Shown here: piece after piece, positions 1-64,000 of the stretch
Layout: every line of letters starts with the position of its first letter
How positions within the stretch are numbered: the first letter of the stretch is position 1
Origin: a virus
Reading direction: 5' to 3' (one strand)
IMG/VR virus record: IMGVR_UViG_3300045988_106231
Coordinates: 70,775-134,774 of that record
Length of the DNA stretch: 64,000 nt
Translations under genes and position numbers: made by a program
Notes under the pieces: generated by a model
Seen by the model: the letters and a program-made list of their open reading frames with translations, nothing else
Databases searched by the model: none
Told to the model about the DNA's origin: nothing

Positions 1-47
1 GCGTGGATTCCATTGGGACGATGAGACTGTAAAGGAGATGGAAGAAA

Positions 48-284
48 ATGCGTAAGTACACTCGGAAAGAACTGAAGAATATGGTTGCCCTTGGAATGGC
101 AGAAGATGTTACTCGTGCAAACAATGAGGATTATGAAAAGATTATCAAAAGAGAAGATTATCTTTCTCAGGTCGGATATTCCTCTGGTGTTTATGGTTGC
201 GATGGAATGTTACTCAAAGGATACAAAACCGGAACATATTATGCCGTGACTTCCAGAACGTCAGCAATTTATATTTTTGGTTAA
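48..284 (+). CDS. hypothetical early protein
   Basis: ATG with AAAGGAG 10 nt upstream; first of tightly packed same-strand ORFs. Confidence 0.55.
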   Translation: MRKYTRKELKNMVALGMAEDVTRANNEDYEKIIKREDYLSQVGYSSGVYGCDGMLLKGYKTGTYYAVTSRTSAIYIFG

Positions 285-287
285 GAG

Positions 288-536
288 GTGAAAATTTTGA
301 TAATTGATCTGATTCTTGACCGTAAAAACGGCAGACGATACAGCGCACATGATTTCTATCTTGAGGTTAGAAAGTATGAGCGTCTGGGTGTTGGCACTCA
401 TTGTGAAGATATTTCTATTGCAATGGATTACGGCGATAACAGAGATGTGCAGCGTGTTCTGTGTCAGTATATCCAGCGCAATAGATACCCGGCAGACATT
501 GAGGACTACATAAGAAGTCAAGTCTGGGTGGTATAA
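288..536 (+). CDS. hypothetical protein (GTG at 288 or TTG at 297)
   Basis: ORF with AAGAGG upstream; start codon ambiguous. Confidence 0.45.
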   Translation: MKILIIDLILDRKNGRRYSAHDFYLEVRKYERLGVGTHCEDISIAMDYGDNRDVQRVLCQYIQRNRYPADIEDYIRSQVWVV

Positions 537-626
537 GCAGCAGATGCTAGGTGATTAGCGGTACTAGGGCAGACATAACCGCTACCAGAATGTGAAAACA
601 CAATAATATTAAAAGGAGTGTTATGT

Positions 627-1007
627 ATGGCTTATATCGGTAAAAAGGACTTTCAGATGCTTGGAAAGATGTGGACACAGATGCGAGATCACAATGGATA
701 TGTACCTGAAAGTATGTTTCTTGAGTTTTCCGATGTAATGCATAGAGTTTCGATAAACAACGATAAAGTCACTAAAAGAACTGTTAAAAAGATATATGAA
801 GCTAGAGAGAAGGATAAGAATTATGGTCGCCGCCAGCAGAGATTTGTAAAGGCTTATCGGTGGGCATACGATTGTAAAGCGAAAGAGGCAGTGGAGATGT
901 ATAAGAAATATAGAGAAGAATCTCCTGAGAAGATTAACGAAGTTATTGATTATTATGACAAGTGTCAAGAACAGTGTCGTCTTAAAAACGAAGAGAGTGA
1001 TATCTAA
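627..1007 (+). CDS. hypothetical protein
   Basis: ATG at 627 is 8 nt after AAGGAG; ORF-track start 618 is an in-frame GTG inside the RBS. Confidence 0.6.
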   Translation: MAYIGKKDFQMLGKMWTQMRDHNGYVPESMFLEFSDVMHRVSINNDKVTKRTVKKIYEAREKDKNYGRRQQRFVKAYRWAYDCKAKEAVEMYKKYREESPEKINEVIDYYDKCQEQCRLKNEESDI

Positions 1008-1021
1008 AAGGAATGATTGAT

Positions 1022-1237
1022 ATGGAAACAATGTACGATCGTATTAAGCGGATGGATAAGCATGAACTTGCTGAGTTTATCTATATTATTTATCAAGTTG
1101 GTGTTAAAGATGGGGAACAGAATCTTTGTGATTCTCCTATGGGATTTTTTGGTTGCTGTTACTTCCTTAATGATAATGCAAAAGTATGGATGCCGAATGA
1201 TAAGCCCAAAGATCTTTGTGATGCTTGGAATATCTAA
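1022..1237 (+). CDS. hypothetical protein
   Basis: ATG 9 nt after AAAGGA; Cys-containing small protein. Confidence 0.5.
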   Translation: METMYDRIKRMDKHELAEFIYIIYQVGVKDGEQNLCDSPMGFFGCCYFLNDNAKVWMPNDKPKDLCDAWNI

Positions 1238-1262
1238 AATCATGCTTTTATGAGGTGAGAAT

Positions 1263-1514
1263 ATGTTTGATCCAAAACGTGTTTGGAATTGGTTGACGAA
1301 TTATGTGAATAATTCACTTGACAATGAGATTATTTGGACTGATGGAGAAAGCATTTTTACAAAAGATGAATATTACGCAAACGATATTTCTAATGCTATT
1401 GATCTTCTTGTTGGTAGAAATGTTTCAGTAACGGGCTATTACGATCCAAAGGAAGATGAAATAAATAGATGCACAGATGAATATACCGGATGGTATTACG
1501 TTTCAATTGAATAA
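1263..1514 (+). CDS. hypothetical protein
   Basis: GAGGTGAG RBS then ATG. Confidence 0.55.
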   Translation: MFDPKRVWNWLTNYVNNSLDNEIIWTDGESIFTKDEYYANDISNAIDLLVGRNVSVTGYYDPKEDEINRCTDEYTGWYYVSIE

Positions 1515-1547
1515 AACAGATATTTTACAATGATTAAGGAGATTCTA

Positions 1548-1751
1548 ATGAAACCATTAAGAGATAATCCTATCGAAGAAGGAATAGATGCTTTCTTTGA
1601 AGAAAAACAAAGACTCGAAGAAGAAAAGCAAAAACTCGAAGAAGAAATCAGAGATTACGAACAGGATTATTTGGACCGATATTATGATCTGTTAGAGGAG
1701 GAAGAACAAGAGTGTCGTTTAGAATTACTTAATGACTTTTACAATGACTAA
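1548..1751 (+). CDS. hypothetical acidic coiled-coil protein (EEKQ(R/K)LEEE repeat)
   Basis: AAGGAG 6 nt before ATG 1548; internal direct repeat at protein level. Confidence 0.55.
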   Translation: MKPLRDNPIEEGIDAFFEEKQRLEEEKQKLEEEIRDYEQDYLDRYYDLLEEEEQECRLELLNDFYND

Positions 1752-1763
1752 GGAGGTTACATT

Positions 1764-2195
1764 ATGACATTTGAACAGTATAAAAAGAATCGTCCGTTAT
1801 TTTCCGATCCATACTATTTGGATATCGTCGAAAGAGTAGAAAGACAATTTTCTATGATTCCAACGAAATATATTCATGATGCAGAAAGCGAACTTCCACC
1901 AAAACTTGATTTTGGGATTTTAGGAGAATCAAAATATCTTTCCGTTCCGTGTATTGTTTTTATGAGTGATGGTACAGAATACGGAACGTATGTTGACCTT
2001 TCATGTTATTACAGCTATCAAGACAATCAATGGTATTTTGATCGCATTGATGTTTGTAGAACCTTATCTTTACGTGAAGTGTACAGAAGAAAACCAACTG
2101 TTTTGAAGTGGGTTCCGTTAAAGATTGTATGCAACGAAGATAAAAGAACAGATAAATCTTTCAAATATTACAATAACTATTACGAAATGATGTAA
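1764..2195 (+). CDS. hypothetical protein
   Basis: AAGGAGG RBS, 143 aa ORF. Confidence 0.6.
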   Translation: MTFEQYKKNRPLFSDPYYLDIVERVERQFSMIPTKYIHDAESELPPKLDFGILGESKYLSVPCIVFMSDGTEYGTYVDLSCYYSYQDNQWYFDRIDVCRTLSLREVYRRKPTVLKWVPLKIVCNEDKRTDKSFKYYNNYYEMM

Positions 2196-2209
2196 AAGGA
2201 GATTACACT

Positions 2210-2431
2210 ATGAAAGTTTATAAGAGCAAGGAATCGAAGAATACGGCTTATATTAGTGAAGTTATGATGCATCCTTATTACGGTGCTCCAGTGCAACGTG
2301 GATATCAGTTGGCTATCTATGATTCTTACGGATTCAATTATCATGTGTCGTGTCACGAAACGCAAAACGATGCTCTTTGGTATCTTCAGAATCGTTGTGG
2401 TGGTGGGTACGAATACGATAAGGAGATTTGA
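2210..2431 (+). CDS. hypothetical protein
   Basis: AAAGGAG RBS, 73 aa. Confidence 0.55.
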   Translation: MKVYKSKESKNTAYISEVMMHPYYGAPVQRGYQLAIYDSYGFNYHVSCHETQNDALWYLQNRCGGGYEYDKEI

Positions 2432-2433
2432 GT

Positions 2434-2619
2434 ATGACCAACAAAGATATGAAAGTGATTCTCACAGCACTTAGTTTCTACCGCAGAAAACTGATTGACC
2501 AGTCTGTTGTGTTCCTTAGAGCTGGCAATCATGAGGATGCAAAGCAGTCAACGATGGAAGCGGCCAACGTGAATGCGCTGGTGATTAAGTTTACAAGAGA
2601 AAAGGAGATTGCAATATGA
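2434..2619 (+). CDS. hypothetical protein
   Basis: ATG 2434 downstream of AAGGAG; ORF-track 2428 is a TTG. Confidence 0.5.
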   Translation: MTNKDMKVILTALSFYRRKLIDQSVVFLRAGNHEDAKQSTMEAANVNALVIKFTREKEIAI

Positions 2620-2879
2620 TTTCAATCACCGAAAATGACATGAAAGTTAAAATTCCAAACGGATATCTCGTGTGTGTTCCTACGGGTGGTGCTGATGAAT
2701 ATCCTGGTGTTGGTGTTTTCTTTTCAAAAGACGGCAAATATGCAAGCTGGGACGATTTAGTATCAATGATAGAATATAATTCAGCGTTTGAAAACATTCA
2801 AACAGTTGGATTTAAAAAAGGTAGCGACGATTATGTGGCCGCTATTCGATTTGAAGATGGCGATATTAGTACAGATTGA
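2616..2879 (+). CDS. hypothetical protein
   Basis: AAGGAG RBS; start overlaps previous stop (ATGA). Confidence 0.55.
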   Translation: MISITENDMKVKIPNGYLVCVPTGGADEYPGVGVFFSKDGKYASWDDLVSMIEYNSAFENIQTVGFKKGSDDYVAAIRFEDGDISTD

Positions 2880-2890
2880 GGGGGAGCAAT

Positions 2891-3211
2891 ATGAATAACG
2901 AAAACAAGATTGTTGTGACTAGTTGGACAGGGAAATCTTGGGAGATGACCCCTGAACAGATTGAAGCAGCATATCGTTACAGAGAATTTCAGTATCGTAT
3001 CAGTGATGCTAAGAATCAATTGGAACTTAATGCGGACTGGATTGAAGAAAAATACGGTTATTCTAACGATGAAGCTATTGAGTACGCAGAGGAACTGGCT
3101 GAACGTTTTCAGGATGATTTTGATTGTAATGTACCTGAAAACGAGGCATGGAATAATTGTATCGCAGAAGTATTTGATGGGCTTGGCAGAAAGGAGAGTA
3201 ATGATGACTGA
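2891..3211 (+). CDS. hypothetical acidic protein
   Basis: GGGGGAG RBS then ATG 2891. Confidence 0.55.
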   Translation: MNNENKIVVTSWTGKSWEMTPEQIEAAYRYREFQYRISDAKNQLELNADWIEEKYGYSNDEAIEYAEELAERFQDDFDCNVPENEAWNNCIAEVFDGLGRKESNDD

Positions 3212-3440
3212 TCCTTGTCGTTATTGCGTGGCACCGGAGCGTCATCCCGGCTGTCATGACCATTGTGAGAAGCTGAAAGCCCATCGTGAAAGTGACGAGT
3301 ATAAGAAGCTGTGTGAATATAAGAATACATACCTAAAAAGTCATTCGACAGCAAGTTCTTCTCAGATTAACAAAGCGATGCGGTATTTTAAATGTAAAGG
3401 TTATAGCCTTTATGGATTTAAGAATGTTGGGAGTGTGTAA
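3204..3440 (+). CDS. hypothetical Cys/His-rich small protein (CxxC, HPGCHDHC)
   Basis: ATG 7 nt after AAGGAG at 3191; upstream part of track ORF 2961..3440 overlaps previous gene and is rejected. Confidence 0.55.
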   Translation: MTDPCRYCVAPERHPGCHDHCEKLKAHRESDEYKKLCEYKNTYLKSHSTASSSQINKAMRYFKCKGYSLYGFKNVGSV

Positions 3441-3441
3441 A

Positions 3442-3675
3442 ATGTGGGTTTTAGCTAAATGTCAATATTCAAATGATAACAAGATTGGATATGCTGTATT
3501 TTACGATATTGATAAGCTTGGGTGTGTAACACTTATGTTCAAAATATATGAAGATACAAATTCTATTGAGTTCTTTTATTGTCTATTAGAAGTGAGCACT
3601 CGGCTAGAAAAGAAAACGTGTGAGAATATTTTAAAAGCCTATTTGAAAGAGAAAGGGATTTTTGTAGAGGATTAA
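3442..3675 (+). CDS. hypothetical protein, paralog family 1 (C-terminal ...IFVED)
   Basis: Sequence similarity to the next three ORFs (KIGY/YGIG, ...IF(V/G)ED end). Confidence 0.55.
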   Translation: MWVLAKCQYSNDNKIGYAVFYDIDKLGCVTLMFKIYEDTNSIEFFYCLLEVSTRLEKKTCENILKAYLKEKGIFVED

Positions 3676-3677
3676 CT

Positions 3678-3899
3678 ATGTGGGATTTAGTTGAAAATGA
3701 ATATTCTAAAAAATATGGGATTGGGTGCGCAACCTTTTTTCGTGACAAACAATTAAAAACAGCAATGGTTATGTATAAATATAATGGCCGTAGCGTTATG
3801 TTTTGCTATTCCGAGTACGATAATAAGATTCTATCTGACGGTGATAAAGATGAAATTGAGATGACAATCAAAAAGAAACTCAACTTTTGGAAGGATTAA
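3678..3899 (+). CDS. hypothetical protein, paralog family 1 (MWDL... N-terminus)
   Basis: N-terminus MWDLVENEYSKKYGIGCA matches the next ORF's MWDLMGNNYSEVYGIGYA. Confidence 0.6.
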   Translation: MWDLVENEYSKKYGIGCATFFRDKQLKTAMVMYKYNGRSVMFCYSEYDNKILSDGDKDEIEMTIKKKLNFWKD

Positions 3900-3901
3900 T
3901 T

Positions 3902-4138
3902 ATGTGGGATTTAATGGGTAACAATTATTCAGAAGTATACGGTATTGGATATGCTTTACTGAATGGAATTTCAGCTGGATTTTATGTAAGTGTCATGTAC
4001 AAGAATCTTGGAAATGAAATTTACTTCTATTATCTTGATGATGCTTCTTACGGAGAACTCGATGATAATACCAAAAACAAAATTGAAGATATTATCTATG
4101 ATGATCTTAACAAGCGTCATATTTTTGGGGAGGACTGA
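3902..4138 (+). CDS. hypothetical protein, paralog family 1
   Basis: ATG 3902; paralogous to 3678..3899 over its full length. Confidence 0.6.
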   Translation: MWDLMGNNYSEVYGIGYALLNGISAGFYVSVMYKNLGNEIYFYYLDDASYGELDDNTKNKIEDIIYDDLNKRHIFGED

Positions 4139-4140
4139 TT

Positions 4141-4389
4141 ATGTGGGATCTGATGGAAGTTCACGCTTGTTTTGATGGTGAAGGTTGGGTTTGGAATGAA
4201 TCTTTTCATCACAAGGATGTATTTGTAGATGAGAACGAAAACCCGAGAGAAATCTTTTGGCAAGAATGTCAGATGTTCTTCCTTCAGGATTATCTGAACA
4301 AATGTGAGGTCGTGGATGATGGTGATATCCTAGAACTTCAGCTAAAGGATTCTGGTGAACCAGTTCTAGCTATGATTATAGCAGAGTAA
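4141..4389 (+). CDS. hypothetical protein, paralog family 1 (N-terminus only)
   Basis: Shares MWDLME N-terminus; remainder diverged. Confidence 0.55.
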   Translation: MWDLMEVHACFDGEGWVWNESFHHKDVFVDENENPREIFWQECQMFFLQDYLNKCEVVDDGDILELQLKDSGEPVLAMIIAE

Positions 4390-4402
4390 AGGAGAATGAG
4401 TT

Positions 4403-4723
4403 ATGAAAATTCATCCTAAATATATTGATGTTTTGGAATCGCTGGATTGGCGCGTATGTGACTATACAGGTGATGGCAGAATTGAAATTGAAAATTATTC
4501 TCCAGCAGGAGAGAACTTAATCGTTTGTGTGGAGGTTGAGAACTTCCCTGAATCAGTTTATGAATATGCTCGTGATTTTGATGCTGATGAGCACGCAGAG
4601 ATGTGGGTGGGACATCGTGGGGAAGGCGGTTGTCCTTCTAGTGTCAGAGAACTTATTGACGACGCTGATGCTATTAAAGAAATGTTGGAAGAATTAGCTA
4701 GTAGACTTATGGAGGTGGAATGA
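4403..4723 (+). CDS. hypothetical acidic protein
   Basis: AAAGGAG RBS, 106 aa. Confidence 0.55.
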   Translation: MKIHPKYIDVLESLDWRVCDYTGDGRIEIENYSPAGENLIVCVEVENFPESVYEYARDFDADEHAEMWVGHRGEGGCPSSVRELIDDADAIKEMLEELASRLMEVE

Positions 4724-4726
4724 ATT

Positions 4727-4999
4727 ATGACTCGGTTTTATCTTAATGCGGGTGCTTTTGGCCGTTGGATGCACCAGAATAAAGCACTATACACTGGTGC
4801 TTATATTGAAGGTGTTTTGGTCGATAGTTTTGTTGTTGAAACGAAGCGTGGAATCGCAGCCTTTTATGAGCATCCTTTGAACGAGTGGACGAGCAACTAT
4901 TATGTTGAGTTTACCGATTATAAAAATGGTTTTAAGAACGGAGAGGTCGATAAGATTTGGTCTGATTGGGACGCTTTTGAAGAAAAGGCTAGTGCATAA
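4727..4999 (+). CDS. hypothetical protein
   Basis: Compact spacing after previous stop, 90 aa. Confidence 0.55.
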   Translation: MTRFYLNAGAFGRWMHQNKALYTGAYIEGVLVDSFVVETKRGIAAFYEHPLNEWTSNYYVEFTDYKNGFKNGEVDKIWSDWDAFEEKASA

Positions 5000-5012
5000 G
5001 AGGTGAATGAAT

Positions 5013-5198
5013 ATGAATGATGTTAAAAAGATTATCATTGCCTTAAAGGACGAATATTCTTATTGCCAAGATATTGCTTACACTGCACAAAAAGAAGGCG
5101 ATGAAGAGAGAATGACATGGTATTATGGCAAAGCAACCGGAATTAAAAAGTCTATTGAAACAATCAAAAAAATGAAGAATTACGGAATCATTTTATAA
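5013..5198 (+). CDS. hypothetical protein
   Basis: ATG 5013 is 7 nt after AAGAGGTG. Confidence 0.5.
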   Translation: MNDVKKIIIALKDEYSYCQDIAYTAQKEGDEERMTWYYGKATGIKKSIETIKKMKNYGIIL

Positions 5199-5214
5199 AA
5201 GGGAGATTTTAGAT

Positions 5215-5700
5215 ATGAAAAACTATATTTTGATCGCCGTTAACGAACGGAAAATTTTCGAACCTGATTGTTTTGAAACTCTTGATGAGGCTCAAGCAGA
5301 GATGAGAAAACGTGTTGAGCAAATCGTGAGTCAATCTGGCGGAGAAACAGAAGTTGATTTTGAAATCAACAATGACAGTGCCTATGTGACGGACGCTCAT
5401 TTTGAGCTTGGCGATGGAAACTGGGATTTTGCAATTTGCGAAGTGGTTGATACGAAATACCCTGAAAATATTAAAGATGCCATGTTTACTTCTGTTTGGG
5501 ACGGTGGCTTTGAAGTCACTACGAAATGCAAGGTGAATACGGAAACAAAAGAGATTTTTGATATCGAGGTGTCGGAATCTACTGCAGATGCCGTGAATGA
5601 ACTCGACGAAGAATATGTCACTATTGATGGCGTAGATTATTCAGCTGCAAATCATGATGACATCGATGAAGACGATAAAGAAACTTACTGGTATGAATAA
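5215..5700 (+). CDS. hypothetical highly acidic protein (possible DNA-mimic type)
   Basis: 161 aa dominated by D/E; AAGGGAG RBS. Confidence 0.6.
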   Translation: MKNYILIAVNERKIFEPDCFETLDEAQAEMRKRVEQIVSQSGGETEVDFEINNDSAYVTDAHFELGDGNWDFAICEVVDTKYPENIKDAMFTSVWDGGFEVTTKCKVNTETKEIFDIEVSESTADAVNELDEEYVTIDGVDYSAANHDDIDEDDKETYWYE

Positions 5701-5718
5701 ACTTCAAGGAGAATAAAC

Positions 5719-6585
5719 ATGACTGCTCTGTATTGTTATGACAACGAAATAATAAAGTGGACTTACGGCGATAATCTGTATTGCTTGCATATCCAGCGCG
5801 ATAATGAAGCGGATAATAATCCTCGTTGGTGGGATGACCACGATTCTGTAATGGCCTGTTTCCATTCTCGATACAATCTGGGCGATAAGGTTGATGCAAA
5901 AACACCGGAAGAGTTTTGGAATAACCTGGTTTACAAATATTGTTATGATGATGAAGTTCTTGATGCGCTTTTTAATATGAAGCTGGAAGATACATGTGTC
6001 GTTGTTGATGAAAATTATAGCGACGAAAAAAGATATGCCATCTGCGGTATTGGAACTCTTTTTAATGAAAAGGTTTCGGTAAACCCGATGTATGTTGGTT
6101 TGAAGTATAACGAGATTGTTACATACGTTACTGGTGAGTTTTCGATTCGCGATTGTCAGATTCTTCTTGATAAGTATATTGCATGGCTTCCTCTTTGGCT
6201 GCATGACCATTCTGGCTTGTCCATGGATTGCGATACACAGTTCAGAGGTTCATGGGACGATAGTAATGTTGGCTGGATTGTGACCGCTATTACGGATGGT
6301 TCTGATAGTACCAAAAATGAAGCAGAACGAATCATGCGTGATGAGGTAAAGACTTATAGCGATTATCTTTCCGGTGAGAACTATGGCTATACGCTTTATC
6401 GAGAAGAACACGGAGAATGGAAGGAGATTGACAGAACATTCGGATTTATCGGTTCTGACGTGTTTGAAAACGGTATCACATACAGTGTAAGCTATGGTCT
6501 TGAAAAGGCATTGAGGGAAGATCGATGCCGTATTGGTGATGCAGAAAAGGTTGTCACTGTTACTTATGATTTTGATAAATGTTGA
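5719..6585 (+). CDS. hypothetical protein (288 aa)
   Basis: AAGGAG RBS; long ORF, no motif recognised. Confidence 0.65.
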   Translation: MTALYCYDNEIIKWTYGDNLYCLHIQRDNEADNNPRWWDDHDSVMACFHSRYNLGDKVDAKTPEEFWNNLVYKYCYDDEVLDALFNMKLEDTCVVVDENYSDEKRYAICGIGTLFNEKVSVNPMYVGLKYNEIVTYVTGEFSIRDCQILLDKYIAWLPLWLHDHSGLSMDCDTQFRGSWDDSNVGWIVTAITDGSDSTKNEAERIMRDEVKTYSDYLSGENYGYTLYREEHGEWKEIDRTFGFIGSDVFENGITYSVSYGLEKALREDRCRIGDAEKVVTVTYDFDKC

Positions 6586-6609
6586 GCTCTAAAATGGGGT
6601 TGAATAGAT

Positions 6610-6774
6610 ATGGCATATAAATATACCGAAGAAGAAGTTTGGAATGCGATTCATACACTTTCTGATATGAGAGCTGGATTTAACTGCTTTGACGAAAATG
6701 ATGTACAGAAGTATGAAGCGTGTTCAATGGGGATTGTTGCATTAAGAACGCTTGTGAACGCCGATAAAAGTTGA
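6610..6774 (+). CDS. hypothetical small protein (54 aa, not in ORF track)
   Basis: ATG..TGA ORF fills the gap between flanking genes. Confidence 0.35.
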   Translation: MAYKYTEEEVWNAIHTLSDMRAGFNCFDENDVQKYEACSMGIVALRTLVNADKS

Positions 6775-6793
6775 ATTTTAGAAGGAAAATAAA

Positions 6794-7288
6794 ATGGATG
6801 ACAATATGATGGAACGTCAAATTGCTGATTATATGGTAGAGTATGGCACTAAGAATACAAATTATGGCACATGGGTGTTTGAGGTTGATGAACTGGCGAA
6901 AAAGTTCAATATTACAGAGAAATGGATTCAGGAACATGAAGACGGTATTATGTCTGAGCTGTATCTCAGAGAAGAAGTGGCTGACGTTGAACGTGAATTA
7001 AGCGGCAATGATATGACTATCACACTTTTTGATGTGAATTTCTACACCGACTATTGCCCTAACTATATTGAAGACGAACAGGAAAAGGATGATGGCGTAA
7101 ATCAATATTGGTTTGCTGAAACTCGTTGGTGTATCGATGATATTATCGGTATTGCAAAAGACAATGGAATTGAAATGACTCCGCAGCAAGCAGAACAGTG
7201 GTGGAAAAAGAATGAAAATTGGTTCAGAAATGCTCTTGTTGAATATGGTAATGAAGTGCTAAAAAATGTAAATTTTGATGAGGTATAA
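6794..7288 (+). CDS. hypothetical acidic protein
   Basis: GAAGGAAAA RBS region, 164 aa, acidic. Confidence 0.6.
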   Translation: MDDNMMERQIADYMVEYGTKNTNYGTWVFEVDELAKKFNITEKWIQEHEDGIMSELYLREEVADVERELSGNDMTITLFDVNFYTDYCPNYIEDEQEKDDGVNQYWFAETRWCIDDIIGIAKDNGIEMTPQQAEQWWKKNENWFRNALVEYGNEVLKNVNFDEV

Positions 7289-7291
7289 AAC

Positions 7292-7462
7292 ATGAAAATG
7301 AATATTGATATTGATATTGAACGTGTTGGAAGTGGTTTGTTTAACGTCTATATCAGTGATAATGGAAACTCTGGTGCCGAATACAAAAATGTAGACTGCA
7401 ATCAAATTGGTGAATATGTAGCAGATTTGATTGATTGTTTGGAAGAAAGTTATGAGGTGTAA
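7292..7462 (+). CDS. hypothetical small protein (56 aa, not in ORF track)
   Basis: GAGGT RBS then ATG 7292; fills gap. Confidence 0.4.
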   Translation: MKMNIDIDIERVGSGLFNVYISDNGNSGAEYKNVDCNQIGEYVADLIDCLEESYEV

Positions 7463-7465
7463 GGT

Positions 7466-7801
7466 ATGAATTATGATAATGGACCTTGCTGGTTGTGTAT
7501 TGAGAAATCTTGCAAGAACTGTCCATGTGCTGTTGCTGAAGCATATGAAAATACATATTTAGATGCACAGTGGATGCAGAAGCTAAGTTGGAATAAAGAT
7601 GATTGCGATAAATTTGTTGAGCGTCTTTGGAAAGAGAACACAGATATCGCATGGACCGAAAATGAACGTGGAGAACTAGTTCTTGATCAGAATTGGAGAG
7701 GTTTCCCAGTTGGCAACTTTACACAAGATGATTGGTTCCGTTGGGTGGATGAGTTTCATAGTAAAGGTGTTGGCTGGGTTTACGAGAATGTGAGGGTTTG
7801 A
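7466..7801 (+). CDS. hypothetical Cys-rich protein (CWLC...CKNCPC)
   Basis: GAGGTG RBS; 111 aa. Confidence 0.55.
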   Translation: MNYDNGPCWLCIEKSCKNCPCAVAEAYENTYLDAQWMQKLSWNKDDCDKFVERLWKENTDIAWTENERGELVLDQNWRGFPVGNFTQDDWFRWVDEFHSKGVGWVYENVRV

Positions 7802-8046
7802 TTATGAAATATATGTGGGCGGTTTGTGATGTAAAAGCAGACGGAAAATATTATGCTTATCCAATAAGGATTTCCGTAATGGATAATCTGTTAAGCAAAT
7901 TAGCCATTAAGGGTATTAAGGCTGCAAATCTCTGTGAGAGTAAAAAGAAGGCAAAGAGGTTGCGGATATGTGGAATGAGTGCCATAAGACAAATAAACAA
8001 TATATGTTCACGACAGATGGTCCAACGTTTTGAAAGGAGAAAATGA
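7798..8046 (+). CDS. hypothetical basic protein
   Basis: ATGA overlap with previous stop; weak RBS. Confidence 0.4.
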   Translation: MIMKYMWAVCDVKADGKYYAYPIRISVMDNLLSKLAIKGIKAANLCESKKKAKRLRICGMSAIRQINNICSRQMVQRFERRK

Positions 8047-8047
8047 T

Positions 8048-8284
8048 ATGTGGTGTGTTATTGAATGTGGTTCTGAAGGTGAGATTTTTGAGCCTGAATT
8101 TTTCAAAACCAAAACGGAAGCAATAAAATACATTATGGATGATTCGGAAGAATGTTATGCAATGTATTCTGATTTTCCTGACGTCCAAACTGATTATGAT
8201 GACAATGAATTTGAGGCACAAGTTTGGACAGATAAATTCAGTTTCAAATGGAAAGCATTTGATGTTTCTGGTAAGTTAATGTAA
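8048..8284 (+). CDS. hypothetical acidic protein
   Basis: ATG 8048 is 8 nt after AAAGGAG. Confidence 0.55.
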   Translation: MWCVIECGSEGEIFEPEFFKTKTEAIKYIMDDSEECYAMYSDFPDVQTDYDDNEFEAQVWTDKFSFKWKAFDVSGKLM

Positions 8285-8299
8285 AAGGAGAGTTTTATT

Positions 8300-8485
8300 A
8301 TGAAATATGACACTCAAGCGATGGCCGAGGTCCTTTGTAAAACAGCAGGCGTTGAATATAGCTCTGATTTGGAAAAATTGCTGTACCATTTAAATGTTCA
8401 AGCACAAAATCCTTACAATGCAGATTTTCGGCGTACAGGTTTGGCTATCATTGTAAAAGTGTGTGAGGAGTTGGAAAAACGATAA
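8300..8485 (+). CDS. hypothetical protein
   Basis: AAAGGAGAG RBS, 61 aa. Confidence 0.5.
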   Translation: MKYDTQAMAEVLCKTAGVEYSSDLEKLLYHLNVQAQNPYNADFRRTGLAIIVKVCEELEKR

Positions 8486-8658
8486 TGTATTACCATCTTG
8501 AATATTCTGTCAGGCATTTTATGTACGGCGATACATACAAAGGGCATGAAATCTATCCAACAAAAGAGCTGCGTGATGCAGAACTTAACTGGATGAAAAC
8601 GTGTTATAGTAAGCCGACAGAGCTTGTCTATACAACGTATGAAAACCGAAACGCTTAG
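8485..8658 (+). CDS. hypothetical small protein (57 aa, not in ORF track)
   Basis: ATAATG overlap with previous stop; fills gap. Confidence 0.35.
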   Translation: MYYHLEYSVRHFMYGDTYKGHEIYPTKELRDAELNWMKTCYSKPTELVYTTYENRNA

Positions 8659-8680
8659 TGAAGATAAGATAATGATATGA

Positions 8681-9007
8681 ATGGAAATAGATATGAGTAA
8701 TTTGAAATATAGCTGGAAATACGGGGAAAACGAACATCAAAAATATTACGATGTTTATATTGGAAAAGACTATCTTTGTGTCTGGCAAAACAAATGGGAA
8801 CCTGATATTTGGATGGGGATGTCCCGTGATAAAATGATTCATAACAAAACAAAGAATAATAAATATCGTCGCAAAGAAAAACTTCCTTTGAATACACATT
8901 GGAGCGAACTGCGATGTGACACTATTCTTTGTAGTATTGATCCTGTTTATATGATGAAGAAAGTCGAATATTGTTATCGTCATAATATTGATGAAATTTC
9001 AGAATAA
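8681..9007 (+). CDS. hypothetical protein
   Basis: 108 aa ORF; start 8681 or 8693. Confidence 0.5.
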   Translation: MEIDMSNLKYSWKYGENEHQKYYDVYIGKDYLCVWQNKWEPDIWMGMSRDKMIHNKTKNNKYRRKEKLPLNTHWSELRCDTILCSIDPVYMMKKVEYCYRHNIDEISE

Positions 9008-9018
9008 GGAGAATGAAT

Positions 9019-9336
9019 ATGACGGCACGAGAGATCGCAAGAGATTTTATTTCTAAGATGAATCCATGTAGATGGAATGGACGTGGATACAAACCGGATA
9101 CATTTAATGATAAAGATCAGATTAGATATCATGTAGATGGTCACCCTGAAATTGATGTGGATGTTTATTATGAATATGATGCTGGCGATAATAGCTGGTG
9201 GCATTTTTGTGATGCGCGTGATAATGCTTCTGGCGATAAAATTCTTGGTGTATGTAATCCTAATGTTTGGTCTATTGATGCAATTGAAGAATCTGTTAAA
9301 CATTTATTTAACAAAATAAATATTAAAATTAAATAA
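9019..9336 (+). CDS. hypothetical protein
   Basis: ATG 9019 is 7 nt after AAGGAG. Confidence 0.55.
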   Translation: MTAREIARDFISKMNPCRWNGRGYKPDTFNDKDQIRYHVDGHPEIDVDVYYEYDAGDNSWWHFCDARDNASGDKILGVCNPNVWSIDAIEESVKHLFNKINIKIK

Positions 9337-9352
9337 AATCGAGGTTTTAAAA

Positions 9353-9598
9353 ATGTGGACTTTTAATAGGATTTATCTTCGGGAAAGTTGTATTTTGCTT
9401 GTTGAGGAGGACGGAGAAAAGAGTGCGATCACAACAAGTGTATATGACTTAATAAGAATGTATAATAACGGTGAGAGTGAATGTCCTAGTGATAACGCAA
9501 AGGTTATTTATTGCTCGATTTTTAATGTAAAAATGAAATGTAAAACGTTCAAAGATTTTATGGATATGCTTGAGAAAATTGTAGCTGATTGTTGTTGA
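9353..9598 (+). CDS. hypothetical protein
   Basis: GAGGTT RBS region, 81 aa. Confidence 0.5.
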   Translation: MWTFNRIYLRESCILLVEEDGEKSAITTSVYDLIRMYNNGESECPSDNAKVIYCSIFNVKMKCKTFKDFMDMLEKIVADCC

Positions 9599-9608
9599 GG
9601 TTTTAGAT

Positions 9609-9866
9609 ATGAAAAGTTATTTATTTGATATGAATAATGTATTTTGTATTACGACAGAAGCAAGCAAAAAGATTGTTGTTTTTGATGAAGATTTTACAAG
9701 CAAGGATGTAGTTCTTTATTATTTGTGTAAACGAATTGTTGACCTCGAAAATGCTGGTTATTTAGTTTGCGGGGTCACAGAATTAAATCCAGATGGTTCT
9801 CATCCGAAGGTTGCGTTTCGTAATACGAAAGAATATAAGAGAGCTAAAAAGGAGTATAAATTGTGA
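9609..9866 (+). CDS. hypothetical protein
   Basis: 85 aa ORF; GAGG upstream. Confidence 0.5.
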   Translation: MKSYLFDMNNVFCITTEASKKIVVFDEDFTSKDVVLYYLCKRIVDLENAGYLVCGVTELNPDGSHPKVAFRNTKEYKRAKKEYKL

Positions 9867-10072
9867 TGAATGTCAATGAAATTCGTTACTTTGAACGCAA
9901 GATGACCAACAGTGCATTCGACGATGCGGTGAAATACGATCCAGCGATTGCAGTTCGTGCAAAGCGAGCATGGGTTATGAAGATGCAAGGGCTGATTTCG
10001 TTCCGGGAGTACATTTCTTGTTTGCAAGATATCACAGGCAATGCACGACTGTTCTGGAAATACCAGTTTTGA
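9863..10072 (+). CDS. hypothetical protein
   Basis: Overlapping start/stop (GTGATGA), AAAAAGGAG upstream. Confidence 0.5.
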   Translation: MMNVNEIRYFERKMTNSAFDDAVKYDPAIAVRAKRAWVMKMQGLISFREYISCLQDITGNARLFWKYQF

Positions 10073-10101
10073 TAAAACAGTTCTTTTAGGAGAGAAGTAA
10101 T

Positions 10102-10353
10102 ATGAATGAAAAGCGATTCGCAATCGATACGCCCATCGGAAAACTGGTTGCTGAAGCTGATGGAGATTATAAGGATTATCCAGGAATTTATATTTATCTT
10201 CAGAGAGAAGATGGCGTTCAAATTGATTTGTCTTGTACGGAAATTGATAAAGACTCTGGCGAAGGCAGAGTCTTTATCTGGGAAAATACGTCTACGGATG
10301 AATGCACCAGGATGATGCGCTGGACTAAAGAACAACTTATGATTAAAGAGTGA
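10102..10353 (+). CDS. hypothetical protein
   Basis: AGGAGAGAAG RBS then ATG. Confidence 0.55.
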   Translation: MNEKRFAIDTPIGKLVAEADGDYKDYPGIYIYLQREDGVQIDLSCTEIDKDSGEGRVFIWENTSTDECTRMMRWTKEQLMIKE

Positions 10354-10372
10354 GCGGAGGGAGTAAACAAAA

Positions 10373-11677
10373 ATGACTACTAATAATCCTATGACTGTAA
10401 TAACCTCTAAGCCCTTCGGCGCATTGAGTATGGATGTATACGAGGACAACAATCATCAGTATTACATGACCCGTGAACAAATTGGTACGGCGCTTGAATA
10501 CAATAATCCTAATAAGGCAATTCAAAACATCCATGTTAAGAATACGGATCGTCTTGACCCTCTTTCAACATTCCTCAAACTGAGGAATGTTGAGGGCGGA
10601 ATTACGAAGGAACGTGAATATATCGTATACAGTTTGCGTGGTGTTATGGAAATCTGTCGTTTGTCTCGTCAGCCGAAGGCAGATGCGTTTATGGATTTCT
10701 GCTGGGACATTATGGAATCTTTGATGCGTGGTGATTCTGTTCTGGCTACTCCTCAGATGGATGCTGCACTGAGTAAGGAGTTCATTGATGTAAGACTTCA
10801 CGCCTTGTTTGATAGTGTAAAGAATCTTCAGAGCGAACTTGATTCCACTCGTAAGGATCTTAGTGAACAGATTGAGGAAGCTCGTGCTACTAGCAACGAA
10901 GCGCTGAATGTAATCAGCAGCGTATCTCAGTGTGTTCATCAGATTAAGGACAAGCAGATGGATAATGCGATTCGCGCTAAGAATTATACTCCTCGCAATG
11001 TTTTTCAGGACGAAATGAGTGAATGGCGTAAAGATTTGTATAGCAAGATTGGTGTGATTGCAAATACTAAAGGTTATACAAATAAGGAAACGATTCACAA
11101 AATCTATGAATATCTGAATCGTAATTATGGTTTCGTTTTGGAAGATGCTCGTGCAAAGTATATTAAGAGAACGAATCGTAGTGGGAAAATCTCTACGATT
11201 GATATTATCGAAGAGGACTCCACTTGGAAATCCATTATGGGTGCTGTTGTTGCAGATATGTACGCAGCATCTATTGAACGTCTGCACCAGAATCAGAATG
11301 AACTTCGTCCGGTTTTGAAAACTATTGAAGCAGCTCCTGAAGTAAATGTAAACGATGCTCCTATGGTTGAAGTTGAAGTTAAAGAAGTTGTGGAAGAAAA
11401 GCCCAAGAAGCAGAGTGAAACGGCAACTCGTCTGGTTCCGATTATTGAACCGCTGGCTCAAAAACTTGGTGATAAAACTGTTCATTATCATAAAACCTAT
11501 CGTATGGTTTACAACAAGATTGGATTCACTAAGATGGAAAACATGATGAAGCAGTATAAGCGTATTCATGGTCGTGTTCCGAGTCCCAAGACAAAAGTAT
11601 TCCTTGAGAATGACAAAGCTATGCGGATGTTTAAGAAAGCGGTTAAAGAGCTGATGAAAGAGCAGGAAAGTAAGTAA
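10373..11677 (+). CDS. phage antirepressor-like protein (Bro-N-type N-terminal domain)
   Basis: N-terminal ~110 aa pattern (FGALSMDVYEDNNHQYYMTREQIGTALEYNNPNKAIQNI...) resembles the Bro-N/antirepressor fold; long alpha-helical C-terminus; GGAGGGAG RBS. Confidence 0.45.
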   Translation: MTTNNPMTVITSKPFGALSMDVYEDNNHQYYMTREQIGTALEYNNPNKAIQNIHVKNTDRLDPLSTFLKLRNVEGGITKEREYIVYSLRGVMEICRLSRQPKADAFMDFCWDIMESLMRGDSVLATPQMDAALSKEFIDVRLHALFDSVKNLQSELDSTRKDLSEQIEEARATSNEALNVISSVSQCVHQIKDKQMDNAIRAKNYTPRNVFQDEMSEWRKDLYSKIGVIANTKGYTNKETIHKIYEYLNRNYGFVLEDARAKYIKRTNRSGKISTIDIIEEDSTWKSIMGAVVADMYAASIERLHQNQNELRPVLKTIEAAPEVNVNDAPMVEVEVKEVVEEKPKKQSETATRLVPIIEPLAQKLGDKTVHYHKTYRMVYNKIGFTKMENMMKQYKRIHGRVPSPKTKVFLENDKAMRMFKKAVKELMKEQESK

Positions 11678-12300
11678 TGTATGTAATCTCGAATGGTCAT
11701 AACTATATTATGAAACGGAAGGGAGGTCGAATTTGCGCTACCTGTGATATCAATCTGGCATTGCAATTTGAATCTAAGGGTCTAGCGATTTGTGAAATCA
11801 ATAAGCTTCCCGCCGGGTACAAGAATGGTCACTACGCACCGAAGTCTATGGATGAAATTGAAGCGGCGAGTAAGAGTCCAAATATATCGGTTCAGACTGC
11901 AAAGCCAAATACATACGCATTTCACATAGAAGATTCTAAATGGTTGGCCGAGTTGAAGAAAAATCTTGAGATTACAGACAAAACAATGGGAAGTCTCAAT
12001 GATTTATACACCAAGGTCTACAGTGATTTAACTGCGGCCAGCGATGAAATTGCCGATATTGAACACGCAATTGAGTTTAAAACAGTGAATGCAGCACAAG
12101 GTTATCAGCTTATGGCGGAATTAAAGAAGGCTCGTCGTAAGAGGAGAGAAGCTAAGGATGCAAAGCTTCTAATTGAGATTGCGATGAGCCATCGAAATAA
12201 CAATGATTGGGGTCATGGTCGGCTTGAGACAGCTATCGAGCAGCTTGACTCGCGTCAGTTTACTCCGAAGGTTCGTAACGATTTGTTTGAAAAGAATTGA
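11677..12300 (+). CDS. hypothetical coiled-coil protein
   Basis: 207 aa; start overlaps previous stop (TAATG). Confidence 0.55.
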   Translation: MYVISNGHNYIMKRKGGRICATCDINLALQFESKGLAICEINKLPAGYKNGHYAPKSMDEIEAASKSPNISVQTAKPNTYAFHIEDSKWLAELKKNLEITDKTMGSLNDLYTKVYSDLTAASDEIADIEHAIEFKTVNAAQGYQLMAELKKARRKRREAKDAKLLIEIAMSHRNNNDWGHGRLETAIEQLDSRQFTPKVRNDLFEKN

Positions 12301-12310
12301 GGTACATAAA

Positions 12311-12565
12311 ATGACGATTCATATTTTATACGAATGTATCGACTCTAGCGATTTCTACGCGGAAAGTAATATTATTACCATTAACAAAGATAAAGAGAAG
12401 TTGTCTGAAAAGATGTTCTTACTTTATAAGGATTGCCGGGACTCGGAAGGAAATAGTGTGAACCAGGACGAAACGTGGTGTGATTCATGTGAAGCGTCCG
12501 TTGTTAGTGGGAGTTCTGGAAATTACTATCGACATCATTGGAAAATTGACAAGTTTGAGGTGTGA
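12311..12565 (+). CDS. hypothetical protein
   Basis: ATG 12311 after GAGGT; upstream part of track ORF 12203 overlaps previous gene. Confidence 0.5.
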   Translation: MTIHILYECIDSSDFYAESNIITINKDKEKLSEKMFLLYKDCRDSEGNSVNQDETWCDSCEASVVSGSSGNYYRHHWKIDKFEV

Positions 12566-12568
12566 ATT

Positions 12569-12793
12569 ATGATGGTATATGGAAACATAACGTGTAATCG
12601 CTGTGGCATTACATGGTATGGCCCTAAATGTGGAAAGCTCTATTGTGATGAATGTCGTAAGATAATAAGAAATGAGGCATCCATTCGATGCAAGAATAAA
12701 AAGAAACATAAACCAACATTTGTTGAGATTGTAAGAATGGCAGATGCTGAAGGATTATCTTACGGTAAGTATTGCTTGAAGTATGGAATTTGA
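12569..12793 (+). CDS. zinc-ribbon small protein (CNRCG...CGKLYCDEC)
   Basis: Two CxxC pairs; GAGGTG RBS. Confidence 0.5.
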   Translation: MMVYGNITCNRCGITWYGPKCGKLYCDECRKIIRNEASIRCKNKKKHKPTFVEIVRMADAEGLSYGKYCLKYGI

Positions 12794-12800
12794 GGTGAAT

Positions 12801-13652
12801 ATGATGAGTGCGCTTGAAAACGAAAAGAAAATCGAAAATACTGTTGCTTTTGATTTTTCTGACTACGATTCTTCTAACAAAGAAAAAAGTCAGAAAGTAG
12901 TTAAAAAGAATTATAGCCTGACTCGTATGGAAGCAAATCATGGGTCGGTTCAGCCAATTAAAGACAAAGAGGATATCAAACGTATTTCAGAATATTTTTG
13001 GATTAAACGTCAGTACCGCAACTGGTGTTTGTTTAATGTAGGATGTTGCACAGGATTCAGAGCAAGTGATTTGCTTCGTTTGAAGGTTTCTGATGTAGCA
13101 GCTACAGATATGAATGGAAAGGTCGTAGTGAATTTTAACGCAAAACTTCGTGTTAAGGAAAAGAAAACAAATAAGTATCGCATTCTTAAAGTTCCGGTCC
13201 CGGCACTAAAGTGTATTCAAACTTATATCAATATTGATGGATTGTCTTATGACGATTGGCTCTTCCCGTCTCGGCAAGGCAGTTGGAAGAACTCCATGAG
13301 AACAAACGGTGGAACAAGTGTAAGTAAATCTGATGTGTTCCGTAAGTATGATGCAAATCCAAAAGAAATGGGCGACCCGCTTGATGTGGATTCTTTTGGC
13401 AGAATCATGCGTCAAGTTGGTAAGGAGTTAGATCTTCCTGTCCAGCTTGGTTCTCATAGCTGCCGCAAAACTTTCGGATATCAGTTTATTGCATCTCATC
13501 CAAATGACGTAAAAGCTCTTGCGTGGTTGCAGCATAGTCTGAATCACAGTAGTCAGGCAATTACGCTTCGCTATATTGGTCTGGATGAAGAAGTGGATGA
13601 TGAATACTACTCTGGGATTGATTATGGCGTGGACTGCCATGAAAACTCTTGA
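12801..13652 (+). CDS. tyrosine site-specific recombinase (small, phage-integrase family)
   Basis: Catalytic signature visible: TGFRASDLLRL (Arg I), HSCRKTFGY (HxxR), LQHSLNHSSQAITLRYI (His, Arg, Tyr); start 12783/12801/12804 ambiguous. Confidence 0.75.
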   Translation: MMSALENEKKIENTVAFDFSDYDSSNKEKSQKVVKKNYSLTRMEANHGSVQPIKDKEDIKRISEYFWIKRQYRNWCLFNVGCCTGFRASDLLRLKVSDVAATDMNGKVVVNFNAKLRVKEKKTNKYRILKVPVPALKCIQTYINIDGLSYDDWLFPSRQGSWKNSMRTNGGTSVSKSDVFRKYDANPKEMGDPLDVDSFGRIMRQVGKELDLPVQLGSHSCRKTFGYQFIASHPNDVKALAWLQHSLNHSSQAITLRYIGLDEEVDDEYYSGIDYGVDCHENS

Positions 13653-13660
13653 GGTGTGTT

Positions 13661-14326
13661 ATGGCTGATACTTATATTAAAATCTGGGATACTTATGAGA
13701 GCTACTTTGAACCACTTAGTGCTGCTGAGGTGGGGCGTCTGGTACTGGCGATGATGAAATACAAATCGTCTGGAATGGAGCCTGAGCTCAACGGAAATGA
13801 GCGGTATGTGTGGCCTGCTATCAAGAGAGATTTAATTAAAGATGCCGAATACATCGAAGGTAAGAGGATTTCTGGTAAAGCTGGTGGCGTATCAAGCAAG
13901 CGTAAGCAAAACGAAGCAAACGCAAGCAAAACCAAGCTAGAAAAAGAGAAAGAAAAAGATAAGATATCGTCTTCGTCTTGTGATGAGACGACAACGACGA
14001 AACCTGTTGAGGATGTTTTTCGAGAGAATATCGGGAAACTCGGTGCTACTGGTCAAAAGGCTTTAGCAGAATATGTTGAGCGCATGGGTGATGAACTTGT
14101 GCTTGCTGTGATTGGTAAGTGTTCTGATCTAGGTGGTAGTACATGGGCTTATGTGCGAAAAGCTCTGGATGAAGCAGAATCTCTTGGTTGCAAGACTGCT
14201 GATGATTATCGCCGGGCTTGTCCGATAGGGAGTGGTCGTAATCTTAGAGTGAGTAGGGAGATGCCTAGTTGTGGTGATTGGCTGAACGCGACGCATAGAC
14301 GTCCGCTGATAAAGAAAGACGCTTAA
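13661..14326 (+). CDS. DnaD-domain-like replication protein
   Basis: C-terminal segment VLAVIGKCSDLGGSTWAYVRKALDEAESLGCKTADD resembles the DnaD/DnaB C-terminal (DDBH2) pattern ...YV..IL..W...G..T..; GAGGTG RBS. Confidence 0.45.
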   Translation: MADTYIKIWDTYESYFEPLSAAEVGRLVLAMMKYKSSGMEPELNGNERYVWPAIKRDLIKDAEYIEGKRISGKAGGVSSKRKQNEANASKTKLEKEKEKDKISSSSCDETTTTKPVEDVFRENIGKLGATGQKALAEYVERMGDELVLAVIGKCSDLGGSTWAYVRKALDEAESLGCKTADDYRRACPIGSGRNLRVSREMPSCGDWLNATHRRPLIKKDA

Positions 14327-14349
14327 AAGTAATATTTTAGGAGGAGCTT

Positions 14350-14541
14350 ATGGGTAATTGGTACAAAGTATCAGGTCAATACGATGACGGTTGTAAGGTG
14401 TATAAGAAAGGCTATATCGTCTTTGCAGAGTCCAGCTCTGATGCAGAACAAAAGATTTTTCACTTGAAATTGCCGTATGATTGTTCTTTTTTTCCTTGCA
14501 CGGTAACTCAGTTGATTAAAAATATTATTTATGAATTTTAA
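14350..14541 (+). CDS. hypothetical protein
   Basis: TAGGAGGAG RBS, 63 aa. Confidence 0.5.
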   Translation: MGNWYKVSGQYDDGCKVYKKGYIVFAESSSDAEQKIFHLKLPYDCSFFPCTVTQLIKNIIYEF

Positions 14542-14569
14542 TAAAAGAATGATTTTAGTGGAGGAAAGT

Positions 14570-14740
14570 ATGAGTGAAGCTGAATATATTGAGAAAATCA
14601 GACGCTTAGAGATGACGGTTGAAGAACAAAATAAACTGATCAGAAAAGCCTATTGCGATTGGGTGACGCTAGTAGCCTTTTTAACAGCAGCTATGTTGTC
14701 ATATTATATTTTCTTTGGAGCTATTGTTCGTTTAAGTTGA
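14570..14740 (+). CDS. small membrane protein (C-terminal TM helix)
   Basis: GGAGGAAAG RBS 6 nt before ATG 14570; hydrophobic C-terminus VTLVAFLTAAMLSYYIFFGAIV. Confidence 0.5.
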   Translation: MSEAEYIEKIRRLEMTVEEQNKLIRKAYCDWVTLVAFLTAAMLSYYIFFGAIVRLS

Positions 14741-14755
14741 TTGGAGGTTTGAATT

Positions 14756-15157
14756 ATGGGATTGTTACTTGGTTTGGGTTTAATTGGTGCAGCATTTGGT
14801 ATTGATGCAGTAAAGCAAGCGCCGTTTGATAGGGCATATCGTCGTTTGGAAAATGAGTGGGGAAGGTGTACCTCAGAAGAAAATAAACGGTGCGATGCGC
14901 TGGAATACGCAGTCAAGAATGGTTTGTGTTTCGAGGATGAAAAGAAACCTGTGATTGAGTGGCAGAAGCTGAGAGACCTTCAGTGGAAGTATCAGCTGGC
15001 TGGCATCTCTTGGCCGAGAGAATCTGCGATTCGAGATGTGTGTCGTTTGGCAGCTCGTGACCGTGGATTTGAGTATAAGGGGTATCTGCGAAACACGTTG
15101 ACGTTTGGTTATATCACTGATCCGAAAAATATTTGCAAGCTTGGTATCGTAGATTGA
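14756..15157 (+). CDS. hypothetical protein with N-terminal TM/signal segment
   Basis: MGLLLGLGLIGAAFGI hydrophobic N-terminus; GGAGG RBS. Confidence 0.55.
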   Translation: MGLLLGLGLIGAAFGIDAVKQAPFDRAYRRLENEWGRCTSEENKRCDALEYAVKNGLCFEDEKKPVIEWQKLRDLQWKYQLAGISWPRESAIRDVCRLAARDRGFEYKGYLRNTLTFGYITDPKNICKLGIVD

Positions 15158-15170
15158 GGGAGATTTGAAA

Positions 15171-15497
15171 ATGAATAACACTCGTAGAAAAGCTATCCGT
15201 AAATCTATTCAGGACATCAATGAAATCATTCCAAGAATCAATGCACTGGCGGATAGTCTGAAAAGCATTGTAACAGATGTTGAAATCATTAAAGCTGACA
15301 TTGAATGTATTCAGTATGATGAAGAAGACGCTCGTGATAATATTCCTGAAAGTTTGCAGGATAGTGAACGGTATTGGGCTTCTAATGAAGCGTGTGATAA
15401 TCTATCGGATGCAGTGACTGAACTGGAAGATATTTTGGACAATCTGGACGTTTCGTTTGATGAAGCTATTGAATATCTTAATGGTGCAAAAGAATGA
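15171..15497 (+). CDS. hypothetical acidic protein
   Basis: ATG 15171 is 9 nt after GAGGGAG. Confidence 0.55.
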   Translation: MNNTRRKAIRKSIQDINEIIPRINALADSLKSIVTDVEIIKADIECIQYDEEDARDNIPESLQDSERYWASNEACDNLSDAVTELEDILDNLDVSFDEAIEYLNGAKE

Positions 15498-15682
15498 TTA
15501 AGGCCACGTATCCATTGAAAAGAAATGCGTGGGCTGTATTCTTGTACAGAGGCAGGCAAGTTTGTTCATATCTTTTGCGTAATAGCAATCTTGGGGACAA
15601 GGAACGCATGGTAGAACTGTTGGCACGAAGGTACATGACAGAGCCTGAGAATATTGTTGTAGATATCGAATTTAGAGATTGA
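15494..15682 (+). CDS. hypothetical protein
   Basis: Overlapping start/stop; weak RBS. Confidence 0.35.
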   Translation: MIKATYPLKRNAWAVFLYRGRQVCSYLLRNSNLGDKERMVELLARRYMTEPENIVVDIEFRD

Positions 15683-15806
15683 GGTGATAGAGAATGACCG
15701 CATTTGTAATGTTTGCTTTTAATGTGGCACTGATAATAACAGTGAATAGTAATCCATTTGCGTTTTGATAAAACCTAAATTCTTCTTTGAAAGGATAAAT
15801 GAAAAT

Positions 15807-16037
15807 ATGGGAAGTCAAAATTGGAGAGTTGACACATTGCGTGATGGTGCGGTGAAACTAGCTGGTTATCTGGATGAGCGATATATTCTTGCAAGAGGAT
15901 TTAATCGTAATCCAGACGAAATGTATTACGAAGGGCTTTTAAAAGCTGTTGAAGTACTCGGTGGCGATTGGCAGCGTGACGAGAATGGTAAGCATAAAGT
16001 GTTTATCTGTGGTGTCAGAGGAGAGGCTGAAGAGTAA
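15807..16037 (+). CDS. hypothetical protein
   Basis: ATG 15807 after AAAGGA; track start 15765 lacks RBS. Confidence 0.45.
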   Translation: MGSQNWRVDTLRDGAVKLAGYLDERYILARGFNRNPDEMYYEGLLKAVEVLGGDWQRDENGKHKVFICGVRGEAEE

Positions 16038-16052
16038 GAATGGTGAATAATT

Positions 16053-16256
16053 GTGAAGATTGATTTGAATCTTAATGAGGCACGAGTAATCCAAGACGCA
16101 CTTGATGCGACAAGCCTGTGCCGGTCTGGATGTTATAAGAGCGGAGACAAGGATCTGTGTTTTAGGCTTGATAAAGATGGTGATTGGTTCTGTAAGCTAA
16201 TGCGTGAAATTGATTCCATCAATAGCAAGATTGAAGACGCAATGAACGGAAAGTGA
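16053..16256 (+). CDS. hypothetical protein (GTG start)
   Basis: 67 aa ORF. Confidence 0.4.
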   Translation: MKIDLNLNEARVIQDALDATSLCRSGCYKSGDKDLCFRLDKDGDWFCKLMREIDSINSKIEDAMNGK

Positions 16257-16486
16257 TGATGAAAAGTAATGACGAGAAAATCAAAGTGTTATGCAAAGGT
16301 ATTAGACAGTTAACGAATGAGCTTGATGAACAATGGAAAGGGTTAGAACACTTTTCTGGAGATTTGTATGAAATAAAACGTGCTGAATACATGACGAAAT
16401 TAGAGCCTATCAAAACTCTTGGCGGATTTTATTTTCGTTATGATAACGGCAAGCATACAGTTTCCATTATGGGGTTTGATGGCTAA
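16253..16486 (+). CDS. hypothetical protein
   Basis: Overlapping start/stop (GTGATGATG). Confidence 0.45.
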   Translation: MMMKSNDEKIKVLCKGIRQLTNELDEQWKGLEHFSGDLYEIKRAEYMTKLEPIKTLGGFYFRYDNGKHTVSIMGFDG

Positions 16487-16831
16487 TGATGTAAAGTATG
16501 CAAGAATTGATAAAATCCGGGTTCTTGTGGATACTTAACAAAAGGATGTGCAGACTGATGATATAACTATTGATGACGTAGGATTATTAGTAAAATTTTG
16601 GTAATTTTGATAATTGTATTGTATTTGATCTTTGTGCGGTGTATGCTTGAGACAACCTCAATACAAACGGTCAAATCAAAAGACATGTGAGGTTAATATA
16701 ATGTGGATTATGATAATTTTCTTATTGTAACTGATGTCATGCTTGTGTGGAGTATGATGAAGGTGGCTTCCCTTGCCGATGCTCAGAGAGAGCAGAGGGT
16801 AATGGAACATGGCTGGAAGGAGTGATGTAAA

Positions 16832-17041
16832 GTGGATGGTAAAATCATTGGATGGGTAACCACAACCGATGGAAAATACAATGTTGACATTTGTATTTCT
16901 ACGCCAGATAATAATATCAAGTTGGGATATTTTAGTGATGCTCCAGACATGGAATTAAGTTCTGTTACATTAACAAAAGAAAATGCTCAATCGCTGATTT
17001 CTTTTTTGAACGTTGCGATTAGTACGACTGATAAAAGTTAA
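16832..17041 (+). CDS. hypothetical protein (GTG start)
   Basis: GGAAGGAG 9 nt upstream of GTG 16832. Confidence 0.5.
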   Translation: MDGKIIGWVTTTDGKYNVDICISTPDNNIKLGYFSDAPDMELSSVTLTKENAQSLISFLNVAISTTDKS

Positions 17042-17059
17042 GATTTAGGAGGAATGAAT

Positions 17060-17224
17060 ATGAACAGATATGAGCTTTCCGCTTATGCGATTGCAGTGTC
17101 AAACTTTTTGAAAGATAATGCTTCTGCTGGCAATAAACGATTTCCAATTACGGTCAATGAATGGGAACTCGCAGCGCAACTGGATAAGCTGGCAAAAGAA
17201 CTGCGTGTCCCAGATAAAAGCTGA
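17060..17224 (+). CDS. hypothetical small protein (54 aa, not in ORF track)
   Basis: TAGGAGG 7 nt before ATG 17060. Confidence 0.45.
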   Translation: MNRYELSAYAIAVSNFLKDNASAGNKRFPITVNEWELAAQLDKLAKELRVPDKS

Positions 17225-17245
17225 GATTTAAGGAGGAGGGTTCAC

Positions 17246-17494
17246 ATGGACAAAGTGAAATATTCTGATTACAATATAGAAGACTTGAAGCAGAGAAGGA
17301 AATCTTACGGAAGCGGCATTGAAATTTGCAGAAGTGGAGATGGAATTGACACTTCAATCGGTAGCAAAGTATGTTTTCCTGGACGAACATTGTCGCCGGA
17401 TGAGGCGATTGCTTTTGCGGAGAATCTGATTAAGGCCGCGAATGAGGCAAAAGAGTTTAAGTACAACGGATATTTCATCAATTGGCTTGAGTAA
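17246..17494 (+). CDS. hypothetical protein
   Basis: TAAGGAGGAGGG RBS. Confidence 0.6.
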   Translation: MDKVKYSDYNIEDLKQRRKSYGSGIEICRSGDGIDTSIGSKVCFPGRTLSPDEAIAFAENLIKAANEAKEFKYNGYFINWLE

Positions 17495-17519
17495 AACTAA
17501 TCTTTTAGGAGGATTTAAT

Positions 17520-18296
17520 ATGCCAAGGAAAAAGACGGTAGAAGCTAAACAATTGGCACCGAAAGAAATAGCTCGTAAGTCACCTACGTTTGCAGAGATT
17601 CCTGAGATGGCAAGTCGTGCTGGTGAGCCTACATACTATTATAATGTAGGAGATGCTGTAGTGATTGGCCGTCTTAGTGGTTGCAAGATTGATGAAGTCT
17701 GCGACGGTGGTTTATATTACGGTGTTTCTTATGATAATGGATACAGGTACGAAACGTGGTTCAATATTCGTAGAGCAGGAGTCGAGAAGGAGTCTCAGCT
17801 GACTAAGAATGATGACATTAAGATTTCCTACTCAAATGTGACCATCGAATCCTTGCTCCACAGGTATTACTTCTTTGGCATCAACTGCAATCCGAGTTAT
17901 CAACGCGGATCTGTGTGGACGGATGATGACCGTGAATTGCTTCTTGAGACAATTTTTATGGGTGGTGAAATCGGTCGATTTGTTCTGAAAAACATTGACA
18001 TGGACGAATGGCATGAAAATCAGAACTACCTTTATGAAATCATTGACGGTAAGCAGAGACTTCTGACACTTGCTGCGTTCTACGAAGATCGGTTCCGTTA
18101 TAAAGGATATCTGTACAGTGAACTCTCTAAGAAAGATAAGAGAACCTTTGATGAGACTGCAATTGCTATCGCGGATTTGCGGAATCTTTCTAAGAAAGAT
18201 ACGTTGCGTGTGTTCTTGCTTCTGAATCGCGGCGGCAAGGTCGTTTCCAATGCTGTGCTTGACCATGCAAAAGAGCTTCTGAACGAAATGGAGTGA
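17520..18296 (+). CDS. DUF262 / DGQHR (ParB-like nuclease superfamily) domain protein
   Basis: IIDGKQRLLTL matches the (I/V)DGQQR(L/I)T signature of the DUF262/GmrSD-N domain; TAGGAGG RBS before ATG 17520. Confidence 0.55.
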   Translation: MPRKKTVEAKQLAPKEIARKSPTFAEIPEMASRAGEPTYYYNVGDAVVIGRLSGCKIDEVCDGGLYYGVSYDNGYRYETWFNIRRAGVEKESQLTKNDDIKISYSNVTIESLLHRYYFFGINCNPSYQRGSVWTDDDRELLLETIFMGGEIGRFVLKNIDMDEWHENQNYLYEIIDGKQRLLTLAAFYEDRFRYKGYLYSELSKKDKRTFDETAIAIADLRNLSKKDTLRVFLLLNRGGKVVSNAVLDHAKELLNEME

Positions 18297-18300
18297 GTGA

Positions 18301-18636
18301 ATGATTTATACGGTTACAATGATTGACTCATTTAAGAATGAGCAGAATGCGAAATTTAGTTCGCCGGTGTCAAATACTGGAGGCATCTACTGGATGCCGG
18401 ATGATAGTTGGACCGCAGGATACTTCACAGATTTGGAAGAAGCTGTCCAATCTGTGATTGACAATGTAGCTGATGTCTTTGAACACTGCTATAACTATGC
18501 GGTTATTGAAGGATACGAGGAGGGGCTGTACCCTAGACCTGAATTAACGAAGTGGTTTAAGTACGATGCCAAGAGCGATAAGGCGTTTGAGATTGAACCG
18601 CCGCTGCATAATAATGTGTGTGGGTATGCTTTTTGA
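18301..18636 (+). CDS. hypothetical acidic protein
   Basis: Start overlaps previous stop (GTGAATG). Confidence 0.55.
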   Translation: MIYTVTMIDSFKNEQNAKFSSPVSNTGGIYWMPDDSWTAGYFTDLEEAVQSVIDNVADVFEHCYNYAVIEGYEEGLYPRPELTKWFKYDAKSDKAFEIEPPLHNNVCGYAF

Positions 18637-18653
18637 AGAAGGAGAATAAGACT

Positions 18654-18809
18654 ATGAATAGTGTACTTATTGATCGGAACGCAGCTAAGAAGGTAGAATC
18701 CATCTTCGAGCATCCTGATAATGTCTATTCGGTGTATTTGAAGACTGGCGGAGATGTCGTTTGGCTACAAGGTGAAATTGAGTTGTATGAATTTTTGCGC
18801 AGCTTATAA
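18654..18809 (+). CDS. hypothetical small protein
   Basis: GAAGGAGAA RBS then ATG 18654. Confidence 0.45.
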   Translation: MNSVLIDRNAAKKVESIFEHPDNVYSVYLKTGGDVVWLQGEIELYEFLRSL

Positions 18810-18830
18810 AACCAATATTTTTGAAAGGAA

Positions 18831-19457
18831 GTGATTCTTATTAACCCTAATTTGTTAATAAATCGTGAGCAAAGTATTGCTATTATATGTATAATGTGCC
18901 TGCTGGCAGGGAATCTGGTATCGAAGATCAGCCCGGTGATTCAGAATCAGAGCAATTCGTACCTTTATAATAGTAGTCCTCCGGCAGTGAGTACTGTGCA
19001 GCAAGAGGAAAAGGAGCCAGAAGTCATTGTAGAGACTGTTGTTGAGACGAAAGTGGTGAACTTTAGCCAGGGGAAATGCGAACTCACCGATGACGAGCGT
19101 GCTCTTGCAGAGCAGATCGTTGCTTGTGAAGCAGGTGCTGATAGCTTAGAAGGTCAGATGGCTGTGGCTCAATGTCTTTATGATTCTGCTGTGATTGATG
19201 GGATTACAATACAGGAAGTCTTTAAGAAGTATGGGTATAGTACCTTATATAATAGGAATGTGACGGCAGAGAACGAGCTGGCCGTATCTATGGTGTTTGA
19301 CTACGGCGCTAAGATTTCGGACAAACCTATTCAATGGTTTGTAACCCCGGCGGCAGCTCCCGGCAGTTGGCACGAGCGAGGAGCAACATTTGCTGGACAA
19401 TTTGGCGCACACAGGTTTTATTATGACGCGAAGCTGGTTGTGGATGATGCTGAGTAA
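18831..19457 (+). CDS. SleB/CwlJ-like cell-wall hydrolase with N-terminal membrane anchor
   Basis: ALAEQIVACEAGADSLEGQMAVAQCLYDS matches the Hydrolase_2 (SleB) consensus ...A.E..GE...GQ.AVA.V..NR; hydrophobic N-terminal segment; GTG start. Confidence 0.6.
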   Translation: MILINPNLLINREQSIAIICIMCLLAGNLVSKISPVIQNQSNSYLYNSSPPAVSTVQQEEKEPEVIVETVVETKVVNFSQGKCELTDDERALAEQIVACEAGADSLEGQMAVAQCLYDSAVIDGITIQEVFKKYGYSTLYNRNVTAENELAVSMVFDYGAKISDKPIQWFVTPAAAPGSWHERGATFAGQFGAHRFYYDAKLVVDDAE

Positions 19458-19510
19458 ATGGCATCATCTAAAATTTCGATAAATAATACAACAAAAAGAT
19501 GTGTAATATA

Positions 19511-19538
19511 TTGACGAAAACAAAAAGATGTGTATAAT
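19511..19538 (+). promoter_or_regulatory. sigma70-type promoter TTGACG-N16-TGnTATAAT
   Basis: TTGACG 19511-19516, extended -10 TGTATAAT 19531-19538; overlapped by two 21-bp direct repeats (19491-19511, 19520-19542). Confidence 0.6.
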
Positions 19539-19580
19539 ATATCTTGAAAGTTGTTTATGTGAGCGGAAGGCGGTATTTCA

Positions 19581-19907
19581 ATGAGTGAGAAAAAGGTTTT
19601 GGAAATTATACAGGTTGAAAACTTTTTGAAGTACATAAGAAAAAAGCGAGTGTGGGTCTGCTTTATTTGTAATGGTGTGGATGTTCACATGATCTGCAAG
19701 AAGATGAACGATATTGGTGTAGAGACACATGGGATTGTCAAAGGCATTGGATTTTTTGGAAACGAAAGTCATGTTGAGCTGCGGCAAGAATGCTACGAAG
19801 TAAGGAGGGTTGAGTTTAGGCCGGGCGATAAAGAGAAAGCGTATGAGATGATCTTCGATAACACCAGCGTGTTCGTATCAGAGAATCCAGAGTTGTACGG
19901 GCACTAA
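19581..19907 (+). CDS. hypothetical protein (Cys/His-containing; candidate partner of downstream toxin)
   Basis: 108 aa ORF immediately downstream of promoter 19511-19538. Confidence 0.55.
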   Translation: MSEKKVLEIIQVENFLKYIRKKRVWVCFICNGVDVHMICKKMNDIGVETHGIVKGIGFFGNESHVELRQECYEVRRVEFRPGDKEKAYEMIFDNTSVFVSENPELYGH

Positions 19908-19926
19908 AAATATTTTCGAAAACCTA

Positions 19927-19955
19927 TTGACTTCTGTAAAGGTATCCTGTATAAT
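19927..19955 (+). promoter_or_regulatory. consensus sigma70 promoter TTGACT-N17-TATAAT embedded in a 21-bp conserved motif (reverse orientation)
   Basis: TTGACT 19927-19932, TATAAT 19950-19955, 17-nt spacer. Confidence 0.7.
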
Positions 19956-19998
19956 ATAGCTATGGAACGGAGCTACACTATTATAGAGGAGAAAGACT

Positions 19999-20418
19999 AT
20001 GGACAACAATATTGACCCAAAGGTCGGAGAGGTTTGGTTGGTTGATCTATCCAATGCGACAGGTCATCAGCAGCGCGGTATTCGACCGTTCGTTGTGACG
20101 AGTAACAATAAGCGCAACTTCTTCAGTCCCACAATCAAAGGGAATCCGTTGTCTTCCAGAACATACAAGCGTTCTCCGGTTCATGTCCTGCTCTCAAAGG
20201 AAGATTGCGATTTCCTAGAGGTTGACAGTATCGTTCTCTGTGAAGAGACTGACACACTTAACAAAGGGCAGTTTATCAAAAAGCTTGGTGTCTTGTCTGA
20301 GCGTCATATGAATATGATCGCAATGGCCAGATGCAAGGATGAACCGTTTTTGATCTCGGCGTTCGTGAGCGGCGTACAACATACTATGGAATTTCAGAAT
20401 TTTGCCGCATTTGCTTGA
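19999..20418 (+). CDS. MazF/PemK-family endoribonuclease toxin
   Basis: N-terminus GEVWLVDLSNATGHQQRGIRPFVVTSNN matches the MazF/PemK signature (GE/DIW.VDL.P..G.EQ.G.RP.LVVS); 139 aa; AGGAGAAAG RBS. Confidence 0.75.
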   Translation: MDNNIDPKVGEVWLVDLSNATGHQQRGIRPFVVTSNNKRNFFSPTIKGNPLSSRTYKRSPVHVLLSKEDCDFLEVDSIVLCEETDTLNKGQFIKKLGVLSERHMNMIAMARCKDEPFLISAFVSGVQHTMEFQNFAAFA

Positions 20419-20471
20419 TTTTTTATAAGGGTTAATGGTACACTACATATAATAAGAAGGAGTGTGCCATT

Positions 20472-21398
20472 ATGCTTACTGAAGAAAAGATCAACGCTTT
20501 TGCTGAAAAGTATTCTGATAGAAGCGGCGAGTTTGTTATATCGACACTTAACCATGTTATGGACTACGAAGCGGAGTGCGGGTATGAGCTATTCGACTTC
20601 ACAAAAGATGATTTTGTAAAGATGTTTGCCAAATACAATTGGGTAAACTCAAGTCGTTCATTCAGAAATGTGAAATCGATAATCACTGGTTATATCAAGA
20701 ACGAAAATCGTACAAGCATGTATGATTTGGCTGAATTCTCAGAGAGCGATGTGAGTTCAGACAATATGTACGAGGACAAGTATTTTGCATCGGTTGATGA
20801 GTTTGTTGGTTTCTTAAACAAGTATGAAGAAGCGTATCAGATTCGTATGAATGTGATTGCTGTTTTGTACTGGATCGGTCTTACTTCTAGTGAGGTTTCT
20901 AATCTAACAATTAACGATGTAGACTTTGAATCTCGTACTGTCCTCGATAGGACTGATGTTGACGCAAGGTTGATGGATATCATCAAGCAGTGTTATGAAA
21001 TGAAACAGTATGATGCGCCCAATATGGGAGGATACAGAACATTTTATGTCATAAATGGTGATTACATTCTTCGTAAAACAGAGGATAGAACTGGTGTAGA
21101 CAGCGACCCGAAGATGTCTGTAAATACAATCCATAGTTATTTTGTGAGGCTGAATGACATTCTCGAAAAAAGACATCATACAAAGATTTTAGATCGAAGA
21201 CATCTGACCAGAAATGGTGAGTATGTGAAGGTCTACGATTACTGTAAGAGTAATTCAGAGTTCAACCTTGCGGAGCTTAGTTTCGGAAATGGTAAAAAAC
21301 CTCTTGCAGACATTATTGGAAGAAAGTGTAGCAAGGTAGCTTACATTAGTTTCCGGCAGGGATACAAGGGCTGGGTCGAATACTTCCACAAAAATTAA
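20472..21398 (+). CDS. hypothetical protein, possibly degenerate tyrosine-recombinase-like
   Basis: Segment AVLYWIGLTSSEVSNLTINDVDFESRTV resembles the integrase Arg-I region but with Thr in place of Arg; no clear HxxR/Y motifs. Confidence 0.4.
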   Translation: MLTEEKINAFAEKYSDRSGEFVISTLNHVMDYEAECGYELFDFTKDDFVKMFAKYNWVNSSRSFRNVKSIITGYIKNENRTSMYDLAEFSESDVSSDNMYEDKYFASVDEFVGFLNKYEEAYQIRMNVIAVLYWIGLTSSEVSNLTINDVDFESRTVLDRTDVDARLMDIIKQCYEMKQYDAPNMGGYRTFYVINGDYILRKTEDRTGVDSDPKMSVNTIHSYFVRLNDILEKRHHTKILDRRHLTRNGEYVKVYDYCKSNSEFNLAELSFGNGKKPLADIIGRKCSKVAYISFRQGYKGWVEYFHKN

Positions 21399-21403
21399 AA
21401 ACA

Positions 21404-21426
21404 GGGGGCTTCGGCCCCTTGATTTT
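21404..21426 (+). terminator. rho-independent terminator
   Basis: GGGGGC-TTCG-GCCCC hairpin followed by TTGATTTT. Confidence 0.7.
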
Positions 21427-21532
21427 AACATCATAACTATATGACACAGGATACTAAACTAAAATAGACATTTTATGAAGAATTGGAAATGAATAAATAA
21501 CGATAATGCGTTAGATAAAAGGAGCAAAAACA

Positions 21533-23605
21533 ATGTCTGATTTCAAGAAATTTCGCGCACTGCTGCAGGACCACTTCAATGAGATGGTGAAGGTCGAGAA
21601 TCCACTGTTTATCACCGATGCAGACGAGGATGAACTGTATAATCTGTATCTCGACAGCTTCCCGGTCGGCACGAATGAATTGTTTCGTAAGCGGCGCGAG
21701 TATGACTGTTCCTGCTGCCGCCGTTTTGTGAAGAATATCGGCAAGCTGGTAGCGTTTGATGCGGGTCGTAATCTGGTTTCTATTTGGGATTTTGATGCTA
21801 AGTCTGCCAAGTATCAGCCTGTTGTGGACGCTCTGGCTACTTACGTGAAGAGTCGCGCCATTGTGAATCCGTACTTTATCAGCCGCAATATGATCGGTTC
21901 TGGCAATATGTTCGGCACCGAGATGAACTACGAGTACGATGAAAACAACAAGGATGTGCATACTTGGGATCATTTCGCAGTCAAGATTCCGCAGCATTTT
22001 ATTACCAGTGGAGATGATGTGGCTACCAAGATGGCTCAGTGGCGTGATTCCGCAAATGTATACAAGCGTTCTCTGGAAGAGCTAACCATGGAGGCCGTTG
22101 ATACTGTGCTGGAGCTGATTGCACAGAATAGTCTGTATCGCGGTAAGGAATTTGAAAACGCCGTCAAGGTATTCAAGACTAACAAGATTGAATACAATAA
22201 TACTCCGGCTGAGAACAAGGCCGCTTATGTTTGGCTGGCCCCGGCGTGGAGCGATATGGGACAGCTTCGTATCCGTAACACCGCTATCGGTACTTTGCTG
22301 GTAAATCTGAGTGAGGGTATGAACGTGGATGCAGCCGTTACTGCCTTCGAGAAAGTTGTTGCTCCCGCAAACTATAAGCGTCCAAAAGCAATTTTCACTA
22401 AGAAGATGCTGGAGGATGCACAGAAAACCGTCACTGAGCTGGGTTATATGAATAGTCTGGGTCGTCGGTTTGCTACTCTGGACGATATCACCGCAAACAA
22501 TATCCTGTTCTGCAACCGTGATGCCGCTCCTCGTATTGCTGGTGCTACAAATCCGTTTGAGGCAATGGCTAAGACTGTTACGATTGATCCCAAGAAGTTT
22601 GGCCGTGCAGAGGAAATTGGTATTGACAAGTTTATCAAAGACGTGTTGCCGACTGCGACCGGCCTAGAACTGTTCATGGAGAATCGTTTCGAGAAGAATA
22701 TGATGTCCCTGATTGCTCCGCAGGATAAGGCTGCGCCAAGCATGTTCAAGTGGCCCAATGGTTTCAGTTGGGCGTATACAGGCAACACGACTGACAGCCA
22801 GATCCGTGAGAACGTCAAGAATGCTGGCGGCAAAGTCGATGGCGTGCTGCGTTTCTCTATCCAGTGGAACGATAAGCAGTGCGAGTGGGATGAAAATGAC
22901 CTTGATGCCCACTGTGTTGAACCGAACGACTTTGAGATCTATTTTGGCAACAAACGAGATTGGAGTACTGGTGGCGATCTGGATGTAGATATTATTCATC
23001 CTGATCGTGATGAGGCCGCTGTTGAGAATATTACATGGCCTGATATCAAAAAGATGAAGGATGGCAAATACGAGTTCTTTGTTCATTGCTTCTCTAACCG
23101 TGGCGGCAAAACTGGTTTCCGCGCAGAGATTGAATTTGATGGTCAAATTTACTCCTTCAATTATAATATTCCGCTGCGTCAGACTCAGAATGTTTCTGTT
23201 GCTACTGTTGTGTTGAAGGATGGGCAGTTTACTATTAAGGAACATCTCAATAGTTCTACTTCTTCCCGTGAAATCTGGGGTGTGAATTCCAATCAGTTTG
23301 TGCCGGTGTCCGTAGCTATGTATTCTCCGAACTACTGGGATGAGCAGACTGGTAATGGCAACCGTCACTACTTTTTCATGCTCAAGGATTGTGTCAACCC
23401 TGAAAAACCCAACGGATTCTATAATGAATTCCTGAAGGTGGAGTTACTGCAGCACAAGAGAGTGTTCGAGGCTCTTGGCTCTCAGATGGCGGTTCAATCG
23501 GTGGATGACCAGCTGTCTGGTGTTGGCTTCTCTGAGACGAAGCACGACCTCTTCATTGTCAAGGTTCAGGGAGCTACTGAGCGAGTTCTGAAAGTTGTTA
23601 TTTGA
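21533..23605 (+). CDS. large hypothetical protein (690 aa)
   Basis: Long ORF with AAAAGGAG RBS; CSCC cluster near N-terminus; no family recognised by eye. Confidence 0.7.
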   Translation: MSDFKKFRALLQDHFNEMVKVENPLFITDADEDELYNLYLDSFPVGTNELFRKRREYDCSCCRRFVKNIGKLVAFDAGRNLVSIWDFDAKSAKYQPVVDALATYVKSRAIVNPYFISRNMIGSGNMFGTEMNYEYDENNKDVHTWDHFAVKIPQHFITSGDDVATKMAQWRDSANVYKRSLEELTMEAVDTVLELIAQNSLYRGKEFENAVKVFKTNKIEYNNTPAENKAAYVWLAPAWSDMGQLRIRNTAIGTLLVNLSEGMNVDAAVTAFEKVVAPANYKRPKAIFTKKMLEDAQKTVTELGYMNSLGRRFATLDDITANNILFCNRDAAPRIAGATNPFEAMAKTVTIDPKKFGRAEEIGIDKFIKDVLPTATGLELFMENRFEKNMMSLIAPQDKAAPSMFKWPNGFSWAYTGNTTDSQIRENVKNAGGKVDGVLRFSIQWNDKQCEWDENDLDAHCVEPNDFEIYFGNKRDWSTGGDLDVDIIHPDRDEAAVENITWPDIKKMKDGKYEFFVHCFSNRGGKTGFRAEIEFDGQIYSFNYNIPLRQTQNVSVATVVLKDGQFTIKEHLNSSTSSREIWGVNSNQFVPVSVAMYSPNYWDEQTGNGNRHYFFMLKDCVNPEKPNGFYNEFLKVELLQHKRVFEALGSQMAVQSVDDQLSGVGFSETKHDLFIVKVQGATERVLKVVI

Positions 23606-23621
23606 AAAGGAGAGAATGAAT

Positions 23622-24005
23622 ATGGAAAAGAATCTATTTGAAATCGCAACTCGTAACCGTTATCGTTTTACCTACAAGGGTGTCATGACCGTGGAAGACC
23701 TGTGGGATCTGAGCGTCGAGGCGTTGGATGCAATTTTTAAGACTTTGAACCGTCAAAAGAAGACTGCCGACGAAGATTCTCTGCTGACCACTAAGAGCGC
23801 CGCCGATACTGAGTTGGCTAATAAAATCGAGCTGGTCAAATATATTGTGTCTATTAAGTTGGCTGAGGCCGATGAGCGAGTGAATGCCGCCGAGAAGAAG
23901 GCACAGCGCGATAAGATTCTGGCTATCATGGCTAAGAAACAGGATGCCGCCCTTGAGGGTATGGATATGAAGCAGTTGGAAGCAGAGCTTGCAAAACTGT
24001 CCTAA
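23622..24005 (+). CDS. hypothetical alpha-helical protein
   Basis: ATG 23622 is 7 nt after AAAGGAGAG. Confidence 0.55.
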   Translation: MEKNLFEIATRNRYRFTYKGVMTVEDLWDLSVEALDAIFKTLNRQKKTADEDSLLTTKSAADTELANKIELVKYIVSIKLAEADERVNAAEKKAQRDKILAIMAKKQDAALEGMDMKQLEAELAKLS

Positions 24006-24071
24006 CTAAGATATTTTCTTCCTCCGAAAATGCCCTGCGCGGGGCTGACAGCCGGGAAAGACCGGCGATAT

Positions 24072-24156
24072 GGGGATATGGTGAAATTGGCAGCCACGCT
24101 TGATTCAAACTCAAGTGTCAAAAGACGTGTCGGTTCAAATCCGACTATCCCTACCA
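24072..24156 (+). tRNA. tRNA-Leu(CAA), type II, CCA encoded
   Basis: Manual fold: acceptor GGGGATA/TATCCCT, anticodon arm CTTGA-TTCAAAC-TCAAG, long variable arm, T-arm GTCGG-TTCAAAT-CCGAC. Confidence 0.7.
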
Positions 24157-24353
24157 TGAAAATCAGTTGTTTCAGCTAGATCGGGGATTGGCCGTTCATT
24201 GGCAAACGACAGGTATCATACCGGTAAAGGATACCGAGCCAAATAGGAAGGGAAATAAGGTGCAAGCCGAGTAGCTGTCGGACGAATACTCTTCAGGTAG
24301 CCAGTAAACTGGAACGTAAAACGAATGTTGGCTGTTTCTGATTTTCTTTACAA

Positions 24354-24437
24354 GCCACTGTGGTGAAATTGGCAGACACGAGGGACTTAAAATCCCTTTC
24401 TGGCAACAGAGTACGGGTCCAAATCCCGTCGGTGGCA
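24354..24437 (+). tRNA. tRNA-Leu(TAA), type II, no CCA
   Basis: Acceptor GCCACTG/CGGTGGC, anticodon arm AGGGA-CTTAAAA-TCCCT, long variable arm, T-loop TTCAAAT. Confidence 0.7.
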
Positions 24438-24444
24438 TTTATAT

Positions 24445-24520
24445 CCGGGTGTAGCTCAGTTGGAAGAGCGCGTGTTTTGGGAACATGAGGCCGCAGGATC
24501 ATGACCTGTCACTCGGACCA
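24445..24520 (+). tRNA. tRNA-Pro(TGG), CCA encoded
   Basis: Acceptor CCGGGTG/CACTCGG, D-arm GCTC..GAGC, anticodon arm CGTGT-TTTGGGA-ACATG; T-loop ATCATGA is non-canonical (A54, U58). Confidence 0.55.
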
Positions 24521-24525
24521 TATAA

Positions 24526-24599
24526 TGCGTCGTAGCCAAGCGGTTAAGGCAGGGTCCTTTGAAGTCCCGATTGCGAGAGTTCGATTCTCTCCGGCGCAA
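24526..24599 (+). tRNA. tRNA-Gln(TTG), no CCA
   Basis: U1:A72 first pair as in bacterial tRNA-Gln; anticodon loop CTTTGAA; T-arm GAGAG-TTCGATT-CTCTC. Confidence 0.6.
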
Positions 24600-24604
24600 T
24601 TTAT

Positions 24605-24690
24605 GCGGGTATGGTGAAATTGGCGAGACACGAATGCTTTAGGGACATTTGCCGAAAGGTATACCAGTTCGAATCTGGTTACCCGCACCA
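24605..24690 (+). tRNA. tRNA-Leu(TAG), type II, CCA encoded
   Basis: Acceptor GCGGGTA/TACCCGC; anticodon arm AATGC-TTTAGGG-ACATT with a C31·A39 mismatch; long variable arm; T-loop TTCGAAT. Confidence 0.55.
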
Positions 24691-24793
24691 CGGTCATAGA
24701 ATGGTTGCGTACCGTTTATTGATCTCCTTTGACCACTATTATTCCCAGCTTACTCGTAAGAGTGCAGTAGTACTTTGTAAGTTGGGTTCTTAT

Positions 24794-24869
24794 GCGACTG
24801 TAGTTCAATTGGCAGAGCGTCAGATTTCCAATCTGAATGTTGCGGGATCATACCCCGTCAGTCGCTCCA
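24794..24869 (+). tRNA. tRNA-Gly(TCC), CCA encoded
   Basis: Acceptor GCGACTG/CAGTCGC, anticodon arm TCAGA-TTTCCAA-TCTGA, discriminator U; T-loop ATCATAC is non-canonical. Confidence 0.6.
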
Positions 24870-25000
24870 CGCGCAGCCCCTTACGCTGCACCGGTTACTC
24901 AGAGCCGAAAGGAACCTATATGTTACGACATGGTTGCCAAGAGTGATCATATTGGAACGCGACGTAGCTTGGATAGTAAGAATTAAATTCTGAGGTATAC

Positions 25001-25067
25001 GGCTGGATAGCTTAATGGTAAAAGCGCTCGGAAACACCGAGAGATAAGGTTCGATTCCTTCACTGGC
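25001..25067 (+). ncRNA. degenerate tRNA-like element (pseudo-tRNA?)
   Basis: Canonical D-arm (GCT-TAATGGTAAA-AGC) and T-arm (AAGG-TTCGATT-CCTT), but no pairable acceptor stem and an aberrant anticodon hairpin CTCGG-AAACA-CCGAG. Confidence 0.35.
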
Positions 25068-25096
25068 ATCGCGCCGATGAAAGTCGGCGTTTGCAT

Positions 25097-25188
25097 GGGA
25101 CGTTAGCTTAGTTGGTTAAAGCTCCTGGCTCATAACCGGGTGATGAGGATAACACCTCACAGGGGTTCGAGTCCCTTACGTCCCACCA
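25097..25188 (+). tRNA. atypical tRNA, anticodon CAT, 20-nt variable arm (92 nt, CCA encoded)
   Basis: Acceptor GGGACGT/ACGTCCC, D-arm GCTT-AGTTGGTTA-AAGC, anticodon arm CCTGG-CTCATAA-CCGGG, variable arm with TGAGG/CCTCA stem, T-arm AGGGG-TTCGAGT-CCCTT. Confidence 0.55.
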
Positions 25189-25385
25189 GCCCGATAGGGC
25201 ATACATAAAATCTGCTAGAACTTTTGTTTTATAAGCGAATGAATAATATGACGTTAATACGTCTATTATTTTTCGCTCATTTTTAAAGTTTTAGCTATAT
25301 TACACAGGATACTAAAGGGGGAGTTGTAATCTTACGAGTTTTAATTGCCTGTGAGGAATCACAGGAAGTTTGTAAAGCATTTCGA

Positions 25386-26018
25386 TTGCTTGGTCATGAA
25401 GCGTATTCTTGTGATATTCAACCTCCGTCCGGTGGTCACCCAGAGTGGCATATTTTGGGTAATGCACTGGCAGCTTTACAGGGTGGGCAGATAGTCACAA
25501 TGGACGGCACACAACACTATGTTAAGCAGTGGGATCTATTGATTGCACATCCTCCGTGTACATATTTATCAAACGCTGGCGCACGATGGTTGTGGGCTGG
25601 GCACAAATTGAATCAAGAACGGTATCAACAGGGATTAGAAGCTAAGGAATTCTTTATGGCGTTTTACAACGCACCGATCAAACACATTTGTGTTGAGAAT
25701 CCAATTCCGAGTGCTGTTTATGAAATGCCAAAACCATCGCAGATGATTCAGCCATATGAATTTTATGGTAAGGACCATCCATGGACAAAGAAGACCTGTT
25801 TATGGCTGAAAGGTCTTCCTAATCTGGTTCCGGTTGAAGCGGTTGAACCGAAGGGTCCGTATTGCCCTTGTGGAACTTCGGCCAATAAAGGCAATGTAAG
25901 AAATCGTGGCGCAGCTAAACGTGGTGAGGATGCAAAGAATAGAGCTAAGACCTTCCATGGGATTGCTCGTGCTATCGCAGAACAATTTTCAGAGTACATT
26001 GAAAATGAGGTGAATTGA
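25386..26018 (+). CDS. C5-cytosine-methyltransferase-like protein with degenerate motif I; start unclear (in-frame extension to 25317 with no ATG/GTG/TTG)
   Basis: AHPPCTYLSNAG matches C5-MTase motif IV (PCQ.FS.AG) with catalytic Cys; ICVENP matches motif VI (ENV). The upstream in-frame sequence LRVLIACEESQEVCKAFRLLGHEAYS aligns to the motif I region but lacks the FxGxGG glycines. GGGGGAG RBS at 25317-25323. No target-recognition domain; only ~230 aa. Confidence 0.5.
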   Translation: MLGHEAYSCDIQPPSGGHPEWHILGNALAALQGGQIVTMDGTQHYVKQWDLLIAHPPCTYLSNAGARWLWAGHKLNQERYQQGLEAKEFFMAFYNAPIKHICVENPIPSAVYEMPKPSQMIQPYEFYGKDHPWTKKTCLWLKGLPNLVPVEAVEPKGPYCPCGTSANKGNVRNRGAAKRGEDAKNRAKTFHGIARAIAEQFSEYIENEVN

Positions 26019-26560
26019 TGCCAGAAAACAAAGGATATCTTACAGCTGACCGATCTGTATCAGGTGATGAGCGATATACACCGGTTTATGCGGTTGTTCC
26101 ACTGCTTGAGTTCACCCCCCCGTCGAGTAAAGCTGTGATTTGGTGTCCGTTTGATAAAGAATGGTCTTCCTTTGTGAAGGTATTCAGAGATGCTGGGTAC
26201 AAGGTAGAATGTAGCCACATTGATAACGGGCAAGATTTCTTTACATATGAACCAGAGCGTTGGGATGTTATGATTTCAAATCCTCCTTTTAGTAGGAAGG
26301 ATGAAGTATTGCGTAGAGCCTATGAGCTTGAAAAGCCGTTTGCTCTACTACTTCCTGCAAATAGTATTCAGGGTAAGACACGATTTGACATCTTCAAAAA
26401 TGATGTACAGATGCTGTGTTTTGATTCTCGAATCGGATTTATGGACCCTGAACATACTGACAGCCCTGTTGAGGGAGTGTCGTTTGGAAGTGCGTACTTC
26501 TGTAGAAATTTTCTTCCAAGTAAGTTAGAGTTACGGAAACTCGATAAAAAAATCTCATAA
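26018..26560 (+). CDS. N6-adenine DNA methyltransferase, phage Dam-like
   Basis: YTPVYAVVPLL followed by ISNPPFS (motif IV NPPF/DPPY); 4-nt overlap with upstream MTase-like gene. Confidence 0.6.
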   Translation: MPENKGYLTADRSVSGDERYTPVYAVVPLLEFTPPSSKAVIWCPFDKEWSSFVKVFRDAGYKVECSHIDNGQDFFTYEPERWDVMISNPPFSRKDEVLRRAYELEKPFALLLPANSIQGKTRFDIFKNDVQMLCFDSRIGFMDPEHTDSPVEGVSFGSAYFCRNFLPSKLELRKLDKKIS

Positions 26561-26588
26561 AAGGCTAATTCAAATAATAGGTGACCTA

Positions 26589-26795
26589 ATGAACAGCAAA
26601 ATTCCTATCAATGTAACTATCGACCACGGTTCCTTGAGCCTTCCGGCAAGTCCTATCTTTCAGAAGGAGAAGAACACGTATCTCTGTCCGTTTTGTGTGA
26701 CGAAGCTGGAAAAGTTCGAGTGTGAATGTTCTGATTGTCATCGCAAGATGGATTGGAGCAGGTTTACTGAAAAGAAGGAGGAGATGTTTAGTTGA
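26589..26795 (+). CDS. zinc-ribbon small protein
   Basis: CPFC...CECSDCHRK Cys pairs. Confidence 0.5.
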   Translation: MNSKIPINVTIDHGSLSLPASPIFQKEKNTYLCPFCVTKLEKFECECSDCHRKMDWSRFTEKKEEMFS

Positions 26796-27070
26796 ATATA
26801 GATTTCTTCCAACGGCGCAAGACACAGCTTGAAGATACGCTTCTTTTGAAAAATCAGGCAGTCGATATGCTTGATTACCTAAAGACGCACTGCATCAACA
26901 ACGACCAGTATTGCGCCATTCGAGATTACATTGAAGAAGCTGCGAAGATTCTGGAGAGTGACCTCGAATATGCAAACAACAAGCTACAGTCCGCATTCAG
27001 ACCTAAGTATGGCCGGAATAATAGACTGACTCGTGCTCAATCTAAGATGTTCCGTGATAGAGAATATTAA
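26792..27070 (+). CDS. hypothetical protein (TTG start)
   Basis: AAGGAGGAG 8 nt before TTG 26792. Confidence 0.5.
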   Translation: MNIDFFQRRKTQLEDTLLLKNQAVDMLDYLKTHCINNDQYCAIRDYIEEAAKILESDLEYANNKLQSAFRPKYGRNNRLTRAQSKMFRDREY

Positions 27071-27087
27071 AAATGGGGTGATGCCGT

Positions 27088-27300
27088 ATGAACACATGTA
27101 AGAAAATATGTAACTGGTGTGGTCGTGAAATCAAGTCGATAGGTAGCGAGCAGGGAATCAGTTTTGAGCATCAATACTCTTATGGTAGCCAGCTTGATGG
27201 TTCGTTTTTGAGTTTTGATTTGTGTCCTGAGTGTTCAGAACTGCTCCCAATAGTGCTCGGCGCAATGTTTGTACATAATCCCTTAAAGGACGATTTCTAA
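27088..27300 (+). CDS. zinc-ribbon small protein (CNWCG...CPECS)
   Basis: Two CxxC pairs; 70 aa. Confidence 0.5.
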   Translation: MNTCKKICNWCGREIKSIGSEQGISFEHQYSYGSQLDGSFLSFDLCPECSELLPIVLGAMFVHNPLKDDF

Positions 27301-27445
27301 CGGCGAGTGCCGTATGAAATATAAGCCATCAATAAGCCAGACGGAGGACAATACATAGAATGAATAGTACGTGAATTGATTTAAGACAATAAAAAGAAAC
27401 ATAAGTGATTATCAATGAAATAAAATTACATAAAGGAGACTTGAT

Positions 27446-28549
27446 ATGGCAGATAGAATTTTTAATCTTCCTCAGACCCGTGGTTCTTTTGAGATGGCTG
27501 GTAAGGTCACAGGCACCCAGCGTAGCAACTTCTATAACGAGAAGGAGACCAAGAGTGGTGCTATGCGCCGTGTTCTGAGCTTTGGCGTTCAGACTTCCAA
27601 CGAAAATACTTTCTATGTTGATCTGGCTGGTATGCCTCGTGATAAGGTTTACTTCTTCCGCCGTGCCGATAAGGACAAGGGCATCGAGAAGGATAAGAAG
27701 GAAGTCGCGTGGAAGGATCGTCTGACTTATGTTGCACCGGAAGGCTATGATATGATTGGCGTTAAGGTCGGTGTTACCAAGAAGACAAATGAGTCTGGTA
27801 AGGTCGTCAATGATAACAAGACTCTGACCGACTTCGATGCAACCAAGGAGATTTCTGAGAACCTGCACGACGGCGATAACGTGTATGTTCGTGGTAACAT
27901 CGAGTACAGCACTTACAATGGTAAGCACCAGATTCGCTTTGTTCCTACTCAGGTGTCGCTGAGTTCTAAGGAAATCGACTTCGATGCAGAGGGTTTTGAG
28001 GAACTGGCTCTGTTCACTCAGACCATTGTGTACACTGGTTGCCGCAAGAGCGATGAGGATGATGAAGTAGTTGTTGATGCCAAGATTGTGAACTACAACA
28101 CCATCGAAGATGCCGAGTTCTTTATTGACTATAAGGCAAACGCTCAGAATAAGGTTCTGGCAGACTCTATTCGTAAGCGTCTGAAGTCTTATACCAGTTT
28201 TGAGTGCTTTGGTCCTATCGTTAATCAGCAGAAGGTTGAGGAAGTTGAGACCGAGAATATCTGGGGTGGTCCCAACAAGATGAAGCGCCAGAGCACTCCG
28301 GCGGTTCGCAAGCTGTATATTGAGGGTGTTAATCCTGACTCCTTTGATCCGAACCCCGGCGAGAAGGATGCAGAGCCCACTTACACTGAGGACAATATCT
28401 CCGAGGCACGGGCAAAGATTGCTGCCAATGCTCAGGCAAAGAAGGACTTCGACGGTAAGGCCGCTGAGAACGACACTTCTTGGTGGGGTGATTCTAACAA
28501 GTCTACTGCAACTCCTGTAAACGAGGAAGAAGATGACTGGGGACTGTAA
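27446..28549 (+). CDS. putative ssDNA-binding/annealing protein (acidic C-terminal tail)
   Basis: 367 aa; AAAGGAGA RBS; ends in acidic ...NEEEDDWGL tail reminiscent of SSB C-termini; located just upstream of the Sak4-like ATPase. Confidence 0.35.
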   Translation: MADRIFNLPQTRGSFEMAGKVTGTQRSNFYNEKETKSGAMRRVLSFGVQTSNENTFYVDLAGMPRDKVYFFRRADKDKGIEKDKKEVAWKDRLTYVAPEGYDMIGVKVGVTKKTNESGKVVNDNKTLTDFDATKEISENLHDGDNVYVRGNIEYSTYNGKHQIRFVPTQVSLSSKEIDFDAEGFEELALFTQTIVYTGCRKSDEDDEVVVDAKIVNYNTIEDAEFFIDYKANAQNKVLADSIRKRLKSYTSFECFGPIVNQQKVEEVETENIWGGPNKMKRQSTPAVRKLYIEGVNPDSFDPNPGEKDAEPTYTEDNISEARAKIAANAQAKKDFDGKAAENDTSWWGDSNKSTATPVNEEEDDWGL

Positions 28550-28594
28550 TTTTTAGTCTTAGCTAAGTAATACAGGATACAGAGAGGGCTAGTT

Positions 28595-28888
28595 ATGCAA
28601 AATACTCTTGAATATACTGCCTATAATGGCATGAAGTTTTACATTGTTTATATTGAGACGCTTGAAAAAGAGCCAGAAGAAGATTCTCCCATGATGTCTA
28701 TTTTGTTTACTACGCATCCTGAGATTATTGAAGAAGCTATAGCTTATGCGGAATGTAATGATAATGCTATTCCGGTAGGGTGTAAGGATATTCTGGCTGA
28801 TAGTGTGGATAGCATTACCCGCCAGTTGGATTATATTGCTCATGCAGTTGAGACTGGTGATCCATGGTATGAGTGTTTGAAAGTTTAA
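28595..28888 (+). CDS. hypothetical protein
   Basis: Preceded by a copy of the 21-bp conserved motif and GAGAGGG RBS. Confidence 0.55.
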   Translation: MQNTLEYTAYNGMKFYIVYIETLEKEPEEDSPMMSILFTTHPEIIEEAIAYAECNDNAIPVGCKDILADSVDSITRQLDYIAHAVETGDPWYECLKV

Positions 28889-28921
28889 TAAAAGAAAAGA
28901 TTTAGAGAGGAATTTACATAT

Positions 28922-30070
28922 ATGGCTATGATTCGTAAGGCATCTGCTGTTCGTAAGAAGCTTCATATGCTGATTTATGGCGAACAGGGAACTGGTAAGT
29001 CTCGTACTGCTATGCAGCTGTGCTATTTGAAGAATGCAGACGGTAAGCCGTTCCGTGTTCTGTATTTGGATACCGAGAATGGTTCTATTGATAATTACAC
29101 CGAGGAGCTGGAAGCCAATGGTATGAATCCTGATAATCTGCTGATTGTTTACACACAGTCTCTAGCAGAGGTTCAGGATTATATCAAGATGGTTACCAAC
29201 GATGAGGATATTGAGGATGAGAATGGAGATGTTTATCTGGATGCAGATGGCAAGCCGTTCCGTGCAGACGCTCTGGTTGTTGACTCCGCTTCCATCCTCA
29301 AGATGACTGCTACCCAGGGCCTCACCGCCTTCTCGCAGAAGCGTGCCAAGGTTAAGGCTGCATCTCAGGGTCTGACCGGTGATGAAAAGGCAGTTAAGAT
29401 TGAGGGTGCTGGCATGGAGCTCAAGGATTTCAATACCCTGAACTTCAAGGGTCAGTCTCTGATTTTGGATCTGAATGCATCTGGTGTGAACTACATCGTT
29501 GTTTGCCGAGAGAAGGACGAGAAGCATACTAAGGTTGTGAATGGTTCTATCGTAAGTGAGCCTACTGGTCGTAAGATTCCTGATGGGTTTGCTGGTCAGG
29601 AGTACAACGTTGATACTGAGTTCCGCCTGTATTTTCAGGATGGTCAGCAGCTCGCTTTCTTCGATAAGGATCGTACCGGTATGCATAAGGGCGGTGAGGT
29701 AGTTGAGGATCTGACCCTGCTTGAGTATCAGGATATTATCTCTAGTAGCGCAAAGAATCGGGAGAACGTCATCAAAAACGGCTTAAACGATGCTGTTAAG
29801 ACTGAGGTTAAGCTGAGTATGCGTGACCTTGGTATCGAAAATGATGACCCCGACGACGCGCCTGCGGACAAGAGTTCTGAGTTTAAGGAGCCTTCTCTGG
29901 ATGACATCAAAGCAAAGCTGAACGACCTGATTGCTTCCGCTTCTCCTGTGAAGAAGAGCGCTGCACAGAAGGCTGTTAAGGCGGCTGGCCTGTCTACCGC
30001 ATTCCGTTCCATGACTGATGTTGAGGAACTGAAGAAGGTTGCTGCAATCATGGAGAAGGAACTGGCTTAA
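28922..30070 (+). CDS. RecA-like/AAA ATPase (Sak4-like phage recombination/replication ATPase)
   Basis: Walker A YGEQGTGKS near N-terminus; Walker B-like LLIVY...D; 382 aa. Confidence 0.5.
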   Translation: MAMIRKASAVRKKLHMLIYGEQGTGKSRTAMQLCYLKNADGKPFRVLYLDTENGSIDNYTEELEANGMNPDNLLIVYTQSLAEVQDYIKMVTNDEDIEDENGDVYLDADGKPFRADALVVDSASILKMTATQGLTAFSQKRAKVKAASQGLTGDEKAVKIEGAGMELKDFNTLNFKGQSLILDLNASGVNYIVVCREKDEKHTKVVNGSIVSEPTGRKIPDGFAGQEYNVDTEFRLYFQDGQQLAFFDKDRTGMHKGGEVVEDLTLLEYQDIISSSAKNRENVIKNGLNDAVKTEVKLSMRDLGIENDDPDDAPADKSSEFKEPSLDDIKAKLNDLIASASPVKKSAAQKAVKAAGLSTAFRSMTDVEELKKVAAIMEKELA

Positions 30071-30762
30071 TGGAACTTACCCGTAAATGTATGATTTGCG
30101 GGAAGAATATTTTCATCGAGCGAGACCGTAGCACGTTTTTCTACGACAAGACGGGCTTTTGCCATAAAGATTGTTTTGTAGAAAAAAAGAAAAATCAAAA
30201 ACGCCCTTGGACAGATGACCTGCTAAGGGCATTTTTTGACAAAGTGAAACCTGATACGGATAAAAAGGTCGATGATATTCTTTCCAAAAAGAGAGAACAA
30301 GACCACAATCGTGAGCTTGCACAGATCAAACAGGAAGAAAAAAAGATTCTTTTCGACCATATTCGAGATACATACGCCCCGGCGGTTGTTCCGGGCAGTT
30401 TCTACTCGAAACTTACGCAGTTGATTTCCGGTAATTATTACAAATATAGAGGTTCGATTCCTCCGCTAGAACTTTACGATATGTGGGTTCTAGCGAAACC
30501 CCGACTAGATAAAATAATTGCCGAGAAAGAAGCAAAAGGTTTTGATATGAGTCAGCGATGGAATTATGACTTGGCTGTTTTGCTGGCACAATATCCGAGT
30601 TATCTCGAACAAAAAGAAAGACAAGCTTCGATTCGTAGTGAATGCGAAGGTAAAACAAAGGAAAACCTGATGGAAACGGTACTGAAACGGATGAAAACAG
30701 TACCAAAACAGAACAAAAACGAGAATGAAATAGATATAAATGCAATTCTCGATGAGATATAA
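30070..30762 (+). CDS. hypothetical protein with N-terminal zinc finger (CMICG...CHKDC); possible helicase loader
   Basis: Sits between the ATPase and the DnaB-like helicase; ATGG overlap with previous stop. Confidence 0.5.
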   Translation: MELTRKCMICGKNIFIERDRSTFFYDKTGFCHKDCFVEKKKNQKRPWTDDLLRAFFDKVKPDTDKKVDDILSKKREQDHNRELAQIKQEEKKILFDHIRDTYAPAVVPGSFYSKLTQLISGNYYKYRGSIPPLELYDMWVLAKPRLDKIIAEKEAKGFDMSQRWNYDLAVLLAQYPSYLEQKERQASIRSECEGKTKENLMETVLKRMKTVPKQNKNENEIDINAILDEI

Positions 30763-30783
30763 AAGCACGAGGGAGGTGGATGA

Positions 30784-32307
30784 GTGGAACTCATTTCAAA
30801 TATCCCGAACGAAATTCTATTTGTCGGCGCAATCTACAAGCATCCTGATTATTTGGTCGAATATGGGCATTATGTCAAGAGCAAGTACGATTTTGCCGAT
30901 GAAGCAACAAAATTTTTCTACGATTCAGCGTTAATTATTTACGAAACTCGGACTCAAGAATTCAACAAAACATCTGTTCTAACGTTTATGGCTGAAGATG
31001 AGTCCAGACTGTCCCAATACAAGCGGCTAAAGGGCTGGTCAACCATTGAATACTATATGAGTCTTGCAAATGACGAGGATATCAAGGGATATTTCAATAT
31101 CCTAAAGAAATACTCGTTACTTCGTGAGTATCAGAGAAACGGATTCAACATTGAAGGAATCTTGAAGCATCGACAGTTTGAAATGTTTGGTGCTCAGGAC
31201 ATTTACAAACTGATTCGTGGTAAGGCTGACAAGATCAATACCGTCATCATTACAAACGATGATGCTGAGATTTTGAATAACGGTCTACTACCGATGATCA
31301 ATGAACGTCTGAGCGTTCCTGATATGGGCTTGCCATTCCAGTATCCTATCATGAATGATTTGTTCCGAGGATTGAAACTAGGCACTGTGATGTTCAATGG
31401 TATGCCATCTAACGCTGGCAAGACTAGATACATGATGGCGATTGTTGCCTACGTCACATTAGTTCAAAAGCAGAAAGCTCTTCTGCTGCTGAATGAGATG
31501 GATCTTGAGTCAGTCCGGTATTGCTTACTGGTCACTGCCATCAATAATCCTGAGTTTCAAGAGTTGCATGGTCATCGCTTCCACAAAGATGAACGAGAAA
31601 TCACCCTTGGAATGTACCGGGACGCAAATGGAAACTTCATCTTCCGAAAGCAAAACGAAGATGGAGAGTACATAGAAAGCATTGATGAGTTCACTGCTCG
31701 TGTCTACGAGGAGAGCGAAGAGTATCGTAATGTGCTTGATGTTTGCCAGTGGATCGAGAACGAATCACAGGGCTTGATTATCGCAAAGGATGTCTCCGCT
31801 GATTATAGTGATAAGTCTCTGCGGTTCGAGATCCAGAAGGCAGCTCTCACCCAGGGTGTCAAGTATGTGTTCTACGATACTCTAAAGAACGATATTGCTT
31901 CGATTGGTGAATGGGCAGCATTTAAGGTCACAGCCACCGAACTTGAAGAGATTGCAAAAAATCTGAAAATCTTTATCTACGGTAGTATCCAGTTGGCTGA
32001 AAATGCTCATGAGTATCTTCCTGATGAGCTGAATTCAAACAACATTGCTGAGTCAAAAATGATTAAGCATGTTGCTTGGACGATGGTTCTATTCAAGGAG
32101 ATTCCAAAAGATAAGTTCGTGAAGTATCAATACATTTCTCATGACCCTGAGTGGGGCGGTGACTGTGCTCATCGGCTAAATCCAGATAAGCGGTATTACG
32201 TTGGAAATATTGATAAGAACCGCTTTGGTGAGAAAAAGAAAATCATGTTTGAAGTAAATTTGAACCAGAATGTCTGGAAAGAGGTCGGTGTCTGCACCAG
32301 AAAGTAA
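30784..32307 (+). CDS. DnaB-like replicative helicase (GTG start)
   Basis: Walker A GMPSNAGKTR resembles DnaB G.PS.GKT; N-terminal domain pattern similar to DnaB N-terminus; GGGAGGTGG RBS. Confidence 0.55.
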   Translation: MELISNIPNEILFVGAIYKHPDYLVEYGHYVKSKYDFADEATKFFYDSALIIYETRTQEFNKTSVLTFMAEDESRLSQYKRLKGWSTIEYYMSLANDEDIKGYFNILKKYSLLREYQRNGFNIEGILKHRQFEMFGAQDIYKLIRGKADKINTVIITNDDAEILNNGLLPMINERLSVPDMGLPFQYPIMNDLFRGLKLGTVMFNGMPSNAGKTRYMMAIVAYVTLVQKQKALLLLNEMDLESVRYCLLVTAINNPEFQELHGHRFHKDEREITLGMYRDANGNFIFRKQNEDGEYIESIDEFTARVYEESEEYRNVLDVCQWIENESQGLIIAKDVSADYSDKSLRFEIQKAALTQGVKYVFYDTLKNDIASIGEWAAFKVTATELEEIAKNLKIFIYGSIQLAENAHEYLPDELNSNNIAESKMIKHVAWTMVLFKEIPKDKFVKYQYISHDPEWGGDCAHRLNPDKRYYVGNIDKNRFGEKKKIMFEVNLNQNVWKEVGVCTRK

Positions 32308-32316
32308 GGAACTACA

Positions 32317-33339
32317 ATGGTAAATATCGCAGATTTGAAAAATTACATTCTTGAAGAACAGCAGATTGAGCCGATCCTAGAGGAGCTTGGTTGTCATCAT
32401 ATTAGTCACAAAGCTGGATATTACCAGTGTGCGAATCCAGATGGCGACAATAGAACGGCACTCTGTATTTACGAGAATGAAAATCTTACTGCGGTAGATT
32501 ACACACGAGACATTGCCAATGGAAAGACCAGCTATGATTTGATTTCTGTCGTCCAGTTTTTTCTGGAACTGTCTTTCCCAAAAGCCATTAAGCAAATCTG
32601 CGAATGGGTTGGGCTTGATTACTATCATAACTTTGAGGAAGACCTTCCTAAAAGTATGTTGATCTTAAAAGAGCTTATCGCCATGCAAAATGAAGGTGAA
32701 GAACACGAGGATGACCGTCCGATAGTCCCCATCTCTGAAGCTATCCTCGGCTATTATAAACCTCATGTAAACCAGATTTTTGCTGACGATGGGATATCTT
32801 ACGAGACGCAGCAAGAGTTCGAGATTGGCTTTGATGAGCTGACAAATAGAATCACGATTCCAATCAGAGATGAAATTGGTACTCTGGTTGGTGTAAAAGG
32901 AAGATACTTTGGTAAACCCCCAGAAGGTGAATTGAAGTATCTGTATCTTGAGCCGTGTGCCAGAAACCGTATTCTGTATGGCCTGTACAAAACAGAGCCC
33001 TATATCAAGAATAAAGGTCTGGTATATGTCGGTGAGGCTGAAAAGTCTGTCATGCAGATGTGGAATATGGATGTCTACAACTGTGTGGCGACTGGCGGTA
33101 AGAAGGTTTCACAGAATCAAATTGAAATTTTAACACGTCTTTGTGTTGATATTTGTTTCGTCTTTGATAAAGACGTTCAGCTTAGTGAGCTTATGGTTCT
33201 CGCCAATCGATTTGTCGATGGCGTAAGTGTGTATGCTGTAGTAGATGATAAAGGGATTCTGGATGAAAAGGAAGCCCCGACTGATAATCCTGAAAAATTT
33301 AAGGCGTTGATTGAGAACTGTGTTAGGAGAATTAAATGA
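32317..33339 (+). CDS. DnaG-like primase (Toprim domain)
   Basis: N-terminal Cys/His cluster (CHHISHKAGYYQCANPDG); central YVGEAEKSVMQ...ATGG Toprim-like acidic motifs; adjacent to helicase. Confidence 0.5.
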   Translation: MVNIADLKNYILEEQQIEPILEELGCHHISHKAGYYQCANPDGDNRTALCIYENENLTAVDYTRDIANGKTSYDLISVVQFFLELSFPKAIKQICEWVGLDYYHNFEEDLPKSMLILKELIAMQNEGEEHEDDRPIVPISEAILGYYKPHVNQIFADDGISYETQQEFEIGFDELTNRITIPIRDEIGTLVGVKGRYFGKPPEGELKYLYLEPCARNRILYGLYKTEPYIKNKGLVYVGEAEKSVMQMWNMDVYNCVATGGKKVSQNQIEILTRLCVDICFVFDKDVQLSELMVLANRFVDGVSVYAVVDDKGILDEKEAPTDNPEKFKALIENCVRRIK

Positions 33340-35060
33340 ATGTAAAACTCTGGAAGGGGAGTAGGAACGACCTATCAGACCCGATTGGAACGATTATGGA
33401 GAACAGAGGGGTTGAGGATTATAAGACCTACATGAATCTGGATGATTCTTGCTTAAATTCTCCGTGGGAACTGGGTAACATGGAAGATGCTGTTAGGCTG
33501 TTGAATAAACACATCTGGAATAAGTCTATTATCTCTATCCTTGTAGACTGTGATGTGGATGGATTCACAAGTGCTTCAATGATGTTTCAGTATTTGAAGA
33601 CGATTGGTTATTTTGGAAAAATCAATGTTCTGCATCATAGTGGAAAGGAGCATGGGCTCTCTAAAGAAATTGAGGTTCCACCTGAAACTACCTTGCTGAT
33701 TATTCCTGATGCTGGCAGCAATGATGTTGAGCAGTGTAAGGAGCTCCGTGAAAAGGGCATTGATATTTTGATTCTTGACCATCACATCTGTGATAGAGAA
33801 AATCCTTACGCAGTAATCGTCAACAATCAGAACGGTACATATCCCAACAAGGAACTGTCCGGTGCTGGTGTTGTGTATAAGTTCCTTCAGGCTGTTGACG
33901 AATATAATTGGACTGACGTTGCAGATAGGTATCTTGATCTGGTGGCTGTTGGAAACATCGGTGATGTCATGGATATGCACTCGCATGAGACGAAGCGCCT
34001 TTGCACGAAAGGTCTGGCACGTATTGTAAATTCGATGATTTGTGCCCTAGTTGAAGCAAATAGCTTCAATATTAAGGGTGATCCTACTATCAATGATGTT
34101 CAGTTCTACATTGTTCCGATGATGAACGCACTGATTCGTGTTGGTTCGTCTGAACAAAAGAAGCGGATGTTCCGTGCAATGGTCGGTGAAAAACAGACTT
34201 TCCAGTACACTCCGACTCGTGGTAAGAATGCTGGTGTCACGATTGATGAAACTCTGGCGCAACATGTGGCTCGTGAGTGTTCCTCTTGCAAGTACCAGCA
34301 GAATAAAATCAAGGACAAGGCTGTTGGAGAGCTTCAAAAGTTAATTGAAAAGCACGGTGCAGACCAGAATAAGATTCTTTTCTGTAACTCTACAGGTATT
34401 CTTGATAACACTCTGACCGGTGTTGTAGCAATCAAGCTGGCTGAAATGTACGCAAAACCGTGTGTGTTGCTTCGTACTTTTGCCGATGAACCGGACTATT
34501 ATGGTGGTTCAATGAGAAATCCCGACGGTTCTCCGATTGAAAGTCTAAAGGAATTCTTGATGAGTACCGGAGATTTCGAATCGGTTCTTGGTCACGATAA
34601 CGCTGCTGGCGTGAAAATCAAGAAAGAAAACGTGCCAAAGGCTATTGCAGACTGTGATGAGCTGCTTAAAGATGTCACGATGAGTAAGGCAATCGTGGTT
34701 GATTTTGATTTTGATTATAATAAATTGAACATTGCATTGCCGAAGATGATGTACGAGATGCGCAAAGTCTGGGCGCAGGGCATTTCTGAGCCGTATTTCT
34801 ATATTAGAAACATTCCGCTTGTTCATAGTGGGTGTGCTCCGATGGGCAAAAACGGAAATATGTGGAAGTATTCTGATGAAGAAAAAGGCATTGATTTTGT
34901 GTGCTTTACAGATAATGGCCGGATGCTTAGTTGGATCAATAATGACTTCTATGGTGATCAGGAAGAGAAATACATCAATGCGGTATGCCGGTTGTCTCTA
35001 AATCAGTATGGGAACAAGGTCACGCCACAGGCACAAATTGTGGATCTTGAGGTGATTTGA
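33336..35060 (+). CDS. DHH-family phosphoesterase (RecJ-like exonuclease)
   Basis: DCDVDG (DHH motif I), IIPDAGSND (motif II) and LDHHIC (motif III, DHH). Confidence 0.6.
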   Translation: MNVKLWKGSRNDLSDPIGTIMENRGVEDYKTYMNLDDSCLNSPWELGNMEDAVRLLNKHIWNKSIISILVDCDVDGFTSASMMFQYLKTIGYFGKINVLHHSGKEHGLSKEIEVPPETTLLIIPDAGSNDVEQCKELREKGIDILILDHHICDRENPYAVIVNNQNGTYPNKELSGAGVVYKFLQAVDEYNWTDVADRYLDLVAVGNIGDVMDMHSHETKRLCTKGLARIVNSMICALVEANSFNIKGDPTINDVQFYIVPMMNALIRVGSSEQKKRMFRAMVGEKQTFQYTPTRGKNAGVTIDETLAQHVARECSSCKYQQNKIKDKAVGELQKLIEKHGADQNKILFCNSTGILDNTLTGVVAIKLAEMYAKPCVLLRTFADEPDYYGGSMRNPDGSPIESLKEFLMSTGDFESVLGHDNAAGVKIKKENVPKAIADCDELLKDVTMSKAIVVDFDFDYNKLNIALPKMMYEMRKVWAQGISEPYFYIRNIPLVHSGCAPMGKNGNMWKYSDEEKGIDFVCFTDNGRMLSWINNDFYGDQEEKYINAVCRLSLNQYGNKVTPQAQIVDLEVI

Positions 35061-35061
35061 T

Positions 35062-35403
35062 ATGGAAAATTGGAAACGTGCTATCGCCATCGACTTTGAT
35101 GGTACACTCTGCGAGAATGAATATCCTGATATTGGTGAGCCGAATTGGAATGTCATCTATCAGGCAATTCAGGAACAGAAGTATGGTTCTGGTTTGATTC
35201 TTTGGACTTGCCGGGAAGGTGAACTGCTTTATAACGCACTTGAGGCTTGTGCTGAATGGGGACTGTATTTTGATGCCATCAACGAGAGCCTTCCTGAATG
35301 GAAAGAGCATTTTGGGACTTCACCTCGAAAGGTCGGCGCTAATGAATATTGGGATGATAAGGCTGTGCCTGTGAAGAATGGAGGGCTGGTTTACAATGAC
35401 TAA
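35062..35403 (+). CDS. HAD-superfamily small phosphatase-like protein
   Basis: AIDFDGTL matches HAD motif I DxDGT. Confidence 0.45.
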   Translation: MENWKRAIAIDFDGTLCENEYPDIGEPNWNVIYQAIQEQKYGSGLILWTCREGELLYNALEACAEWGLYFDAINESLPEWKEHFGTSPRKVGANEYWDDKAVPVKNGGLVYND

Positions 35404-35701
35404 TGTGAATAACTACGATTTGTCGTTAAATCTATTAGATGGCGCATATAAATCACTTGCAAACGCTTCAAAAAACTTGGAGCTACTTCGGGAAGGAACC
35501 GCATTTAATCAGGTTCTGAACGATACTACACATATTATTGAACCGGATGAGCTAATTCATATTCTTGATAAATTCGCAGAGCAGCATCCTGACTGGGAAA
35601 TCTGTCTTAAAACTGACCATGGAACGGTTAGTGAAAAACTCAAAATGAATCATAATTTCTACGAAGGAATGGGTAATATGATTGTCCTTGATTTTGAATG
35701 A
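35396..35701 (+). CDS. hypothetical protein
   Basis: ATG 35396 is 10 nt after GGAGGG. Confidence 0.45.
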   Translation: MTNVNNYDLSLNLLDGAYKSLANASKNLELLREGTAFNQVLNDTTHIIEPDELIHILDKFAEQHPDWEICLKTDHGTVSEKLKMNHNFYEGMGNMIVLDFE

Positions 35702-35952
35702 AGATGACAAAACGACGATATAGACATTACATAATCGATTATCGTACATACAATTACACACTCAAGAAATATCACTACTTACACAGGGAAATCTACGCTG
35801 AAAATGCAAGAGATGCAGTTAAAATGCTAAGAAGCAAGGAATGCAATCGTGAATTTGAGATTGTTAAAGTCTGGTTTGTTGATATTTTTGGTGATAGAAA
35901 TGATAGATTTTATCCACGAACTTATGTGATTGACAAAGAGGATTATGAGTGA
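35698..35952 (+). CDS. hypothetical basic protein
   Basis: Overlapping stop/start ATGA. Confidence 0.45.
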   Translation: MKMTKRRYRHYIIDYRTYNYTLKKYHYLHREIYAENARDAVKMLRSKECNREFEIVKVWFVDIFGDRNDRFYPRTYVIDKEDYE

Positions 35953-35958
35953 GGTGGC

Positions 35959-36144
35959 TTGATGACTACTTGCGAACAACTTGAAACAGCAATTCGTGAT
36001 TTTATTGAAGAATGCCAGAGTCATCCGGTGCCGGATTTGTCAAAAGATGACCCGTGTGAAGGGTGTCGCTTTGAGGATTTTTGCAATAGATTCTATCCGG
36101 GTGATGGTAGCACATGGCATTGGCAAGTTTATGAGAAGGGGTGA
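35959..36144 (+). CDS. hypothetical Cys-containing protein
   Basis: GAGGTGG RBS, 61 aa. Confidence 0.45.
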   Translation: MMTTCEQLETAIRDFIEECQSHPVPDLSKDDPCEGCRFEDFCNRFYPGDGSTWHWQVYEKG

Positions 36145-36148
36145 GTGT

Positions 36149-36904
36149 ATGGTTTACATTACAGGTGATATTCATGGCGAATTTTACCGTTTTTTTAAAT
36201 TAGAGAAATTCTGCCATAAACATAATCTTGGAAAGAATGACTGGATCATTTGCCTTGGCGATGTCGGTTTGAACTACTACGGCAAAGACGACCCTCGTGA
36301 ATGGAGTATTAAGACTATTGCCGCAGATATCCCTGCGAATCTGTTTTGTATTCATGGAAATCATGAACGCCGCCCATCTCGTAAAAATGGCTATAAAATA
36401 AAGGAAATCAGTGGAGATATTTGCGGTAAAGTGTGGTATGACCCACATTATCCTAATCAGTATTTTGCTATTGATGGCGAGGTTTACCAGATTCTTGCTG
36501 ATAGGGAAATTTTAAACTGTCTTGTCTGTGGCGGAGCCTATTCTGTAGATAAATATTATCGGTTGGAGCATGGCTGGAATTGGTGGCCGGATGAACAGCC
36601 GAATGAGAAAACTAAGAAAAAGATCTGGAATATTACGCACGATCCTCAAATTGATGATATTGATGTTATGCTCACGCATACCTGTCCATTCCGGTTCATT
36701 CCAACTGAATTGTTTATCGGTGGTATTGATCAAAGCACAGTAGACCAGTCAACTGAAATATTCTTCGATAATATATACGAATGTTATCCTAACGATCGTA
36801 AACCATTCTGGTACTTCGGCCATTTTCATGGCAACAAGTATACCGATGACTATGTAATGCTTTTTGATGATATTATTAAGTTTGGAGATAAGAGGAAGGA
36901 GTAA
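36149..36904 (+). CDS. calcineurin-like metallophosphoesterase
   Basis: GDIHG, GDVG and GNHE motifs in order; ATG 36149 after GAAGGGGTGAG. Confidence 0.7.
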   Translation: MVYITGDIHGEFYRFFKLEKFCHKHNLGKNDWIICLGDVGLNYYGKDDPREWSIKTIAADIPANLFCIHGNHERRPSRKNGYKIKEISGDICGKVWYDPHYPNQYFAIDGEVYQILADREILNCLVCGGAYSVDKYYRLEHGWNWWPDEQPNEKTKKKIWNITHDPQIDDIDVMLTHTCPFRFIPTELFIGGIDQSTVDQSTEIFFDNIYECYPNDRKPFWYFGHFHGNKYTDDYVMLFDDIIKFGDKRKE

Positions 36905-36906
36905 GA

Positions 36907-39900
36907 ATGTCAAGTAGTTTACACACGCACTCGAATTACAGTCTGCTAGATGGGTACTCTTCTCCTGAAGAAAATCTAAAAAGAGCATCTGAACTCGGTT
37001 TAAAGGCCATTGCTATTACGGAGCATGGTGAGGTAACAAGCTGGCCGTATTACTCAGAACTGAAAGACAAGTATCCGAATGTAAAACTTCTTTATGGTAT
37101 TGAGGCATATGAGTGTGAAGACAGGGCAGTTAAGGATAAGAACAGTAAATACTGGCACCTGATTATTATCGCAAAGAATGAGGCTGGCCGTCAGGCTGTT
37201 AATCGCTTGTCTACACTCGGTCATCTTCATGGTTTTTATAGCCGTCCTCGTATCACAAAAGAGGATATCGCTAAGGAAGATACGAATAATTTGATTATCC
37301 TGTCTGCTTGTTTAGCAAGTAGGCTGTCCAGAACAGATGATTATAACGCTTGTATTAAGCTGGTTCAAGAGTATAAGAGCTTATTTCCTCACTATTATCT
37401 TGAAGTTCAGGCTCATGCAAACAGTGAACAGGCAAAATACAATCAAAAAATCATGCGGCTAGCAAATGACACTCACACAAAAGTGGTTGTCACAAACGAT
37501 GTTCACGCTGCCACCAAAGAAGATCTTTATTATCAGGACTATTTTCTTCGTATCGCTCACGACACGGAAACCGCCGCAGAAATCTATGAAGGGTGCTACT
37601 TCATGTCTCGTGAGGAACAACATAGAATTCTTGATGGTCAGATTGGATATGAAGCGACAGAATGGTGTATCAATAATACTGACGAGGTTGCTGACCTGTG
37701 TGATGATGTAGATATGCCTTGGCATGAACCGGAACTTCCCAAAATTAAGATTCCGCCACAGTATTCTAATTCGGCAACTTACCTGAAAGACCTTGTAAAA
37801 GAGGGATGGAAGAAACGTGGAATTGATAAGTTTGATGTAGAAAAGCAGAAAATCTATCGCAAACGTGTTGATGATGAGTTGTTTGTCATCGAGAAAAAAG
37901 ACTTCTGTGACTACTTTTTGATTCTGGTCGATTACATCAACTGGTGTAAGCAAAACGATGTTATTGTTGGCCCAGGGCGAGGCTCTGCTGCCGGTTCACT
38001 CGTGTGCTATCTGATTGGTATTACGCAGCTCGATTCCATCAAGTATGAGCTTGATTTCGGACGGTTCCTTACTATTGAACGAAAAGACCTTCCTGACGTT
38101 GACGTAGATGTTAGCGACCGTGCGAAAGTTGTTGAGTATTTGACTCAGAAGTATGGAGAAGATCGAGTAGTTCAAGTTATGAACATCGTGTACACTACTC
38201 CGGTCACTTCGATTCAAGACGTTGGTAAGGTGTTGGGATTCCCGTATGCTGAGATTAGAAAAATCAGTGAGAAGTTTGTTCAAAAGACATGGAAAGATTG
38301 TCTTGAGGCAAACCCAGAAGTGGCTGAAAATCCGAAGTATCAGGAATTACTTGACATCGCAAGTCATATCAATGGTCGTCCACGAGGATATGGCATCCAT
38401 GCTGGCGGTGTTATTGTCTGCCGACATCCTTATTATGAGTATATCGGCATTCGGCACGGCACTGACGGAGAACATGTTATCTCTGTTGATAAAGTGATGG
38501 ACGAGAAAATCGGACTCGTCAAGTTTGATATTCTTGGTGTTGCGTCACTGGTTGCCATTGATGAAGCAAAACGTGAGGACAACATTCCAGAATGGGAAAT
38601 TGATATCAACAATCCAGAGTTTGAAAACGATAAGGCAACTTACGATTTGATTTGTTCCGGGCGGACAGACAATCTATTCCAGATTGAGTCTTCGGGAATG
38701 AAGGATCTGGTCGCACAGCTTCAGCCGAGGTCAATTGAGGGACTATCAGCTTTGATTGCACTTTATCGTCCTGATGCGATGCCGTCCATTCCTACATACG
38801 TTGATTGCAAGTACCACCCTGAACACATTCACTACTTCCATCCTGACATGGAACCAATTTTTCGCAGCACCTATGGTGTGAATATCTATCAGGAACAAAG
38901 TATGAAGCTCACGAAGGTCTTTGGCGGTCGAAACGATGCCGGAGCTGATAGAATGCGTAAATGCTTGGCAAAGAAAAAGCCTGAGAAAGTCAAGGAAGAG
39001 GTTGAGCTTCTTTACGATGAGATTCTTGCAAACGGATACGATGAAGCAACCGCCGAACATATTTGCGATGAACTGTCAACGAAGGGCGGCTACGGATTTA
39101 ACAAGTCACATTCTCAGGCGTATGCCGTTATCTGCCTTCAAACAGCATACTTAAAAACACACCATCCGCTTGCGTTCTTTAAGGCTATGCTAAACCTGAA
39201 TAAAGCAAAGGTTGGTAAGGTAAACAAGATTATGGTAGATGCACGGAGTTTTGGTGTTCAGGTTCTTCCTCCGAGTATCAATCGTTCCGGCATGGATTTT
39301 ACTGTATCGAATGGGAAAATTCTATTTGGTCTATCCGCAATCGGTGGCATTGGTGATACGCTTGCCGATGCTATTATTGCCGAAAGAGATAAGAATGGAA
39401 AGTTCAAGGGTCTTGATGACTTTACGAGCCGTGTCCGTGCAACAAAGGCACAGATCATCGCACTGGTTAAGTCTGGTGCCATTCCTACAAAGAATAAACG
39501 AGCGTTTTTGGAAAAGTACATTGCGAGTGGTTTGGAGCAATCTGAGTTCAAACCGGTAAGCACACTTCCTACAAAAGCTGTCCTGCTGAGTAAGTGGGAT
39601 ATTGATACGGAGCATTATAGGGTTGGTAAGAAGGTTGATAAAGAAACTGTCCTACGAATCTATAACGAAAAACGTCGTGTTGTATATGAGACTGAAAAGC
39701 TCAAGAAAAAAGAAACATACATGACTGAGCAATCAGAGAAGTATTTGAGGGACGAGCAATTCTGGGAATTCCAGACATTACAGACATTCATCATCGATAA
39801 GAATCCGTTTGAAAAAGCATATGAGTACATTCGAGATTTCTCAGAGCTTGAGAATGGTGACTCTTGTGTGCTGGTTGGTATTATCGCAAAGATTCAGAAG

Positions 39901-40122
39901 AAGAAAACAAAGACTGGTATGCAGTTTGCGTTTGTAAATCTGTACTCTGGTGATGGTATCATTGAGCTAACTGTGTGGCCGAGAATCCTTTCTGATTATC
40001 AGGATTTGATTGTTAAGGGAAGTCAGGTAGCTGTGCTTGGTAAGAAGGAAGATGATTCGCACGTTATTGCGAATGACTTCAAGCCTTACAAGCAATGGCT
40101 GCATGATAGAGAGATAAGGTAA
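36907..40122 (+). CDS. dnaE: DNA polymerase III alpha subunit, DnaE-type
   Basis: PHP domain N-terminus HTHSNYSLLDGYSSPEE...AITEHG; 1071 aa; internal GGVIVCRHP-type palm-region motifs consistent with the Pol III alpha architecture. Confidence 0.85.
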   Translation: MSSSLHTHSNYSLLDGYSSPEENLKRASELGLKAIAITEHGEVTSWPYYSELKDKYPNVKLLYGIEAYECEDRAVKDKNSKYWHLIIIAKNEAGRQAVNRLSTLGHLHGFYSRPRITKEDIAKEDTNNLIILSACLASRLSRTDDYNACIKLVQEYKSLFPHYYLEVQAHANSEQAKYNQKIMRLANDTHTKVVVTNDVHAATKEDLYYQDYFLRIAHDTETAAEIYEGCYFMSREEQHRILDGQIGYEATEWCINNTDEVADLCDDVDMPWHEPELPKIKIPPQYSNSATYLKDLVKEGWKKRGIDKFDVEKQKIYRKRVDDELFVIEKKDFCDYFLILVDYINWCKQNDVIVGPGRGSAAGSLVCYLIGITQLDSIKYELDFGRFLTIERKDLPDVDVDVSDRAKVVEYLTQKYGEDRVVQVMNIVYTTPVTSIQDVGKVLGFPYAEIRKISEKFVQKTWKDCLEANPEVAENPKYQELLDIASHINGRPRGYGIHAGGVIVCRHPYYEYIGIRHGTDGEHVISVDKVMDEKIGLVKFDILGVASLVAIDEAKREDNIPEWEIDINNPEFENDKATYDLICSGRTDNLFQIESSGMKDLVAQLQPRSIEGLSALIALYRPDAMPSIPTYVDCKYHPEHIHYFHPDMEPIFRSTYGVNIYQEQSMKLTKVFGGRNDAGADRMRKCLAKKKPEKVKEEVELLYDEILANGYDEATAEHICDELSTKGGYGFNKSHSQAYAVICLQTAYLKTHHPLAFFKAMLNLNKAKVGKVNKIMVDARSFGVQVLPPSINRSGMDFTVSNGKILFGLSAIGGIGDTLADAIIAERDKNGKFKGLDDFTSRVRATKAQIIALVKSGAIPTKNKRAFLEKYIASGLEQSEFKPVSTLPTKAVLLSKWDIDTEHYRVGKKVDKETVLRIYNEKRRVVYETEKLKKKETYMTEQSEKYLRDEQFWEFQTLQTFIIDKNPFEKAYEYIRDFSELENGDSCVLVGIIAKIQKKKTKTGMQFAFVNLYSGDGIIELTVWPRILSDYQDLIVKGSQVAVLGKKEDDSHVIANDFKPYKQWLHDREIR

Positions 40123-40134
40123 GGGGGTTGTAAG

Positions 40135-42465
40135 GTGGCAGATAAGAAATTTAATGAAAATATGATCCGTTGTTACATCAGGATAAAACGAGTCTTTTAT
40201 CCGAAAGATTGGAAGGAGGTGGAGCCCGGCGGCTTCGCCACTTTCTCTGCCGAAGTGGTAAAAATCAAGCAGGGAAACCCTATCATGAGCCGATATAGTG
40301 ACCTCCGACTGAAAGGCAACGTCCCTAGTCTTGATATGGATAAGACTTATTCGTTCTGTGGCGAGTATGTTCACCATGAAAAGTTTGGTGACCAGTATAA
40401 AATCGTCTACATGAATGAGTTTCAAGAGATTACTGACCCAGAAGAACAGAAAAGCTTTCTCCATTTTATCTTAACAGAACATCAGTTTGAGATGCTTTAT
40501 GAAGCATTTGACAATCCGTATGAGATCATCAAGAACGGTGATATCAAGTCTCTTTGCACTGTTAGTGGCATCACGGAAGGTCGAGCACAGAAAATTATCG
40601 ATGCCTTTGAAAATAATATTGATAATAGCGAAGCATACACGAAGCTGATTGAGTATGGTTTGACTCCCAGTGCAATCGGGAAACTTGTTCATCAATATCA
40701 CGGTGCAGACACTCTGGTTAGGAAGATTGAAGAGAACCCTTATGTTCTGATTGACGATGTATATGGTATTGGATGGAAGAAAGCTGACGCTCTTGCATTG
40801 AATATGGGATTGAAGCCAAACTCTCAGTTCCGAATTGAAGCTTACGTCATGCATTTTCTTGCCGACCGTGCCGAAGAAGGCAATTCTATCATCCCGGCAA
40901 ACCAGACAATAAATAGTTGCATTAAGGAACTTGGCTTGGATGAGGGTGACCAAGAGGTTATCAAGAGAGCACTTTTCCATCTGCACGATGTCCGTGAAAC
41001 GCTTTGGTGGAGTGATGATCGTCAAGAATTTGCTTTGACCAGAGTGTGGAATCTGGAAAATGAGATTGCAAAGGAAATTAAGCGTCTGGCGGATGCACCT
41101 GTTGAGCCGATTGGTCGAAACATGGACGCTGCAATCGATGAGGCGGAACGTGCTCTTGGCATCGAGTACACCGAGGGGCAGAGAGATGCTATTAAAAAGG
41201 TATGCTCTAGTAATGTCTGTATCTTGACAGGCTACGGAGGAACCGGTAAAAGTACCGTTGTCGCTGGTGTCCTAAAGGTTCTTCGTGGTAAGTCGTTTGC
41301 CCAGACTGCACTCTCTGGTCGTGCTGCTGCTCGTATGCAGGAGATTACTGGTCAGGACGGCAAGACAATTCACCGCCTCCTTGGTTACGACATTGAAAAT
41401 GGTGGCTTTATTCATAATAAGAACAATCCTTTAGAGGAGGATATCATCATTCTGGATGAAACCTCTATGGTTGGCGCTAAATTATTTTACGATTTGATTC
41501 AAGCAATCGAAACTGGTAAGCGATTTATCATGATTGGTGATGACGGACAGCTTGAGAGTATCGGTATGTGCAACATCTTCAAGGATATGCTTGCATCTAA
41601 GGTTGTTCCTGTTGCTCGTTTGACTAAGATCCATCGTCAGGCAGCTAAGTCTGCAATTATCACGGAAAGCATTAAGGTTCGTAATGCTACGCAGTTGGTT
41701 CCTTATGGCTGGGCTGGCAATGAGATTCGTGGTGAACTTCGTGACTTGGAGCTTGATATCTATAAGGATGCAAATGAGTCGTTCAACCACATCATCAATC
41801 AGTACCGTACCTTATATAATAAGGTAGGGAATGATAGTGCGAAGATTCAGATTGTACTTCCGCAGAAGCTCCGTGGTAGCATCTGCACCTACGAGGTGAA
41901 TAACGCTATTCAGGAGATTGTGAATCCAAATCGTGGTCAGACCGAAGCGAAGATTTCCGTCTATGGTGATGGAAAGGACAGAGTGTACACTCTGCGCGAG
42001 GGCGATCAGGTCATTATCAACAAGAATAACTATGAACTTCATACATACAATCTCAAGACAAAGAAAAAAGAAGAGAAGTGTCCGGTGTTTAACGGCAACC
42101 GTGGCATCATTCGAAAGATTGAAAGCAGTTTTATTCTGGTTGATTTTGACCAGTGGGGAACGATCTTCATTCCACATTACTTTGGTGGGAATAACATCTG
42201 GGCAACGCTTGAACTTGCTTATGCTTTAAGTTGTCATAAACTGCAGGGCAGTGAGGCTCCGTATGTGATTGTTGGTATGGATAACTCTGCGTACTTGATG
42301 TTGACGAGAGAATGGCTCTATACGGCCATCACTCGTGCTAAGAAGTATTGTGTGATTTGTGCTGAAACTCATGCTCTTGATCGGGCGGTAAAGACTTCGA
42401 GAGTTCCATATAAGCGGACGTTCCTGAAGGAATTTTTACGGAAAGAATTTTCAGAAAAGCATTGA
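40135..42465 (+). CDS. RecD-like SF1 DNA helicase (GTG start)
   Basis: Walker A TGYGGTGKST, Walker B IIILDETSM; HhH-type region GIGWKKADALAL; C-terminal SF1 motif ACLMLTREWLYTAITRAK. Confidence 0.75.
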   Translation: MADKKFNENMIRCYIRIKRVFYPKDWKEVEPGGFATFSAEVVKIKQGNPIMSRYSDLRLKGNVPSLDMDKTYSFCGEYVHHEKFGDQYKIVYMNEFQEITDPEEQKSFLHFILTEHQFEMLYEAFDNPYEIIKNGDIKSLCTVSGITEGRAQKIIDAFENNIDNSEAYTKLIEYGLTPSAIGKLVHQYHGADTLVRKIEENPYVLIDDVYGIGWKKADALALNMGLKPNSQFRIEAYVMHFLADRAEEGNSIIPANQTINSCIKELGLDEGDQEVIKRALFHLHDVRETLWWSDDRQEFALTRVWNLENEIAKEIKRLADAPVEPIGRNMDAAIDEAERALGIEYTEGQRDAIKKVCSSNVCILTGYGGTGKSTVVAGVLKVLRGKSFAQTALSGRAAARMQEITGQDGKTIHRLLGYDIENGGFIHNKNNPLEEDIIILDETSMVGAKLFYDLIQAIETGKRFIMIGDDGQLESIGMCNIFKDMLASKVVPVARLTKIHRQAAKSAIITESIKVRNATQLVPYGWAGNEIRGELRDLELDIYKDANESFNHIINQYRTLYNKVGNDSAKIQIVLPQKLRGSICTYEVNNAIQEIVNPNRGQTEAKISVYGDGKDRVYTLREGDQVIINKNNYELHTYNLKTKKKEEKCPVFNGNRGIIRKIESSFILVDFDQWGTIFIPHYFGGNNIWATLELAYALSCHKLQGSEAPYVIVGMDNSAYLMLTREWLYTAITRAKKYCVICAETHALDRAVKTSRVPYKRTFLKEFLRKEFSEKH

Positions 42466-42490
42466 CAATTATATAAGCATCCTGTATAAT
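42462..42490 (+). promoter_or_regulatory. consensus sigma70 promoter TTGACA-N17-TATAAT
   Basis: TTGACA 42462-42467, TATAAT 42485-42490; -10 lies inside a copy of the 21-bp motif. Confidence 0.7.
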
Positions 42491-42557
42491 ATAGCTATAA
42501 AAAGTCTCCATCTCGGAGGCTTAAAAATCTCTCTTTAGCTATATAATACAGGATACG

Positions 42558-42596
42558 AGAAAGAAATGGCTTGCTCGTAATGGCAAGCCTTTCTTT
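42558..42596 (+). other. long imperfect hairpin (terminator/attenuator-like) in the ligase leader
   Basis: GAAAGAAATGGCTTGC-TCGTAAT-GGCAAGCCTTTCTTT, 15-bp stem with one bulge, followed by a T-rich tract. Confidence 0.55.
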
Positions 42597-42638
42597 ATTG
42601 GTTGTAACTACACAACACAGGATGCATGAGGAGGCTTT

Positions 42639-43970
42639 ATGACAGATAAGGAGCTCATAGGTAAGCTCAATGCGATGGTAAGGGCATTACAAAGCACGAA
42701 GAAAAAGACAGACAAAGCCCGCATTTTACTGGATGTACGAAAGGATTTCGGAGATGAGGCTGACGAGCTGATGGCCTTCTTCCGATTCTTGCTTGATCCA
42801 GCAATCGTAACTGGACTGTCGGATGCAAAAATCAATAAGCAGGTTAATGCCAAGCCTGAAATTGATATTCAGTATCTCAGTTGCGGATACCTTTATATTA
42901 CAGGTGCTGGTCACAACACTGGTTCTGACGTGTCTATCGCAACAATCCAGAATTATTTACATAAAAATCCTGAGCACGAAGAATTCTTGAAACGACTGTT
43001 TACCAAGAACCTGCCGATTGGCGTGGAAGCAGCCACCATTAACAAGGTATATGGCGAGGAAATCATTCCTGTCTGGGAAGTTCAGCAGGGATATCCAATC
43101 GATAAGGTGAAACTGAAACCCGGCATCTGGTTCAGTCTGAGCCAGAAGATGAACGGCAATAGGGGCACAATGTATCGTGGAGATTTAATTTCTCGTCAAG
43201 CGCAGAAGTTTGAAGGACTCGACCATATTAAGAATGATCTGCTCGCTCTATATGATGGAGGTGTGGAGAGGCGAGATTCTTTGGTGTTTGATGGCGAACT
43301 CATTTATAAGAACCCTGAAGGAATGTCGGACGGAGAGGCGTTTCGTTTCGGCACTGGCCTACTTAATTCTGACAGCAAGAACAAGACTGGAATTAAATTT
43401 GTGATTTTTGATGTAATTCCTGTTGTAGAGTTCGACTGTGGAAAGTGTGCTGTCCAGTATCAAACCCGCCGGGAATGGCTAAATTGTCTTCGTGCGGAGA
43501 TTGCTCGTAAGAACCTTGAAAACATCGAAATTGTTCCAATGGTATACGAAGGTACTGACCAGAGTGTGATTCCGAAGTGGCTTGATTATGCTGTGGCACA
43601 TGATTGGGAGGGTTTGATGTTAAACACGAGCGTTCCTTATCAGCGTAAGCGTCATACTGGTTGTCTTAAAATCAAGCGTTTCTACACGGTTGACCTTCAC
43701 ATTACTGCAATCGAGGAAGGACAGAATCGGCTGGCTGGTACGATGGGTGCCCTAGTTGTGGACTACAAGGGCAACGAACTTCGGGTTGGTTCTGGCTTTG
43801 ATGACGCTACGAGAGCTGCCGTGTGGGCAAATCTTGATGACTATATCGGAAAAATCGTAGAAGTAAAATACAAAGAAAAGTCATGCGACAAGAAAACTGG
43901 TGCTGAATCCCTGCAATTCCCGACCTTTGTAAGATTTAGAGATGACAAGAATGAGGTGTCTTATGGCTGA
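42639..43970 (+). CDS. ATP-dependent DNA/RNA ligase-like nucleotidyltransferase
   Basis: Motif I-like SQKMNGNRG (KxNGxR variant of KxDGxR), motif III-like LVFDGELIY, motif IV-like EGLMLN, motif V-like LKIKR. Confidence 0.55.
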   Translation: MTDKELIGKLNAMVRALQSTKKKTDKARILLDVRKDFGDEADELMAFFRFLLDPAIVTGLSDAKINKQVNAKPEIDIQYLSCGYLYITGAGHNTGSDVSIATIQNYLHKNPEHEEFLKRLFTKNLPIGVEAATINKVYGEEIIPVWEVQQGYPIDKVKLKPGIWFSLSQKMNGNRGTMYRGDLISRQAQKFEGLDHIKNDLLALYDGGVERRDSLVFDGELIYKNPEGMSDGEAFRFGTGLLNSDSKNKTGIKFVIFDVIPVVEFDCGKCAVQYQTRREWLNCLRAEIARKNLENIEIVPMVYEGTDQSVIPKWLDYAVAHDWEGLMLNTSVPYQRKRHTGCLKIKRFYTVDLHITAIEEGQNRLAGTMGALVVDYKGNELRVGSGFDDATRAAVWANLDDYIGKIVEVKYKEKSCDKKTGAESLQFPTFVRFRDDKNEVSYG

Positions 43971-44169
43971 TGTAAAAGATTGTCCGCTGAAGTTCGCCAG
44001 TTCTGGTTTATTTTACTACAAAGATAAGTGCAAATGCTCAAAAGAGAACTGCGCATGGTGGATTGCAGTTGATAGGCGATGTGCGATGGAAAGTATTGCG
44101 TGTAATACAAATCATTTGAAATATATTGATGATTTTGTTGGGCGACTACTTGACTTGTATGCACGATAA
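43963..44169 (+). CDS. hypothetical Cys-rich small protein
   Basis: ATG 43963 after GAGGTG; overlaps ligase stop. Confidence 0.45.
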   Translation: MADVKDCPLKFASSGLFYYKDKCKCSKENCAWWIAVDRRCAMESIACNTNHLKYIDDFVGRLLDLYAR

Positions 44170-44180
44170 GGTGATAAACA

Positions 44181-44477
44181 ATGCCTAAAAATAAGTTAAA
44201 AGATTCCTTTTATTGGATGGGCAAAAATGGTAATGAATGTGATGTGAACTTGCTTGATAAGTCTGTTGCGAAAAGAATTAAGGAAGTAAAAGAACATCTC
44301 AAGAATGTTCCTTCTGGCAAGGCTGACTTCATGTATATCTCTGCAAAAGAATCGCTTATCGCCGGTTTTGTAAACGAAGAAGGAGAACGGTTCATCTTCA
44401 TGGCAAGAGATTACTGGGAAGCGGATTATGTTCCGGGATGTGGGTGGATAAAAGTGGAGGATGAAGATGGTTATTAA
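44181..44477 (+). CDS. hypothetical protein
   Basis: AAGGTGA RBS, 98 aa. Confidence 0.5.
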   Translation: MPKNKLKDSFYWMGKNGNECDVNLLDKSVAKRIKEVKEHLKNVPSGKADFMYISAKESLIAGFVNEEGERFIFMARDYWEADYVPGCGWIKVEDEDGY

Positions 44478-44577
44478 AGAAGATCAGGTTAAGGATTTTA
44501 TTGATTTTGCAAGGAAAGTTGGGTCAGCAAAAATCTGGATGAGATTTTAGATATGATTGATGTAGAGGAGTCAAGAG

Positions 44578-44850
44578 ATGAATCTTTCAAAGAAGACAAT
44601 TAAGTACATCCTTCGGATTCTGGATAACAAATGTATCGAGGTTCCTACAAAGGCATTCGCTTATAGCAATGGTGGACGTAGAATTTTGACTCGTGATTTT
44701 GAGCCAAAGGAGTCACACGGAATGAATGGCTGGCAAAGAATCGTCTATGTGCCGTCTGAAGGATATTTTTACGGAATTTATAACGGGCAGACAAAGGAAG
44801 ATTGGGATATTCCAGACATCTGGTCTCCTGCCCAGCTTGCAGATTTATGA
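44578..44850 (+). CDS. hypothetical protein
   Basis: GAGGAG RBS, 90 aa. Confidence 0.5.
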   Translation: MNLSKKTIKYILRILDNKCIEVPTKAFAYSNGGRRILTRDFEPKESHGMNGWQRIVYVPSEGYFYGIYNGQTKEDWDIPDIWSPAQLADL

Positions 44851-44859
44851 GGCTTTACA

Positions 44860-45084
44860 ATGTTTATTTTAACACAGAATAAAACAGGAGTTGTTAATAC
44901 AAATGAATGCTTTTCTATTCGTATAGTGGAAAACACAACGACAATTAGAGCTTATGGACCCGATTCACACACATGGTTTCGACTTGGCTATTATCAAACT
45001 ACAGAGAGGGCAAAGGACGTAATTCAAGAGATTAACACTGCTCTTTGTGAAAACCGTATTGGTTTCGATATGCCGGAGGATTAA
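44860..45084 (+). CDS. hypothetical protein, paralog family 2
   Basis: MFILTQNK...RAKDVIQEIN parallels the next ORF's MLLLTQGG...RCHDVISEIY. Confidence 0.5.
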   Translation: MFILTQNKTGVVNTNECFSIRIVENTTTIRAYGPDSHTWFRLGYYQTTERAKDVIQEINTALCENRIGFDMPED

Positions 45085-45085
45085 A

Positions 45086-45325
45086 ATGCTACTTTTAACA
45101 CAAGGCGGAGAAATTATAAATCTTGACCGCATGGCTATCATCGACATTTCAAGTTTTGATGTGTACGACACTTCAAATTTTAATGTGTACGCAAGACAAG
45201 ATATAAATGATAGAGGAATTCTTCTTGGCGGTTATGACTCCGAGAGTAGATGCCACGATGTCATTTCTGAGATTTACGAATCGTACTCGAAAGGTAGTCT
45301 GTCTTGTACAATTCCACAAAAGTAA
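45086..45325 (+). CDS. hypothetical protein, paralog family 2
   Basis: ATG 45086 after CCGGAGGA. Confidence 0.5.
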   Translation: MLLLTQGGEIINLDRMAIIDISSFDVYDTSNFNVYARQDINDRGILLGGYDSESRCHDVISEIYESYSKGSLSCTIPQK

Positions 45326-45336
45326 TGGAGAACAAA

Positions 45337-45732
45337 ATGAAAAAGTTTTATGCAGTAACTTCTTGTGATTGTTCTGAACATTTCATCATCACTATTACGG
45401 ACAACAAGGAAAACGCAGAGCGTATCGCTGCAGCCTATGATGCTTGTGTGGAGGAATACGAAGATAATATTATCGACCCAGTTGGTGTTTGGTGTGTTTT
45501 TTATAAAGAATATAAAGACGGAGAAACAAAGTGGAGCACGTTTTGTGAAAGACCAGAGTTTTATGGAGAAGATGATGTAGAGAAGTCTCCTTATGCAAGG
45601 AAAACAACAGTTTATGGAAAAGAATGTTTTGTCTGGTCTGCCTATGTTTTTGCTAAGGATAGAAACCATGCAATTAAAGCTGGTCAAGATCGATACGCCC
45701 AGTGGAAAGCAGAACAGGAAGGCATTGTATGA
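45337..45732 (+). CDS. hypothetical protein
   Basis: ATG 45337 after GGAGAAC. Confidence 0.5.
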   Translation: MKKFYAVTSCDCSEHFIITITDNKENAERIAAAYDACVEEYEDNIIDPVGVWCVFYKEYKDGETKWSTFCERPEFYGEDDVEKSPYARKTTVYGKECFVWSAYVFAKDRNHAIKAGQDRYAQWKAEQEGIV

Positions 45733-45968
45733 CAGACTTCCGAAAACTTGCCATTCCAAAACGTGAGCGGCTTGAAGTTCAGCTTATGGATGGCACAGAA
45801 GAACACAATATATTGTATATAATCGCATCTCTAGCCACTATTAAAGGTGCTGAGATTTTTAAAAATTTTCGTTTGTATTCTGTAGGCTCCGCCGGGGAGC
45901 TCAACTTATTAGAGAAGCGAGACGGCGATCCCTACTTTGATAAGCTGAAAGGAACAGAATATGAGTAA
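45729..45968 (+). CDS. hypothetical protein
   Basis: ATGA overlap. Confidence 0.45.
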   Translation: MTDFRKLAIPKRERLEVQLMDGTEEHNILYIIASLATIKGAEIFKNFRLYSVGSAGELNLLEKRDGDPYFDKLKGTEYE

Positions 45969-46308
45969 TTCGATGAATCGAGAAGACCGGCGCAGAGAGC
46001 AGCGTAAAGCACGAATCCTTGCCCGGAGAATCAAGAAGGCTGGTGGCCCTGACTTTCTGGCTGGAATGCCAGTAGAGGAATGGGAACCAAAGATTGGTGA
46101 TGAGGTCACCATTAAGGTAAAGAGGATTCAGGGTAAGAAGGATTTCTTCAAGATGAGTCCGCAGTATCAGGATTTCATCAATAGCCTTGAAGACGGAAAG
46201 CCTTATAAGATTACTAGCACCGGCATGAAGGGTCAGGTCTACGGCATTGACGCACATCCTTATTTCCAGATTTGGAAGGGTGATATGGAGCCCTATAAGG
46301 AGTCCTAA
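45961..46308 (+). CDS. hypothetical protein with basic N-terminus
   Basis: 115 aa. Confidence 0.5.
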   Translation: MSNSMNREDRRREQRKARILARRIKKAGGPDFLAGMPVEEWEPKIGDEVTIKVKRIQGKKDFFKMSPQYQDFINSLEDGKPYKITSTGMKGQVYGIDAHPYFQIWKGDMEPYKES

Positions 46309-46556
46309 TGAGGATGTACTTCAGGACGGATTATAAAGAGTGGGGCCCGGCAGAAGCCACTTTGCAGAAAGGGCACTGGTATAAGGTTCTTTGTGATGCT
46401 GGCGACTTCTACATAATTGACAACAGACCGGAAAGTAACAAGTGCGGCCTGCGACTAGGAGAAATATCGTTTGTTGATAAAGAAGATCTCGAAGATGACG
46501 TCTATGTCGTGACCGGAAAGAGTGAAGAATTTGAGGAAGGAGGTGGGGCGATATGA
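46308..46556 (+). CDS. hypothetical protein
   Basis: TAATG overlap. Confidence 0.5.
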   Translation: MRMYFRTDYKEWGPAEATLQKGHWYKVLCDAGDFYIIDNRPESNKCGLRLGEISFVDKEDLEDDVYVVTGKSEEFEEGGGAI

Positions 46557-46756
46557 TTGGTATTGACCATCGTGAGCAGGGTCGTAAGGAACGAGCCCTT
46601 GCAGAGTACTATAGAACCTTAGCTCGATATCCTGTCGAGTGTGGAGAGCCGATTACATATCAGTTATCGGAAGAGCAGCTTAAACAGGTTCTCTGTGGAG
46701 AGGTTACCGTGGATGAGTTGATTGAAAGAGGTGAGGTAAATGAGAGACAGGATTAA
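46553..46756 (+). CDS. hypothetical protein
   Basis: ATGA overlap; GGAGGTGGGG RBS. Confidence 0.5.
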   Translation: MIGIDHREQGRKERALAEYYRTLARYPVECGEPITYQLSEEQLKQVLCGEVTVDELIERGEVNERQD

Positions 46757-46757
46757 G

Positions 46758-46904
46758 ATGTGGATCTCTTTTATTAAGATTTTCAAGGATTATTTTATTG
46801 CGGTCGGAATCATGATTGCGTTGTGGCTGCTGTCTTGCCTTATCAAATATGGAATTTCAGTATCCAGCTTTCCGGATTGGTTTAAGTTTGCACTTCTAAA
46901 ATAA
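46758..46904 (+). CDS. small hydrophobic membrane peptide (not in ORF track; alternative start 46740)
   Basis: GAGGTGAGG RBS; predicted TM helix. Confidence 0.35.
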   Translation: MWISFIKIFKDYFIAVGIMIALWLLSCLIKYGISVSSFPDWFKFALLK

Positions 46905-46915
46905 AGGAGAATTAA

Positions 46916-47140
46916 ATGGTAACCGATATTCTCAATAGAGAGATTCATGTTGGCGATACAGTTCTTAGAGCTAGAACTCGAAAAGGTCGAGGAGTTCTTT
47001 GGAGTATTCATAAAGTTGTCGCCATTATGAACGTAATGATTAAAGTTCAAGATGGAAAGTACACTTTAAATGTTGCACCTAAAAATTGCATTGTAATTGG
47101 TAAGAACGACATTCCTGAAAACTGGCAGGATGAATATTAA
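46916..47140 (+). CDS. hypothetical protein
   Basis: AAAGGAGAA RBS. Confidence 0.55.
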   Translation: MVTDILNREIHVGDTVLRARTRKGRGVLWSIHKVVAIMNVMIKVQDGKYTLNVAPKNCIVIGKNDIPENWQDEY

Positions 47141-47150
47141 GGAGAGTTAA

Positions 47151-47942
47151 ATGACTGTTGAACTGATTGCACATACTCCTGATCCTGAAAAGGTGGTAGC
47201 TGCCGCTGCAAAGCTGTGCTATTCCAATTCGAGTATTCAGGATTTGATGGATGGACTGACCGATGAGAAGGTCGATGAATTTTTGAATCGACTTTCTAGC
47301 CTTGGTCACGCCAGTCCTACTGAACATGTGACTTTTACTTTTGGAATCGAAAGTGTGAGCCGTTCTTTGCTTGCTCAGATAACCCGCCACCGCATTGCGT
47401 CATTTAGTGTGCAGAGTCAGCGCTATGTGCGAATGAATAATGCAGAAATCATCATTCCTGATGTTATTGATGAGGATAGCGAAGCACGAGAAGTGTTTGA
47501 ACAGGCAATTCAGACTGCTGAATATTCCTATAAGCACCTATGTCAGATTCTTGAGGACAAGATTACTGAGGAACTGATGGTTGCTGATTCTCGTTTGACT
47601 GAGAAAAAGGCACGCGCAAAAGCGTCCAAGATTGCAAACGAGAATGCACGTTCTGTTCTTCCAAATGCTTGTTCTACAAAGATGATTGTTACAATGAACG
47701 CTCGTTCGTTGAATAATTTCTTTAACCTGCGTTGTTGTGAGCGAGCGCAGCCGGAAATCAGGGAGCTTGCAACCGAGATGTTAAAGCTGGTTTATCCGAT
47801 TGCTCCTCATCTGTTTAAGTATGCTGGCCCCAACTGCTGTGGTAATGGTTGTACTGAAGGAATGATGTCTTGTGGTAAGTTCCACGAGATTCGTGATAAA
47901 TACGACAAACTGAAACAGGAGGCTTTAAATGGAAACACTTGA
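47151..47942 (+). CDS. thyX: flavin-dependent thymidylate synthase ThyX
   Basis: ThyX signature RHRIASFSVQSQRY (RHR..S....SQRY) present; AAGGAGAG RBS. Confidence 0.85.
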   Translation: MTVELIAHTPDPEKVVAAAAKLCYSNSSIQDLMDGLTDEKVDEFLNRLSSLGHASPTEHVTFTFGIESVSRSLLAQITRHRIASFSVQSQRYVRMNNAEIIIPDVIDEDSEAREVFEQAIQTAEYSYKHLCQILEDKITEELMVADSRLTEKKARAKASKIANENARSVLPNACSTKMIVTMNARSLNNFFNLRCCERAQPEIRELATEMLKLVYPIAPHLFKYAGPNCCGNGCTEGMMSCGKFHEIRDKYDKLKQEALNGNT

Positions 47943-48369
47943 TGACATCAAGAAAAATACAGACCATCCTTCCCACTACGGAGGCGCAGATAATCCGTAT
48001 GAAGCAATTAAGGTGCTTCATGAATGGGGATTGGACAAGGATGCTTATCTTTGGAACACTGGTAAGTATCTGAGCCGTGCAGGGCACAAGGATGGCAATT
48101 CTCTGCTTCAAGATTTAACGAAGGCACGTTGGTATTTGGACTATAAAATCCGACTTTTAGAGGAACAGCAGAAGATTGTTGAAAGCGTCGTAGATACGCT
48201 AAAGAAGATTCCTAACGAGGTAACTGACAAGCTGACTACGATGCCGGATTACATTCCTCGTCATGCAAAGCCTGACTATACGGATGATTTGGTTTTCTGT
48301 CCAGAGATTCATGCTCCAAACATTGAGACTGCCGTGGTTCCTGATTGTGCCGATGAAGTCAAATTCTAA
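47929..48369 (+). CDS. DUF3310-like hypothetical protein
   Basis: Pattern HPSHYGG...EAI...W...GKYLSRAGHKDG...DLTKARWYL resembles the DUF3310 consensus recalled from phage genomes. Confidence 0.4.
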   Translation: METLDDIKKNTDHPSHYGGADNPYEAIKVLHEWGLDKDAYLWNTGKYLSRAGHKDGNSLLQDLTKARWYLDYKIRLLEEQQKIVESVVDTLKKIPNEVTDKLTTMPDYIPRHAKPDYTDDLVFCPEIHAPNIETAVVPDCADEVKF

Positions 48370-48382
48370 GAGGTTTACATAT

Positions 48383-48472
48383 ATGAGATACAACTGGGAA
48401 GAACCATTTGCGGCATTCGCCCTGTTTGTTACAATGTTGTTTTTTGGCTTTGCCAAATTTGTTTTAAAATAA
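48383..48472 (+). CDS. possible 29-aa hydrophobic peptide
   Basis: AAGAGG RBS; very small. Confidence 0.25.
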   Translation: MRYNWEEPFAAFALFVTMLFFGFAKFVLK

Positions 48473-48488
48473 TCAAGGAGAAAAATAC

Positions 48489-50012
48489 ATGAATATGATG
48501 TTTATTGCAATTCCTGTCGTTATTGTCCTTCTGGTCGCCTTTGCATTTACTTGCTACAAGAAGGCTCCTCCTACTCAGGCAATTGTCGTAACAGGTTTTG
48601 GACTGTCTAAGCCAAAAGTTATCTGTGGTCGTGGCGTGTTCGTTCTTCCGGTTATTCAGCGAGCTGACCGTCTAAATATGCGACTGCTCAAGATTGATGT
48701 CAAGACTCCTGAAACTGGTGTCAAGACTAAAGAGGGCGTTTCTCTGTGGCTGGACTCTGTTGTTACTGTTCAGGTTTACTCTGAAAACTCTACTGTAACT
48801 GATGATGAGATTAAGAGCGCCGGTTGCGGGGATGCAAAGACTTACATTAGTGCTCGTCAGCAGGCTGCTATTTCCAACTTCCTTGGCATGAGTGAAGATG
48901 GCATTAACGAGAAGATTAACGATGTCCTTCAGGGCAATCTGCGAGAGATTGTTTCTGAGATGACTGTCAACGATATCCTGACCAATCGTAAACAGATGGC
49001 AATTTCCGTTGTTGAGAATGCTCGTCCTGATCTAGCAAAGATGGGTCTGGAAGTTGTTACTTTCAATGTTCAGGATATCAAGGATGCTATTGATGCTCAG
49101 GGTCACAACCACGGCGTCATCGAGGCCATCGGCGTTCAGCAGGAAGAGCTTGTGAAGAAGCAGGCAGAGATTGCTAAGGCCGAAGCCGCTCGTGATATTG
49201 CTCGTGCTAAGGCAGATACTGCTCGTGAATCAAATGAAAAGGAAATTGAATCTAAGACTGCTATTGCACAGCGTAACAATGAGTATCTTCTGACTCAGGC
49301 TGCTCTGAAGGCAGAGGCTGATAAGGCAAATGCTGATGCAGAAGCTGCTGGTGAGATCCAAATGAATCTGCGTGATAAGGAAATCAAGGAAGCTGAGGCT
49401 GACGCAGCTATTGCGAAGCAGAAGAAGATGGTTGAATTGGCCGCCCAGGAAGCAGAAGTTCGTCAGCAGAAGCTGGATGCAGAGATTCGTAAGCAGGCAG
49501 ATGCTGACCTGTATAAGCGTCAGAAAGAAGCTGAAGCAAAAAAGTACGAGGCAGAGCGTTTTGCAGAATCTGCGAAGTTTGCTAAGGAGCAGGAAGCTGA
49601 AGGTATTCGTATGGTTGGTATGGCCGAGGCAGATGCTATCAAGCAGAAAGGTCTTGCTGAGGCAGAAGCTATGCTGAAGAAGGCTGAGGCTTACAAACAG
49701 TATAACGGTGCTGCAATGGGCGAGATGATCATTAAAATTCTGCCTAGTATCGCAGAACAGGTTGCAAAGCCTCTGGCATCTATTGATAAGGTTTCCATTA
49801 TCGGCGGTAACGCAAATGGCGTTTCTGAGATTTCTGGGAATGTCCCGGCGGTCATGGCACAGACTTTTGAGGCTGTTAAGGAAGCCACTGGCATTGATAT
49901 GCGAGAGATTGTACGTGCCAACAGTTACGATGCCAAGGTTACTAAGAATGTAAATCTTGTAAGTGATTCTACTATCACTTCCGAGAATAACAACGCACAG
50001 AACGTTGAGTAA
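48489..50012 (+). CDS. SPFH/band-7 family protein, flotillin-like (N-terminal TM, long Ala/Glu-rich coiled coil)
   Basis: N-terminal TM helix then an SPFH-like core (QAIVVTGFG...RGVFVLPVIQRADRLNMRLLKIDV) and a ~250-aa AEAEA-rich coiled coil. Confidence 0.65.
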   Translation: MNMMFIAIPVVIVLLVAFAFTCYKKAPPTQAIVVTGFGLSKPKVICGRGVFVLPVIQRADRLNMRLLKIDVKTPETGVKTKEGVSLWLDSVVTVQVYSENSTVTDDEIKSAGCGDAKTYISARQQAAISNFLGMSEDGINEKINDVLQGNLREIVSEMTVNDILTNRKQMAISVVENARPDLAKMGLEVVTFNVQDIKDAIDAQGHNHGVIEAIGVQQEELVKKQAEIAKAEAARDIARAKADTARESNEKEIESKTAIAQRNNEYLLTQAALKAEADKANADAEAAGEIQMNLRDKEIKEAEADAAIAKQKKMVELAAQEAEVRQQKLDAEIRKQADADLYKRQKEAEAKKYEAERFAESAKFAKEQEAEGIRMVGMAEADAIKQKGLAEAEAMLKKAEAYKQYNGAAMGEMIIKILPSIAEQVAKPLASIDKVSIIGGNANGVSEISGNVPAVMAQTFEAVKEATGIDMREIVRANSYDAKVTKNVNLVSDSTITSENNNAQNVE

Positions 50013-50024
50013 AGGAGGAATCAC

Positions 50025-52226
50025 ATGGATTATGTGATTAAACGAAACGGAACGAAAGTTCCTTTTGACAAAAGTAAGATTGTAAATGCGATTGAGAAGG
50101 CGATGACCTGTACGCCGGGTGGTATCGACGCTCGTGTGTCGAATGCGATTGCTGACTATATCGCAGACATGCCGGACATTCTTTCTGTTGAGCAGATTCA
50201 GGATATCGTAGTGAACAGTCTAGCAAATAGCCCGTTCATCGATGTTGCAGATGCATATAGTCAGTGGCGACAGTATCGTCAGGAAATTCGAGATAAAGAG
50301 AAAACCAACGCAAGTATTCTTGAAATTCTTGATGCCCAGAACGACGCAATCAATCAGGAAAATAGTAATAAGAACGCAACCATCAATAGCACGCAACGTG
50401 ATTACATGGCCGGAGAGGTATCTAAGGAACTAACTGACAGACTTCTACTTCCAAAGGATATCCGAGATGCACACAAAAATGGTTTAATTCATGTGCATGA
50501 TAAAGATTATTTTGTGATGCACTGCCATAATTGCGATCTGGTCAATCTGGAAGATATGCTCCAGAACGGCACTGTCATCTCCGGCACCTATATCGAAAAG
50601 CCCCACAGCTTTTCCACGGCCTGCAATATTGCGACCCAGATCATCGCACAGGTGGCTTCGATGCAATTTGGAGGTCAGAGTATTACACTTTCACATCTGG
50701 CTCCATTCGTGGATGTTTCCCGCAAGAAGATTACAAGTGAAGTACACCAAGAATTTTACGAGATGGTTCAGAATAATGAAATCGATAAGATGCCGGAGTC
50801 TGAAACTATCAATCGAATTGTAGAAGAGCGTTTACATAAAGAAATTGCTCGTGGCGTGCAGACCATCCAGTATCAGGTCGTCACTTTGATGACCACCAAT
50901 GGTCAGGCCCCCTTTATCACCGTGTTCATGTATCTCGATGAAGTTCCAGAAGGTCAGACTCGTGATGATTTAGCTCTAATTGTTGAAGATGTGTTAAAAC
51001 AGCGCATTCAGGGTGTAAAGAATGAAGTTGGTGTATGGGTTACTCCGGCCTTCCCAAAGCTCATTTATGCTCTTGATGAGGATAACATTCATCCTGATTC
51101 TAAGTATTATTACCTGACTGAGCTGGCGGCTAAGTGTACTGCCAAGCGAATGGTTCCTGATTATATTTCCGCAAAGGTTATGAAGGAGCTTAAAGGCGGT
51201 GTGTGGCCTAGCATGGGCTGTAGATCCTTCCTTACTCCTGACCGCACCACTGAGAACGTAGCTAATGCCAAGAATTGGGTTAAGGGGCATAAGTATTATG
51301 GCCGCTTTAACCAGGGTGTGGTAACTATCAATCTGGTAGATGTGGCTTGCAGTTCAAAAAGGGACAAAGATAAATTCTGGAAAATCTTCGATGAACGACT
51401 CGAATTGTGTCATCGAGCTCTACAGATTCGTCACAAGCGTCTACTCGGCACTCCTTCTGATATGGCCCCTATCCTGTGGCAGTACGGTGCATTAGCTCGT
51501 CTAAAGAAGGGCGAGAAGATCGACAAGTTGCTCTTCGGCGGCTATTCCACCATCAGCCTGGGCTATGCCGGTCTGTATGAGTGTGTAAAGTATATGACCG
51601 GCAAGAGCCACACCGATCCTGATGCTAAACCTTTCGCTCTCGAAATTATGCAGCACATGAATGATAAGTGTAACGAGTGGAAGGCCGCTGAAAACATCGA
51701 TTACTCCCTGTATGGTACTCCTTTGGAGTCCACTACATATGAATTTGCACGTTGCTTGCAGAAGCGGTTCGGTATGATTCCAGATGTTACTGACCATGAC
51801 TACGTAACAAATTCTTATCATGTCGTTGTCCGTGAACATATCGATGCTTTCACTAAGCTAAAGTTTGAGAGCGAGTTCCAGAAGCTTTCTCCCGGAGGAG
51901 CGATTAGCTATATCGAGGTGCCAAATCTGCAGCAGAACATTCCTGCGGTGCTTAGTGTTATGCAGTTTATTTACGACAACATCATGTATGCGGAGCTGAA
52001 CACCAAGTCCGACTACTGCCAGTGCTGTGGTTACGACGGCGAAATTAAAATTGTAGAAGATGAGAAAAACCACAAGCTTGTATGGGAGTGCCCGAATTGT
52101 GGTAATCGTGACCAGAACAAAATGAATGTCGTAAGACGTACCTGCGGTTACCTGGGAACCAATTTTTGGAATCAGGGGCGCACTCAGGAAATTCGAGATC
52201 GAGTAGTTCATCTGAGCGACAACTAA
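50025..52226 (+). CDS. nrdD: anaerobic ribonucleoside-triphosphate reductase NrdD (class III)
   Basis: C-terminal Zn-ribbon CQCCG...CPNCGN followed by glycyl-radical motif RRTCGYLG; 733 aa. Confidence 0.85.
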   Translation: MDYVIKRNGTKVPFDKSKIVNAIEKAMTCTPGGIDARVSNAIADYIADMPDILSVEQIQDIVVNSLANSPFIDVADAYSQWRQYRQEIRDKEKTNASILEILDAQNDAINQENSNKNATINSTQRDYMAGEVSKELTDRLLLPKDIRDAHKNGLIHVHDKDYFVMHCHNCDLVNLEDMLQNGTVISGTYIEKPHSFSTACNIATQIIAQVASMQFGGQSITLSHLAPFVDVSRKKITSEVHQEFYEMVQNNEIDKMPESETINRIVEERLHKEIARGVQTIQYQVVTLMTTNGQAPFITVFMYLDEVPEGQTRDDLALIVEDVLKQRIQGVKNEVGVWVTPAFPKLIYALDEDNIHPDSKYYYLTELAAKCTAKRMVPDYISAKVMKELKGGVWPSMGCRSFLTPDRTTENVANAKNWVKGHKYYGRFNQGVVTINLVDVACSSKRDKDKFWKIFDERLELCHRALQIRHKRLLGTPSDMAPILWQYGALARLKKGEKIDKLLFGGYSTISLGYAGLYECVKYMTGKSHTDPDAKPFALEIMQHMNDKCNEWKAAENIDYSLYGTPLESTTYEFARCLQKRFGMIPDVTDHDYVTNSYHVVVREHIDAFTKLKFESEFQKLSPGGAISYIEVPNLQQNIPAVLSVMQFIYDNIMYAELNTKSDYCQCCGYDGEIKIVEDEKNHKLVWECPNCGNRDQNKMNVVRRTCGYLGTNFWNQGRTQEIRDRVVHLSDN

Positions 52227-52336
52227 ATAAAGTATAAGACGGGATAGTAAAATGCGAGAAATCGTGATTTTCTTTTTGATTGTGTGGGCGATTTCCTACT
52301 ACATCTTAAAAGACAATTTTAAATAAGGAGAACTAT

Positions 52337-53188
52337 ATGAAAAAGTTTGGAGCCATTATTGGTGCGTTTATTATGGCAGTATGTGTATTGCTGTGTACTG
52401 AGCGGGTACATACCGGTTATGTAGGTGTTGTATATTCTGCTAAGGGTGTTGAACAGCAGACTATTTCTCAGGGCTGGCACTTTATGAGCCCATTGAAGCA
52501 TGTGTCTGAGTTCCCGATCACTCAGCAGCGTGTGGTATTCTCTAATGCAGCATCTGATTACGGTGCAAAGGAGCACGCAGACTGGCATATTGACGCTCCT
52601 GCAAATGGCGGTACGATTGCAATCAATCTGACTGTAAACTATAATTTCCTGCCTGAGCATGTCGTTGAGCTGTATACCAAGTTTGGTGGCATGGATGGCG
52701 AGAGCCTTATGGAGAGCAAGATTCAGAATGACATTATTGCTTATGTCAAGGAAGTGACTCCTCAGTTTAGTGTCATGCAGATTTACTCTGATGATCGAGC
52801 AGGTGTGAATACTGCAATTACCAATTACCTGAATGAGAAGCTGACCGCCGAATACGGTATCAATGTCTCTTCCGCTCTGATTGTTGATGCACAGCCGGAT
52901 GATACCCTGATGCAGAAGATTCGTGCCAAGGAGCAGGCCAAGCAGGACGCAGAGATTGCTGAGTTGAATAAGCAGACCGCTCTGGCTCAGGCCGAAACTG
53001 ATAAGGTCAAGGCTCAGACGGAAGCTGACGTTAAGATGATTGAGGCACAGGCTGAGGCTGATGCAAATAAGGTACTTTCCGAGTCCATCACTCCTGAACT
53101 AATTCAGATGAAGGAAGCAGAGGCACGTTTGAAGCATGGCTGGGTAACTGTACAGGGTGCTGACACCGTTGTAACTAAGGGTGAGTAA
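52337..53188 (+). CDS. SPFH/band-7 family membrane protein (HflK/C-like)
   Basis: N-terminal TM helix; SPFH-type core (GYVGVVYSAKGVEQQTISQGWHFMSPL...); C-terminal AQAE coiled coil. Confidence 0.6.
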   Translation: MKKFGAIIGAFIMAVCVLLCTERVHTGYVGVVYSAKGVEQQTISQGWHFMSPLKHVSEFPITQQRVVFSNAASDYGAKEHADWHIDAPANGGTIAINLTVNYNFLPEHVVELYTKFGGMDGESLMESKIQNDIIAYVKEVTPQFSVMQIYSDDRAGVNTAITNYLNEKLTAEYGINVSSALIVDAQPDDTLMQKIRAKEQAKQDAEIAELNKQTALAQAETDKVKAQTEADVKMIEAQAEADANKVLSESITPELIQMKEAEARLKHGWVTVQGADTVVTKGE

Positions 53189-53238
53189 GTAGCATCTTAT
53201 TGATGGAATAAAAGCAGGGTGGGTTGGTGGGATTAAAT

Positions 53239-53715
53239 ATGGACAGACTTAGTAAGAAGCTGCAAGAAGAAAAGAAGAAAGAAACCAAGGTCACAAAATA
53301 CTATCATTACAAGGACATGAACATTAAAACACCTTATTGGTTTCTGTATCCGATTCTTATCATTATCTACTGGCTTGAGAGACTCTTTGTTGTCGCAGAG
53401 AGGTTCCGTCGCAAGAAGTTGAATAAGTGGAGCGATAAGCGAACTGACCGTATCCTAAGATATGCGTTTCCAAAAGTGTGCAGCGTGTGTACTTTGGACA
53501 ATAGTTTTTATCTTACTTGCCGTGATAATGCATATCTTCTTCATTGGTCGGAATGGAGTAGACCATGGGACTGGTATTATTGCGATTTACACAACCTTGA
53601 AATTCTAAATTATCTTGCGTGGAATTTTGAAATGCCCGGATATGTGAAAACAACAAAGGAAGAAGATGATTATCCAGATAACTGGATTACGGTTATATTC
53701 AAAAAGGAGACTTGA
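53239..53715 (+). CDS. hypothetical membrane protein with Cys/Trp-rich C-terminal region
   Basis: TM helix YWFLYPILIIIYWL; ATG 53239. Confidence 0.5.
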   Translation: MDRLSKKLQEEKKKETKVTKYYHYKDMNIKTPYWFLYPILIIIYWLERLFVVAERFRRKKLNKWSDKRTDRILRYAFPKVCSVCTLDNSFYLTCRDNAYLLHWSEWSRPWDWYYCDLHNLEILNYLAWNFEMPGYVKTTKEEDDYPDNWITVIFKKET

Positions 53716-53987
53716 TTATGATTATTACAGGTATGGCTCACTTCGAAAGTGTTTGTAAGAATGCTCTTGTCAAGTGGTACTATGAGCATACGTCCGATGA
53801 AATTACGCTGGAAAACGTTTTTGTGGTCTGGAGCTGCAAAACTCTCCAGAACTATAAGGCTCTGCTGTCCACCACCATTAGCGGTGACGGCATCTATGCA
53901 GAGTATACCTACAACGGCGACAAGCAGGAGCTTTACGAGGATGTATATGAAAAGCTGACTAATCAGTGCATCAAAGAGGAGCTATAA
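53712..53987 (+). CDS. hypothetical protein
   Basis: ATGA overlap, 91 aa. Confidence 0.5.
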   Translation: MIMIITGMAHFESVCKNALVKWYYEHTSDEITLENVFVVWSCKTLQNYKALLSTTISGDGIYAEYTYNGDKQELYEDVYEKLTNQCIKEEL

Positions 53988-54016
53988 AATGAAAATTTTT
54001 GAAAGAAGGTGATTGG

Positions 54017-54172
54017 ATGATTGCTAAACTTTTGAAACGTCTACTCCATTGGTTCCTTCCCGAATGCAGTAGCTGTGGCGGTGTTATGCTTTACGATAAC
54101 ACTCATAGCTGGCATGATAAATGGCACTTTGTATGTGATACATGTGGTAGAGAAAAGTGGGGTGCTTTATGA
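54017..54172 (+). CDS. zinc-ribbon small protein (51 aa, not in ORF track)
   Basis: CSSCGG...CDTCG; AAGGTGA RBS. Confidence 0.4.
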   Translation: MIAKLLKRLLHWFLPECSSCGGVMLYDNTHSWHDKWHFVCDTCGREKWGAL

Positions 54173-54420
54173 GTGTTGAGTCAAAATGTCACTTCAATAT
54201 TGAGCCTCTGCTTAACCCATCATATAAGGAAGTGCTCATTATCGAAACCGACAATTGGGCATCTTGTGAGATTGTAAATAAAAACACTTATTATGAAGTG
54301 GAAAGTACAATAAGGTACGAATACCGCAATAATGAACCAAATGAAACAAAATATCTTGAGGCAAAAAAGATAAATGGAATTCCGTTGAGAAATCTTTGGA
54401 TAGAAATTCATTCACGATAA
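54169..54420 (+). CDS. hypothetical protein
   Basis: ATGA overlap. Confidence 0.45.
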   Translation: MSVESKCHFNIEPLLNPSYKEVLIIETDNWASCEIVNKNTYYEVESTIRYEYRNNEPNETKYLEAKKINGIPLRNLWIEIHSR

Positions 54421-54445
54421 AAGTGCCGTTCTAGGAGGCGACTGT

Positions 54446-54700
54446 ATGGAAAAGAAATATGTGAAAATCTTTAAATGCCGTGGGTGTGGTCGCGATGTCA
54501 TTAAAAATGATGTAGACCTATCTGCTACTGAACAATGGAGTCTTTCTGGAGTATTTGAAGACAAATATAAAGTGGCAGAAGTGTCTGGCGGTTCTAGGCT
54601 TTCTGGACAGAACAAATTCCTGCTTCATCGGTGTGATCCGGAGAAGCTTTGTATTTGTGATTTCATTGGATGGAAAGAAATCGAGGCTAAAAATGATTAA
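54446..54700 (+). CDS. zinc-finger small protein (CRGCG...HRCD...CIC)
   Basis: TAGGAGG RBS. Confidence 0.5.
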   Translation: MEKKYVKIFKCRGCGRDVIKNDVDLSATEQWSLSGVFEDKYKVAEVSGGSRLSGQNKFLLHRCDPEKLCICDFIGWKEIEAKND

Positions 54701-54854
54701 CGATCCTTTTGCAGAAGATGGCATCATTTCCTGCCAGTGCTGTGGCAGTGGTGAATATCTCTTTAATGAAGATGGTAACCATAATGGTTACTGTGGTAAC
54801 TGCGGAGCTAGAATCGACTGGCCGGAGGACAACGATGAAGAAAGTAACACTTGA
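54693..54854 (+). CDS. zinc-ribbon small protein (CQCCGSG...CGNCG)
   Basis: Start ATG 54693 overlapping previous stop. Confidence 0.45.
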   Translation: MINDPFAEDGIISCQCCGSGEYLFNEDGNHNGYCGNCGARIDWPEDNDEESNT

Positions 54855-55179
54855 ACTTCTGGTTGATGAAATCGACAATGAGAATATCAAGTCTATCGAA
54901 GACGATATTCGTATAGAGCTTTCTAATTGTTACCACAATATCGAAATCTCGTCTTACAAAGAGGTTGATTATGACCCACGATGGATTCGAGTAAAAGACA
55001 GAGAGCCGGTTGTCAGCAACAAACTCCGCTCCGAAAATGTCTATATCCGATATGGTAACGACGGTCCAGTAGAGATTGCCTTTATGGCATGGAATACTCA
55101 GTGGTATGACTTAAATTGTGATGTAATCGACAAGCCAGACTTCTGGCGATATATAACCGAGGATGAGAAGCAGGAATAA
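54832..55179 (+). CDS. hypothetical protein
   Basis: ATG 54832 after GGAGGA; track start 54709 overlaps upstream genes. Confidence 0.45.
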   Translation, partial: TMKKVTLELLVDEIDNENIKSIEDDIRIELSNCYHNIEISSYKEVDYDPRWIRVKDREPVVSNKLRSENVYIRYGNDGPVEIAFMAWNTQWYDLNCDVIDKPDFWRYITEDEKQE

Positions 55180-55215
55180 CAAAATAGAATTCCGCATTTA
55201 TTAGAAAGGAAAAGT

Positions 55216-55524
55216 ATGTTTAAGACTTTCAAAAATACTGCCGTATGCGTACTTCTAGCAGCTATTATACTGACTGGATGCAGTACAAGCGTGAAAGACT
55301 CAGTAGGAAATGTAGCTGTAGAGAATGGATGGTTCTATCGTATCAGTGATACCCCTATGGTATACGACAAGGATACACACGTCATGTATTATTTGTTCAA
55401 AAAAAGTGCAGGTAATCAAGGCTACGGATATATGTCTCCTTATTATAATGAGCACGGTCAGATGTGCTACTACGTTGATGGCCAGATTATTCCTGTAGAG
55501 GAGGTGGTAATTGATGTTAACTGA
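55216..55524 (+). CDS. predicted lipoprotein
   Basis: Signal peptide plus lipobox LTGCS. Confidence 0.6.
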   Translation: MFKTFKNTAVCVLLAAIILTGCSTSVKDSVGNVAVENGWFYRISDTPMVYDKDTHVMYYLFKKSAGNQGYGYMSPYYNEHGQMCYYVDGQIIPVEEVVIDVN

Positions 55525-55720
55525 GATTGCTTGGCTTCTTGTTGAATCGTATTTTATTTTAATTCTTACAGCAGCAATTATCCGCTCTGAAGAAATTCTA
55601 TACGATTTCTTATGTAGTACTGTAATGCATGACATCAAACTTAAATATGTAAAGTGGACTGTCGTTGCACTGAATGTTCTTATTATCGTATGTGTGAGTC
55701 TATGGACAAAGGTGATTTAA
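55511..55720 (+). CDS. small two-TM membrane protein
   Basis: Hydrophobic segments; overlaps lipoprotein stop. Confidence 0.5.
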   Translation: MMLTEIAWLLVESYFILILTAAIIRSEEILYDFLCSTVMHDIKLKYVKWTVVALNVLIIVCVSLWTKVI

Positions 55721-55721
55721 A

Positions 55722-56159
55722 ATGGATACTAGCTTTAATTTAAAGCACGTTCCCGGAAGCTTTGCATGGATTATTGAGCGAGAAAATGCTGATAAAAATT
55801 GTAATAAATGTGATGCTGACGGAAATGTGAACATAACATTCATTGATGGCACTCAGAAGAAATATCGTTGTCCTATCTGCCTTGGATATAAAAAGATCGT
55901 GAAAGACGTATATCGAATCAAAAAATGTAAAGTCAAGAGAGTGAATATCGGTGCAAGACTTGAAAAAGATGACGATTTGATAATAGCGGAAGAGTCTATT
56001 CAATTAGAAGGATTTGATATTAGCGACAACATCGATCCTGATTTTGAGTATTACATTCGTAATATCTATGATACAGAAAGTGATGCGAAAGCTGCCGCAA
56101 ATAAAATCAATAAAGCACGAGGGAACATTGATGAATTATATGAAGATTGTACCATGTGA
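55722..56159 (+). CDS. hypothetical protein with CxxC...CPIC zinc-binding pattern
   Basis: 145 aa. Confidence 0.5.
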   Translation: MDTSFNLKHVPGSFAWIIERENADKNCNKCDADGNVNITFIDGTQKKYRCPICLGYKKIVKDVYRIKKCKVKRVNIGARLEKDDDLIIAEESIQLEGFDISDNIDPDFEYYIRNIYDTESDAKAAANKINKARGNIDELYEDCTM

Positions 56160-56658
56160 TATAGCAAATGGTCCGGGCGTAAGAGTCACGTTATTCTGCG
56201 CGGGATGTAACCATCACTGTACCGGCTGTCAGAATCCTACCACATGGGACCCGAATGGTGGTCAGCTATTTACCGAAGAAACGCTTGATAAAATTGTAGA
56301 TTTACTTCGACCTGATTATATTCAGGGGCTTACGCTTACTGGTGGAGACCCACTGCTGCCGGAAAATAGAGAGGTTGTTGAGAAGATCGCCCATCGTGTA
56401 TGGACTGAATTTTTGAGCAAAAAAGACGTCTGGCTCTGGACTGGATATAAGTGGGAAGAGTTATGGAACCAAGATGGACTTGTGGCTGACATTCTTGCGG
56501 ATATAAATGTCCTTGTAGATGGTCCTTTTATTGAAGCAGAAAAAGATATTTCACTTCCATACATGGGAAGCAAGAACCAACGAGTAATTGATATTAAATG
56601 GAGTCTTGGGTATAAAGAACCAACCCTTTGGTGGGCTCCAGAAGAGAAAGGAAAATAA
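56131..56658 (+). CDS. nrdG: anaerobic ribonucleotide reductase activating protein NrdG (radical SAM)
   Basis: CAGCNHHCTGC = Cx3Cx2C radical-SAM cluster near N-terminus; ~175 aa. Confidence 0.75.
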   Translation: MNYMKIVPCDIANGPGVRVTLFCAGCNHHCTGCQNPTTWDPNGGQLFTEETLDKIVDLLRPDYIQGLTLTGGDPLLPENREVVEKIAHRVWTEFLSKKDVWLWTGYKWEELWNQDGLVADILADINVLVDGPFIEAEKDISLPYMGSKNQRVIDIKWSLGYKEPTLWWAPEEKGK

Positions 56659-56659
56659 T

Positions 56660-57193
56660 ATGGATTTAGGAAATACAACTACTAACCTTGGCCATGGCAT
56701 GAGTCGGATGCCGTATCGCCCCAACATTAAGATCAATAAACTGCACGATGATGCTCAGTTGCCGACCTACGGCTCTAAAAATGCTGCTTGTGCAGACCTG
56801 TATGCCTATATCGGTTTTGATGACGCAACAATGGTAAACAAGAACGGTGACCGTTGCATTATGATTCAGCCGGGTGAGACAGTTAAGGTTCATACTGGTC
56901 TGCGGATGGCTCCGCCGGAAGGTTGGTATGTCGCTATCTATGCTCGCAGCGGTTTAGCAACTAAGCTGGGACTTGCTCCTGCGAACAAAACTGGCATTTG
57001 CGATCAAGATTACCGTGGAGAGTATATCGTGGCACTACATAATCATTCTAATATCCCTCAAATGATCACTCATGGCGACCGTATTGCTCAGATGGCAGCT
57101 GTTCCATTCTGGCAGGCTAATTTTGAAGAAGTTTCCGAATTGGACGAAACTGAGCGTGGCGGCGGTGGCTTTGGATCTACTGGGGTGAAGTAA
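56660..57193 (+). CDS. dut: dUTP diphosphatase (trimeric dUTPase)
   Basis: dUTPase motifs present: AACADLYA, ARSGLATK, GICDQDYRGE, RIAQM, RGGGGFGSTG. Confidence 0.85.
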   Translation: MDLGNTTTNLGHGMSRMPYRPNIKINKLHDDAQLPTYGSKNAACADLYAYIGFDDATMVNKNGDRCIMIQPGETVKVHTGLRMAPPEGWYVAIYARSGLATKLGLAPANKTGICDQDYRGEYIVALHNHSNIPQMITHGDRIAQMAAVPFWQANFEEVSELDETERGGGGFGSTGVK

Positions 57194-57205
57194 TAGAGAG
57201 TGTAT

Positions 57206-57529
57206 ATGAAGTATTATACTATTGAATCTCATTACGAGAAAGAAGCTCCATTTGGAATTGCATGGCAAGTAAAGCTATTTGACGGGCATACGCTTTTGGA
57301 AGAGTACGACCACATCTTCTATAACGAGATTGCTGGCTACTGCAAGTGTCTTGAGGATATGGGGTTTGTTGAAAATGTTGAAGTGAAACTGGACATCAAA
57401 AACGAATTGAAGAAGCTACAGAATTTCCAGAAGAGTATCGATGAGATCACGGCGAAGGCCGCGATGCTGGAAAATCCTGCAAAAAGTGTAGAAACACCTT
57501 CAATTAGAACGAAATATTTATTCTGGTAA
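57206..57529 (+). CDS. hypothetical protein
   Basis: 109 aa. Confidence 0.45.
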   Translation: MKYYTIESHYEKEAPFGIAWQVKLFDGHTLLEEYDHIFYNEIAGYCKCLEDMGFVENVEVKLDIKNELKKLQNFQKSIDEITAKAAMLENPAKSVETPSIRTKYLFW

Positions 57530-57558
57530 AAGGTAAATTTTACGGAGGAAGTGATTCT

Positions 57559-57891
57559 ATGGCATACGCAGGCAAAAATGGATACGATGAAGACACGGAT
57601 ATTTTATTTCCGATAGCTACTAATATTATTGGATGGGTAGGTAAAGCAGATAGAGAAGAGATTCTTGATCTCAGTTTTGAACGAATTTCCCTTTATCAAG
57701 TAGGGAAGATCCTTGAAAAACTTGGCTATCAGAATATTGATATGAGCGAAAACGAATGGGAAATGGATTACTGGTGGGAGTACGAACTTGCCAATAACAC
57801 CAATGATATTCCAAGCCTTCCTTGTCGAGTTCAAATTAAAGGAAGTTGCGCAGAGGGCACAATGATGCTTAATGCTTTAGATAACGAATAA
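57559..57891 (+). CDS. hypothetical protein
   Basis: ACGGAGGAAG RBS. Confidence 0.5.
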   Translation: MAYAGKNGYDEDTDILFPIATNIIGWVGKADREEILDLSFERISLYQVGKILEKLGYQNIDMSENEWEMDYWWEYELANNTNDIPSLPCRVQIKGSCAEGTMMLNALDNE

Positions 57892-57927
57892 CTCTAATAG
57901 TAGTGGTGGGTGGGAGGAATAAACAAT

Positions 57928-58395
57928 ATGAAAGCACATATTCGAGAAGAAAAGAAAACAACTCCATTAAAACTTGGTGAGGGAATATTACTTCAAGAGA
58001 AAGACGGCAAAATGTATAAGATCTGCGACACGGCAGAATATGACGAGACGCATACAGATGATGAAGTTATCAAGTTCGCTCTGTCTGAAGAAAACTTACT
58101 CTCGGAAAGAGAATTGTGGTTCATCTACGGAGCTAATAACGTGTATGTAAATCGAGACGTAAATATGCATAAGACTGATAGTTTGAAAAATCCAGTAATC
58201 ATATTTCCGTGCAAGAACTGCGGTTGTACAACTAAGATTCGAGTGGCTTCTTTTGAAAATCCTGATTTGGACATTCCTGAGAATAATGTGATTGCGTGCT
58301 ATAGGTGTAGAGCGGAAGTTGCTGGATCTGAGTTTATTTCTTGGAAAGAGGCAACTAAAACTATTTTTACTGTGGAGGTGTCAGATGGCTGTTAA
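57928..58395 (+). CDS. hypothetical Cys-containing protein
   Basis: GGGAGGAAT RBS then ATG 57928. Confidence 0.5.
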   Translation: MKAHIREEKKTTPLKLGEGILLQEKDGKMYKICDTAEYDETHTDDEVIKFALSEENLLSERELWFIYGANNVYVNRDVNMHKTDSLKNPVIIFPCKNCGCTTKIRVASFENPDLDIPENNVIACYRCRAEVAGSEFISWKEATKTIFTVEVSDGC

Positions 58396-58717
58396 GATTG
58401 TCAAGCACGGCCATGAGCCAGAATCTCAGAAATTTGCTATCGAGTTTAAATGTCCTTATTGTTATTGTGATTTTTATGCCGACGACACATTTGATTCAAT
58501 CTACAAAGACTATTATACCACAGCTGCTAATTTCGAGTTGCGATACACTTGCCCTGAATGTGGAGAAACCGCTAAACAAATCGATATTGCAGATTACAAT
58601 GAGGTATTCGGTAAACCAACATTTTTTGAGTGGCTAAGAGCTATTTTTGAGACACCATTCGGTAGGTATTATAGGATTCAAAAAATCTTGAAGAGTCTGA
58701 GCGAAGGAGAAGAATAA
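58385..58717 (+). CDS. zinc-ribbon protein, paralog family 3
   Basis: MAVKIVKHGHEP...KCPYCYCDFYADD...CPECG parallels the next ORF; GGAGGTG RBS. Confidence 0.55.
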   Translation: MAVKIVKHGHEPESQKFAIEFKCPYCYCDFYADDTFDSIYKDYYTTAANFELRYTCPECGETAKQIDIADYNEVFGKPTFFEWLRAIFETPFGRYYRIQKILKSLSEGEE

Positions 58718-58947
58718 TGGCGATTAAAATCATTCAACATAAAAAGAAGTCTGTAAGATTCGCTCTGCACTTCAAATGCTGCTGTGGATGCGAGTTCTGG
58801 GCAGACGATAAAGAGGTTTTCGATTATTGCATGGGAAATGATATCGTATCACAACATCTTTGTTGGAATGCGTATTGCCCGGAGTGTAAACGACTCGTCC
58901 AAAGTGGAGAAAGTCCTGTGCCGAGAGAAAAGATTTTTGATGATTAA
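58717..58947 (+). CDS. zinc-ribbon protein, paralog family 3
   Basis: MAIKIIQHKKKS...KCCCGCEFWADD...CPECK. Confidence 0.55.
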   Translation: MAIKIIQHKKKSVRFALHFKCCCGCEFWADDKEVFDYCMGNDIVSQHLCWNAYCPECKRLVQSGESPVPREKIFDD

Positions 58948-58976
58948 AATGTATGTTTTAAAGTGTGGTGAACGTA

Positions 58977-59375
58977 ATGGAAGTTTGGGAACTAAATCTT
59001 CTGCATTATGGGTATATAGAACGAATATGTATGTGCTCTGATGAACAACCATTATTCGAAATGGCAGTCGATAGGGCATTTGATTTATTTGCAAAAATAA
59101 ATGAGTGGCCTCTCAAACAAGAAAATTGTCATGCTTCCGTAAGTATAAACGACAAGCTTCATTCTATTTTAGTGAAGATTAGCACACAAGACGATAATAC
59201 AGTTGAACTCTGGGAGTATAAATGGGAATGTATTTATAAAGAACCTCATGAAGACAAGTCTAGTGACACCTTACTTTATAAAGTTGTTTCTCGTGTACGA
59301 GACATTCCAAAACTATTTTATGATTGGGCAGAGAATTTCTGCTGGAAAGCGAGAAAAAATGGCTATTTGCAGTAA
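58977..59375 (+). CDS. hypothetical protein
   Basis: ATG 58977 (track start 58965 is a GTG). Confidence 0.45.
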   Translation: MEVWELNLLHYGYIERICMCSDEQPLFEMAVDRAFDLFAKINEWPLKQENCHASVSINDKLHSILVKISTQDDNTVELWEYKWECIYKEPHEDKSSDTLLYKVVSRVRDIPKLFYDWAENFCWKARKNGYLQ

Positions 59376-59742
59376 ATGTCTACATAAAGAAGTGTGCGCT
59401 TATAGAAGGCAAATAAGAGATAGTTGCGCAGAATCTTGCGAAAACTTCCTCGGTTGGGTTAAGGTCATGGATGAACGTCCGGTCCTTTTAAAAGACAACG
59501 TTGTAATAAGCGATTACGGTCTGTCGTTTATTGGATATTACGATTACAATAAGAGAGATCGAGAATACTTTTGCGATGCAAACACGCTTGAAAAAATTTA
59601 CGAATGCCCATCTTACTGGTTGAAAGGACTTGAATTGCATGAGCAAGAACGAATCGCAAACAAAGAATATGAACAACGATTGGTGGCTCGCAAAGAAGCG
59701 GAGAGCGTACTTCAAATTGTTTCTAATGCAGACGAGAGTTGA
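59362..59742 (+). CDS. hypothetical Cys-rich protein
   Basis: ATG 59362 within track ORF 59203..59742. Confidence 0.45.
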   Translation, partial: AICSKCLHKEVCAYRRQIRDSCAESCENFLGWVKVMDERPVLLKDNVVISDYGLSFIGYYDYNKRDREYFCDANTLEKIYECPSYWLKGLELHEQERIANKEYEQRLVARKEAESVLQIVSNADES

Positions 59743-59796
59743 CTTTTTTGACGCAATTTGTAGAGTATGTGAGAAAATCGAAGGATGGTGCAAGAG

Positions 59797-60195
59797 ATGA
59801 AAGCTCATATTAGTGATTGTCAATACGGAAAGCCGACCGACGCAAAAGAGAATAAAAGAATGAGTATGAGTCATGGTATGTTTGGATATATTCCTGATCT
59901 CATTGGATTCAATCCATATGAGTGCAGCCCTCTGGATATTCTTATCAAAATGATTCCGTGGCATAATGCAGAGTATGATATGCCAGACTTATTTGGAGTA
60001 TACGGTTACACAACATGTGGTATTGTTGAGGTTTGGAGATGGCTTCATAAGGATTCTATTTCAGACAAAGCAAGAAAAGATGGATGTAAGCCCATTGAGG
60101 AAGCGTCCGAGCTCGAATTATGGAAAATGATCGCGCTTATGTCTATTTTCGATGACAGAATGCGAATCAAAGAACTTATGGAACATAAAAAGTAA
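59797..60195 (+). CDS. hypothetical protein
   Basis: AAGGATGG upstream; start 59785 or 59797. Confidence 0.5.
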   Translation: MKAHISDCQYGKPTDAKENKRMSMSHGMFGYIPDLIGFNPYECSPLDILIKMIPWHNAEYDMPDLFGVYGYTTCGIVEVWRWLHKDSISDKARKDGCKPIEEASELELWKMIALMSIFDDRMRIKELMEHKK

Positions 60196-60268
60196 AATAA
60201 ATAACGTGTTATCGTTACAAAAACAAGTAAAAAATACGGTAAAACTAGACTTTTATGAGGTAGATTGA

Positions 60269-60730
60269 ATGGACGATAGATTTTCAATCGAAAAGAATCA
60301 CTGGGAAATACAAAATCCAGAATGGGAAAGCTATTCTCATTTCATCTGCACTAAAGACCATTATTGGACTGGTGTACACGGTATCAGCAACTATTTTCTT
60401 CAATATAAGAATTTTAGCAGAAGTAAACCAGTCGAACGATTTTCTGTAGAATGGCCGAACTTCGTAGAGCACATGTGGTTTATCCATTGGCGTGGCCCAT
60501 GGGATTATATTTTTGCTTCATATAAATTATCCGAGATCAAACGATTTTTAGAACTTGATATTGAAACCATTAAAAAGAACCATTGGCCGGATGGCCGTTG
60601 CACTTGCTACAGTATTTATGACTACGTGACGAAAAAATGGTACTATTTTAAAATCGAAAATTTGGGAACATTTTATGGATGCACGTGGCCGTTGGGTGAT
60701 GATACGTGGGAGGTAATTAGTTGTGACTAA
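60269..60730 (+). CDS. hypothetical Trp-rich protein
   Basis: GAGGTAG RBS. Confidence 0.5.
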   Translation: MDDRFSIEKNHWEIQNPEWESYSHFICTKDHYWTGVHGISNYFLQYKNFSRSKPVERFSVEWPNFVEHMWFIHWRGPWDYIFASYKLSEIKRFLELDIETIKKNHWPDGRCTCYSIYDYVTKKWYYFKIENLGTFYGCTWPLGDDTWEVISCD

Positions 60731-61211
60731 ACAAATAGGCTATTATAAATCCGACTGGTACATTATGGGCATTGATGGAAAATATAACAATGCCTGTATC
60801 TCGCATACAGAATCGCAGCTTCGATATACAGTTCCAAGGTCGCCAGAATGGACTATCAATGGATTGAGTTTTACTTACCTTAGAGAACATGGATTTGAAG
60901 ATTATCCTGAACTCTATGGTATTGTATTCTATGATATGGAGTGGTGGCGACGAAAACGCTATCCGGGTGACTTTTATGTAGAGATACCAATTTGCGATTT
61001 GTGTGAAGATGCCTTTCATTTAAAATGGCGTTGTAAGGAATTTCGTGTACATCGGTGGTCTAACTTGAGGAAAGAAACAAAGTGGGTGAAAGGTAGAAGT
61101 AACTACACTATTTGTGAGCTCGCCCATAAGTTGCCACACGAAGAATTTATAGAATATCTTAAAGACAACGGCATCTATATTGTAAACGAAGGTGGTGTTG
61201 AACTTGGATGA
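60723..61211 (+). CDS. hypothetical protein (GTG start)
   Basis: GGGAGG RBS. Confidence 0.5.
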   Translation: MTKQIGYYKSDWYIMGIDGKYNNACISHTESQLRYTVPRSPEWTINGLSFTYLREHGFEDYPELYGIVFYDMEWWRRKRYPGDFYVEIPICDLCEDAFHLKWRCKEFRVHRWSNLRKETKWVKGRSNYTICELAHKLPHEEFIEYLKDNGIYIVNEGGVELG

Positions 61212-61650
61212 TAAAATTTGTTTTGTGAACTACCGACCATACCTTACAATAGTAGATTATGGAGATTGGACTCCAAGATGGAAAATCGCATATTGGATTG
61301 ATATAGATGGATTTAAGCCTGGATTTAGAATCTCAAGGAACTTCATTCATCCATATCTAAATAACGTCACGCGCCCATGTTTAAACGTAGTAGCCTATGT
61401 CGATATGTGTGATCCATTCGTTAAAACACTTTTGTTGAGTTGTATGACAACAGATAAGTCAAATCTAATTCCGGGTGATTTATATCTTGTGTGGAGATGC
61501 CCCGGTAATTTTTCATGGCCGGACTGCGAGCCACATTTTACATTAAGAAAGTTCAATCAGAAATATTTATTCAAAGATGGCGACGTGAAATGTTGGGTGA
61601 ACATGAAAAATATCGATTGGAGCAAACAATGGCTCCTTCATCGTATTTGA
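61192..61650 (+). CDS. hypothetical protein (GTG/TTG start)
   Basis: 152 aa. Confidence 0.45.
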   Translation: MVLNLDDKICFVNYRPYLTIVDYGDWTPRWKIAYWIDIDGFKPGFRISRNFIHPYLNNVTRPCLNVVAYVDMCDPFVKTLLLSCMTTDKSNLIPGDLYLVWRCPGNFSWPDCEPHFTLRKFNQKYLFKDGDVKCWVNMKNIDWSKQWLLHRI

Positions 61651-61741
61651 GGTAATAAATGAGTAAAAATAATAGCGATAATGCGTTAAATATAAGCGAC
61701 AAATTTACAGTAGAATTAGGGTTTTATAAAGGAGGTTCACA

Positions 61742-62569
61742 ATGATTATTGACTGTAAATCCATCGCGCAAGATATCAAAAATAAAATCAAGAATATTAT
61801 CGCAGAAGCCGACTACGCTCCTGTTTTACTTATTTATCAAATAGGGGACAACCCTGCATCTAATGCTTATATTCGCGGCAAGCTGCGAGATTGTGAAGAG
61901 GTTAAAATTAAAGCAAAATATATCAAGTTGCCAGAGAAAACGACTGAAGATGAATTAAATAAAATGATATTGCAGAATCGTATTTATGAAGAAGCAGATG
62001 GCGTCATTGTTCAGTTGCCACTACCCAAACATATCAATCCTAAGAATATCATTATTCCAGACGAACTTGACGTTGATGGTTTTAATTTTACATCACCATT
62101 TCAGCCTTGCACTCCGCTTGGCGTTATGAAGATTTTCGACTCCATCGGTTACGATCTGGATGGCAAGAATGTACTCGTAAGCGGTCAATCTGATATTGTT
62201 GGTCGTCCGCTGGTTGATATGCTGATTAAGCGGCACTGTAATGTGATTTCTGTAAATAGCACGGGTTCCGCTATGAAGGACACTGCTCTCGAATTTAGAA
62301 TGGTTAATGTCATCATCTCTGCTGTTGGTAAGCGTAATTTTATCACACCAAGAGGACTAGATCGAGTTGATGTCTGCATTGATGTTGGTATCAACTATGA
62401 CGAGAATGGCAAGCAGCACGGCGACTGCTCCGACGCTGTTTATGACATCGAAGATATCAAGGTGACCCCTCGTATCGGCGGAGTTGGCCTCATGACCCGT
62501 GCCATGCTACTTTATAATGTATGTGTGGCGAAATATGGCGAGCACAAGCTGGAGGAGGTGATTGAATGA
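61742..62569 (+). CDS. folD: bifunctional methylenetetrahydrofolate dehydrogenase/cyclohydrolase FolD
   Basis: FolD-like blocks: LLIYQIGDNPASNAYIRGK, DGVIVQLPLP, GKNVLVSGQSDIVGRPL, PRIGGVGLMTRAMLL; AAAGGAGG RBS. Confidence 0.8.
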   Translation: MIIDCKSIAQDIKNKIKNIIAEADYAPVLLIYQIGDNPASNAYIRGKLRDCEEVKIKAKYIKLPEKTTEDELNKMILQNRIYEEADGVIVQLPLPKHINPKNIIIPDELDVDGFNFTSPFQPCTPLGVMKIFDSIGYDLDGKNVLVSGQSDIVGRPLVDMLIKRHCNVISVNSTGSAMKDTALEFRMVNVIISAVGKRNFITPRGLDRVDVCIDVGINYDENGKQHGDCSDAVYDIEDIKVTPRIGGVGLMTRAMLLYNVCVAKYGEHKLEEVIE

Positions 62570-62760
62570 AGGAAGTCCCAATTTGGGAAAAGACGACCCT
62601 GACGTTAAATGAAGCGGCTGCTTACACGGGGATTGGGGTCTGCAGACTAAGAGCGATTACTGATGATGAAAACTGTCCATTGGTACTTTGGGTGGGGAAT
62701 AAACGTCTTATCAAACGTAAGGCTCTCGAAAAATATATAGATCAAACGTATTCTGTTTGA
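62566..62760 (+). CDS. xis: excisionase, Tn916 Xis-like (HTH DNA-binding)
   Basis: MKEVPIWEKTTLTLNEAAAYTGIG...NKRLIKRKALEKYID closely parallels Xis-Tn916 (..[21 protein letters not shown]...NRIQIKRKQFEKIID); 4-nt overlap with folD. Confidence 0.7.
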   Translation: MKEVPIWEKTTLTLNEAAAYTGIGVCRLRAITDDENCPLVLWVGNKRLIKRKALEKYIDQTYSV

Positions 62761-62833
62761 AATATAGGCTCTGATGTGGTATACTCATGGTGTCACACCA
62801 GAGCTTCTTATATAACGTAAGGAGTTCCGCATC

Positions 62834-64000
62834 ATGATAAGACGTAAAGATAATAATGGCAAAGTTTTAAAAGACGGCGAGAGCCAGAGAAAGGATGGGA
62901 GATACCAATATAGATGGACAAACAAACTTGGAAAACGCTCAATAATATACGCCACTTCACTTAAAGAATTGAGAGAAAAAGAAGCTGAAATCCAAGAAAA
63001 ACTTAATTTTGGTGTAACGTCTATTTCAAAAATCACAGTGTACCAATTAGCAAAAAGACATCTCGAAGAAACAAAACTCACTATTAGGCCAAGCAGCTAT
63101 AAAACAAAATCGCAGAATTTGAAAATCTTTCAGAATCACCTAATTGGGGAAATGAATGCAACTGATATTTTAGTGCGCGATGTAAAACAATTTGCACGAG
63201 AATTGGATAACGAAGGATATTGTTATACAACAATCAGAGATGTCATGTCTTTAGCTAGACCGGCATTTCAAGAAATGTTTGATGAGAATATAATTCCTAG
63301 AAATCCATTCGTTTTTAAATTAAATACAGTTGTCAAATGTGACTCAAAAGAAAAAGAAATATTAACAGAAGAGCAGTATCAAAATCTGATCAAGTTCATG
63401 AAATCTAGTCGAGTATATAAAAGGCATGTTGGCATGGTGATGCTTTTGCACGAGACAGGACTTCGAGCAGGAGAATTATGCGGGCTAACAAAAAAGTCAT
63501 TTGATTTTGATAACAACACTGTTACTATATCTCATCAGATGGTGTACGATGGAAAGAGCGGCGGGCTGTATTTAGCACCTACAAAAACAGAAAGTGGGAT
63601 AAGGACTATCCCATTGTCTAAAGACGCCATCATTGCTTTTGAAGAAGCGATAAAACAACGACCGATTGTAAAAGCAGAGAGAATAATAGATGGGCAAGCC
63701 GACTTCTTGTTTATAGCAAAAACTGGAAGGCCCTATACGAATAAAAACCTTGTTAGAATTTTTGAAGGACTAATCAAAGCCTATAATAGTTGCCATGATG
63801 AACCATTGCCTGAAGTCACTGCCCATAGTATGCGCCACGAATATTGTACACGGCTTGTCAAAGCCAAGATGGATGTTAAATCGGTTCAATACCTCATGGG
63901 ACATTCGTCGCCCGATATAACCTTAAAAGTGTATACTCATATCTTAAAAGAAGAGACCGAAGCAGAGGCAATCAAACAGTTTAATAGGATTGTTTCCTAA
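62834..64000 (+). CDS. int: tyrosine integrase, Tn916 Int family
   Basis: N-terminus RRKDNNGKVLKDGESQRKDGRYQYRW parallels Int-Tn916 (RRDNRGRILKTGESQRKDGRYLYKY); catalytic AHSMRHEYCTRL and LMGHSSPDITLKVYTHI (H-R-Y); AAGGAG RBS. Confidence 0.85.
   Translation: MIRRKDNNGKVLKDGESQRKDGRYQYRWTNKLGKRSIIYATSLKELREKEAEIQEKLNFGVTSISKITVYQLAKRHLEETKLTIRPSSYKTKSQNLKIFQNHLIGEMNATDILVRDVKQFARELDNEGYCYTTIRDVMSLARPAFQEMFDENIIPRNPFVFKLNTVVKCDSKEKEILTEEQYQNLIKFMKSSRVYKRHVGMVMLLHETGLRAGELCGLTKKSFDFDNNTVTISHQMVYDGKSGGLYLAPTKTESGIRTIPLSKDAIIAFEEAIKQRPIVKAERIIDGQADFLFIAKTGRPYTNKNLVRIFEGLIKAYNSCHDEPLPEVTAHSMRHEYCTRLVKAKMDVKSVQYLMGHSSPDITLKVYTHILKEETEAEAIKQFNRIVS

Follow-up and report, generated by a model that had tools for sequence, protein, structure and literature searches.

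The window—the whole 64,000-nucleotide stretch analysed here (positions 70,775 to 134,774 of IMG/VR virus record IMGVR_UViG_3300045988_106231)—carries on its plus strand a compact cassette comprising a small open reading frame (ORF), a mazF gene and a gene for a presumed integrase-fold protein, together with two promoter-like sites, an intrinsic terminator and an operator-like motif that recurs elsewhere in the window. The three ORFs lie exactly where an earlier, sequence-only reading of this DNA had placed them. The features are as follows:

19490-19511 and 19519-19540, plus strand: two 22-nt direct repeats, 29 nt apart, 91% identical
19511-19538, plus strand: P1, sigma-A-type promoter-like site TTGACG-N16-TATAAT, 5′ of the 108-aa ORF; 11/12 match to consensus
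19581-19907, plus strand: 108-aa ORF in the hypervariable slot 5′ of mazF; candidate MazF inhibitor or repressor modulator
19927-19955, plus strand: P2, sigma-A-type promoter-like site TTGACT-N17-TATAAT, 5′ of mazF; 11/12 match to consensus
19941-19964, plus strand: O1, operator-like site GGTATCCTGTATAATATAGCTATG; PWM score 34.4
19999-20418, plus strand: mazF, predicted 139-aa PemK/MazF endoribonuclease
20472-21398, plus strand: 308-aa protein, presumed integrase-fold master repressor of the MrpR/YopR/SroF type
21403-21427, plus strand: intrinsic terminator closing the mazF-repressor unit, conserved in relatives
21432-21455, minus strand: O2, operator-like inverted copy of O1, directly 3′ of the terminator; PWM score 32.9
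25290-25313, minus strand: operator-like copy immediately 5′ of the ribosome-binding site of the DNA methyltransferase gene; PWM score 35.3
28558-28581, minus strand: operator-like copy between a YorF-like gene and the next replication-module gene; PWM score 31.5
42476-42626: operator-like trio 5′ of the ATP-dependent DNA ligase gene, at 42476-42499 (plus strand), 42534-42557 (minus strand) and 42603-42626 (minus strand); PWM scores 35.0, 34.9 and 28.3, respectively

Both promoter-like sites are present, with some correction to their first description. P1 keeps its hexamers and spacer but not the TGn extension claimed for it, and P2, which had been called perfect, is near-perfect because it agrees with the consensus at 11 of 12 positions; at both sites a TG directly abuts the hexamer, out of the TGn register, and a promoter scan reported no TG. 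Promoter-like matches show no overall enrichment (30 in 10 kb against 22.5 ± 4.7 expected), and P1 and P2 occupy some of the few gaps between genes, coding sequence making up 95% of the window. Both are conserved across related loci, with the −35 and −10 of P2 invariant (28 unique sequences out of 82 loci). The two upstream direct repeats, also borne out, overlap both the −35 and the −10 of P1; in relatives their core, AACAAAAnGnTGT, is retained in both copies while the remaining repeat sequence drifts. The terminator, a hairpin at 21403-21419 followed by a T-run, is as strong as had been suggested (−17.5 kcal/mol, z = −5.45, equalled by none of 200 shuffles). No terminator-like site was found between the 108-aa ORF and mazF, so that read-through from one into the other is possible.

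The unit had been described as a self-contained island; its own promoters and terminator are real, but nothing marks it as foreign. Its GC content (37–46%) is that of its neighbours, leaving no compositional island signal, and in relatives the locus is a conserved repressor region of SPbeta-like phage. Values of dN/dS (0.12 for the 108-aa ORF, 0.05 for mazF and 0.08 for the 308-aa gene) indicate purifying selection on all three genes. Searches at the RNA level identified no Rfam family in 19300-21700 and no significant structure in the mazF leader and the surroundings of P2, and counts of UACAU, ACA and related motifs in the cassette and the window revealed no informative bias. Deposited phage genomes contained neither a DNA match to the region nor a tblastn match to the 308-aa protein.

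The 139-aa protein is, judged from its sequence, a real MazF/PemK with intact catalytic residues, in agreement with the sequence-only reading. It scores 69.1 bits for Pfam PemK_toxin (PF02452), whose cutoff is 23.1, and matches phrog_1936 at 1.3e-21 and MazF chains in the PDB at 4e-13; its closest solved relatives are EndoA of B. subtilis and MazF of S. aureus. Across 26 aligned homologues R29, which corresponds to B. subtilis R25, never varies, and the counterpart of T48 at position 52 is always Thr or Ser, the window lineage having Ser; in B. subtilis MazF the T48A substitution abolishes RNase activity (PMC10769878). A C-terminal extension of about 20–25 aa (AR..DEPFL..AF...F) is conserved. 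MazF relatives of under 60% identity occur in 77 phage records; when the MazF alignment was run against a set with a single genome for each species, no relative came up.

The 308-aa protein had been left unclassified as a degenerate, recombinase-like protein; we presume it to be an integrase-fold repressor of the MrpR/YopR/SroF type, even though its own score against Pfam MrpR_N_CB (21.9 bits) lies below the cutoff of 27. The same family was matched in 21/21 close family members (best E-value 4.4e-6), and two divergent syntenic homologues, L011 and L014, exceed its threshold (35.9 and 34.2 bits); matches to MrpR_C_cat are weak (22.1 bits in L011, with other precomputed hits rated ‘weak’). A BLAST chain leads from the window protein to L011 (2e-26) and from L011 to SPbeta YopR (1e-6). 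Foldseek ranked phi3T SroF first (SroF-DNA complex 9rd5 and SroF-Sar complex 9rgl, E 7e-4), with Cre and MrpR (8a0a) behind it, at low TM-scores to SroF of about 0.27 and with an AF2 model that is unreliable past residue 177 (pLDDT below 50 in the C-terminal half). Owing to the shallowness of the alignment (Neff 1.4), hhalign gave no significant match of the family to YopR or YopP. Among PDB sequences the family profile yielded weak Tn1549 Int matches and nothing more.

Of the catalytic positions of a tyrosine recombinase, Arg I is the one that could be placed reliably. Where Tn1549 Int reads GLRISEL the protein has GLTSSEV, with Thr138 in place of the catalytic Arg I; this Thr is ≥90% conserved in the close family, while in divergent lineages, whose sequences were read by eye, the position is also non-Arg. 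The protein matches a PHROG integrase family (phrog_5830) and has no match to Pfam Phage_integrase (PF00589), whereas the window’s true integrases match integrase PHROGs and gp8 of Thomasclavelia phage TR-TP2 scores 123 bits for Phage_integrase. An active tyrosine recombinase was rejected on the missing Arg I and the absent PF00589 match.

As had been noted, no MazE/PemI-type antitoxin is apparent: among 87 small plus-strand ORFs of the window none matched the MazE, AbrB or RHH families, no MazE/YosL-like helix motif (‘GYMEM..IN’) was found in the window and a YosL search of it returned nothing. When checked as a possible canonical MazE, the 108-aa protein matched no antitoxin family; its model suggests a PH-like/YojF-like beta fold, and its profile matched none of the SPbeta ORFs, YopN and YopM included. 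The small-ORF slot 5′ of mazF is occupied across relatives by at least four groups without BLAST relationship to one another. Besides repressor-mediated shut-off of mazF, the 108-aa protein expressed from P1 is a candidate for restraining MazF.

An asymmetric 24-nt motif, GTATCCTGTrTwATATAGCTA, which the sequence-only reading had overlooked, is present in seven copies in the window, all intergenic and in both orientations. A pattern search found seven where 0.74 were expected, and in a PWM scan the seven scored 28–35, while 20 shuffles reached 17.3 at most, with nothing in the gap between. O1 spans the −10 of P2 as well as the point where transcription is predicted to begin, and its GTATCC part lies inside the P2 spacer, where it is invariant while the remaining spacer varies. 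O2 is complementary to O1 at 20 of 23 positions, and the two sites bracket the mazF-repressor gene pair; 3′ of O2 the sequence diverges among relatives. The copy at 42476-42499 overlaps the −10 of a TTGACA-N17-TATAAT promoter. Inspected by eye as minus-strand promoters, the minus-orientation copies were rejected, having no usable −35/−10 on a strand without genes. Since five of the seven are transcribed in one orientation and adjoin ribosome-binding sites on the 5′ side—this orientation reading ..ACAGGAUAC upstream of those sites—an RNA-level role for the motif is possible.

Comparative analysis places the cassette at the same position in 87 close loci examined, with one orientation in 87/87, and in eight further divergent lineages. 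The order of small ORF, mazF and repressor gene is kept in nine divergent phage lineages, and in every lineage examined mazF and the repressor gene share promoter and terminator. Identity across lineages is 59–79% for MazF and 19–32% for the repressor. In 7/9 lineages a repeat of the lineage’s own sequence links the mazF promoter region to the region following the repressor gene, with 17–18 of 20 positions matching, more than in every shuffle (maximum 15–16); in some lineages these flanking copies are direct repeats. The assembly collection lists a single repressor variant in 753 indexed blocks, and samples with related phages are mostly gut-type metagenomes, judged from sample names.

Downstream, the replication module (YorF, Sak4-like/AAA_24, DnaB, primase, RecJ, Pol III alpha) follows the yorF-yorL order, with a RecJ-like protein 35% identical to YorK and a polymerase 24% identical to YorL (5e-65). 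The phage is classed as an SPbeta-like temperate phage of roughly 125–140 kb, with a predicted anaerobic host (NrdD, gut-type samples). The vicinity of the cassette showed no arbitrium genes: directly upstream there is no AimR-sized gene, and the upstream neighbours (284, 111, 63 and 208 aa) have no AimR-like match. Solitary mazF genes with no SroF-like gene next to them are widespread among phages. Perkons ORF41 and the downstream ORF of NatCom_13861 were rejected as MrpR-like, as was TR-TP2 gp8, a canonical integrase; among the cases examined, pairing of mazF with an MrpR-like gene is thus specific to the present group.

Published work on Bacillus phages provides a framework for these observations. 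MrpR binds a repeated element, SPBRE, including a copy 5′ of yopM, where the operon encoding MrpR itself begins (PMC10516654), and SroF binds as a monomer to a 26-bp box whose sites are scattered genome-wide (bioRxiv 10.1101/2025.11.27.690993). Lysogeny of phi3T is promoted by the RNase activity of host MazF, which phi3T_93, a product of the sro operon, frees from MazE (PMC10769878). SPbeta, like phi3T, draws on the MazF of its host to lysogenise efficiently. By analogy, we infer that the 308-aa protein binds the 24-bp motif and that phage-encoded MazF is linked to lysogeny control of the SPbeta/phi3T type, acting as an endoribonuclease in the cell with a pro-lysogeny role.

We consider it somewhat better than an even bet that 19.9–21.46 kb is a self-repressed mazF-repressor (immunity) operon whose MazF and repressor act together in lysogeny. 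P2 would transcribe mazF and then the repressor gene as a bicistron ended by the strong terminator, and the repressor, as SroF does, would bind a long asymmetric site of ~24 bp. At O1 it would cover the −10 and start of P2, giving negative autoregulation; O2 would be the inverted site heading the next unit, just past the terminator, and occupation of the five further sites, 5′ of methyltransferase, replication and ligase genes, would silence lytic or early functions. MazF would be produced together with the repressor whenever P2 fires, damping translation while the repressor builds up, until repressor at O1 shuts off further MazF synthesis. Given this shut-off, a dedicated MazE may be unnecessary.

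A stronger version, which we hold to be possible though doubtful, is that the MazF arm of an SPbeta-type circuit has been internalised and that the repressor itself is the antidote, through promoter shut-off or direct binding. MazE would then be superfluous, and the RNase would be set free once the repressor was lost or inactivated, be it by induction, by curing or by an antirepressor. Such a toxin-repressor pair would couple prophage state to host RNA cleavage independently of arbitrium.

The sequence-only reading had offered a non-canonical toxin-antitoxin (TA) pair, an abortive-infection or superinfection-exclusion module and an anti-host RNase; a role in the lysis-lysogeny decision fits the comparative evidence better than any of these. 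A toxin-first, non-canonical type II TA system, in which the 308-aa or the 108-aa protein binds MazF and the module serves prophage addiction, or abortive infection or exclusion on superinfection, seems to us rather unlikely. Toxin-first systems with a DNA-binding autoregulator encoded downstream and an operator over the promoter do exist, in HigBA and MqsRA, and the cassette resembles them in its intact MazF catalytic residues without MazE, its predicted autoregulatory DNA-binding partner encoded 3′ and its operator-like site over the promoter, while tight synteny across nine lineages, and a promoter and terminator that would allow expression in a lysogen, fit the same scheme. Yet MazF changes far more slowly than either candidate partner: the repressor falls to 19–32% identity and the small ORF splits into BLAST-unrelated groups, an unusual pattern for a cognate antitoxin that binds its toxin directly. 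PADLOC, moreover, returned zero matches for the three cassette proteins, and the spread of the operator-like motif beyond the cassette, to replication and modification genes, fits a global phage repressor.

More improbable again is that MazF serves the lytic cycle as a weapon that shuts off the host or strikes competitors, with neighbouring RNA-repair genes and tRNAs protecting phage translation and the repressor gene adjacent only by accident. PHROGs does list phage MazF under host takeover, seven tRNA genes lie in the window (24072-25188) and in relatives a Pnkp-RNA ligase fusion or an RNA ligase is frequently encoded just after O2. The RNA-repair gene, however, is missing from the window and from several lineages, whereas placement of mazF and the repressor gene under one operator-bearing promoter and one terminator is found in every lineage examined. 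Finally, that the 23-nt inverted repeats are recombination sites at which the 308-aa protein, as an active tyrosine recombinase, inverts or mobilises the cassette is very improbable: the repeats exactly flank both genes and the protein has a predicted integrase-like fold and a phrog_5830 match, but it has Thr138 for Arg I and no Phage_integrase match, the motif stands at five other places, its flanking copies are direct repeats in some lineages and the cassette never changes orientation in the close loci.

If the self-repressed operon is correctly read, a very common phage group has a repressor of the MrpR/SroF type with MazF hard-wired into the same operon, at a time when published accounts have characterised such integrase-fold master repressors in Bacillus SPbeta-like phages only. 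If MazF is part of the switch, its involvement would be ancestral or recurrent in SPbeta-type switches and not a peculiarity of Bacillus, and the cassette would provide a compact two-gene system for testing the role of an RNase toxin in lysogeny. The nine natural variants of repressor and operator specificity would also allow study of how monomeric integrase-fold repressors read DNA.

Among known systems, the orphan MazF proteins of temperate phages of Bacillota (PHROG 1936, ‘MazF-like growth inhibitor’) resemble the one described here in being solitary and without a recognised antitoxin. They differ in their neighbours: the mazF genes of Perkons, PMBT24 and NatCom_13861 have no MrpR-like gene 3′, and that of TR-TP2 is followed by a canonical integrase, whereas the present subfamily is set apart by a C-terminal extension of its own and by an unvarying gene order. 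Chromosomal MazEF of B. subtilis (EndoA/EndoAI) and S. aureus shares the PemK/MazF fold and the catalytic Arg and Thr/Ser, at a core identity of about 35–38%. In place of an upstream MazE/AbrB-type antitoxin, however, the phage locus has a PH-like ORF with a promoter in between, and it adds the C-terminal MazF extension and a presumed phage repressor as downstream partner. HigBA and MqsRA share the gene order and operator position, the downstream DNA-binding autoregulator being putative here; the partner in our case is a presumed integrase-fold protein of 308 aa with putative binding sites genome-wide.

The closest parallel is the sroA-F (yopMNOPQR) operon of SPbeta and phi3T. The two differ in size (two genes here, six there), in host (an anaerobe here, Bacillus there) and in motif, that of the window being unrelated to the phi3T box; aimR-aimP-aimX, unlike in SPbeta/phi3T, are not seen adjoining the operon, and sequence identity of the 308-aa protein to YopR is detectable via intermediates only. 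Both have a protein of integrase fold, a predicted one in the window, without catalytic residues (here, Arg I), a long asymmetric motif repeated intergenically, including at the head of its own operon (SPBRE/SroF boxes), and an operon that precedes a yorF-yorL-type replication module and points the same way, within a phage of ~130 kb. Both are also tied to MazF, functionally in SPbeta/phi3T, where the operon supplies a MazE-binding factor acting on host MazEF, and by a mazF gene within the operon, with a presumed equivalent function, in the phage described here.

The 139-aa product at the centre of the cassette belongs to the MazF/PemK family, as first proposed: it scores 69.1 bits against the Pfam model (cutoff 23.1) and matches PHROG 1936. 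Among solved structures, S. aureus MazF and B. subtilis EndoA come closest. Across 26 aligned homologues, the position equivalent to B. subtilis catalytic R25 is invariant and that equivalent to T48 is always Ser or Thr (Ser in the window), while a C-terminal extension of ~20–25 residues (AR..DEPFL..AF...F) is kept throughout the subfamily. ORF calling recovered the three genes with the coordinates and sizes claimed by the sequence-only reading, and a consensus scan located promoter-like sites ahead of the first gene (P1) and of mazF (P2):

19511–19538, P1, TTGACG-N16-TATAAT, 11/12 consensus
19581–19907, + strand, small upstream gene, 108-aa ORF
19927–19955, P2, TTGACT-N17-TATAAT, 11/12 consensus
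19999–20418, + strand, mazF, 139 aa
20472–21398, + strand, repressor-like gene, 308 aa

P2, described earlier as perfect, is thus near-perfect; P1 is present, but the TG assigned to it lies out of TGn register, as at P2. Promoter-like sites are not enriched as a class in the surrounding 10 kb (30 versus 22.5 ± 4.7 expected); P1 and P2 both fall within rare gaps (plus-strand coding occupies 95% of the window) and both are kept in the relatives examined. A repeat search confirmed two 22-nt direct repeats at 19490–19540, and folding against shuffles bore out the strong terminator (−17.5 kcal/mol, z −5.45). One copy of the operator-like motif described below has an 11-nt core, TGTGTAATATA, in common with these repeats, which lack that motif's GTATCC and GCTA ends and contain no LexA-type GAAC-N4-GTTC box; the first repeat drifts among relatives, with AACAAAAnGnTGT retained. 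GC content does not distinguish the cassette region from its surroundings, and dN/dS values of 0.12 (108-aa ORF), 0.05 (mazF) and 0.08 (308-aa gene) indicate purifying selection on all three genes.

Searches using MazF found eight further lineages in which a small ORF, mazF and a repressor-like gene follow one another as in the window. Between lineages, MazF retains 59–79% identity and the repressor-like protein 19–32%, with homology detectable in every case; the upstream ORFs (102–127 aa) fall into at least four groups without BLAST connection. Since their divergence far outpaces that of MazF, the two flanking partners look unlike classical co-evolving antitoxins, though either might still act as an antitoxin. 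The suggestion that no recognisable MazE/PemI-type antitoxin is present also held: MazE, AbrB and RHH families matched none of the window's 87 small ORFs, and no likeness to the MazE/AimX/YosL helix was found in the window. One rival explanation is a toxin-first toxin–antitoxin or abortive-infection module; a second would make MazF an RNase of the lytic cycle.

A third, an active recombinase cassette, is effectively excluded: the 308-aa protein has Thr138 where tyrosine recombinases carry their first catalytic arginine, and a Pfam search gave no Phage_integrase match. The protein, earlier called degenerate, recombinase-like and unclassified, can be classified. Its own Pfam MrpR_N_CB score (21.9 bits) is under the cutoff, but all 21 close homologues match that family, and divergent syntenic homologues at two related loci exceed the threshold (L011, 35.9 bits; L014, 34.2 bits), the former also touching MrpR_C_cat. 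BLAST connects the window protein to the L011 homologue (28%, 2e-26) and the latter to SPbeta YopR (1.4e-6). The AF2 model is good for residues 1–177 only; Foldseek placed phi3T SroF–DNA (9rd5) and SroF–Sar (9rgl) at the top, with Cre and MrpR (8a0a) below. MrpR and SroF are integrase-fold master repressors of SPbeta-like phages that have lost recombinase function and target a long motif recurring across the prophage (PMC10516654; bioRxiv 10.1101/2025.11.27.690993). Both the identification of this putative MrpR/SroF-type repressor and the operator assignment are well supported.

The candidate operator, overlooked in the sequence-only reading, is a 23-nt inverted repeat (20/23 complementary) around the mazF–repressor pair. 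A pattern search found seven copies of its core in the window against 0.74 expected; with a weight matrix these score 28–35, the rest of the window ≤12 and the best of 20 shuffles 17.3. All seven are intergenic:

19942–19964, O1, covering the P2 −10 and start site
21432–21454, O2, directly past the terminator
one copy ahead of a DNA methyltransferase gene
one copy within the replication module
three copies ahead of a DNA ligase gene, of which the first again lies across a consensus promoter's −10

In the 173-nt gap before the ligase gene (42466–42638), the three copies (+, −, −) accompany a TTGACA-N17-TATAAT promoter with a −10 region that is a duplicate of the one at the mazF promoter. This promoter is probably under heavier control than any other in the window. 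Gene order and both flanking copies are retained in all 87 close loci (7 assembly and 80 IMG/VR contigs, mostly 125–140 kb). Across 82 loci (28 unique sequences), the P2 spacer is free to vary except for the motif's GTATCC, which is how an operator would behave. None of the divergent lineages has the window's motif, yet in seven of nine lineages a 17–18/20 repeat of the lineage's own pairs the mazF promoter region with the stretch just past the repressor gene (above every shuffle, maximum 15–16), so that the cis element changes with the fast-evolving repressor and not with the conserved toxin.

Among close relatives (L016–L094), the three cassette genes assort independently, pointing to frequent recombination at gene boundaries: L017 has MazF and small ORF 100% identical to the window's but a repressor only 89% identical, whereas L020 has an identical repressor (100%) and a 79% small ORF. 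In the cultured Thomasclavelia phage TR-TP2 (PQ571310.1, 101 kb; L096, 3471–4791), the gene directly after mazF encodes a tyrosine recombinase; it is a canonical Phage_integrase (123 bits), unlike the window's MrpR-like protein.

Downstream genes run YorF-like, AAA_24/Sak4-like, DnaB, primase, RecJ-like exonuclease (35% identical to YorK) and Pol III alpha (24% to YorL, 5e-65), the order of SPbeta yorF–yorL. Together with two canonical integrases (12569–13652, between a Tn916-type excisionase and a DUF6291 protein, and 62834–64000), an Ant-like anti-repressor domain protein (10373–11677), an anaerobic NrdD gene and homologues on contigs of up to 784 kb, which indicate prophages, this identifies the element as a temperate phage of the SPbeta-like kind with an anaerobic host. 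A 284-aa protein at 17442–18296 (GmrSD_N/DUF262, 57.5 bits; PADLOC NsnA model, 1e-17) is possibly a phage-borne nuclease or defence-related gene.

From O2 to the next operator copy (21456–25290) lies a variable cargo slot, holding here a 690-aa protein (phrog_1735) and tRNA genes:

24072–25188, seven-tRNA cluster: Leu-CAA, Leu-TAA, Pro-TGG, Gln-TTG, Leu-TAG, Gly-TCC, Met-CAT

Given this cluster, small ORFs listed at 24030–24943 are probably not genes. In L014, tRNA-Met directly follows the cassette (6585–6660). In many relatives the slot instead encodes an RNA ligase, either as a 221-aa protein or, of T4 type, within a ~740-aa fusion that also has kinase (AAA_33) and phosphatase (Metallophos) domains (slots: L001–L006, 7062–9272; L007, 7005–7670; L012, 6591–8855; L100, 5933–8161); others have Band_7 or LemA genes. 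Since MazF cleavage leaves 2′,3′-cyclic phosphate and 5′-OH ends, RNA-repair enzymes right behind a MazF operon are suggestive.

We infer that P2 would drive MazF and repressor together, that the repressor would then occupy O1 and shut down the operon, and that on the remaining sites it would silence early and replication genes, with MazF acting transiently while lysogeny is set up; this role for MazF is a testable hypothesis. Orphan phage mazF genes are already known; we found no paper in which an MrpR/SroF-type repressor and a phage-encoded MazF are paired.

The window motif resembles the SroF box, a 26-bp site bound by a monomer, in length, asymmetry, use of either orientation and dispersal. 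In two of the lineages (L098, 3112–3333; L099, 3043–3306), a divergent HTH_3 (Xre-type) gene immediately upstream of the three-gene unit recalls SPbeta yopS, the divergent HTH gene beside yopR. The proposed mechanism has a parallel in phi3T and SPbeta, where MrpR binds at the start of the yopMNOPQR operon (PMC10516654), a product of that operon releases host MazF from MazE, and efficient lysogeny requires MazF RNase activity (PMC10769878). There the RNase is the host's, set free; in the window phage, an RNase gene lies inside the operon itself.

Follow-up and report, generated by a model that had tools for sequence, protein, structure and literature searches.

A repeated 21-bp intergenic motif in a viral genome is a likely operator box for an integrase-fold repressor of the SroF/MrpR type

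The temperate phage SPbeta carries a repeated element, SPBRE (SPbeta repeated element), that is bound by MrpR/YopR/SroF (Lazarevic 1999; Kohm et al. 2023, PMC10516654), and MrpR binds these repeats at 10 promoter regions of SPbeta (PMC10516654). SroF acts as a monomer on a 26-bp asymmetric box, of which 24 bp are read, with sites distributed genome-wide (bioRxiv 10.1101/2025.11.27.690993). We derived the placement of SPBRE in SPbeta from NC_001884, and find copies that precede, flank or lie within sigma-A promoters, or are immediately 5' of ribosome-binding sites (RBS). Among the sites are the operon of the repressor, the beginning of the replication module (yorE) and a position just past the DNA polymerase gene (yorM).

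The window analysed here, a 64,000-nucleotide stretch of viral DNA (positions 70,775 to 134,774 of IMG/VR record IMGVR_UViG_3300045988_106231), contains seven copies – six strong and one degenerate, against an expectation of 0 – of a 21-bp motif, TAGCTA-TRYAAY-ACAGGATAC, in which the TAGCTA and ACAGGATAC blocks are near-invariant and the TRYAAY block is semi-variable. A scan with the pattern TAGCTATATWAYACAGGATAC, allowing up to three mismatches, returned six matches with 0–2 mismatches each, compared with 0.00 expected in 100 dinucleotide-preserving shuffles, and a PWM scan recovers the seventh, degenerate copy (19.9 bits). All seven lie within the 8.5% of the window that is outside plus-strand ORFs (p ~3e-8 under random placement), in agreement with the original prediction, made from the sequence alone, of at least six intergenic copies in both orientations. 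A partial copy placed earlier at 42613-42622 proves to belong to a weak but full-length copy at 42605-42625, with the partial match itself at 42616-42625, and another copy, previously given as 28548-28569, is correctly located at 28560-28580.

The motif is asymmetric and non-palindromic and is present in both orientations, whereas the genes of the window all lie on one strand. Information content is 1.5–2.0 bits at motif positions 1-6 and 13-21, an apparent conservation that is inflated because most of the related sites were retrieved using the motif itself, and does not exceed 0.36 bits at the flanking positions 0 and 22. Because sequence conservation ends at the 21 bp, the copies are not pieces of a larger mobile element. 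A lack of intergenic enrichment and an origin as mobile-element fragments had both been raised as possible objections to a regulatory role; the copies are intergenic, and their conservation is limited to the motif. The copies and the neighbouring features are listed in Table 1.

Table 1. Motif copies (boxes) and neighbouring features, in coordinates of the window.
Feature	Coordinates	Strand	Remarks
-35 hexamer TTGACT, operon promoter	19927..19932	+	17 nt upstream of TATAAT (19950-19955) within box copy 1
Box copy 1	19942..19962	-	Covers 3' half of spacer, extended -10 and start-site region of the mazF-like/repressor operon promoter
MazF/PemK-like toxin gene, first gene of operon	19999..20418	+	Pfam PF02452, E 4.5e-19
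Candidate box-binding 308-aa integrase-fold repressor, YopR/MrpR/SroF family	20472..21398	+	Profile, Pfam and AF2/Foldseek evidence
Intrinsic terminator (GGGGC-TTCG-GCCCC + T tail)	21403..21427	+	Closes repressor operon; 6 nt before box copy 2
Box copy 2	21434..21454	+	Between repressor terminator and 690-aa gene
Box copy 3	25292..25312	+	4 nt before GGGGGAG RBS of methyltransferase pair
Box copy 4	28560..28580	+	10 nt past YorF-like stop codon; 14 nt before start of 97-aa gene
-35 hexamer TTGACA	42464..42469	+	Overlaps RecD2-like stop codon; 17 nt upstream of TATAAT (42487-42492) in box copy 5
Box copy 5	42477..42497	-	Overlaps spacer, extended -10 and start site of consensus sigma-A promoter
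8-bp hairpin between box copies 5 and 6	42502..42522	+	T-run absent on + strand
Box copy 6	42536..42556	+	Head-to-head inverted pair with copy 5, 38-nt gap
Strong terminator-like hairpin, GAAAGAAAUGGCUUGC...GCAAGCCUUUCUUU + UAUU	42556..42605	+	Between box copies 6 and 7
Box copy 7, degenerate, TAACTACACAACACAGGATGC	42605..42625	+	3 nt before GAGGAGG RBS of ATP-dependent DNA ligase gene

The two reverse copies, 1 and 5, are each contained within a sigma-A promoter. Both embed a TATAAT positioned 17 nt from a TTGAC(T/A) hexamer (19927-19955 and 42464-42492), as had been noted from the outset, and at both promoters a TG one base 5' of the -10 hexamer provides an extended -10. Copy 1 is 36 nt upstream of the mazF-like/repressor operon, and in 22 related contexts of this operon promoter the TTGACT -35 is invariant and the 9 nt between the -35 and the box are variable, with an entropy of 0.81 bits for these nine box-adjacent spacer bases versus 0.06 for the box. 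The TTGACA -35 associated with copy 5 is likewise conserved in relatives, where another sigma-A promoter is also enclosed by a pair of boxes, of which one adjoins the -35 and the second lies at approximately +3 to +23.

The forward copies are located 3–15 nt ahead of ribosome-binding sites, and many are preceded by a terminator. The arrangement of the repressor-operon terminator followed by copy 2 is kept in relatives, in which the copy 2 site precedes an RNA ligase/kinase gene, 15–20 nt ahead of its start codon. Upstream of copy 3 there is a tRNA array and then a weak hairpin plus T-run (25250-25273), and the 97-aa gene that follows copy 4 is the first gene of the replication module. The hairpin region between copies 6 and 7 has an MFE of -43 kcal/mol (z-score -4.2), and copy 7 ends 13 nt ahead of the ligase start codon, with relatives having a better match at this site (TAACTATATAACACAGGATAC). 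Many of the forward copies have no sigma-A promoter that can be recognised upstream: of 156 distinct non-promoter contexts, the box comes after a hairpin plus T-run in 75 and after a sigma-A promoter in only 19. Relatives also contain inverted pairs (n = 55, gaps of 38–40 nt), throughout in the single orientation represented by copies 5 and 6, and the 48-nt direct spacing from copy 6 to copy 7 recurs eight times.

The motif is present in more than 100 stretches drawn from viral contigs 80–140 kb long. That related phages share it, which was among the checks originally proposed, is evident from six loci that were fetched via the repressor protein and not the motif (L003, L004, L006, L123-125): all six have boxes at the same sites, and these persist even where the downstream genes are different. 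The sites of copies 1–4 are conserved in relatives, with that of copy 1 found in 22 distinct viral-contig contexts, and there are further classes of box sites. About a third of the sites are inverted, using the -10 of the opposite strand. The box accompanies repressors of 75% identity or more but is absent, even though gene order is conserved, in relatives whose repressors are 30–37% identical, including those at 30–32%, as would be expected if box and repressor co-evolve. A lineage-specific alternative box sought in two of these distant relatives (L126 and L128) is not statistically separable from chance; in one lineage the corresponding position is occupied by a tandem 22-nt repeat. The MazF-like gene directly upstream of the repressor gene is conserved even in relatives with ~30% identity.

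Judged by its family profile and predicted structure, the 308-aa protein is homologous, if distantly, to YopR/MrpR/SroF, the master repressor of SPbeta/phi3T. The profile of its family matches SPbeta YopR across residues 1-304 with 57.8 bits (E 5e-20, for a single comparison), compared with only 9.5 bits for the true integrase YopP; a pairwise BLASTP comparison of the protein with YopR gave no significant similarity (best E 1.8). Its Pfam match to MrpR_N_CB (E 2.8e-4) is under the curated cut-off, and MrpR_C_cat is on record for close homologues. An AF2 model (pLDDT 89.8) has a two-domain tyrosine-recombinase-like fold, core-binding plus catalytic-like, that is nearer to SroF, YopR and MrpR than to active recombinases: Foldseek ranks 1–7 in the PDB are SroF-DNA (9rd5), SroF-Sar (9rgl), YopR (8bpz/8bj6) and MrpR (8a0a), with E-values of 2e-8 to 5e-7, whereas the real recombinases (Tn1549 Int, lambda Int, XerA and Cre) score 1.5e-3 or worse. 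In an alignment to the true integrase of the window, box I reads G-L-T138 versus G-F-R, so that T138 presumably takes the place of the box I catalytic arginine. Y298 and W301 are the sole invariant residues among 32 family members, and there are no conserved Arg/His columns.

The motif and SPBRE are both asymmetric, A/T-rich repeats of ~20 bp, intergenic, in the early/replication part of a ~130-kb temperate phage, with approximately 10 bound sites in SPbeta and seven copies in the window. Both are found inside, flanking or following sigma-A promoters, often abutting an RBS, and positions that they share are the repressor operon, the head of the replication module and a place past the DNA polymerase gene; the neighbouring repressors share an integrase-like fold. 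However, the two sequences are unrelated (TAGCTATAYAAYACAGGATAC versus CAAATACAAAWAATATGTATA), the SPbeta copies inspected keep one orientation to the downstream gene whereas about one third are inverted here, and the repressor operon here has a MazF-like gene in place of sroA-E. The phi3T system, with its Phi3TRE element, provides in the SroF(phi3T)-DNA complex (PDB 9rd5) the best structural match to the 308-aa model (E 1.8e-8, TM 0.60), although the box here is 21 bp rather than 26 bp and, without an A-tract basis, has two near-invariant outer blocks and a softer centre. In lambda, the CI/Cro operators OR and OL likewise extend over -10 or -35 elements of early promoters, with the repressor gene's own promoter region among them, but they are 17-bp near-palindromes bound by dimers at two loci, in contrast to the asymmetric boxes here, which occur singly and are spread across more than 20 kb.

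Homology, adjacency and analogy together suggest that the 21-bp motif is probably the operator box of the 308-aa integrase-fold master repressor, and it is most likely a further example of the recently described kind of lysogeny switch rather than a new kind of element. This is supported by the binding of YopR/MrpR/SroF family proteins to long asymmetric repeated boxes at many early promoters. The original prediction had offered either a regulator site or a site that a phage sigma factor or RNA polymerase would recognise; the first is well supported, with a repressor as the regulator, since a gene of the appropriate family lies beside copy 1 and the promoter of its own operon is overlapped by the box, and the second is disfavoured, as discussed below. 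By analogy with SroF, each asymmetric box would be gripped by a single repressor monomer, and this would account for single copies working in either orientation. At copies 1 and 5 a consensus sigma-A promoter has its extended -10 and its start site covered by the box, such that bound repressor would exclude the host RNA polymerase, and at copy 1 this would make the mazF-like/repressor operon self-limiting. The forward copies would most likely serve as roadblocks, promoter-proximal or against read-through, so that in a lysogen the modules for methyltransferase, replication and ligase would stay switched off. The succession of terminator, box and RBS is not obviously accounted for by a plain operator, leaving the promoterless copies incompletely explained, and the fixed 38–40-nt gap of the inverted pairs is not predicted by monomeric binding.

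It is unlikely that the motif is instead a promoter for phage machinery, such as a YonO-like RNA polymerase or a sigma-like factor, with forward copies giving short leaders and reverse copies shutting off host-type promoters. Many forward copies do have a layout typical of such promoters, straight after a terminator, 3–15 nt before an RBS and with no -35, and a length of 21 bp with a central A/T-rich segment resembles the promoters of single-subunit (T7-type) polymerases. But T7-type promoters are most specific just where the motif is least conserved (positions 7-12), and the window proteins that were scanned include neither an RNA polymerase nor a sigma factor. The motif also occurs in both orientations relative to genes that are all on one strand, the reverse copies coincide with consensus sigma-A promoters with exact 17-nt spacing, and one class of forward copies (class D) is already preceded by a normal sigma-A promoter. 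The precedent of SPbeta YonO, which uses a single late promoter and not many early ones (PMC5467207), also argues against it. Distinctly improbable is a role in RNA, in which the motif would be a processing or translational-operator site, cleaved for example by the MazF-like endoribonuclease. The reverse copies, whose RNA would be complementary or which are barely transcribed, still keep all 21 positions, and recognition of double-stranded DNA is therefore required; moreover, no structure is predicted for the motif RNA by itself. The location of forward copies between a 3' hairpin and an RBS is that of inter-cistronic processing sites, the MazF-like gene is conserved beside the repressor gene, and UAC/UACA, which forms the core of several MazF recognition sequences, occurs within the motif, but known MazF sites are 3–7 nt long, not 21.

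We consider it very improbable that there is no dedicated factor and that a strong host-type promoter core, with a symmetric -10 firing in either direction, has been copied around the genome. The motif centre does read as a -10 towards the genes (many forward copies have TATAAT or TACAAT there, and the reverse copies have TATAAT on the opposite strand), yet the best-conserved blocks, TAGCTA and ACAGGATAC, are not promoter elements, and many forward copies have non-functional hexamers (TATAAC, CGTGAC, AGTAAC) and no -35. Furthermore, the nine true spacer bases beside the box vary freely and GTATCC does not. Hardly credible is a reading of the copies as iterons of a replication origin or as what is left of a small mobile element, for which the clustering of three copies in 150 bp between the RecD2-like and ligase genes and the recurrence of head-to-head pairs with fixed spacing might be cited; most copies are single and dispersed, each associated with the start of a gene, what lies between paired boxes is unrelated among the three classes of pairs (a promoter in one, a different hairpin in each of the other two), and the limit of conservation at 21 bp argues against it as well.

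The window also encodes other possible DNA binders that might instead be the box-binding factor, such as a Bro-N protein and small unannotated proteins. Relatives are found on contigs of 130–150 kb and also within contigs of 200–780 kb. The gene order YorF, AAA_24 (YorG-like), YorH, DnaB, primase, RecJ and Pol III alpha is that of SPbeta yorF-yorL, and integrase genes are present alongside this SPbeta-like synteny; the host is probably a human-gut anaerobe and not Bacillus.

The 21-bp motif, in which the outer blocks TAGCTA (positions 1-6) and ACAGGATAC (13-21) enclose a six-base centre, is real, non-random and conserved. A search for TAGCTATATWAYACAGGATAC allowing up to three mismatches finds six sites in the window, with zero to two mismatches each, and none in 100 dinucleotide-preserving shuffles; a position-weight scan of the window adds a seventh, degenerate copy. 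All seven copies lie outside the plus-strand ORFs, in space that makes up 8.5% of the window, and the long ORFs are all on the plus strand. Four strong copies and the weak one are in the forward orientation on that strand. Each inverted copy includes a TATAAT that lies exactly 17 nt 3' of TTGACT or TTGACA; TG-N precedes it, which makes an extended -10 element. The original prediction had described repeats in both orientations and promoters with this 17-nt TTGAC(T/A)/TATAAT spacing, all of which holds, with small corrections to its coordinates. No -35 element was found 16-18 nt from the central hexamer of the forward copies, the sole signal in that search being a T-rich bias at -14 and -8 that corresponds to terminator tails.

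Coordinates and arrangement of the boxes, genes and other features (window coordinates unless another locus is named)
Feature	Position	Remarks
Box copy 1	19942-19962 (-)	In promoter of two-gene operon
Box copy 2	21434-21454 (+)	6 nt past repressor operon terminator
Box copy 3	25292-25312 (+)	
Box copy 4	28560-28580 (+)	
Box copy 5	42477-42497 (-)	
Box copy 6	42536-42556 (+)	
Box copy 7	42605-42625 (+)	Degenerate
MazF/PemK-like protein gene	19999-20418 (+)	First gene of operon, directly 5' of repressor gene; equivalents at L126 9507-9932 and L128 9506-9922
308-aa protein gene	20472-21398 (+)	Second gene of operon; 'integrase' in PHROGs
tRNA array, seven genes	24072-25188	Leu-CAA, Leu-TAA, Pro-TGG, Gln-TTG, Leu-TAG, Gly-TCC, Met-CAT
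Candidate eighth tRNA	25002-25068	Weak Rfam match
Tandem 22-nt element, two copies	L128 11065-11111	ATAGAAGTATACTAACAATCAT and ATAGAGATATGCTAACAATCAT; just past terminator of a repressor 30% identical
Class A sites		Operon promoter; the 9 spacer bases adjoining the box vary freely, box and -35 invariable
Class B and C sites		Consensus promoter with inverted box, then small hairpin, then forward box
Class D sites	L007 664-743 (example)	TTGAAT-17-TATAAT promoter between two head-to-head boxes, one abutting the -35, the other at about +3 to +23; also seen at some 20 other IMG/VR loci
Remaining forward boxes		3-15 nt 5' of RBS

That related phages share the motif is shown by six loci that were fetched through the repressor protein described below (75-88% identical) and are hence free of motif bias: all six carry boxes at equivalent sites, three or four per locus. 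The box after the repressor terminator is kept even where the next gene encodes an RNA ligase/kinase and not the 690-aa protein. Scanning IMG/VR with an exact pattern gave more than 100 stretches, most of them on 80-140 kb contigs, and 209 distinct contexts were analysed; conservation of positions 1-6 and 13-21 in this set is partly built in, because the retrieval pattern fixed them. The unbiased evidence is provided by the protein-retrieved loci and by the sharp borders of the box, with conservation breaking off abruptly at both ends of the 21 bp in the 209 contexts. Positions 7-12 are softer in the same set (TRYAAY).

The boxes fall into several site classes (Table), one of which, the class D promoter, is absent from the window. 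Inverted pairs (55 cases) are all head-to-head with a gap of 38-40 nt (59-61 bp centre to centre), direct pairs have a gap of 48 nt (eight cases), and no tail-to-tail pair was seen among all the loci. The sequence between paired boxes is unrelated across three site classes. Around class D sites, some 300 nt to each side are devoid of convincing protein genes and may code for small peptides or non-coding RNAs; the TATAAT on the left is only 5 nt ahead of an ATG, which suggests a leaderless transcript.

The 308-aa product of the operon headed by copy 1 is the candidate binder of the box. Its Pfam match, to the MrpR N-terminal core-binding domain, is sub-threshold only; MrpR_C_cat is assigned to its close homologues. 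SPbeta YopR gives no significant score in pairwise BLASTP, and a PDB sequence search gives only a weak match to Tn1549 Int; the YopR homology surfaced only through a family profile and a structure search. The profile, built from the 308-aa protein and distant relatives found by exhaustive phmmer search, matches YopR over nearly its full length (57.8 bits, E 5e-20 in that single comparison) and YopP, the genuine integrase of SPbeta, with 9.5 bits. An AlphaFold2 model from a shallow alignment of 75-99% identical sequences (pLDDT 60, C-terminal half unusable) was replaced by one from a deeper alignment, which is confident (pLDDT 89.8). Its seven best PDB matches are the phi3T SroF-DNA and SroF-Sar complexes, YopR and MrpR (E 2e-8 to 5e-7), with active recombinases following from E 1.5e-3 onward. 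Threonine takes the place of the box I arginine, and the repressor family shows no conserved Arg or His column. Together, the profile match, the model, its PDB ranking and the missing box I arginine argue that the protein is a distant member of the integrase-fold repressor family and not an integrase.

By its predicted genes the phage is a large temperate phage of the SPbeta type. The window encodes Pol III alpha, RecJ, a primase, an AAA_24 protein, a RecD2-like helicase and an ATP-dependent ligase, together with ThyX, anaerobic ribonucleotide reductase and its activase, FolD, and two ordinary tyrosine integrases. A YorF-like protein was recognised via its homologues, and the order YorF, AAA_24, helicase, primase, RecJ, Pol III mirrors that of SPbeta yorF-yorL. 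The relatives are found on 130-150 kb contigs, sometimes within contigs of 200-780 kb, and their context is thus consistent with prophage. INPHARED holds no annotated close relative, and megablast of 24.5 kb of the window gave only an 85-bp match; tblastn of the repressor against phages gave no match, and a contig scan of 185,579 representative genomes found no repressor relative. MT835544, whose 690-aa gene is 85% identical at the amino acid level, was set aside as uninformative; it is mosaic and lacks the motif and the repressor region.

For comparison, copies of SPBRE, the repeated element of SPbeta bound by MrpR/YopR/SroF, were derived in this analysis from NC_001884. SPBRE is about 21 bp long and resembles the motif in size, asymmetry, copy number and types of placement, but differs in sequence. 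It lies 5' of the -35 at aimR, on both sides of the promoter at yonX, inside the spacer of TAGACA-17-TATAAT promoters at yonP, yorE, yorM, yorZ and yosX, and directly 5' of the RBS at yopM and yopV. Both elements occur in the repressor operon, at the start of the replication module and in the region after the polymerase gene. The SroF protein of phi3T is a monomer that clamps a 26-bp asymmetric box, of which 24 bp are read (bioRxiv 10.1101/2025.11.27.690993).

By analogy with these systems, the best account of the motif is an operator box recognised by an SroF/MrpR-type integrase-fold repressor, with both binding and repression inferred. One repressor monomer would bind each asymmetric box, so that box orientation would be irrelevant. 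Inverted boxes would block access to the extended -10 and the start site of sigma-A promoters, and copy 1 would in this way autoregulate the repressor operon; at class D sites the bracketing boxes would shut the promoter between them. Forward boxes would be roadblocks that stop read-through from entering lytic modules, as is clearest at copy 2. Among 156 distinct non-promoter contexts, a hairpin and T-run lie upstream in 75 and a recognisable sigma-A promoter in only 19. This terminator-box-RBS arrangement of the forward boxes is the weak point of the operator account, and monomeric binding does not explain the fixed 38-40-nt spacing of the pairs.

The forward copies could alternatively be dedicated promoters, and the missing -35 might be read in that light; however, both orientations of the motif are in use, every inverted copy has an ordinary promoter, a normal promoter precedes the class D forward copies, and the polymerase of SPbeta itself, YonO, works from a single late promoter (PMC5467207). 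A role at the RNA level would suit boxes placed close to an RBS but leaves the inverted copies unexplained, and the dispersal of the copies, together with the unrelated sequences that separate paired boxes, speaks against replication iterons or a mobile element. We think it improbable that the forward copies, with their terminator and RBS context and no host-type -35, are something other than simple operators, either initiation sites for a phage-specific mode of transcription or sites at which the integrase-fold protein serves as a programmable insulator or roadblock. In the second case a 140-kb gene array, all on a single strand, would be divided into modules that are each silenced separately; under either variant the 38-40-bp head-to-head pairs would form a distinct higher-order unit, and the known roles of SroF/MrpR-type proteins would be extended.

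Lineages whose repressors are 30-37% identical retain the mazF-like/repressor pair and the replication-gene order, and contain no copy of the motif. One such repressor (P0080, 37% identical) was seen only on a 1.3-kb contig and has no match in IMG/VR. Comparison of the reverse-complemented upstream with the downstream region gave best matches of 15/21 in L126 and 14/21 in L128, against shuffle maxima of 16 and 17, and thus no replacement box above chance in either locus. The tandem 22-nt repeat of L128 is a candidate lineage-specific box because it stands at the site equivalent to box copy 2.

The pairing with the mazF-like gene is kept with repressors only about 30% identical, and no antitoxin gene for the MazF-like protein was identified. 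In Bacillus phage phi3T the arbitrium switch acts via the host's MazF, and by analogy the phage gene may be tied functionally to the lysis-lysogeny decision.

Master repressors with an integrase fold, whose long, scattered boxes are each bound by a monomer, became known only in 2023-2025, and so far only from Bacillus SPbeta-like arbitrium phages. Our analysis indicates that the same repressor-box design is at work outside Bacillus, in very abundant human-gut phages of roughly 130-150 kb. One repressor cluster alone spans 445 contigs, and public annotations call its proteins only 'integrase' or 'hypothetical protein', a mis-annotation insofar as they are not integrases. A defined 21-bp box and a candidate repressor are now available for direct testing, and the box offers a handle, from sequence alone, on the early regulon and possibly on superinfection-immunity groups.

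Several further features were observed. The RecD2-ligase spacer (42464-42640) contains in order a consensus promoter whose -35 overlaps the RecD2-like stop codon, an 8-bp hairpin, box 6, a strong terminator-like hairpin, box 7 and an RBS. Its folding z is -4.2, the predicted fold pairs CUCUCUUUAG (about 42530-42539) with the ligase RBS, and an RNA made from this promoter and terminated at the second hairpin would measure about 100 nt. An Rfam scan found only tRNAs; the array occupies an apparent 439-nt intergenic gap 5' of box copy 3, and the ORFs listed there are spurious. The relative L003 has a Cas12f1-like/TnpB gene (12936-14225, 429 aa) inserted between box copy 2 and the methyltransferase module, an interval taken up in the window by the 690-aa gene and the tRNA array. 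The regions 47151-56658 and 61742-62569 encode ThyX, NrdD with a radical-SAM activase, two SPFH/flotillin-like proteins and FolD; because the ribonucleotide reductase NrdD is oxygen-sensitive this points to a strictly anaerobic host, in agreement with the faecal origin of related contigs. The first methyltransferase ORF (25326-25386 region) is open 5' of its listed TTG start, and the most probable start codon is an ATC around 25328, 5 nt past a GGGGGAG RBS, from which the frame reads I-L-R-V-L-I-A-C-E-E. Relatives, L006 among them, retain this ATC; in L006 an out-of-frame ATG close by is followed by only 10 codons and then an in-frame TGA.

Follow-up and report, generated by a model that had tools for sequence, protein, structure and literature searches.

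In textbook tRNA biology, long variable arms are reserved for the Leu, Ser, Tyr and Sec tRNAs, and A73 is found in tRNA-Leu and bacterial tRNA-Tyr. In bacterial tRNA-Ile2 (ileX type), the CAU anticodon is made lysidine-AU by TilS and reads AUA. The 92-nt phage tRNA explored in this study resembles tRNA-Ile2 in its anticodon loop CUCAUAA with A37 and A38, in the pairs G1-C72, G3-C70, C5-G68 and U12-A23, in A73, in its class-I core and in being encoded beside other minor-codon tRNAs, but differs from it in its length of 92 nt compared to about 77 nt, in a 15-nt hairpin between nt 47 and 48, and in displaying A-U at 4:69 and U.G at 29:41. Judged by these features, we would file it as a structural variant of the bacterial tRNA-Ile2 type. 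With the class-II tRNAs (Leu, Ser, Tyr, Sec) it shares a 20-nt variable region that forms a 5-bp stem-loop at a similar place of the cloverleaf, exceeding the 10 nt that, together with a stem-loop, characterize a class-II arm. In contrast, it has the D-arm and core of class I, an anticodon foreign to class II and an arm that looks like a decayed T-arm, and since D-arm, core, anticodon and arm origin all differ, we do not regard it as a class-II tRNA.

Nematode nev-tRNAs reportedly combine Leu-like bodies with Ile (UAU) or Gly anticodons and are said to be charged with Leu in vitro. These tRNAs (Hamashima et al. 2012, PMC3333845) resemble the phage tRNA in carrying a variable arm together with an anticodon outside the class-II isotypes, and can be considered an analogue only, being eukaryotic, whereas the body of the phage tRNA is Ile2-like. 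Allo-tRNAs, which occur in Clostridia, other bacteria and phages, likewise carry long variable arms on non-Ser/Leu anticodons, with UAU (AUA) among the commonest. Their acceptor/T branch is of the 8/4 or 9/3 type, the D-arm resembles that of tRNA-Sec, the anticodon stem is long and position 73 is mostly G or U (Mukai et al. 2017, PMC5389517). The phage tRNA shares the long arm on a non-Ser/Leu anticodon, but displays a 5-bp anticodon stem, A73 and a 7/5 branch instead of 8/4 or 9/3, and is therefore not an allo-tRNA. Additionally, an engineered tRNA built on an allo-tRNA amber suppressor chassis is described as remaining translationally active with a small hairpin aptamer (Mukai 2020, PMC7590224); it resembles the phage tRNA in bearing a foreign small hairpin, whose location in the variable arm is our assumption, whereas the phage hairpin is natural and known from sequence. 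Finally, phage tRNAs that escape tRNA-targeting defences of the host (PMC10264068, PMC11555353, PMC13096335) are also phage-encoded and structurally different from host tRNAs, but use anticodon-loop substitutions or supply the targeted isoacceptor.

The CAU tRNA gene and its phage setting

The window, by which we refer to the whole 64-kb stretch of DNA analysed, is phage-like, with large ORFs on the plus strand, a G+C content of ~0.40 and ORFs matching PHROG families. Its replication and nucleotide module encodes a DnaE-type polymerase, RecD-like and DnaB-like helicases, RecJ, a ligase, NrdD, ThyX and FolD; several integrases are present, and the DNA polymerase has its nearest cultured relatives, at ~34% identity, among Firmicutes phages. 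The seven tRNA genes called by ARAGORN in the window all lie on the plus strand, within one cluster (24072..25188, RF00005 matches at 44-61 bits), which reads Leu-CAA, Leu-UAA, Pro-UGG, Gln-UUG, Leu-UAG, Gly-UCC, a degenerate tRNA-like element and, last, the CAU tRNA. The degenerate element (25002..25068, plus strand) lies 29 nt upstream of the CAU tRNA and reaches 30.1 bits with RF00005, slightly over the gathering score of 29, with a 5-nt 'anticodon' loop AAACA, a mismatched acceptor stem, no ARAGORN call and a fold z-score of -0.2. It is conserved across window-type loci, as is a terminator-like hairpin with a T-run, located after the last tRNA of the cluster by a consensus scan (25250..25263, plus strand). 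Neither TilS nor an aminoacyl-tRNA synthetase nor an RNA-modification enzyme was found among the window ORFs tested, and no match in Pfam, NCBIfam or PDB was obtained for a 690-aa protein encoded upstream of the tRNA cluster. Searches for ribozymes and riboswitches at or beside the CAU tRNA, in the window and in related loci returned none (E<=1 or 0.1).

The CAU tRNA, predicted to be of the tRNA-Ile2 type, occupies 25097..25188 on the plus strand. ARAGORN reports tRNA-Met(cat) with exactly these boundaries, 92 nt in length and with the anticodon at position 35, and RF00005 matches 25097-25185 over the full model (1-71) with 58.4 bits (E=1.9e-11). All universal features by which membership of RF00005 can be judged are present, namely a 7-bp acceptor stem, a 5-bp T-stem, a 7-nt anticodon loop, U8, A14, G18G19, U33 and TTCGA. 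Read from the sequence, the acceptor stem GGGACGT/ACGTCCC is followed on its 5' strand by TA, the D-arm GCTT-AGTTGGTTA-AAGC has a 4-bp stem, and a single T precedes the anticodon arm CCTGG-CTCATAA-CCGGG, in which ARAGORN, Rfam and the sequence itself all place the anticodon CAT at 25131..25133 (plus strand), within a loop (25129-25135) carrying U33, A37 and A38. The variable region TGATGAGGATAACACCTCAC (25141-25160, plus strand) comprises 20 nt, of which the covariance model treats 17 as insertion, and can be partitioned as TGAT-GAGGATAACACCTCA-C. Here the 15-nt insertion GAGGATAACACCTCA (25145..25159, plus strand) lies between nt 47 and 48, and together with T47 (25144) it forms a 5-bp stem TGAGG/CCTCA closed by the 6-nt loop ATAACA. 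The functional T-arm AGGGG-TTCGAGT-CCCTT follows at 25161..25177 (plus strand), with A49-U65 in this copy as opposed to G49-C65 elsewhere in the family, and the gene ends with A73 and an encoded CCA.

Folded on its own, the sequence is predicted to form the acceptor stem and the T-arm as well as the extra hairpin. The core is that of class I, with a D-stem of 4 bp and with G15 opposite C48, placed for the usual tertiary pair. Every element which the first-pass annotation had described, i.e. a CAU tRNA of 92 nt with a long arm, A73 and CCA, is present by ARAGORN, by RF00005 and in the sequence, and the covariance model puts the CAU loop where that annotation had put it.

Conservation of the family and origin of the extra arm

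A 22-mer reaching from the anticodon loop into the first part of the arm has exact matches in 27 IMG/VR contigs, and further contigs of the family came from a second search pattern over the D-arm. Overall, the same 92-nt gene is found in 35 IMG/VR contigs (~25-150 kb) from at least 10 datasets, giving, together with the window, 36 copies with 13 distinct sequences. Homologues in related phages, for which the first-pass annotation had proposed to look, thus exist in 35 contigs, and the assembly artefact it had allowed for is contradicted by the recurrence of the 92-nt architecture in these independent contigs. Over nucleotides 1-45, 35 of the 36 copies share a single sequence, the sole exception being one change in L013 (loci are denoted by L and a number), while the flanks of the two locus types are too divergent to align and a neighbouring protein ranges from 67 to 100% identity between family loci. 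At the first pair of the T-stem, G49-C65 is replaced by A49-U65 in part of the family, L018 having a G.U intermediate; this constitutes a compensatory change. When the family was aligned with four class-I relatives, 97.8% of the cells of the cloverleaf were paired and eight pairs displayed double changes, a result to which none of 500 shuffles was comparable and from which slid registers were likewise far off. The covariation is located in the acceptor, anticodon and T stems.

The variable arm behaves differently from these stems. Its 5-bp stem is retained in all 36 copies, changed only by one G-C to G.U and, in one subgroup, by an A.C at the loop-closing pair, while its loop varies freely (TTGATT, TTAATT, ATAACA). 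The pairing is consistent with selection. However, the pair count of the family and its class-I relatives contains no compensatory double change in this stem, so that selection on the hairpin itself is not demonstrated.

On this comparative evidence, the CAU tRNA is a genuine and selectively maintained phage gene, the last of a tRNA operon. A non-translational role, in which the element would be a decaying pseudogene, a tRNA-like processing signal or an integration (att) site, could draw on the degenerate tRNA-like element just upstream, on the integrases in the window and on defective copies in L013, L164 and L001 (CCA>TCA). It is, however, at odds with the invariance of nt 1-45 outside L013 while flanks and genes diverged, with the compensatory T-stem change, with the universal tRNA features and encoded CCA, and with the finding that the exact 22-mer is absent from the tRNAs of 185,579 representative bacterial genomes. 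We therefore regard such a role as highly improbable. The same strict tRNA-type conservation and compensatory change render the tRNA-like regulatory RNA considered earlier unlikely. The only match of the 22-mer in bacterial genomes lies within a coding region of Acetothermia, where there is no tRNA, and was set aside as a chance match. Among GenBank phage records the CAU tRNA is likewise absent, the best matches covering just the 5' half of ordinary CAU tRNAs; the 2-kb neighbourhood of the gene matches GenBank phages solely in a tRNA-Leu, and E. coli genomes searched with the arm-deleted sequence gave no match.

The source of the arm can be traced by comparison with class-I viral tRNAs. L174, L146, L151 and L150 carry otherwise ordinary 77-nt CAU tRNAs with an identical D-arm, from which precisely the 15 nt of the insertion are absent, leaving a clean gap in the alignment; the acceptor stem of L174 is GGGACAT/ATGTCCC, and L146 and L151 share one T-arm, GGGGG-TTCGAAT-CCCTC-A. 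Two loci of a different phage type, L004 and L024, match the 22-mer with a normal 74-nt CAU tRNA, in which ...CCGGGTGAT is followed by the bases of its T-arm, GAGGG-TTCGATT-CCCTC. The family arm variant GAGGTTGATTCCTC equals this T-arm GAGGGTTCGATTCCCTC minus 3 nt: 14 of 14 bases match across three 1-nt gaps, and 24 identical nt stand directly before them. The alignment of the arm with the L004/L024 T-arm scores 11 compared to a shuffle mean of -1.5, with none of 5000 shuffles as high, and among the 70 distinct long-armed CAU tRNAs listed, the 92-nt family ranks first in similarity between variable arm and T-arm, as a clear outlier. As judged from these comparisons, the extra arm is the decayed relic of a second, upstream T-arm.

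A duplication of the tRNA's own T-arm was considered as a source as well. This similarity is real (score 7), but the L004/L024 T-arm fits better, with a score of 11 and the 24 flanking nucleotides in addition, and recombination between two CAU genes is therefore preferred. Unequal recombination between two CAU tRNA genes would be the simplest route to the arm: the segment from anticodon arm to T-arm of an L004/L024-type CAU tRNA would have been joined before the resident T-arm, three 1-nt deletions would later have destroyed the T-loop motif, the T-loop C included, and the arm loop of the window subgroup would have drifted to ATAACA. A resemblance between the window arm loop GATAACAC and the arm of a neighbouring UAU tRNA, GATAAGAC, is near chance (rough p ~0.08) and was not used.

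Identity and decoding

Published rules allow the three kinds of CAU tRNA to be told apart. Met and fMet tRNAs usually carry C3-G70, while G3, A3, C70 or T70 mark tRNA-Ile(CAT), in which C4-G69 and C5-G68 are frequent, and initiators are separated from tRNA-Ile2 by the D-stem pairs A11-U24 and G12-C23 and an unformed 1:72 pair (Silva et al. 2006, PMC1635315). C4-G69 and C5-G68 are elements of E. coli TilS, and the TilS of B. cenocepacia depends on G3:C70 as an identity element, its activity (lysidinylation) being abolished when the pair is inverted to C3:G70 (PMC11947777). The phage tRNA forms G1-C72, G3-C70, C5-G68, C11-G24 and U12-A23. Its 1:72 position is thus paired, A11-U24 and G12-C23 are absent, and U29.G41 leaves just two G-C pairs at the base of the anticodon stem, where initiator tRNA-fMet has three as well as a 1:72 mismatch. 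G3-C70, as expected for Ile2 and in place of the C3-G70 of elongator tRNA-Met, is found in all 36 copies except L164 and L172, which have G3.U70, and in the class-I viral tRNAs sharing this D-arm position 3 is always G, A or T. Two features do not fit Ile2: 4:69 is A-U, as in the class-I relative L174, instead of the common C-G (5:68 is C-G), and 29:41 is U.G instead of the C-G that is listed in a review as an E. coli IleRS element. Following these published discriminator rules together with the context, we consider it likely that the CAU tRNA is of the tRNA-Ile2 type.

The most direct alternative is an elongator tRNA-Met, in which MetRS would read the unmodified CAU, the tRNA would supplement AUG decoding and the arm would be a passenger. 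CAU and A73 are in place, ARAGORN assigns Met, albeit from the anticodon alone, unmodified tRNA-Ile2 is itself a MetRS substrate according to a review, A4-U69 is not the canonical Ile2 pair, and ATG makes up 2.6% of codons. On the other hand, G3-C70 is a complete negative discriminator for Met and fMet (PMC1635315), and L156 possesses two CAU tRNAs, one with this type of D-arm and a separate, Met-like one (C3-G70, loop TTCATAC). A Met-like acceptor end additionally occurs in only one of the 76 other long-armed CAU tRNAs listed, the other tRNAs of the phage serve minor codons and, as detailed below, the CAU gene decays only beside a UAU tRNA. We therefore find elongator Met unlikely, and an identity other than Ile2 or elongator Met even less so.

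A73 is the main determinant of E. coli LeuRS, an enzyme that also relies on the class-II tRNA core. The first-pass annotation had led with the idea that LeuRS or SerRS charges the tRNA, which would then decode AUG or AUA non-canonically, and a tRNA with a long variable arm, a 5-bp stem and A73 might indeed become a substrate of LeuRS (or SerRS, or TyrRS), by which AUG/AUA would be read partly as Leu/Ser. Precedents can be named in nematode tRNAs with variable arms, which decode an alternative genetic code for leucine (PMC3333845), and in allo-tRNAs with Leu anticodons, which insert Ser in E. coli (PMC5389517). A class-II core would, however, display a 3-bp D-stem, an enlarged D-loop, a Leu, Ser or Tyr anticodon and, for Ser, G73, whereas the CAU tRNA has the 4-bp D-stem GCTT/AAGC and G15 facing C48 of a class-I core, together with CAU and A73; for comparison, a class-II D-arm is seen in the tRNA-Leu genes of the same phage. 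SerRS requires G73 (Mukai et al., PMC5389517), the arm is T-arm-derived, and ATA is exchanged mostly with Ile, Val and Thr codons (Leu 2, Ser 1; low power). Charging as a class-II mimic is consequently very improbable in our view. Taken as a whole, the earlier interpretation is supported where it offered a Met/Ile2-like tRNA with an inserted arm, in line with the class-I body, the clean 15-nt insertion and the Ile2-type discriminators, whereas its LeuRS/SerRS reading finds no support and its regulatory-RNA reading is unlikely.

The decoding context is consistent with the Ile2 assignment. ATA amounts to 0.67% of codons in the window, within the range of 0.62-1.47% covered by the codons of the other phage tRNAs, all of which serve minor codons (UUA, CUA, UUG, CCA, CAA, GGA). 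The large conserved genes of the window strongly avoid ATA, with 0-4 ATA per large conserved protein, and demand for an AUA tRNA is therefore modest. Five relatives (L013, L016, L164, L165, L172) encode, ~400 nt downstream, a 91-nt tRNA-Ile(UAU) that also has a long variable region, and structure-damaging changes of the CAU gene are found only in three of these five: A4>T plus CCA>CTA in L013, T-loop TTCG>TCCG plus C70>T in L164, and C70>T in L172. This pattern, ~4 mutational events in one subclade, resembles what would be expected if an AUA reader had become redundant and its constraint had relaxed. When the window is codon-aligned with related loci, ATA is exchanged with ATY (ATC/ATT) seven times, GTA four, ACA four, ATG three, Leu codons two and Ser one, which fits ATA=Ile at the low power of only 25 ATA substitution pairs. 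The tRNA set, the decay of the CAU gene beside the UAU tRNA and the ATA exchanges agree with ordinary decoding of AUA as Ile.

Class-I synthetases approach the tRNA with its variable-loop face exposed to solvent, and nt 47 of tRNA is bulged out. Because the extra hairpin projects from this solvent-exposed face, it is probably tolerated and not identity-changing, and tolerance is additionally suggested by engineered hairpin-aptamer-tagged tRNAs that stay translationally active (PMC7590224). By this analogy, the extra hairpin is probably neutral for identity. We propose, with moderate confidence, a model in which the gene encodes a class-I, Ile2-type phage tRNA with a relic T-arm that reads AUA. 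As part of the cluster transcript, the CAU tRNA would be processed at its encoded CCA; C34 would become lysidine through host TilS, and IleRS would charge the lysidinylated tRNA, which would then read the rare AUA and supplement the host pool, as the other phage tRNAs would do for their codons.

Long-armed CAU tRNAs in other phages

The 92-nt family is not alone. Viral contigs scanned for CTCATAA, followed by 20-32 nt and then GGTTCGANTCC, contain at least 76 further distinct long-armed CAU tRNAs from at least 75 loci, and Rfam confirmed a sample of them with 37-57 bits; the statement that no long-armed tRNA uses CAU, which the first-pass annotation had made for bacteria, does not extend to phage contigs. 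By their acceptor ends, the 76 matches listed comprise 44 of initiator type, 13 Ile2-like according to the 3:70 rule, one Met-like and 18 of none of these types. In the listed loci, long arms are additionally found on 10 of 45 Asn-GUU, six of 16 Ile-UAU, five of 37 Thr-UGU and three of 23 Cys tRNAs, and hardly ever on the remaining class-I isotypes. The arms of the other listed long-armed CAU tRNAs are not T-arm-like, so that arms must have arisen repeatedly and by different routes. Host tRNA-targeting nucleases, one of which cleaves a variable loop (PMC13096335), are a possible pressure on such arms.

This recurrence raises the question of an adaptive arm, compatible with Ile2 identity. The hairpin could be a tag that shields the tRNA from host tRNA-targeting nucleases, or could alter its acceptance by enzymes, for instance by blocking mischarging by MetRS or by recruiting a phage factor. 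In favour of this, the stem is kept in 36 of 36 copies with the loop free to change, arms were gained independently on many phage CAU tRNAs and also on Asn, Thr and Ile-UAU tRNAs of the same loci, phage tRNAs evade tRNA-targeting defences (PMC10264068, PMC11555353), and the Septu defence cuts the variable loop of tRNA-Tyr (PMC13096335). Against it stand a stem without compensatory change and with A.C at the loop-closing pair in one subgroup, a simple accidental origin as a decayed T-arm, and the window itself, in which neither a nuclease nor an arm-binding protein was identified. We know of no defence against tRNA-Ile2 and of no role for an extra arm. An adaptive function in the 92-nt family is, in our estimation, rather unlikely, and we are similarly doubtful that extra arms are in general a recurrent, selected feature of AUN-box phage tRNAs, marking or protecting them or altering recognition by TilS, MetRS, IleRS or a phage factor. 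If they were, the feature would extend over initiator-like and Ile2-like CAU tRNAs, Ile-UAU tRNAs and some of the Asn and Thr tRNAs, with independent gains in many unrelated phage lineages, and the decayed T-arm of the 92-nt family would have been co-opted.

In the literature searched, no description of phage CAU or initiator tRNAs with long variable arms was found, and long-armed phage CAU tRNAs apparently constitute a widespread class that is undescribed there. With the tolerated relic T-arm as our preferred reading, the 92-nt tRNA provides a class-I tRNA of the Met/Ile CAU group that carries a long arm, is conserved in a clade of human-gut phages of roughly 70-150 kb and has a traceable origin, from which it appears that a class-II-like arm can originate in one step. 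It can be considered a natural test of how much structure at position 47 TilS, IleRS/MetRS, EF-Tu and the ribosome tolerate. While of moderate interest by itself, it gains in interest as an entry to the extra-armed phage CAU tRNAs. Should their arms be adaptive, they would add a new layer to the conflict between phage and host over tRNAs; neutral arms would still affect annotation, because such genes receive the label 'tRNA-Met' from the anticodon alone.

Long variable arms on CAU and other tRNAs of viral contigs

Long-variable-arm CAU tRNAs are widespread across viral contigs. A pattern scan of such contigs (IMG/VR loci L029–L145) recovered at least 76 distinct examples of 84–93 nt in at least 75 loci, among them L030 7533–7620, L033 3786–3869 and 5588–5674, L036 3793–3884 and L064 7167–7253. 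Our literature search found no description of phage long-variable-arm CAU tRNAs. Initiator-type ends, defined by a mismatch or weak pair at 1:72 together with G2–C71 and C3–G70, are present in at least 44 of these tRNAs; among the matches listed, many with such ends additionally carry A11–T24 and G12–C23. Among the same listed matches, at least 13 are Ile2-like and one is Met-like.

At the loci listed for these tRNAs, long arms also occur on Asn-GUU (10 of 45 calls), Ile-UAU (6/16), Thr-UGU (5/37) and Cys (3/23), the remaining class-I isotypes being seldom long-armed. The majority of this non-CAU set reads ANN codons. Cases of non-CAU class-I tRNAs with long arms are located in L033 (4718–4803 and 9474–9559), L064 (7360–7443, 8122–8207 and 8566–8650), L111, L093 and L103, and some of the long-armed Asn tRNAs display Ser-like D-arms (GGCCGAGTGG).

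Five loci sharing the 92-nt CAU tRNA gene of the window (L013, L016, L164, L165 and L172) encode, about 402–408 nt downstream of it, a 91-nt tRNA-Ile(UAU) whose variable region is likewise long (L013 9153–9243; L016 8084–8174). This tRNA scores 51.7 bits against Rfam and has only three good pairs in its anticodon stem. The motif CCAGATAAG in its arm recurs in part in long-armed UAU tRNAs of unrelated loci, reading CCAGATAAG in L103 and CCAGATAG in L130.

RNA elements around the tRNA clusters

Upstream of the CAU tRNA, the window carries a degenerate tRNA-like element (25002–25068, + strand, Rfam 30.1 bits) in which the acceptor stem is mismatched and the 'anticodon' loop, AAACA, has 5 nt; the hairpin GCGCCGATGAAAGTCGGCG comes after it. 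This element is kept in the relatives whose locus is of the window's type (L009, L038, L166, L168 and L177–L179). The majority of loci with the same CAU tRNA gene (L002, L003, L007, L010 and others) feature another conserved leader, TTTGAGGATGG...ACATGGTTAAATCCTCCTCTCT, which occupies about 130 nt directly upstream, ends exactly at the tRNA 5' end and contains internal hairpins whose sequence varies from locus to locus; the Pro-to-CAU spacer of these loci is about 540 nt. No match to the leader was found in Rfam.

Phage-encoded tmRNA genes adjoin the tRNA clusters at L001 6650–7034 (90.9 bits against Rfam) and, in a different phage type, at L004 1068–1446. L013 (1675–1765) matches a type-P5 twister ribozyme (46.8 bits), and L029 (926–1123) a group I intron.

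Protein-coding neighbours and other genes of the window

A protein of about 223 aa, conserved across 23 loci of the CAU tRNA family, has its gene within the tRNA cluster, just 3' of the CAU tRNA (L010 3732–4400 and L003 1916–2581, both − strand). Its N-terminal CxxxCxxC motif (FGCHYSCPEC) and its GGGDPL motif look radical-SAM-like, with no match in Pfam; the protein was not found in the window. There, the tRNA cluster directly follows a 690-aa protein of phrog_1735, function unknown (21533–23605, +), for which Pfam, NCBIfam and PDB sequence searches returned no match, and a 136-aa protein of phrog_2018 (23595–24005, +). Directly 3' of the cluster, two adjacent, overlapping ORFs (25386–26018 and 26015–26560, +) both hit PHROG families of DNA methyltransferases (phrog_757 and phrog_799) and may constitute a split or two-part methyltransferase.

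Elsewhere in the window, a 139-aa ORF (19999–20418, +) weakly matches MazF-type endoribonucleases in NCBIfam (E=4e-4, under the curated cut-off) and may, together with the 108-aa ORF upstream (19581–19907), form a phage-borne toxin–antitoxin pair. In the Tn916-type integrase ORF (62834–64000, +), 12 ATA codons account for 39% of Ile codons, compared to about 4–9% in the other ORFs of the window, which suggests that this segment is foreign or recently acquired.
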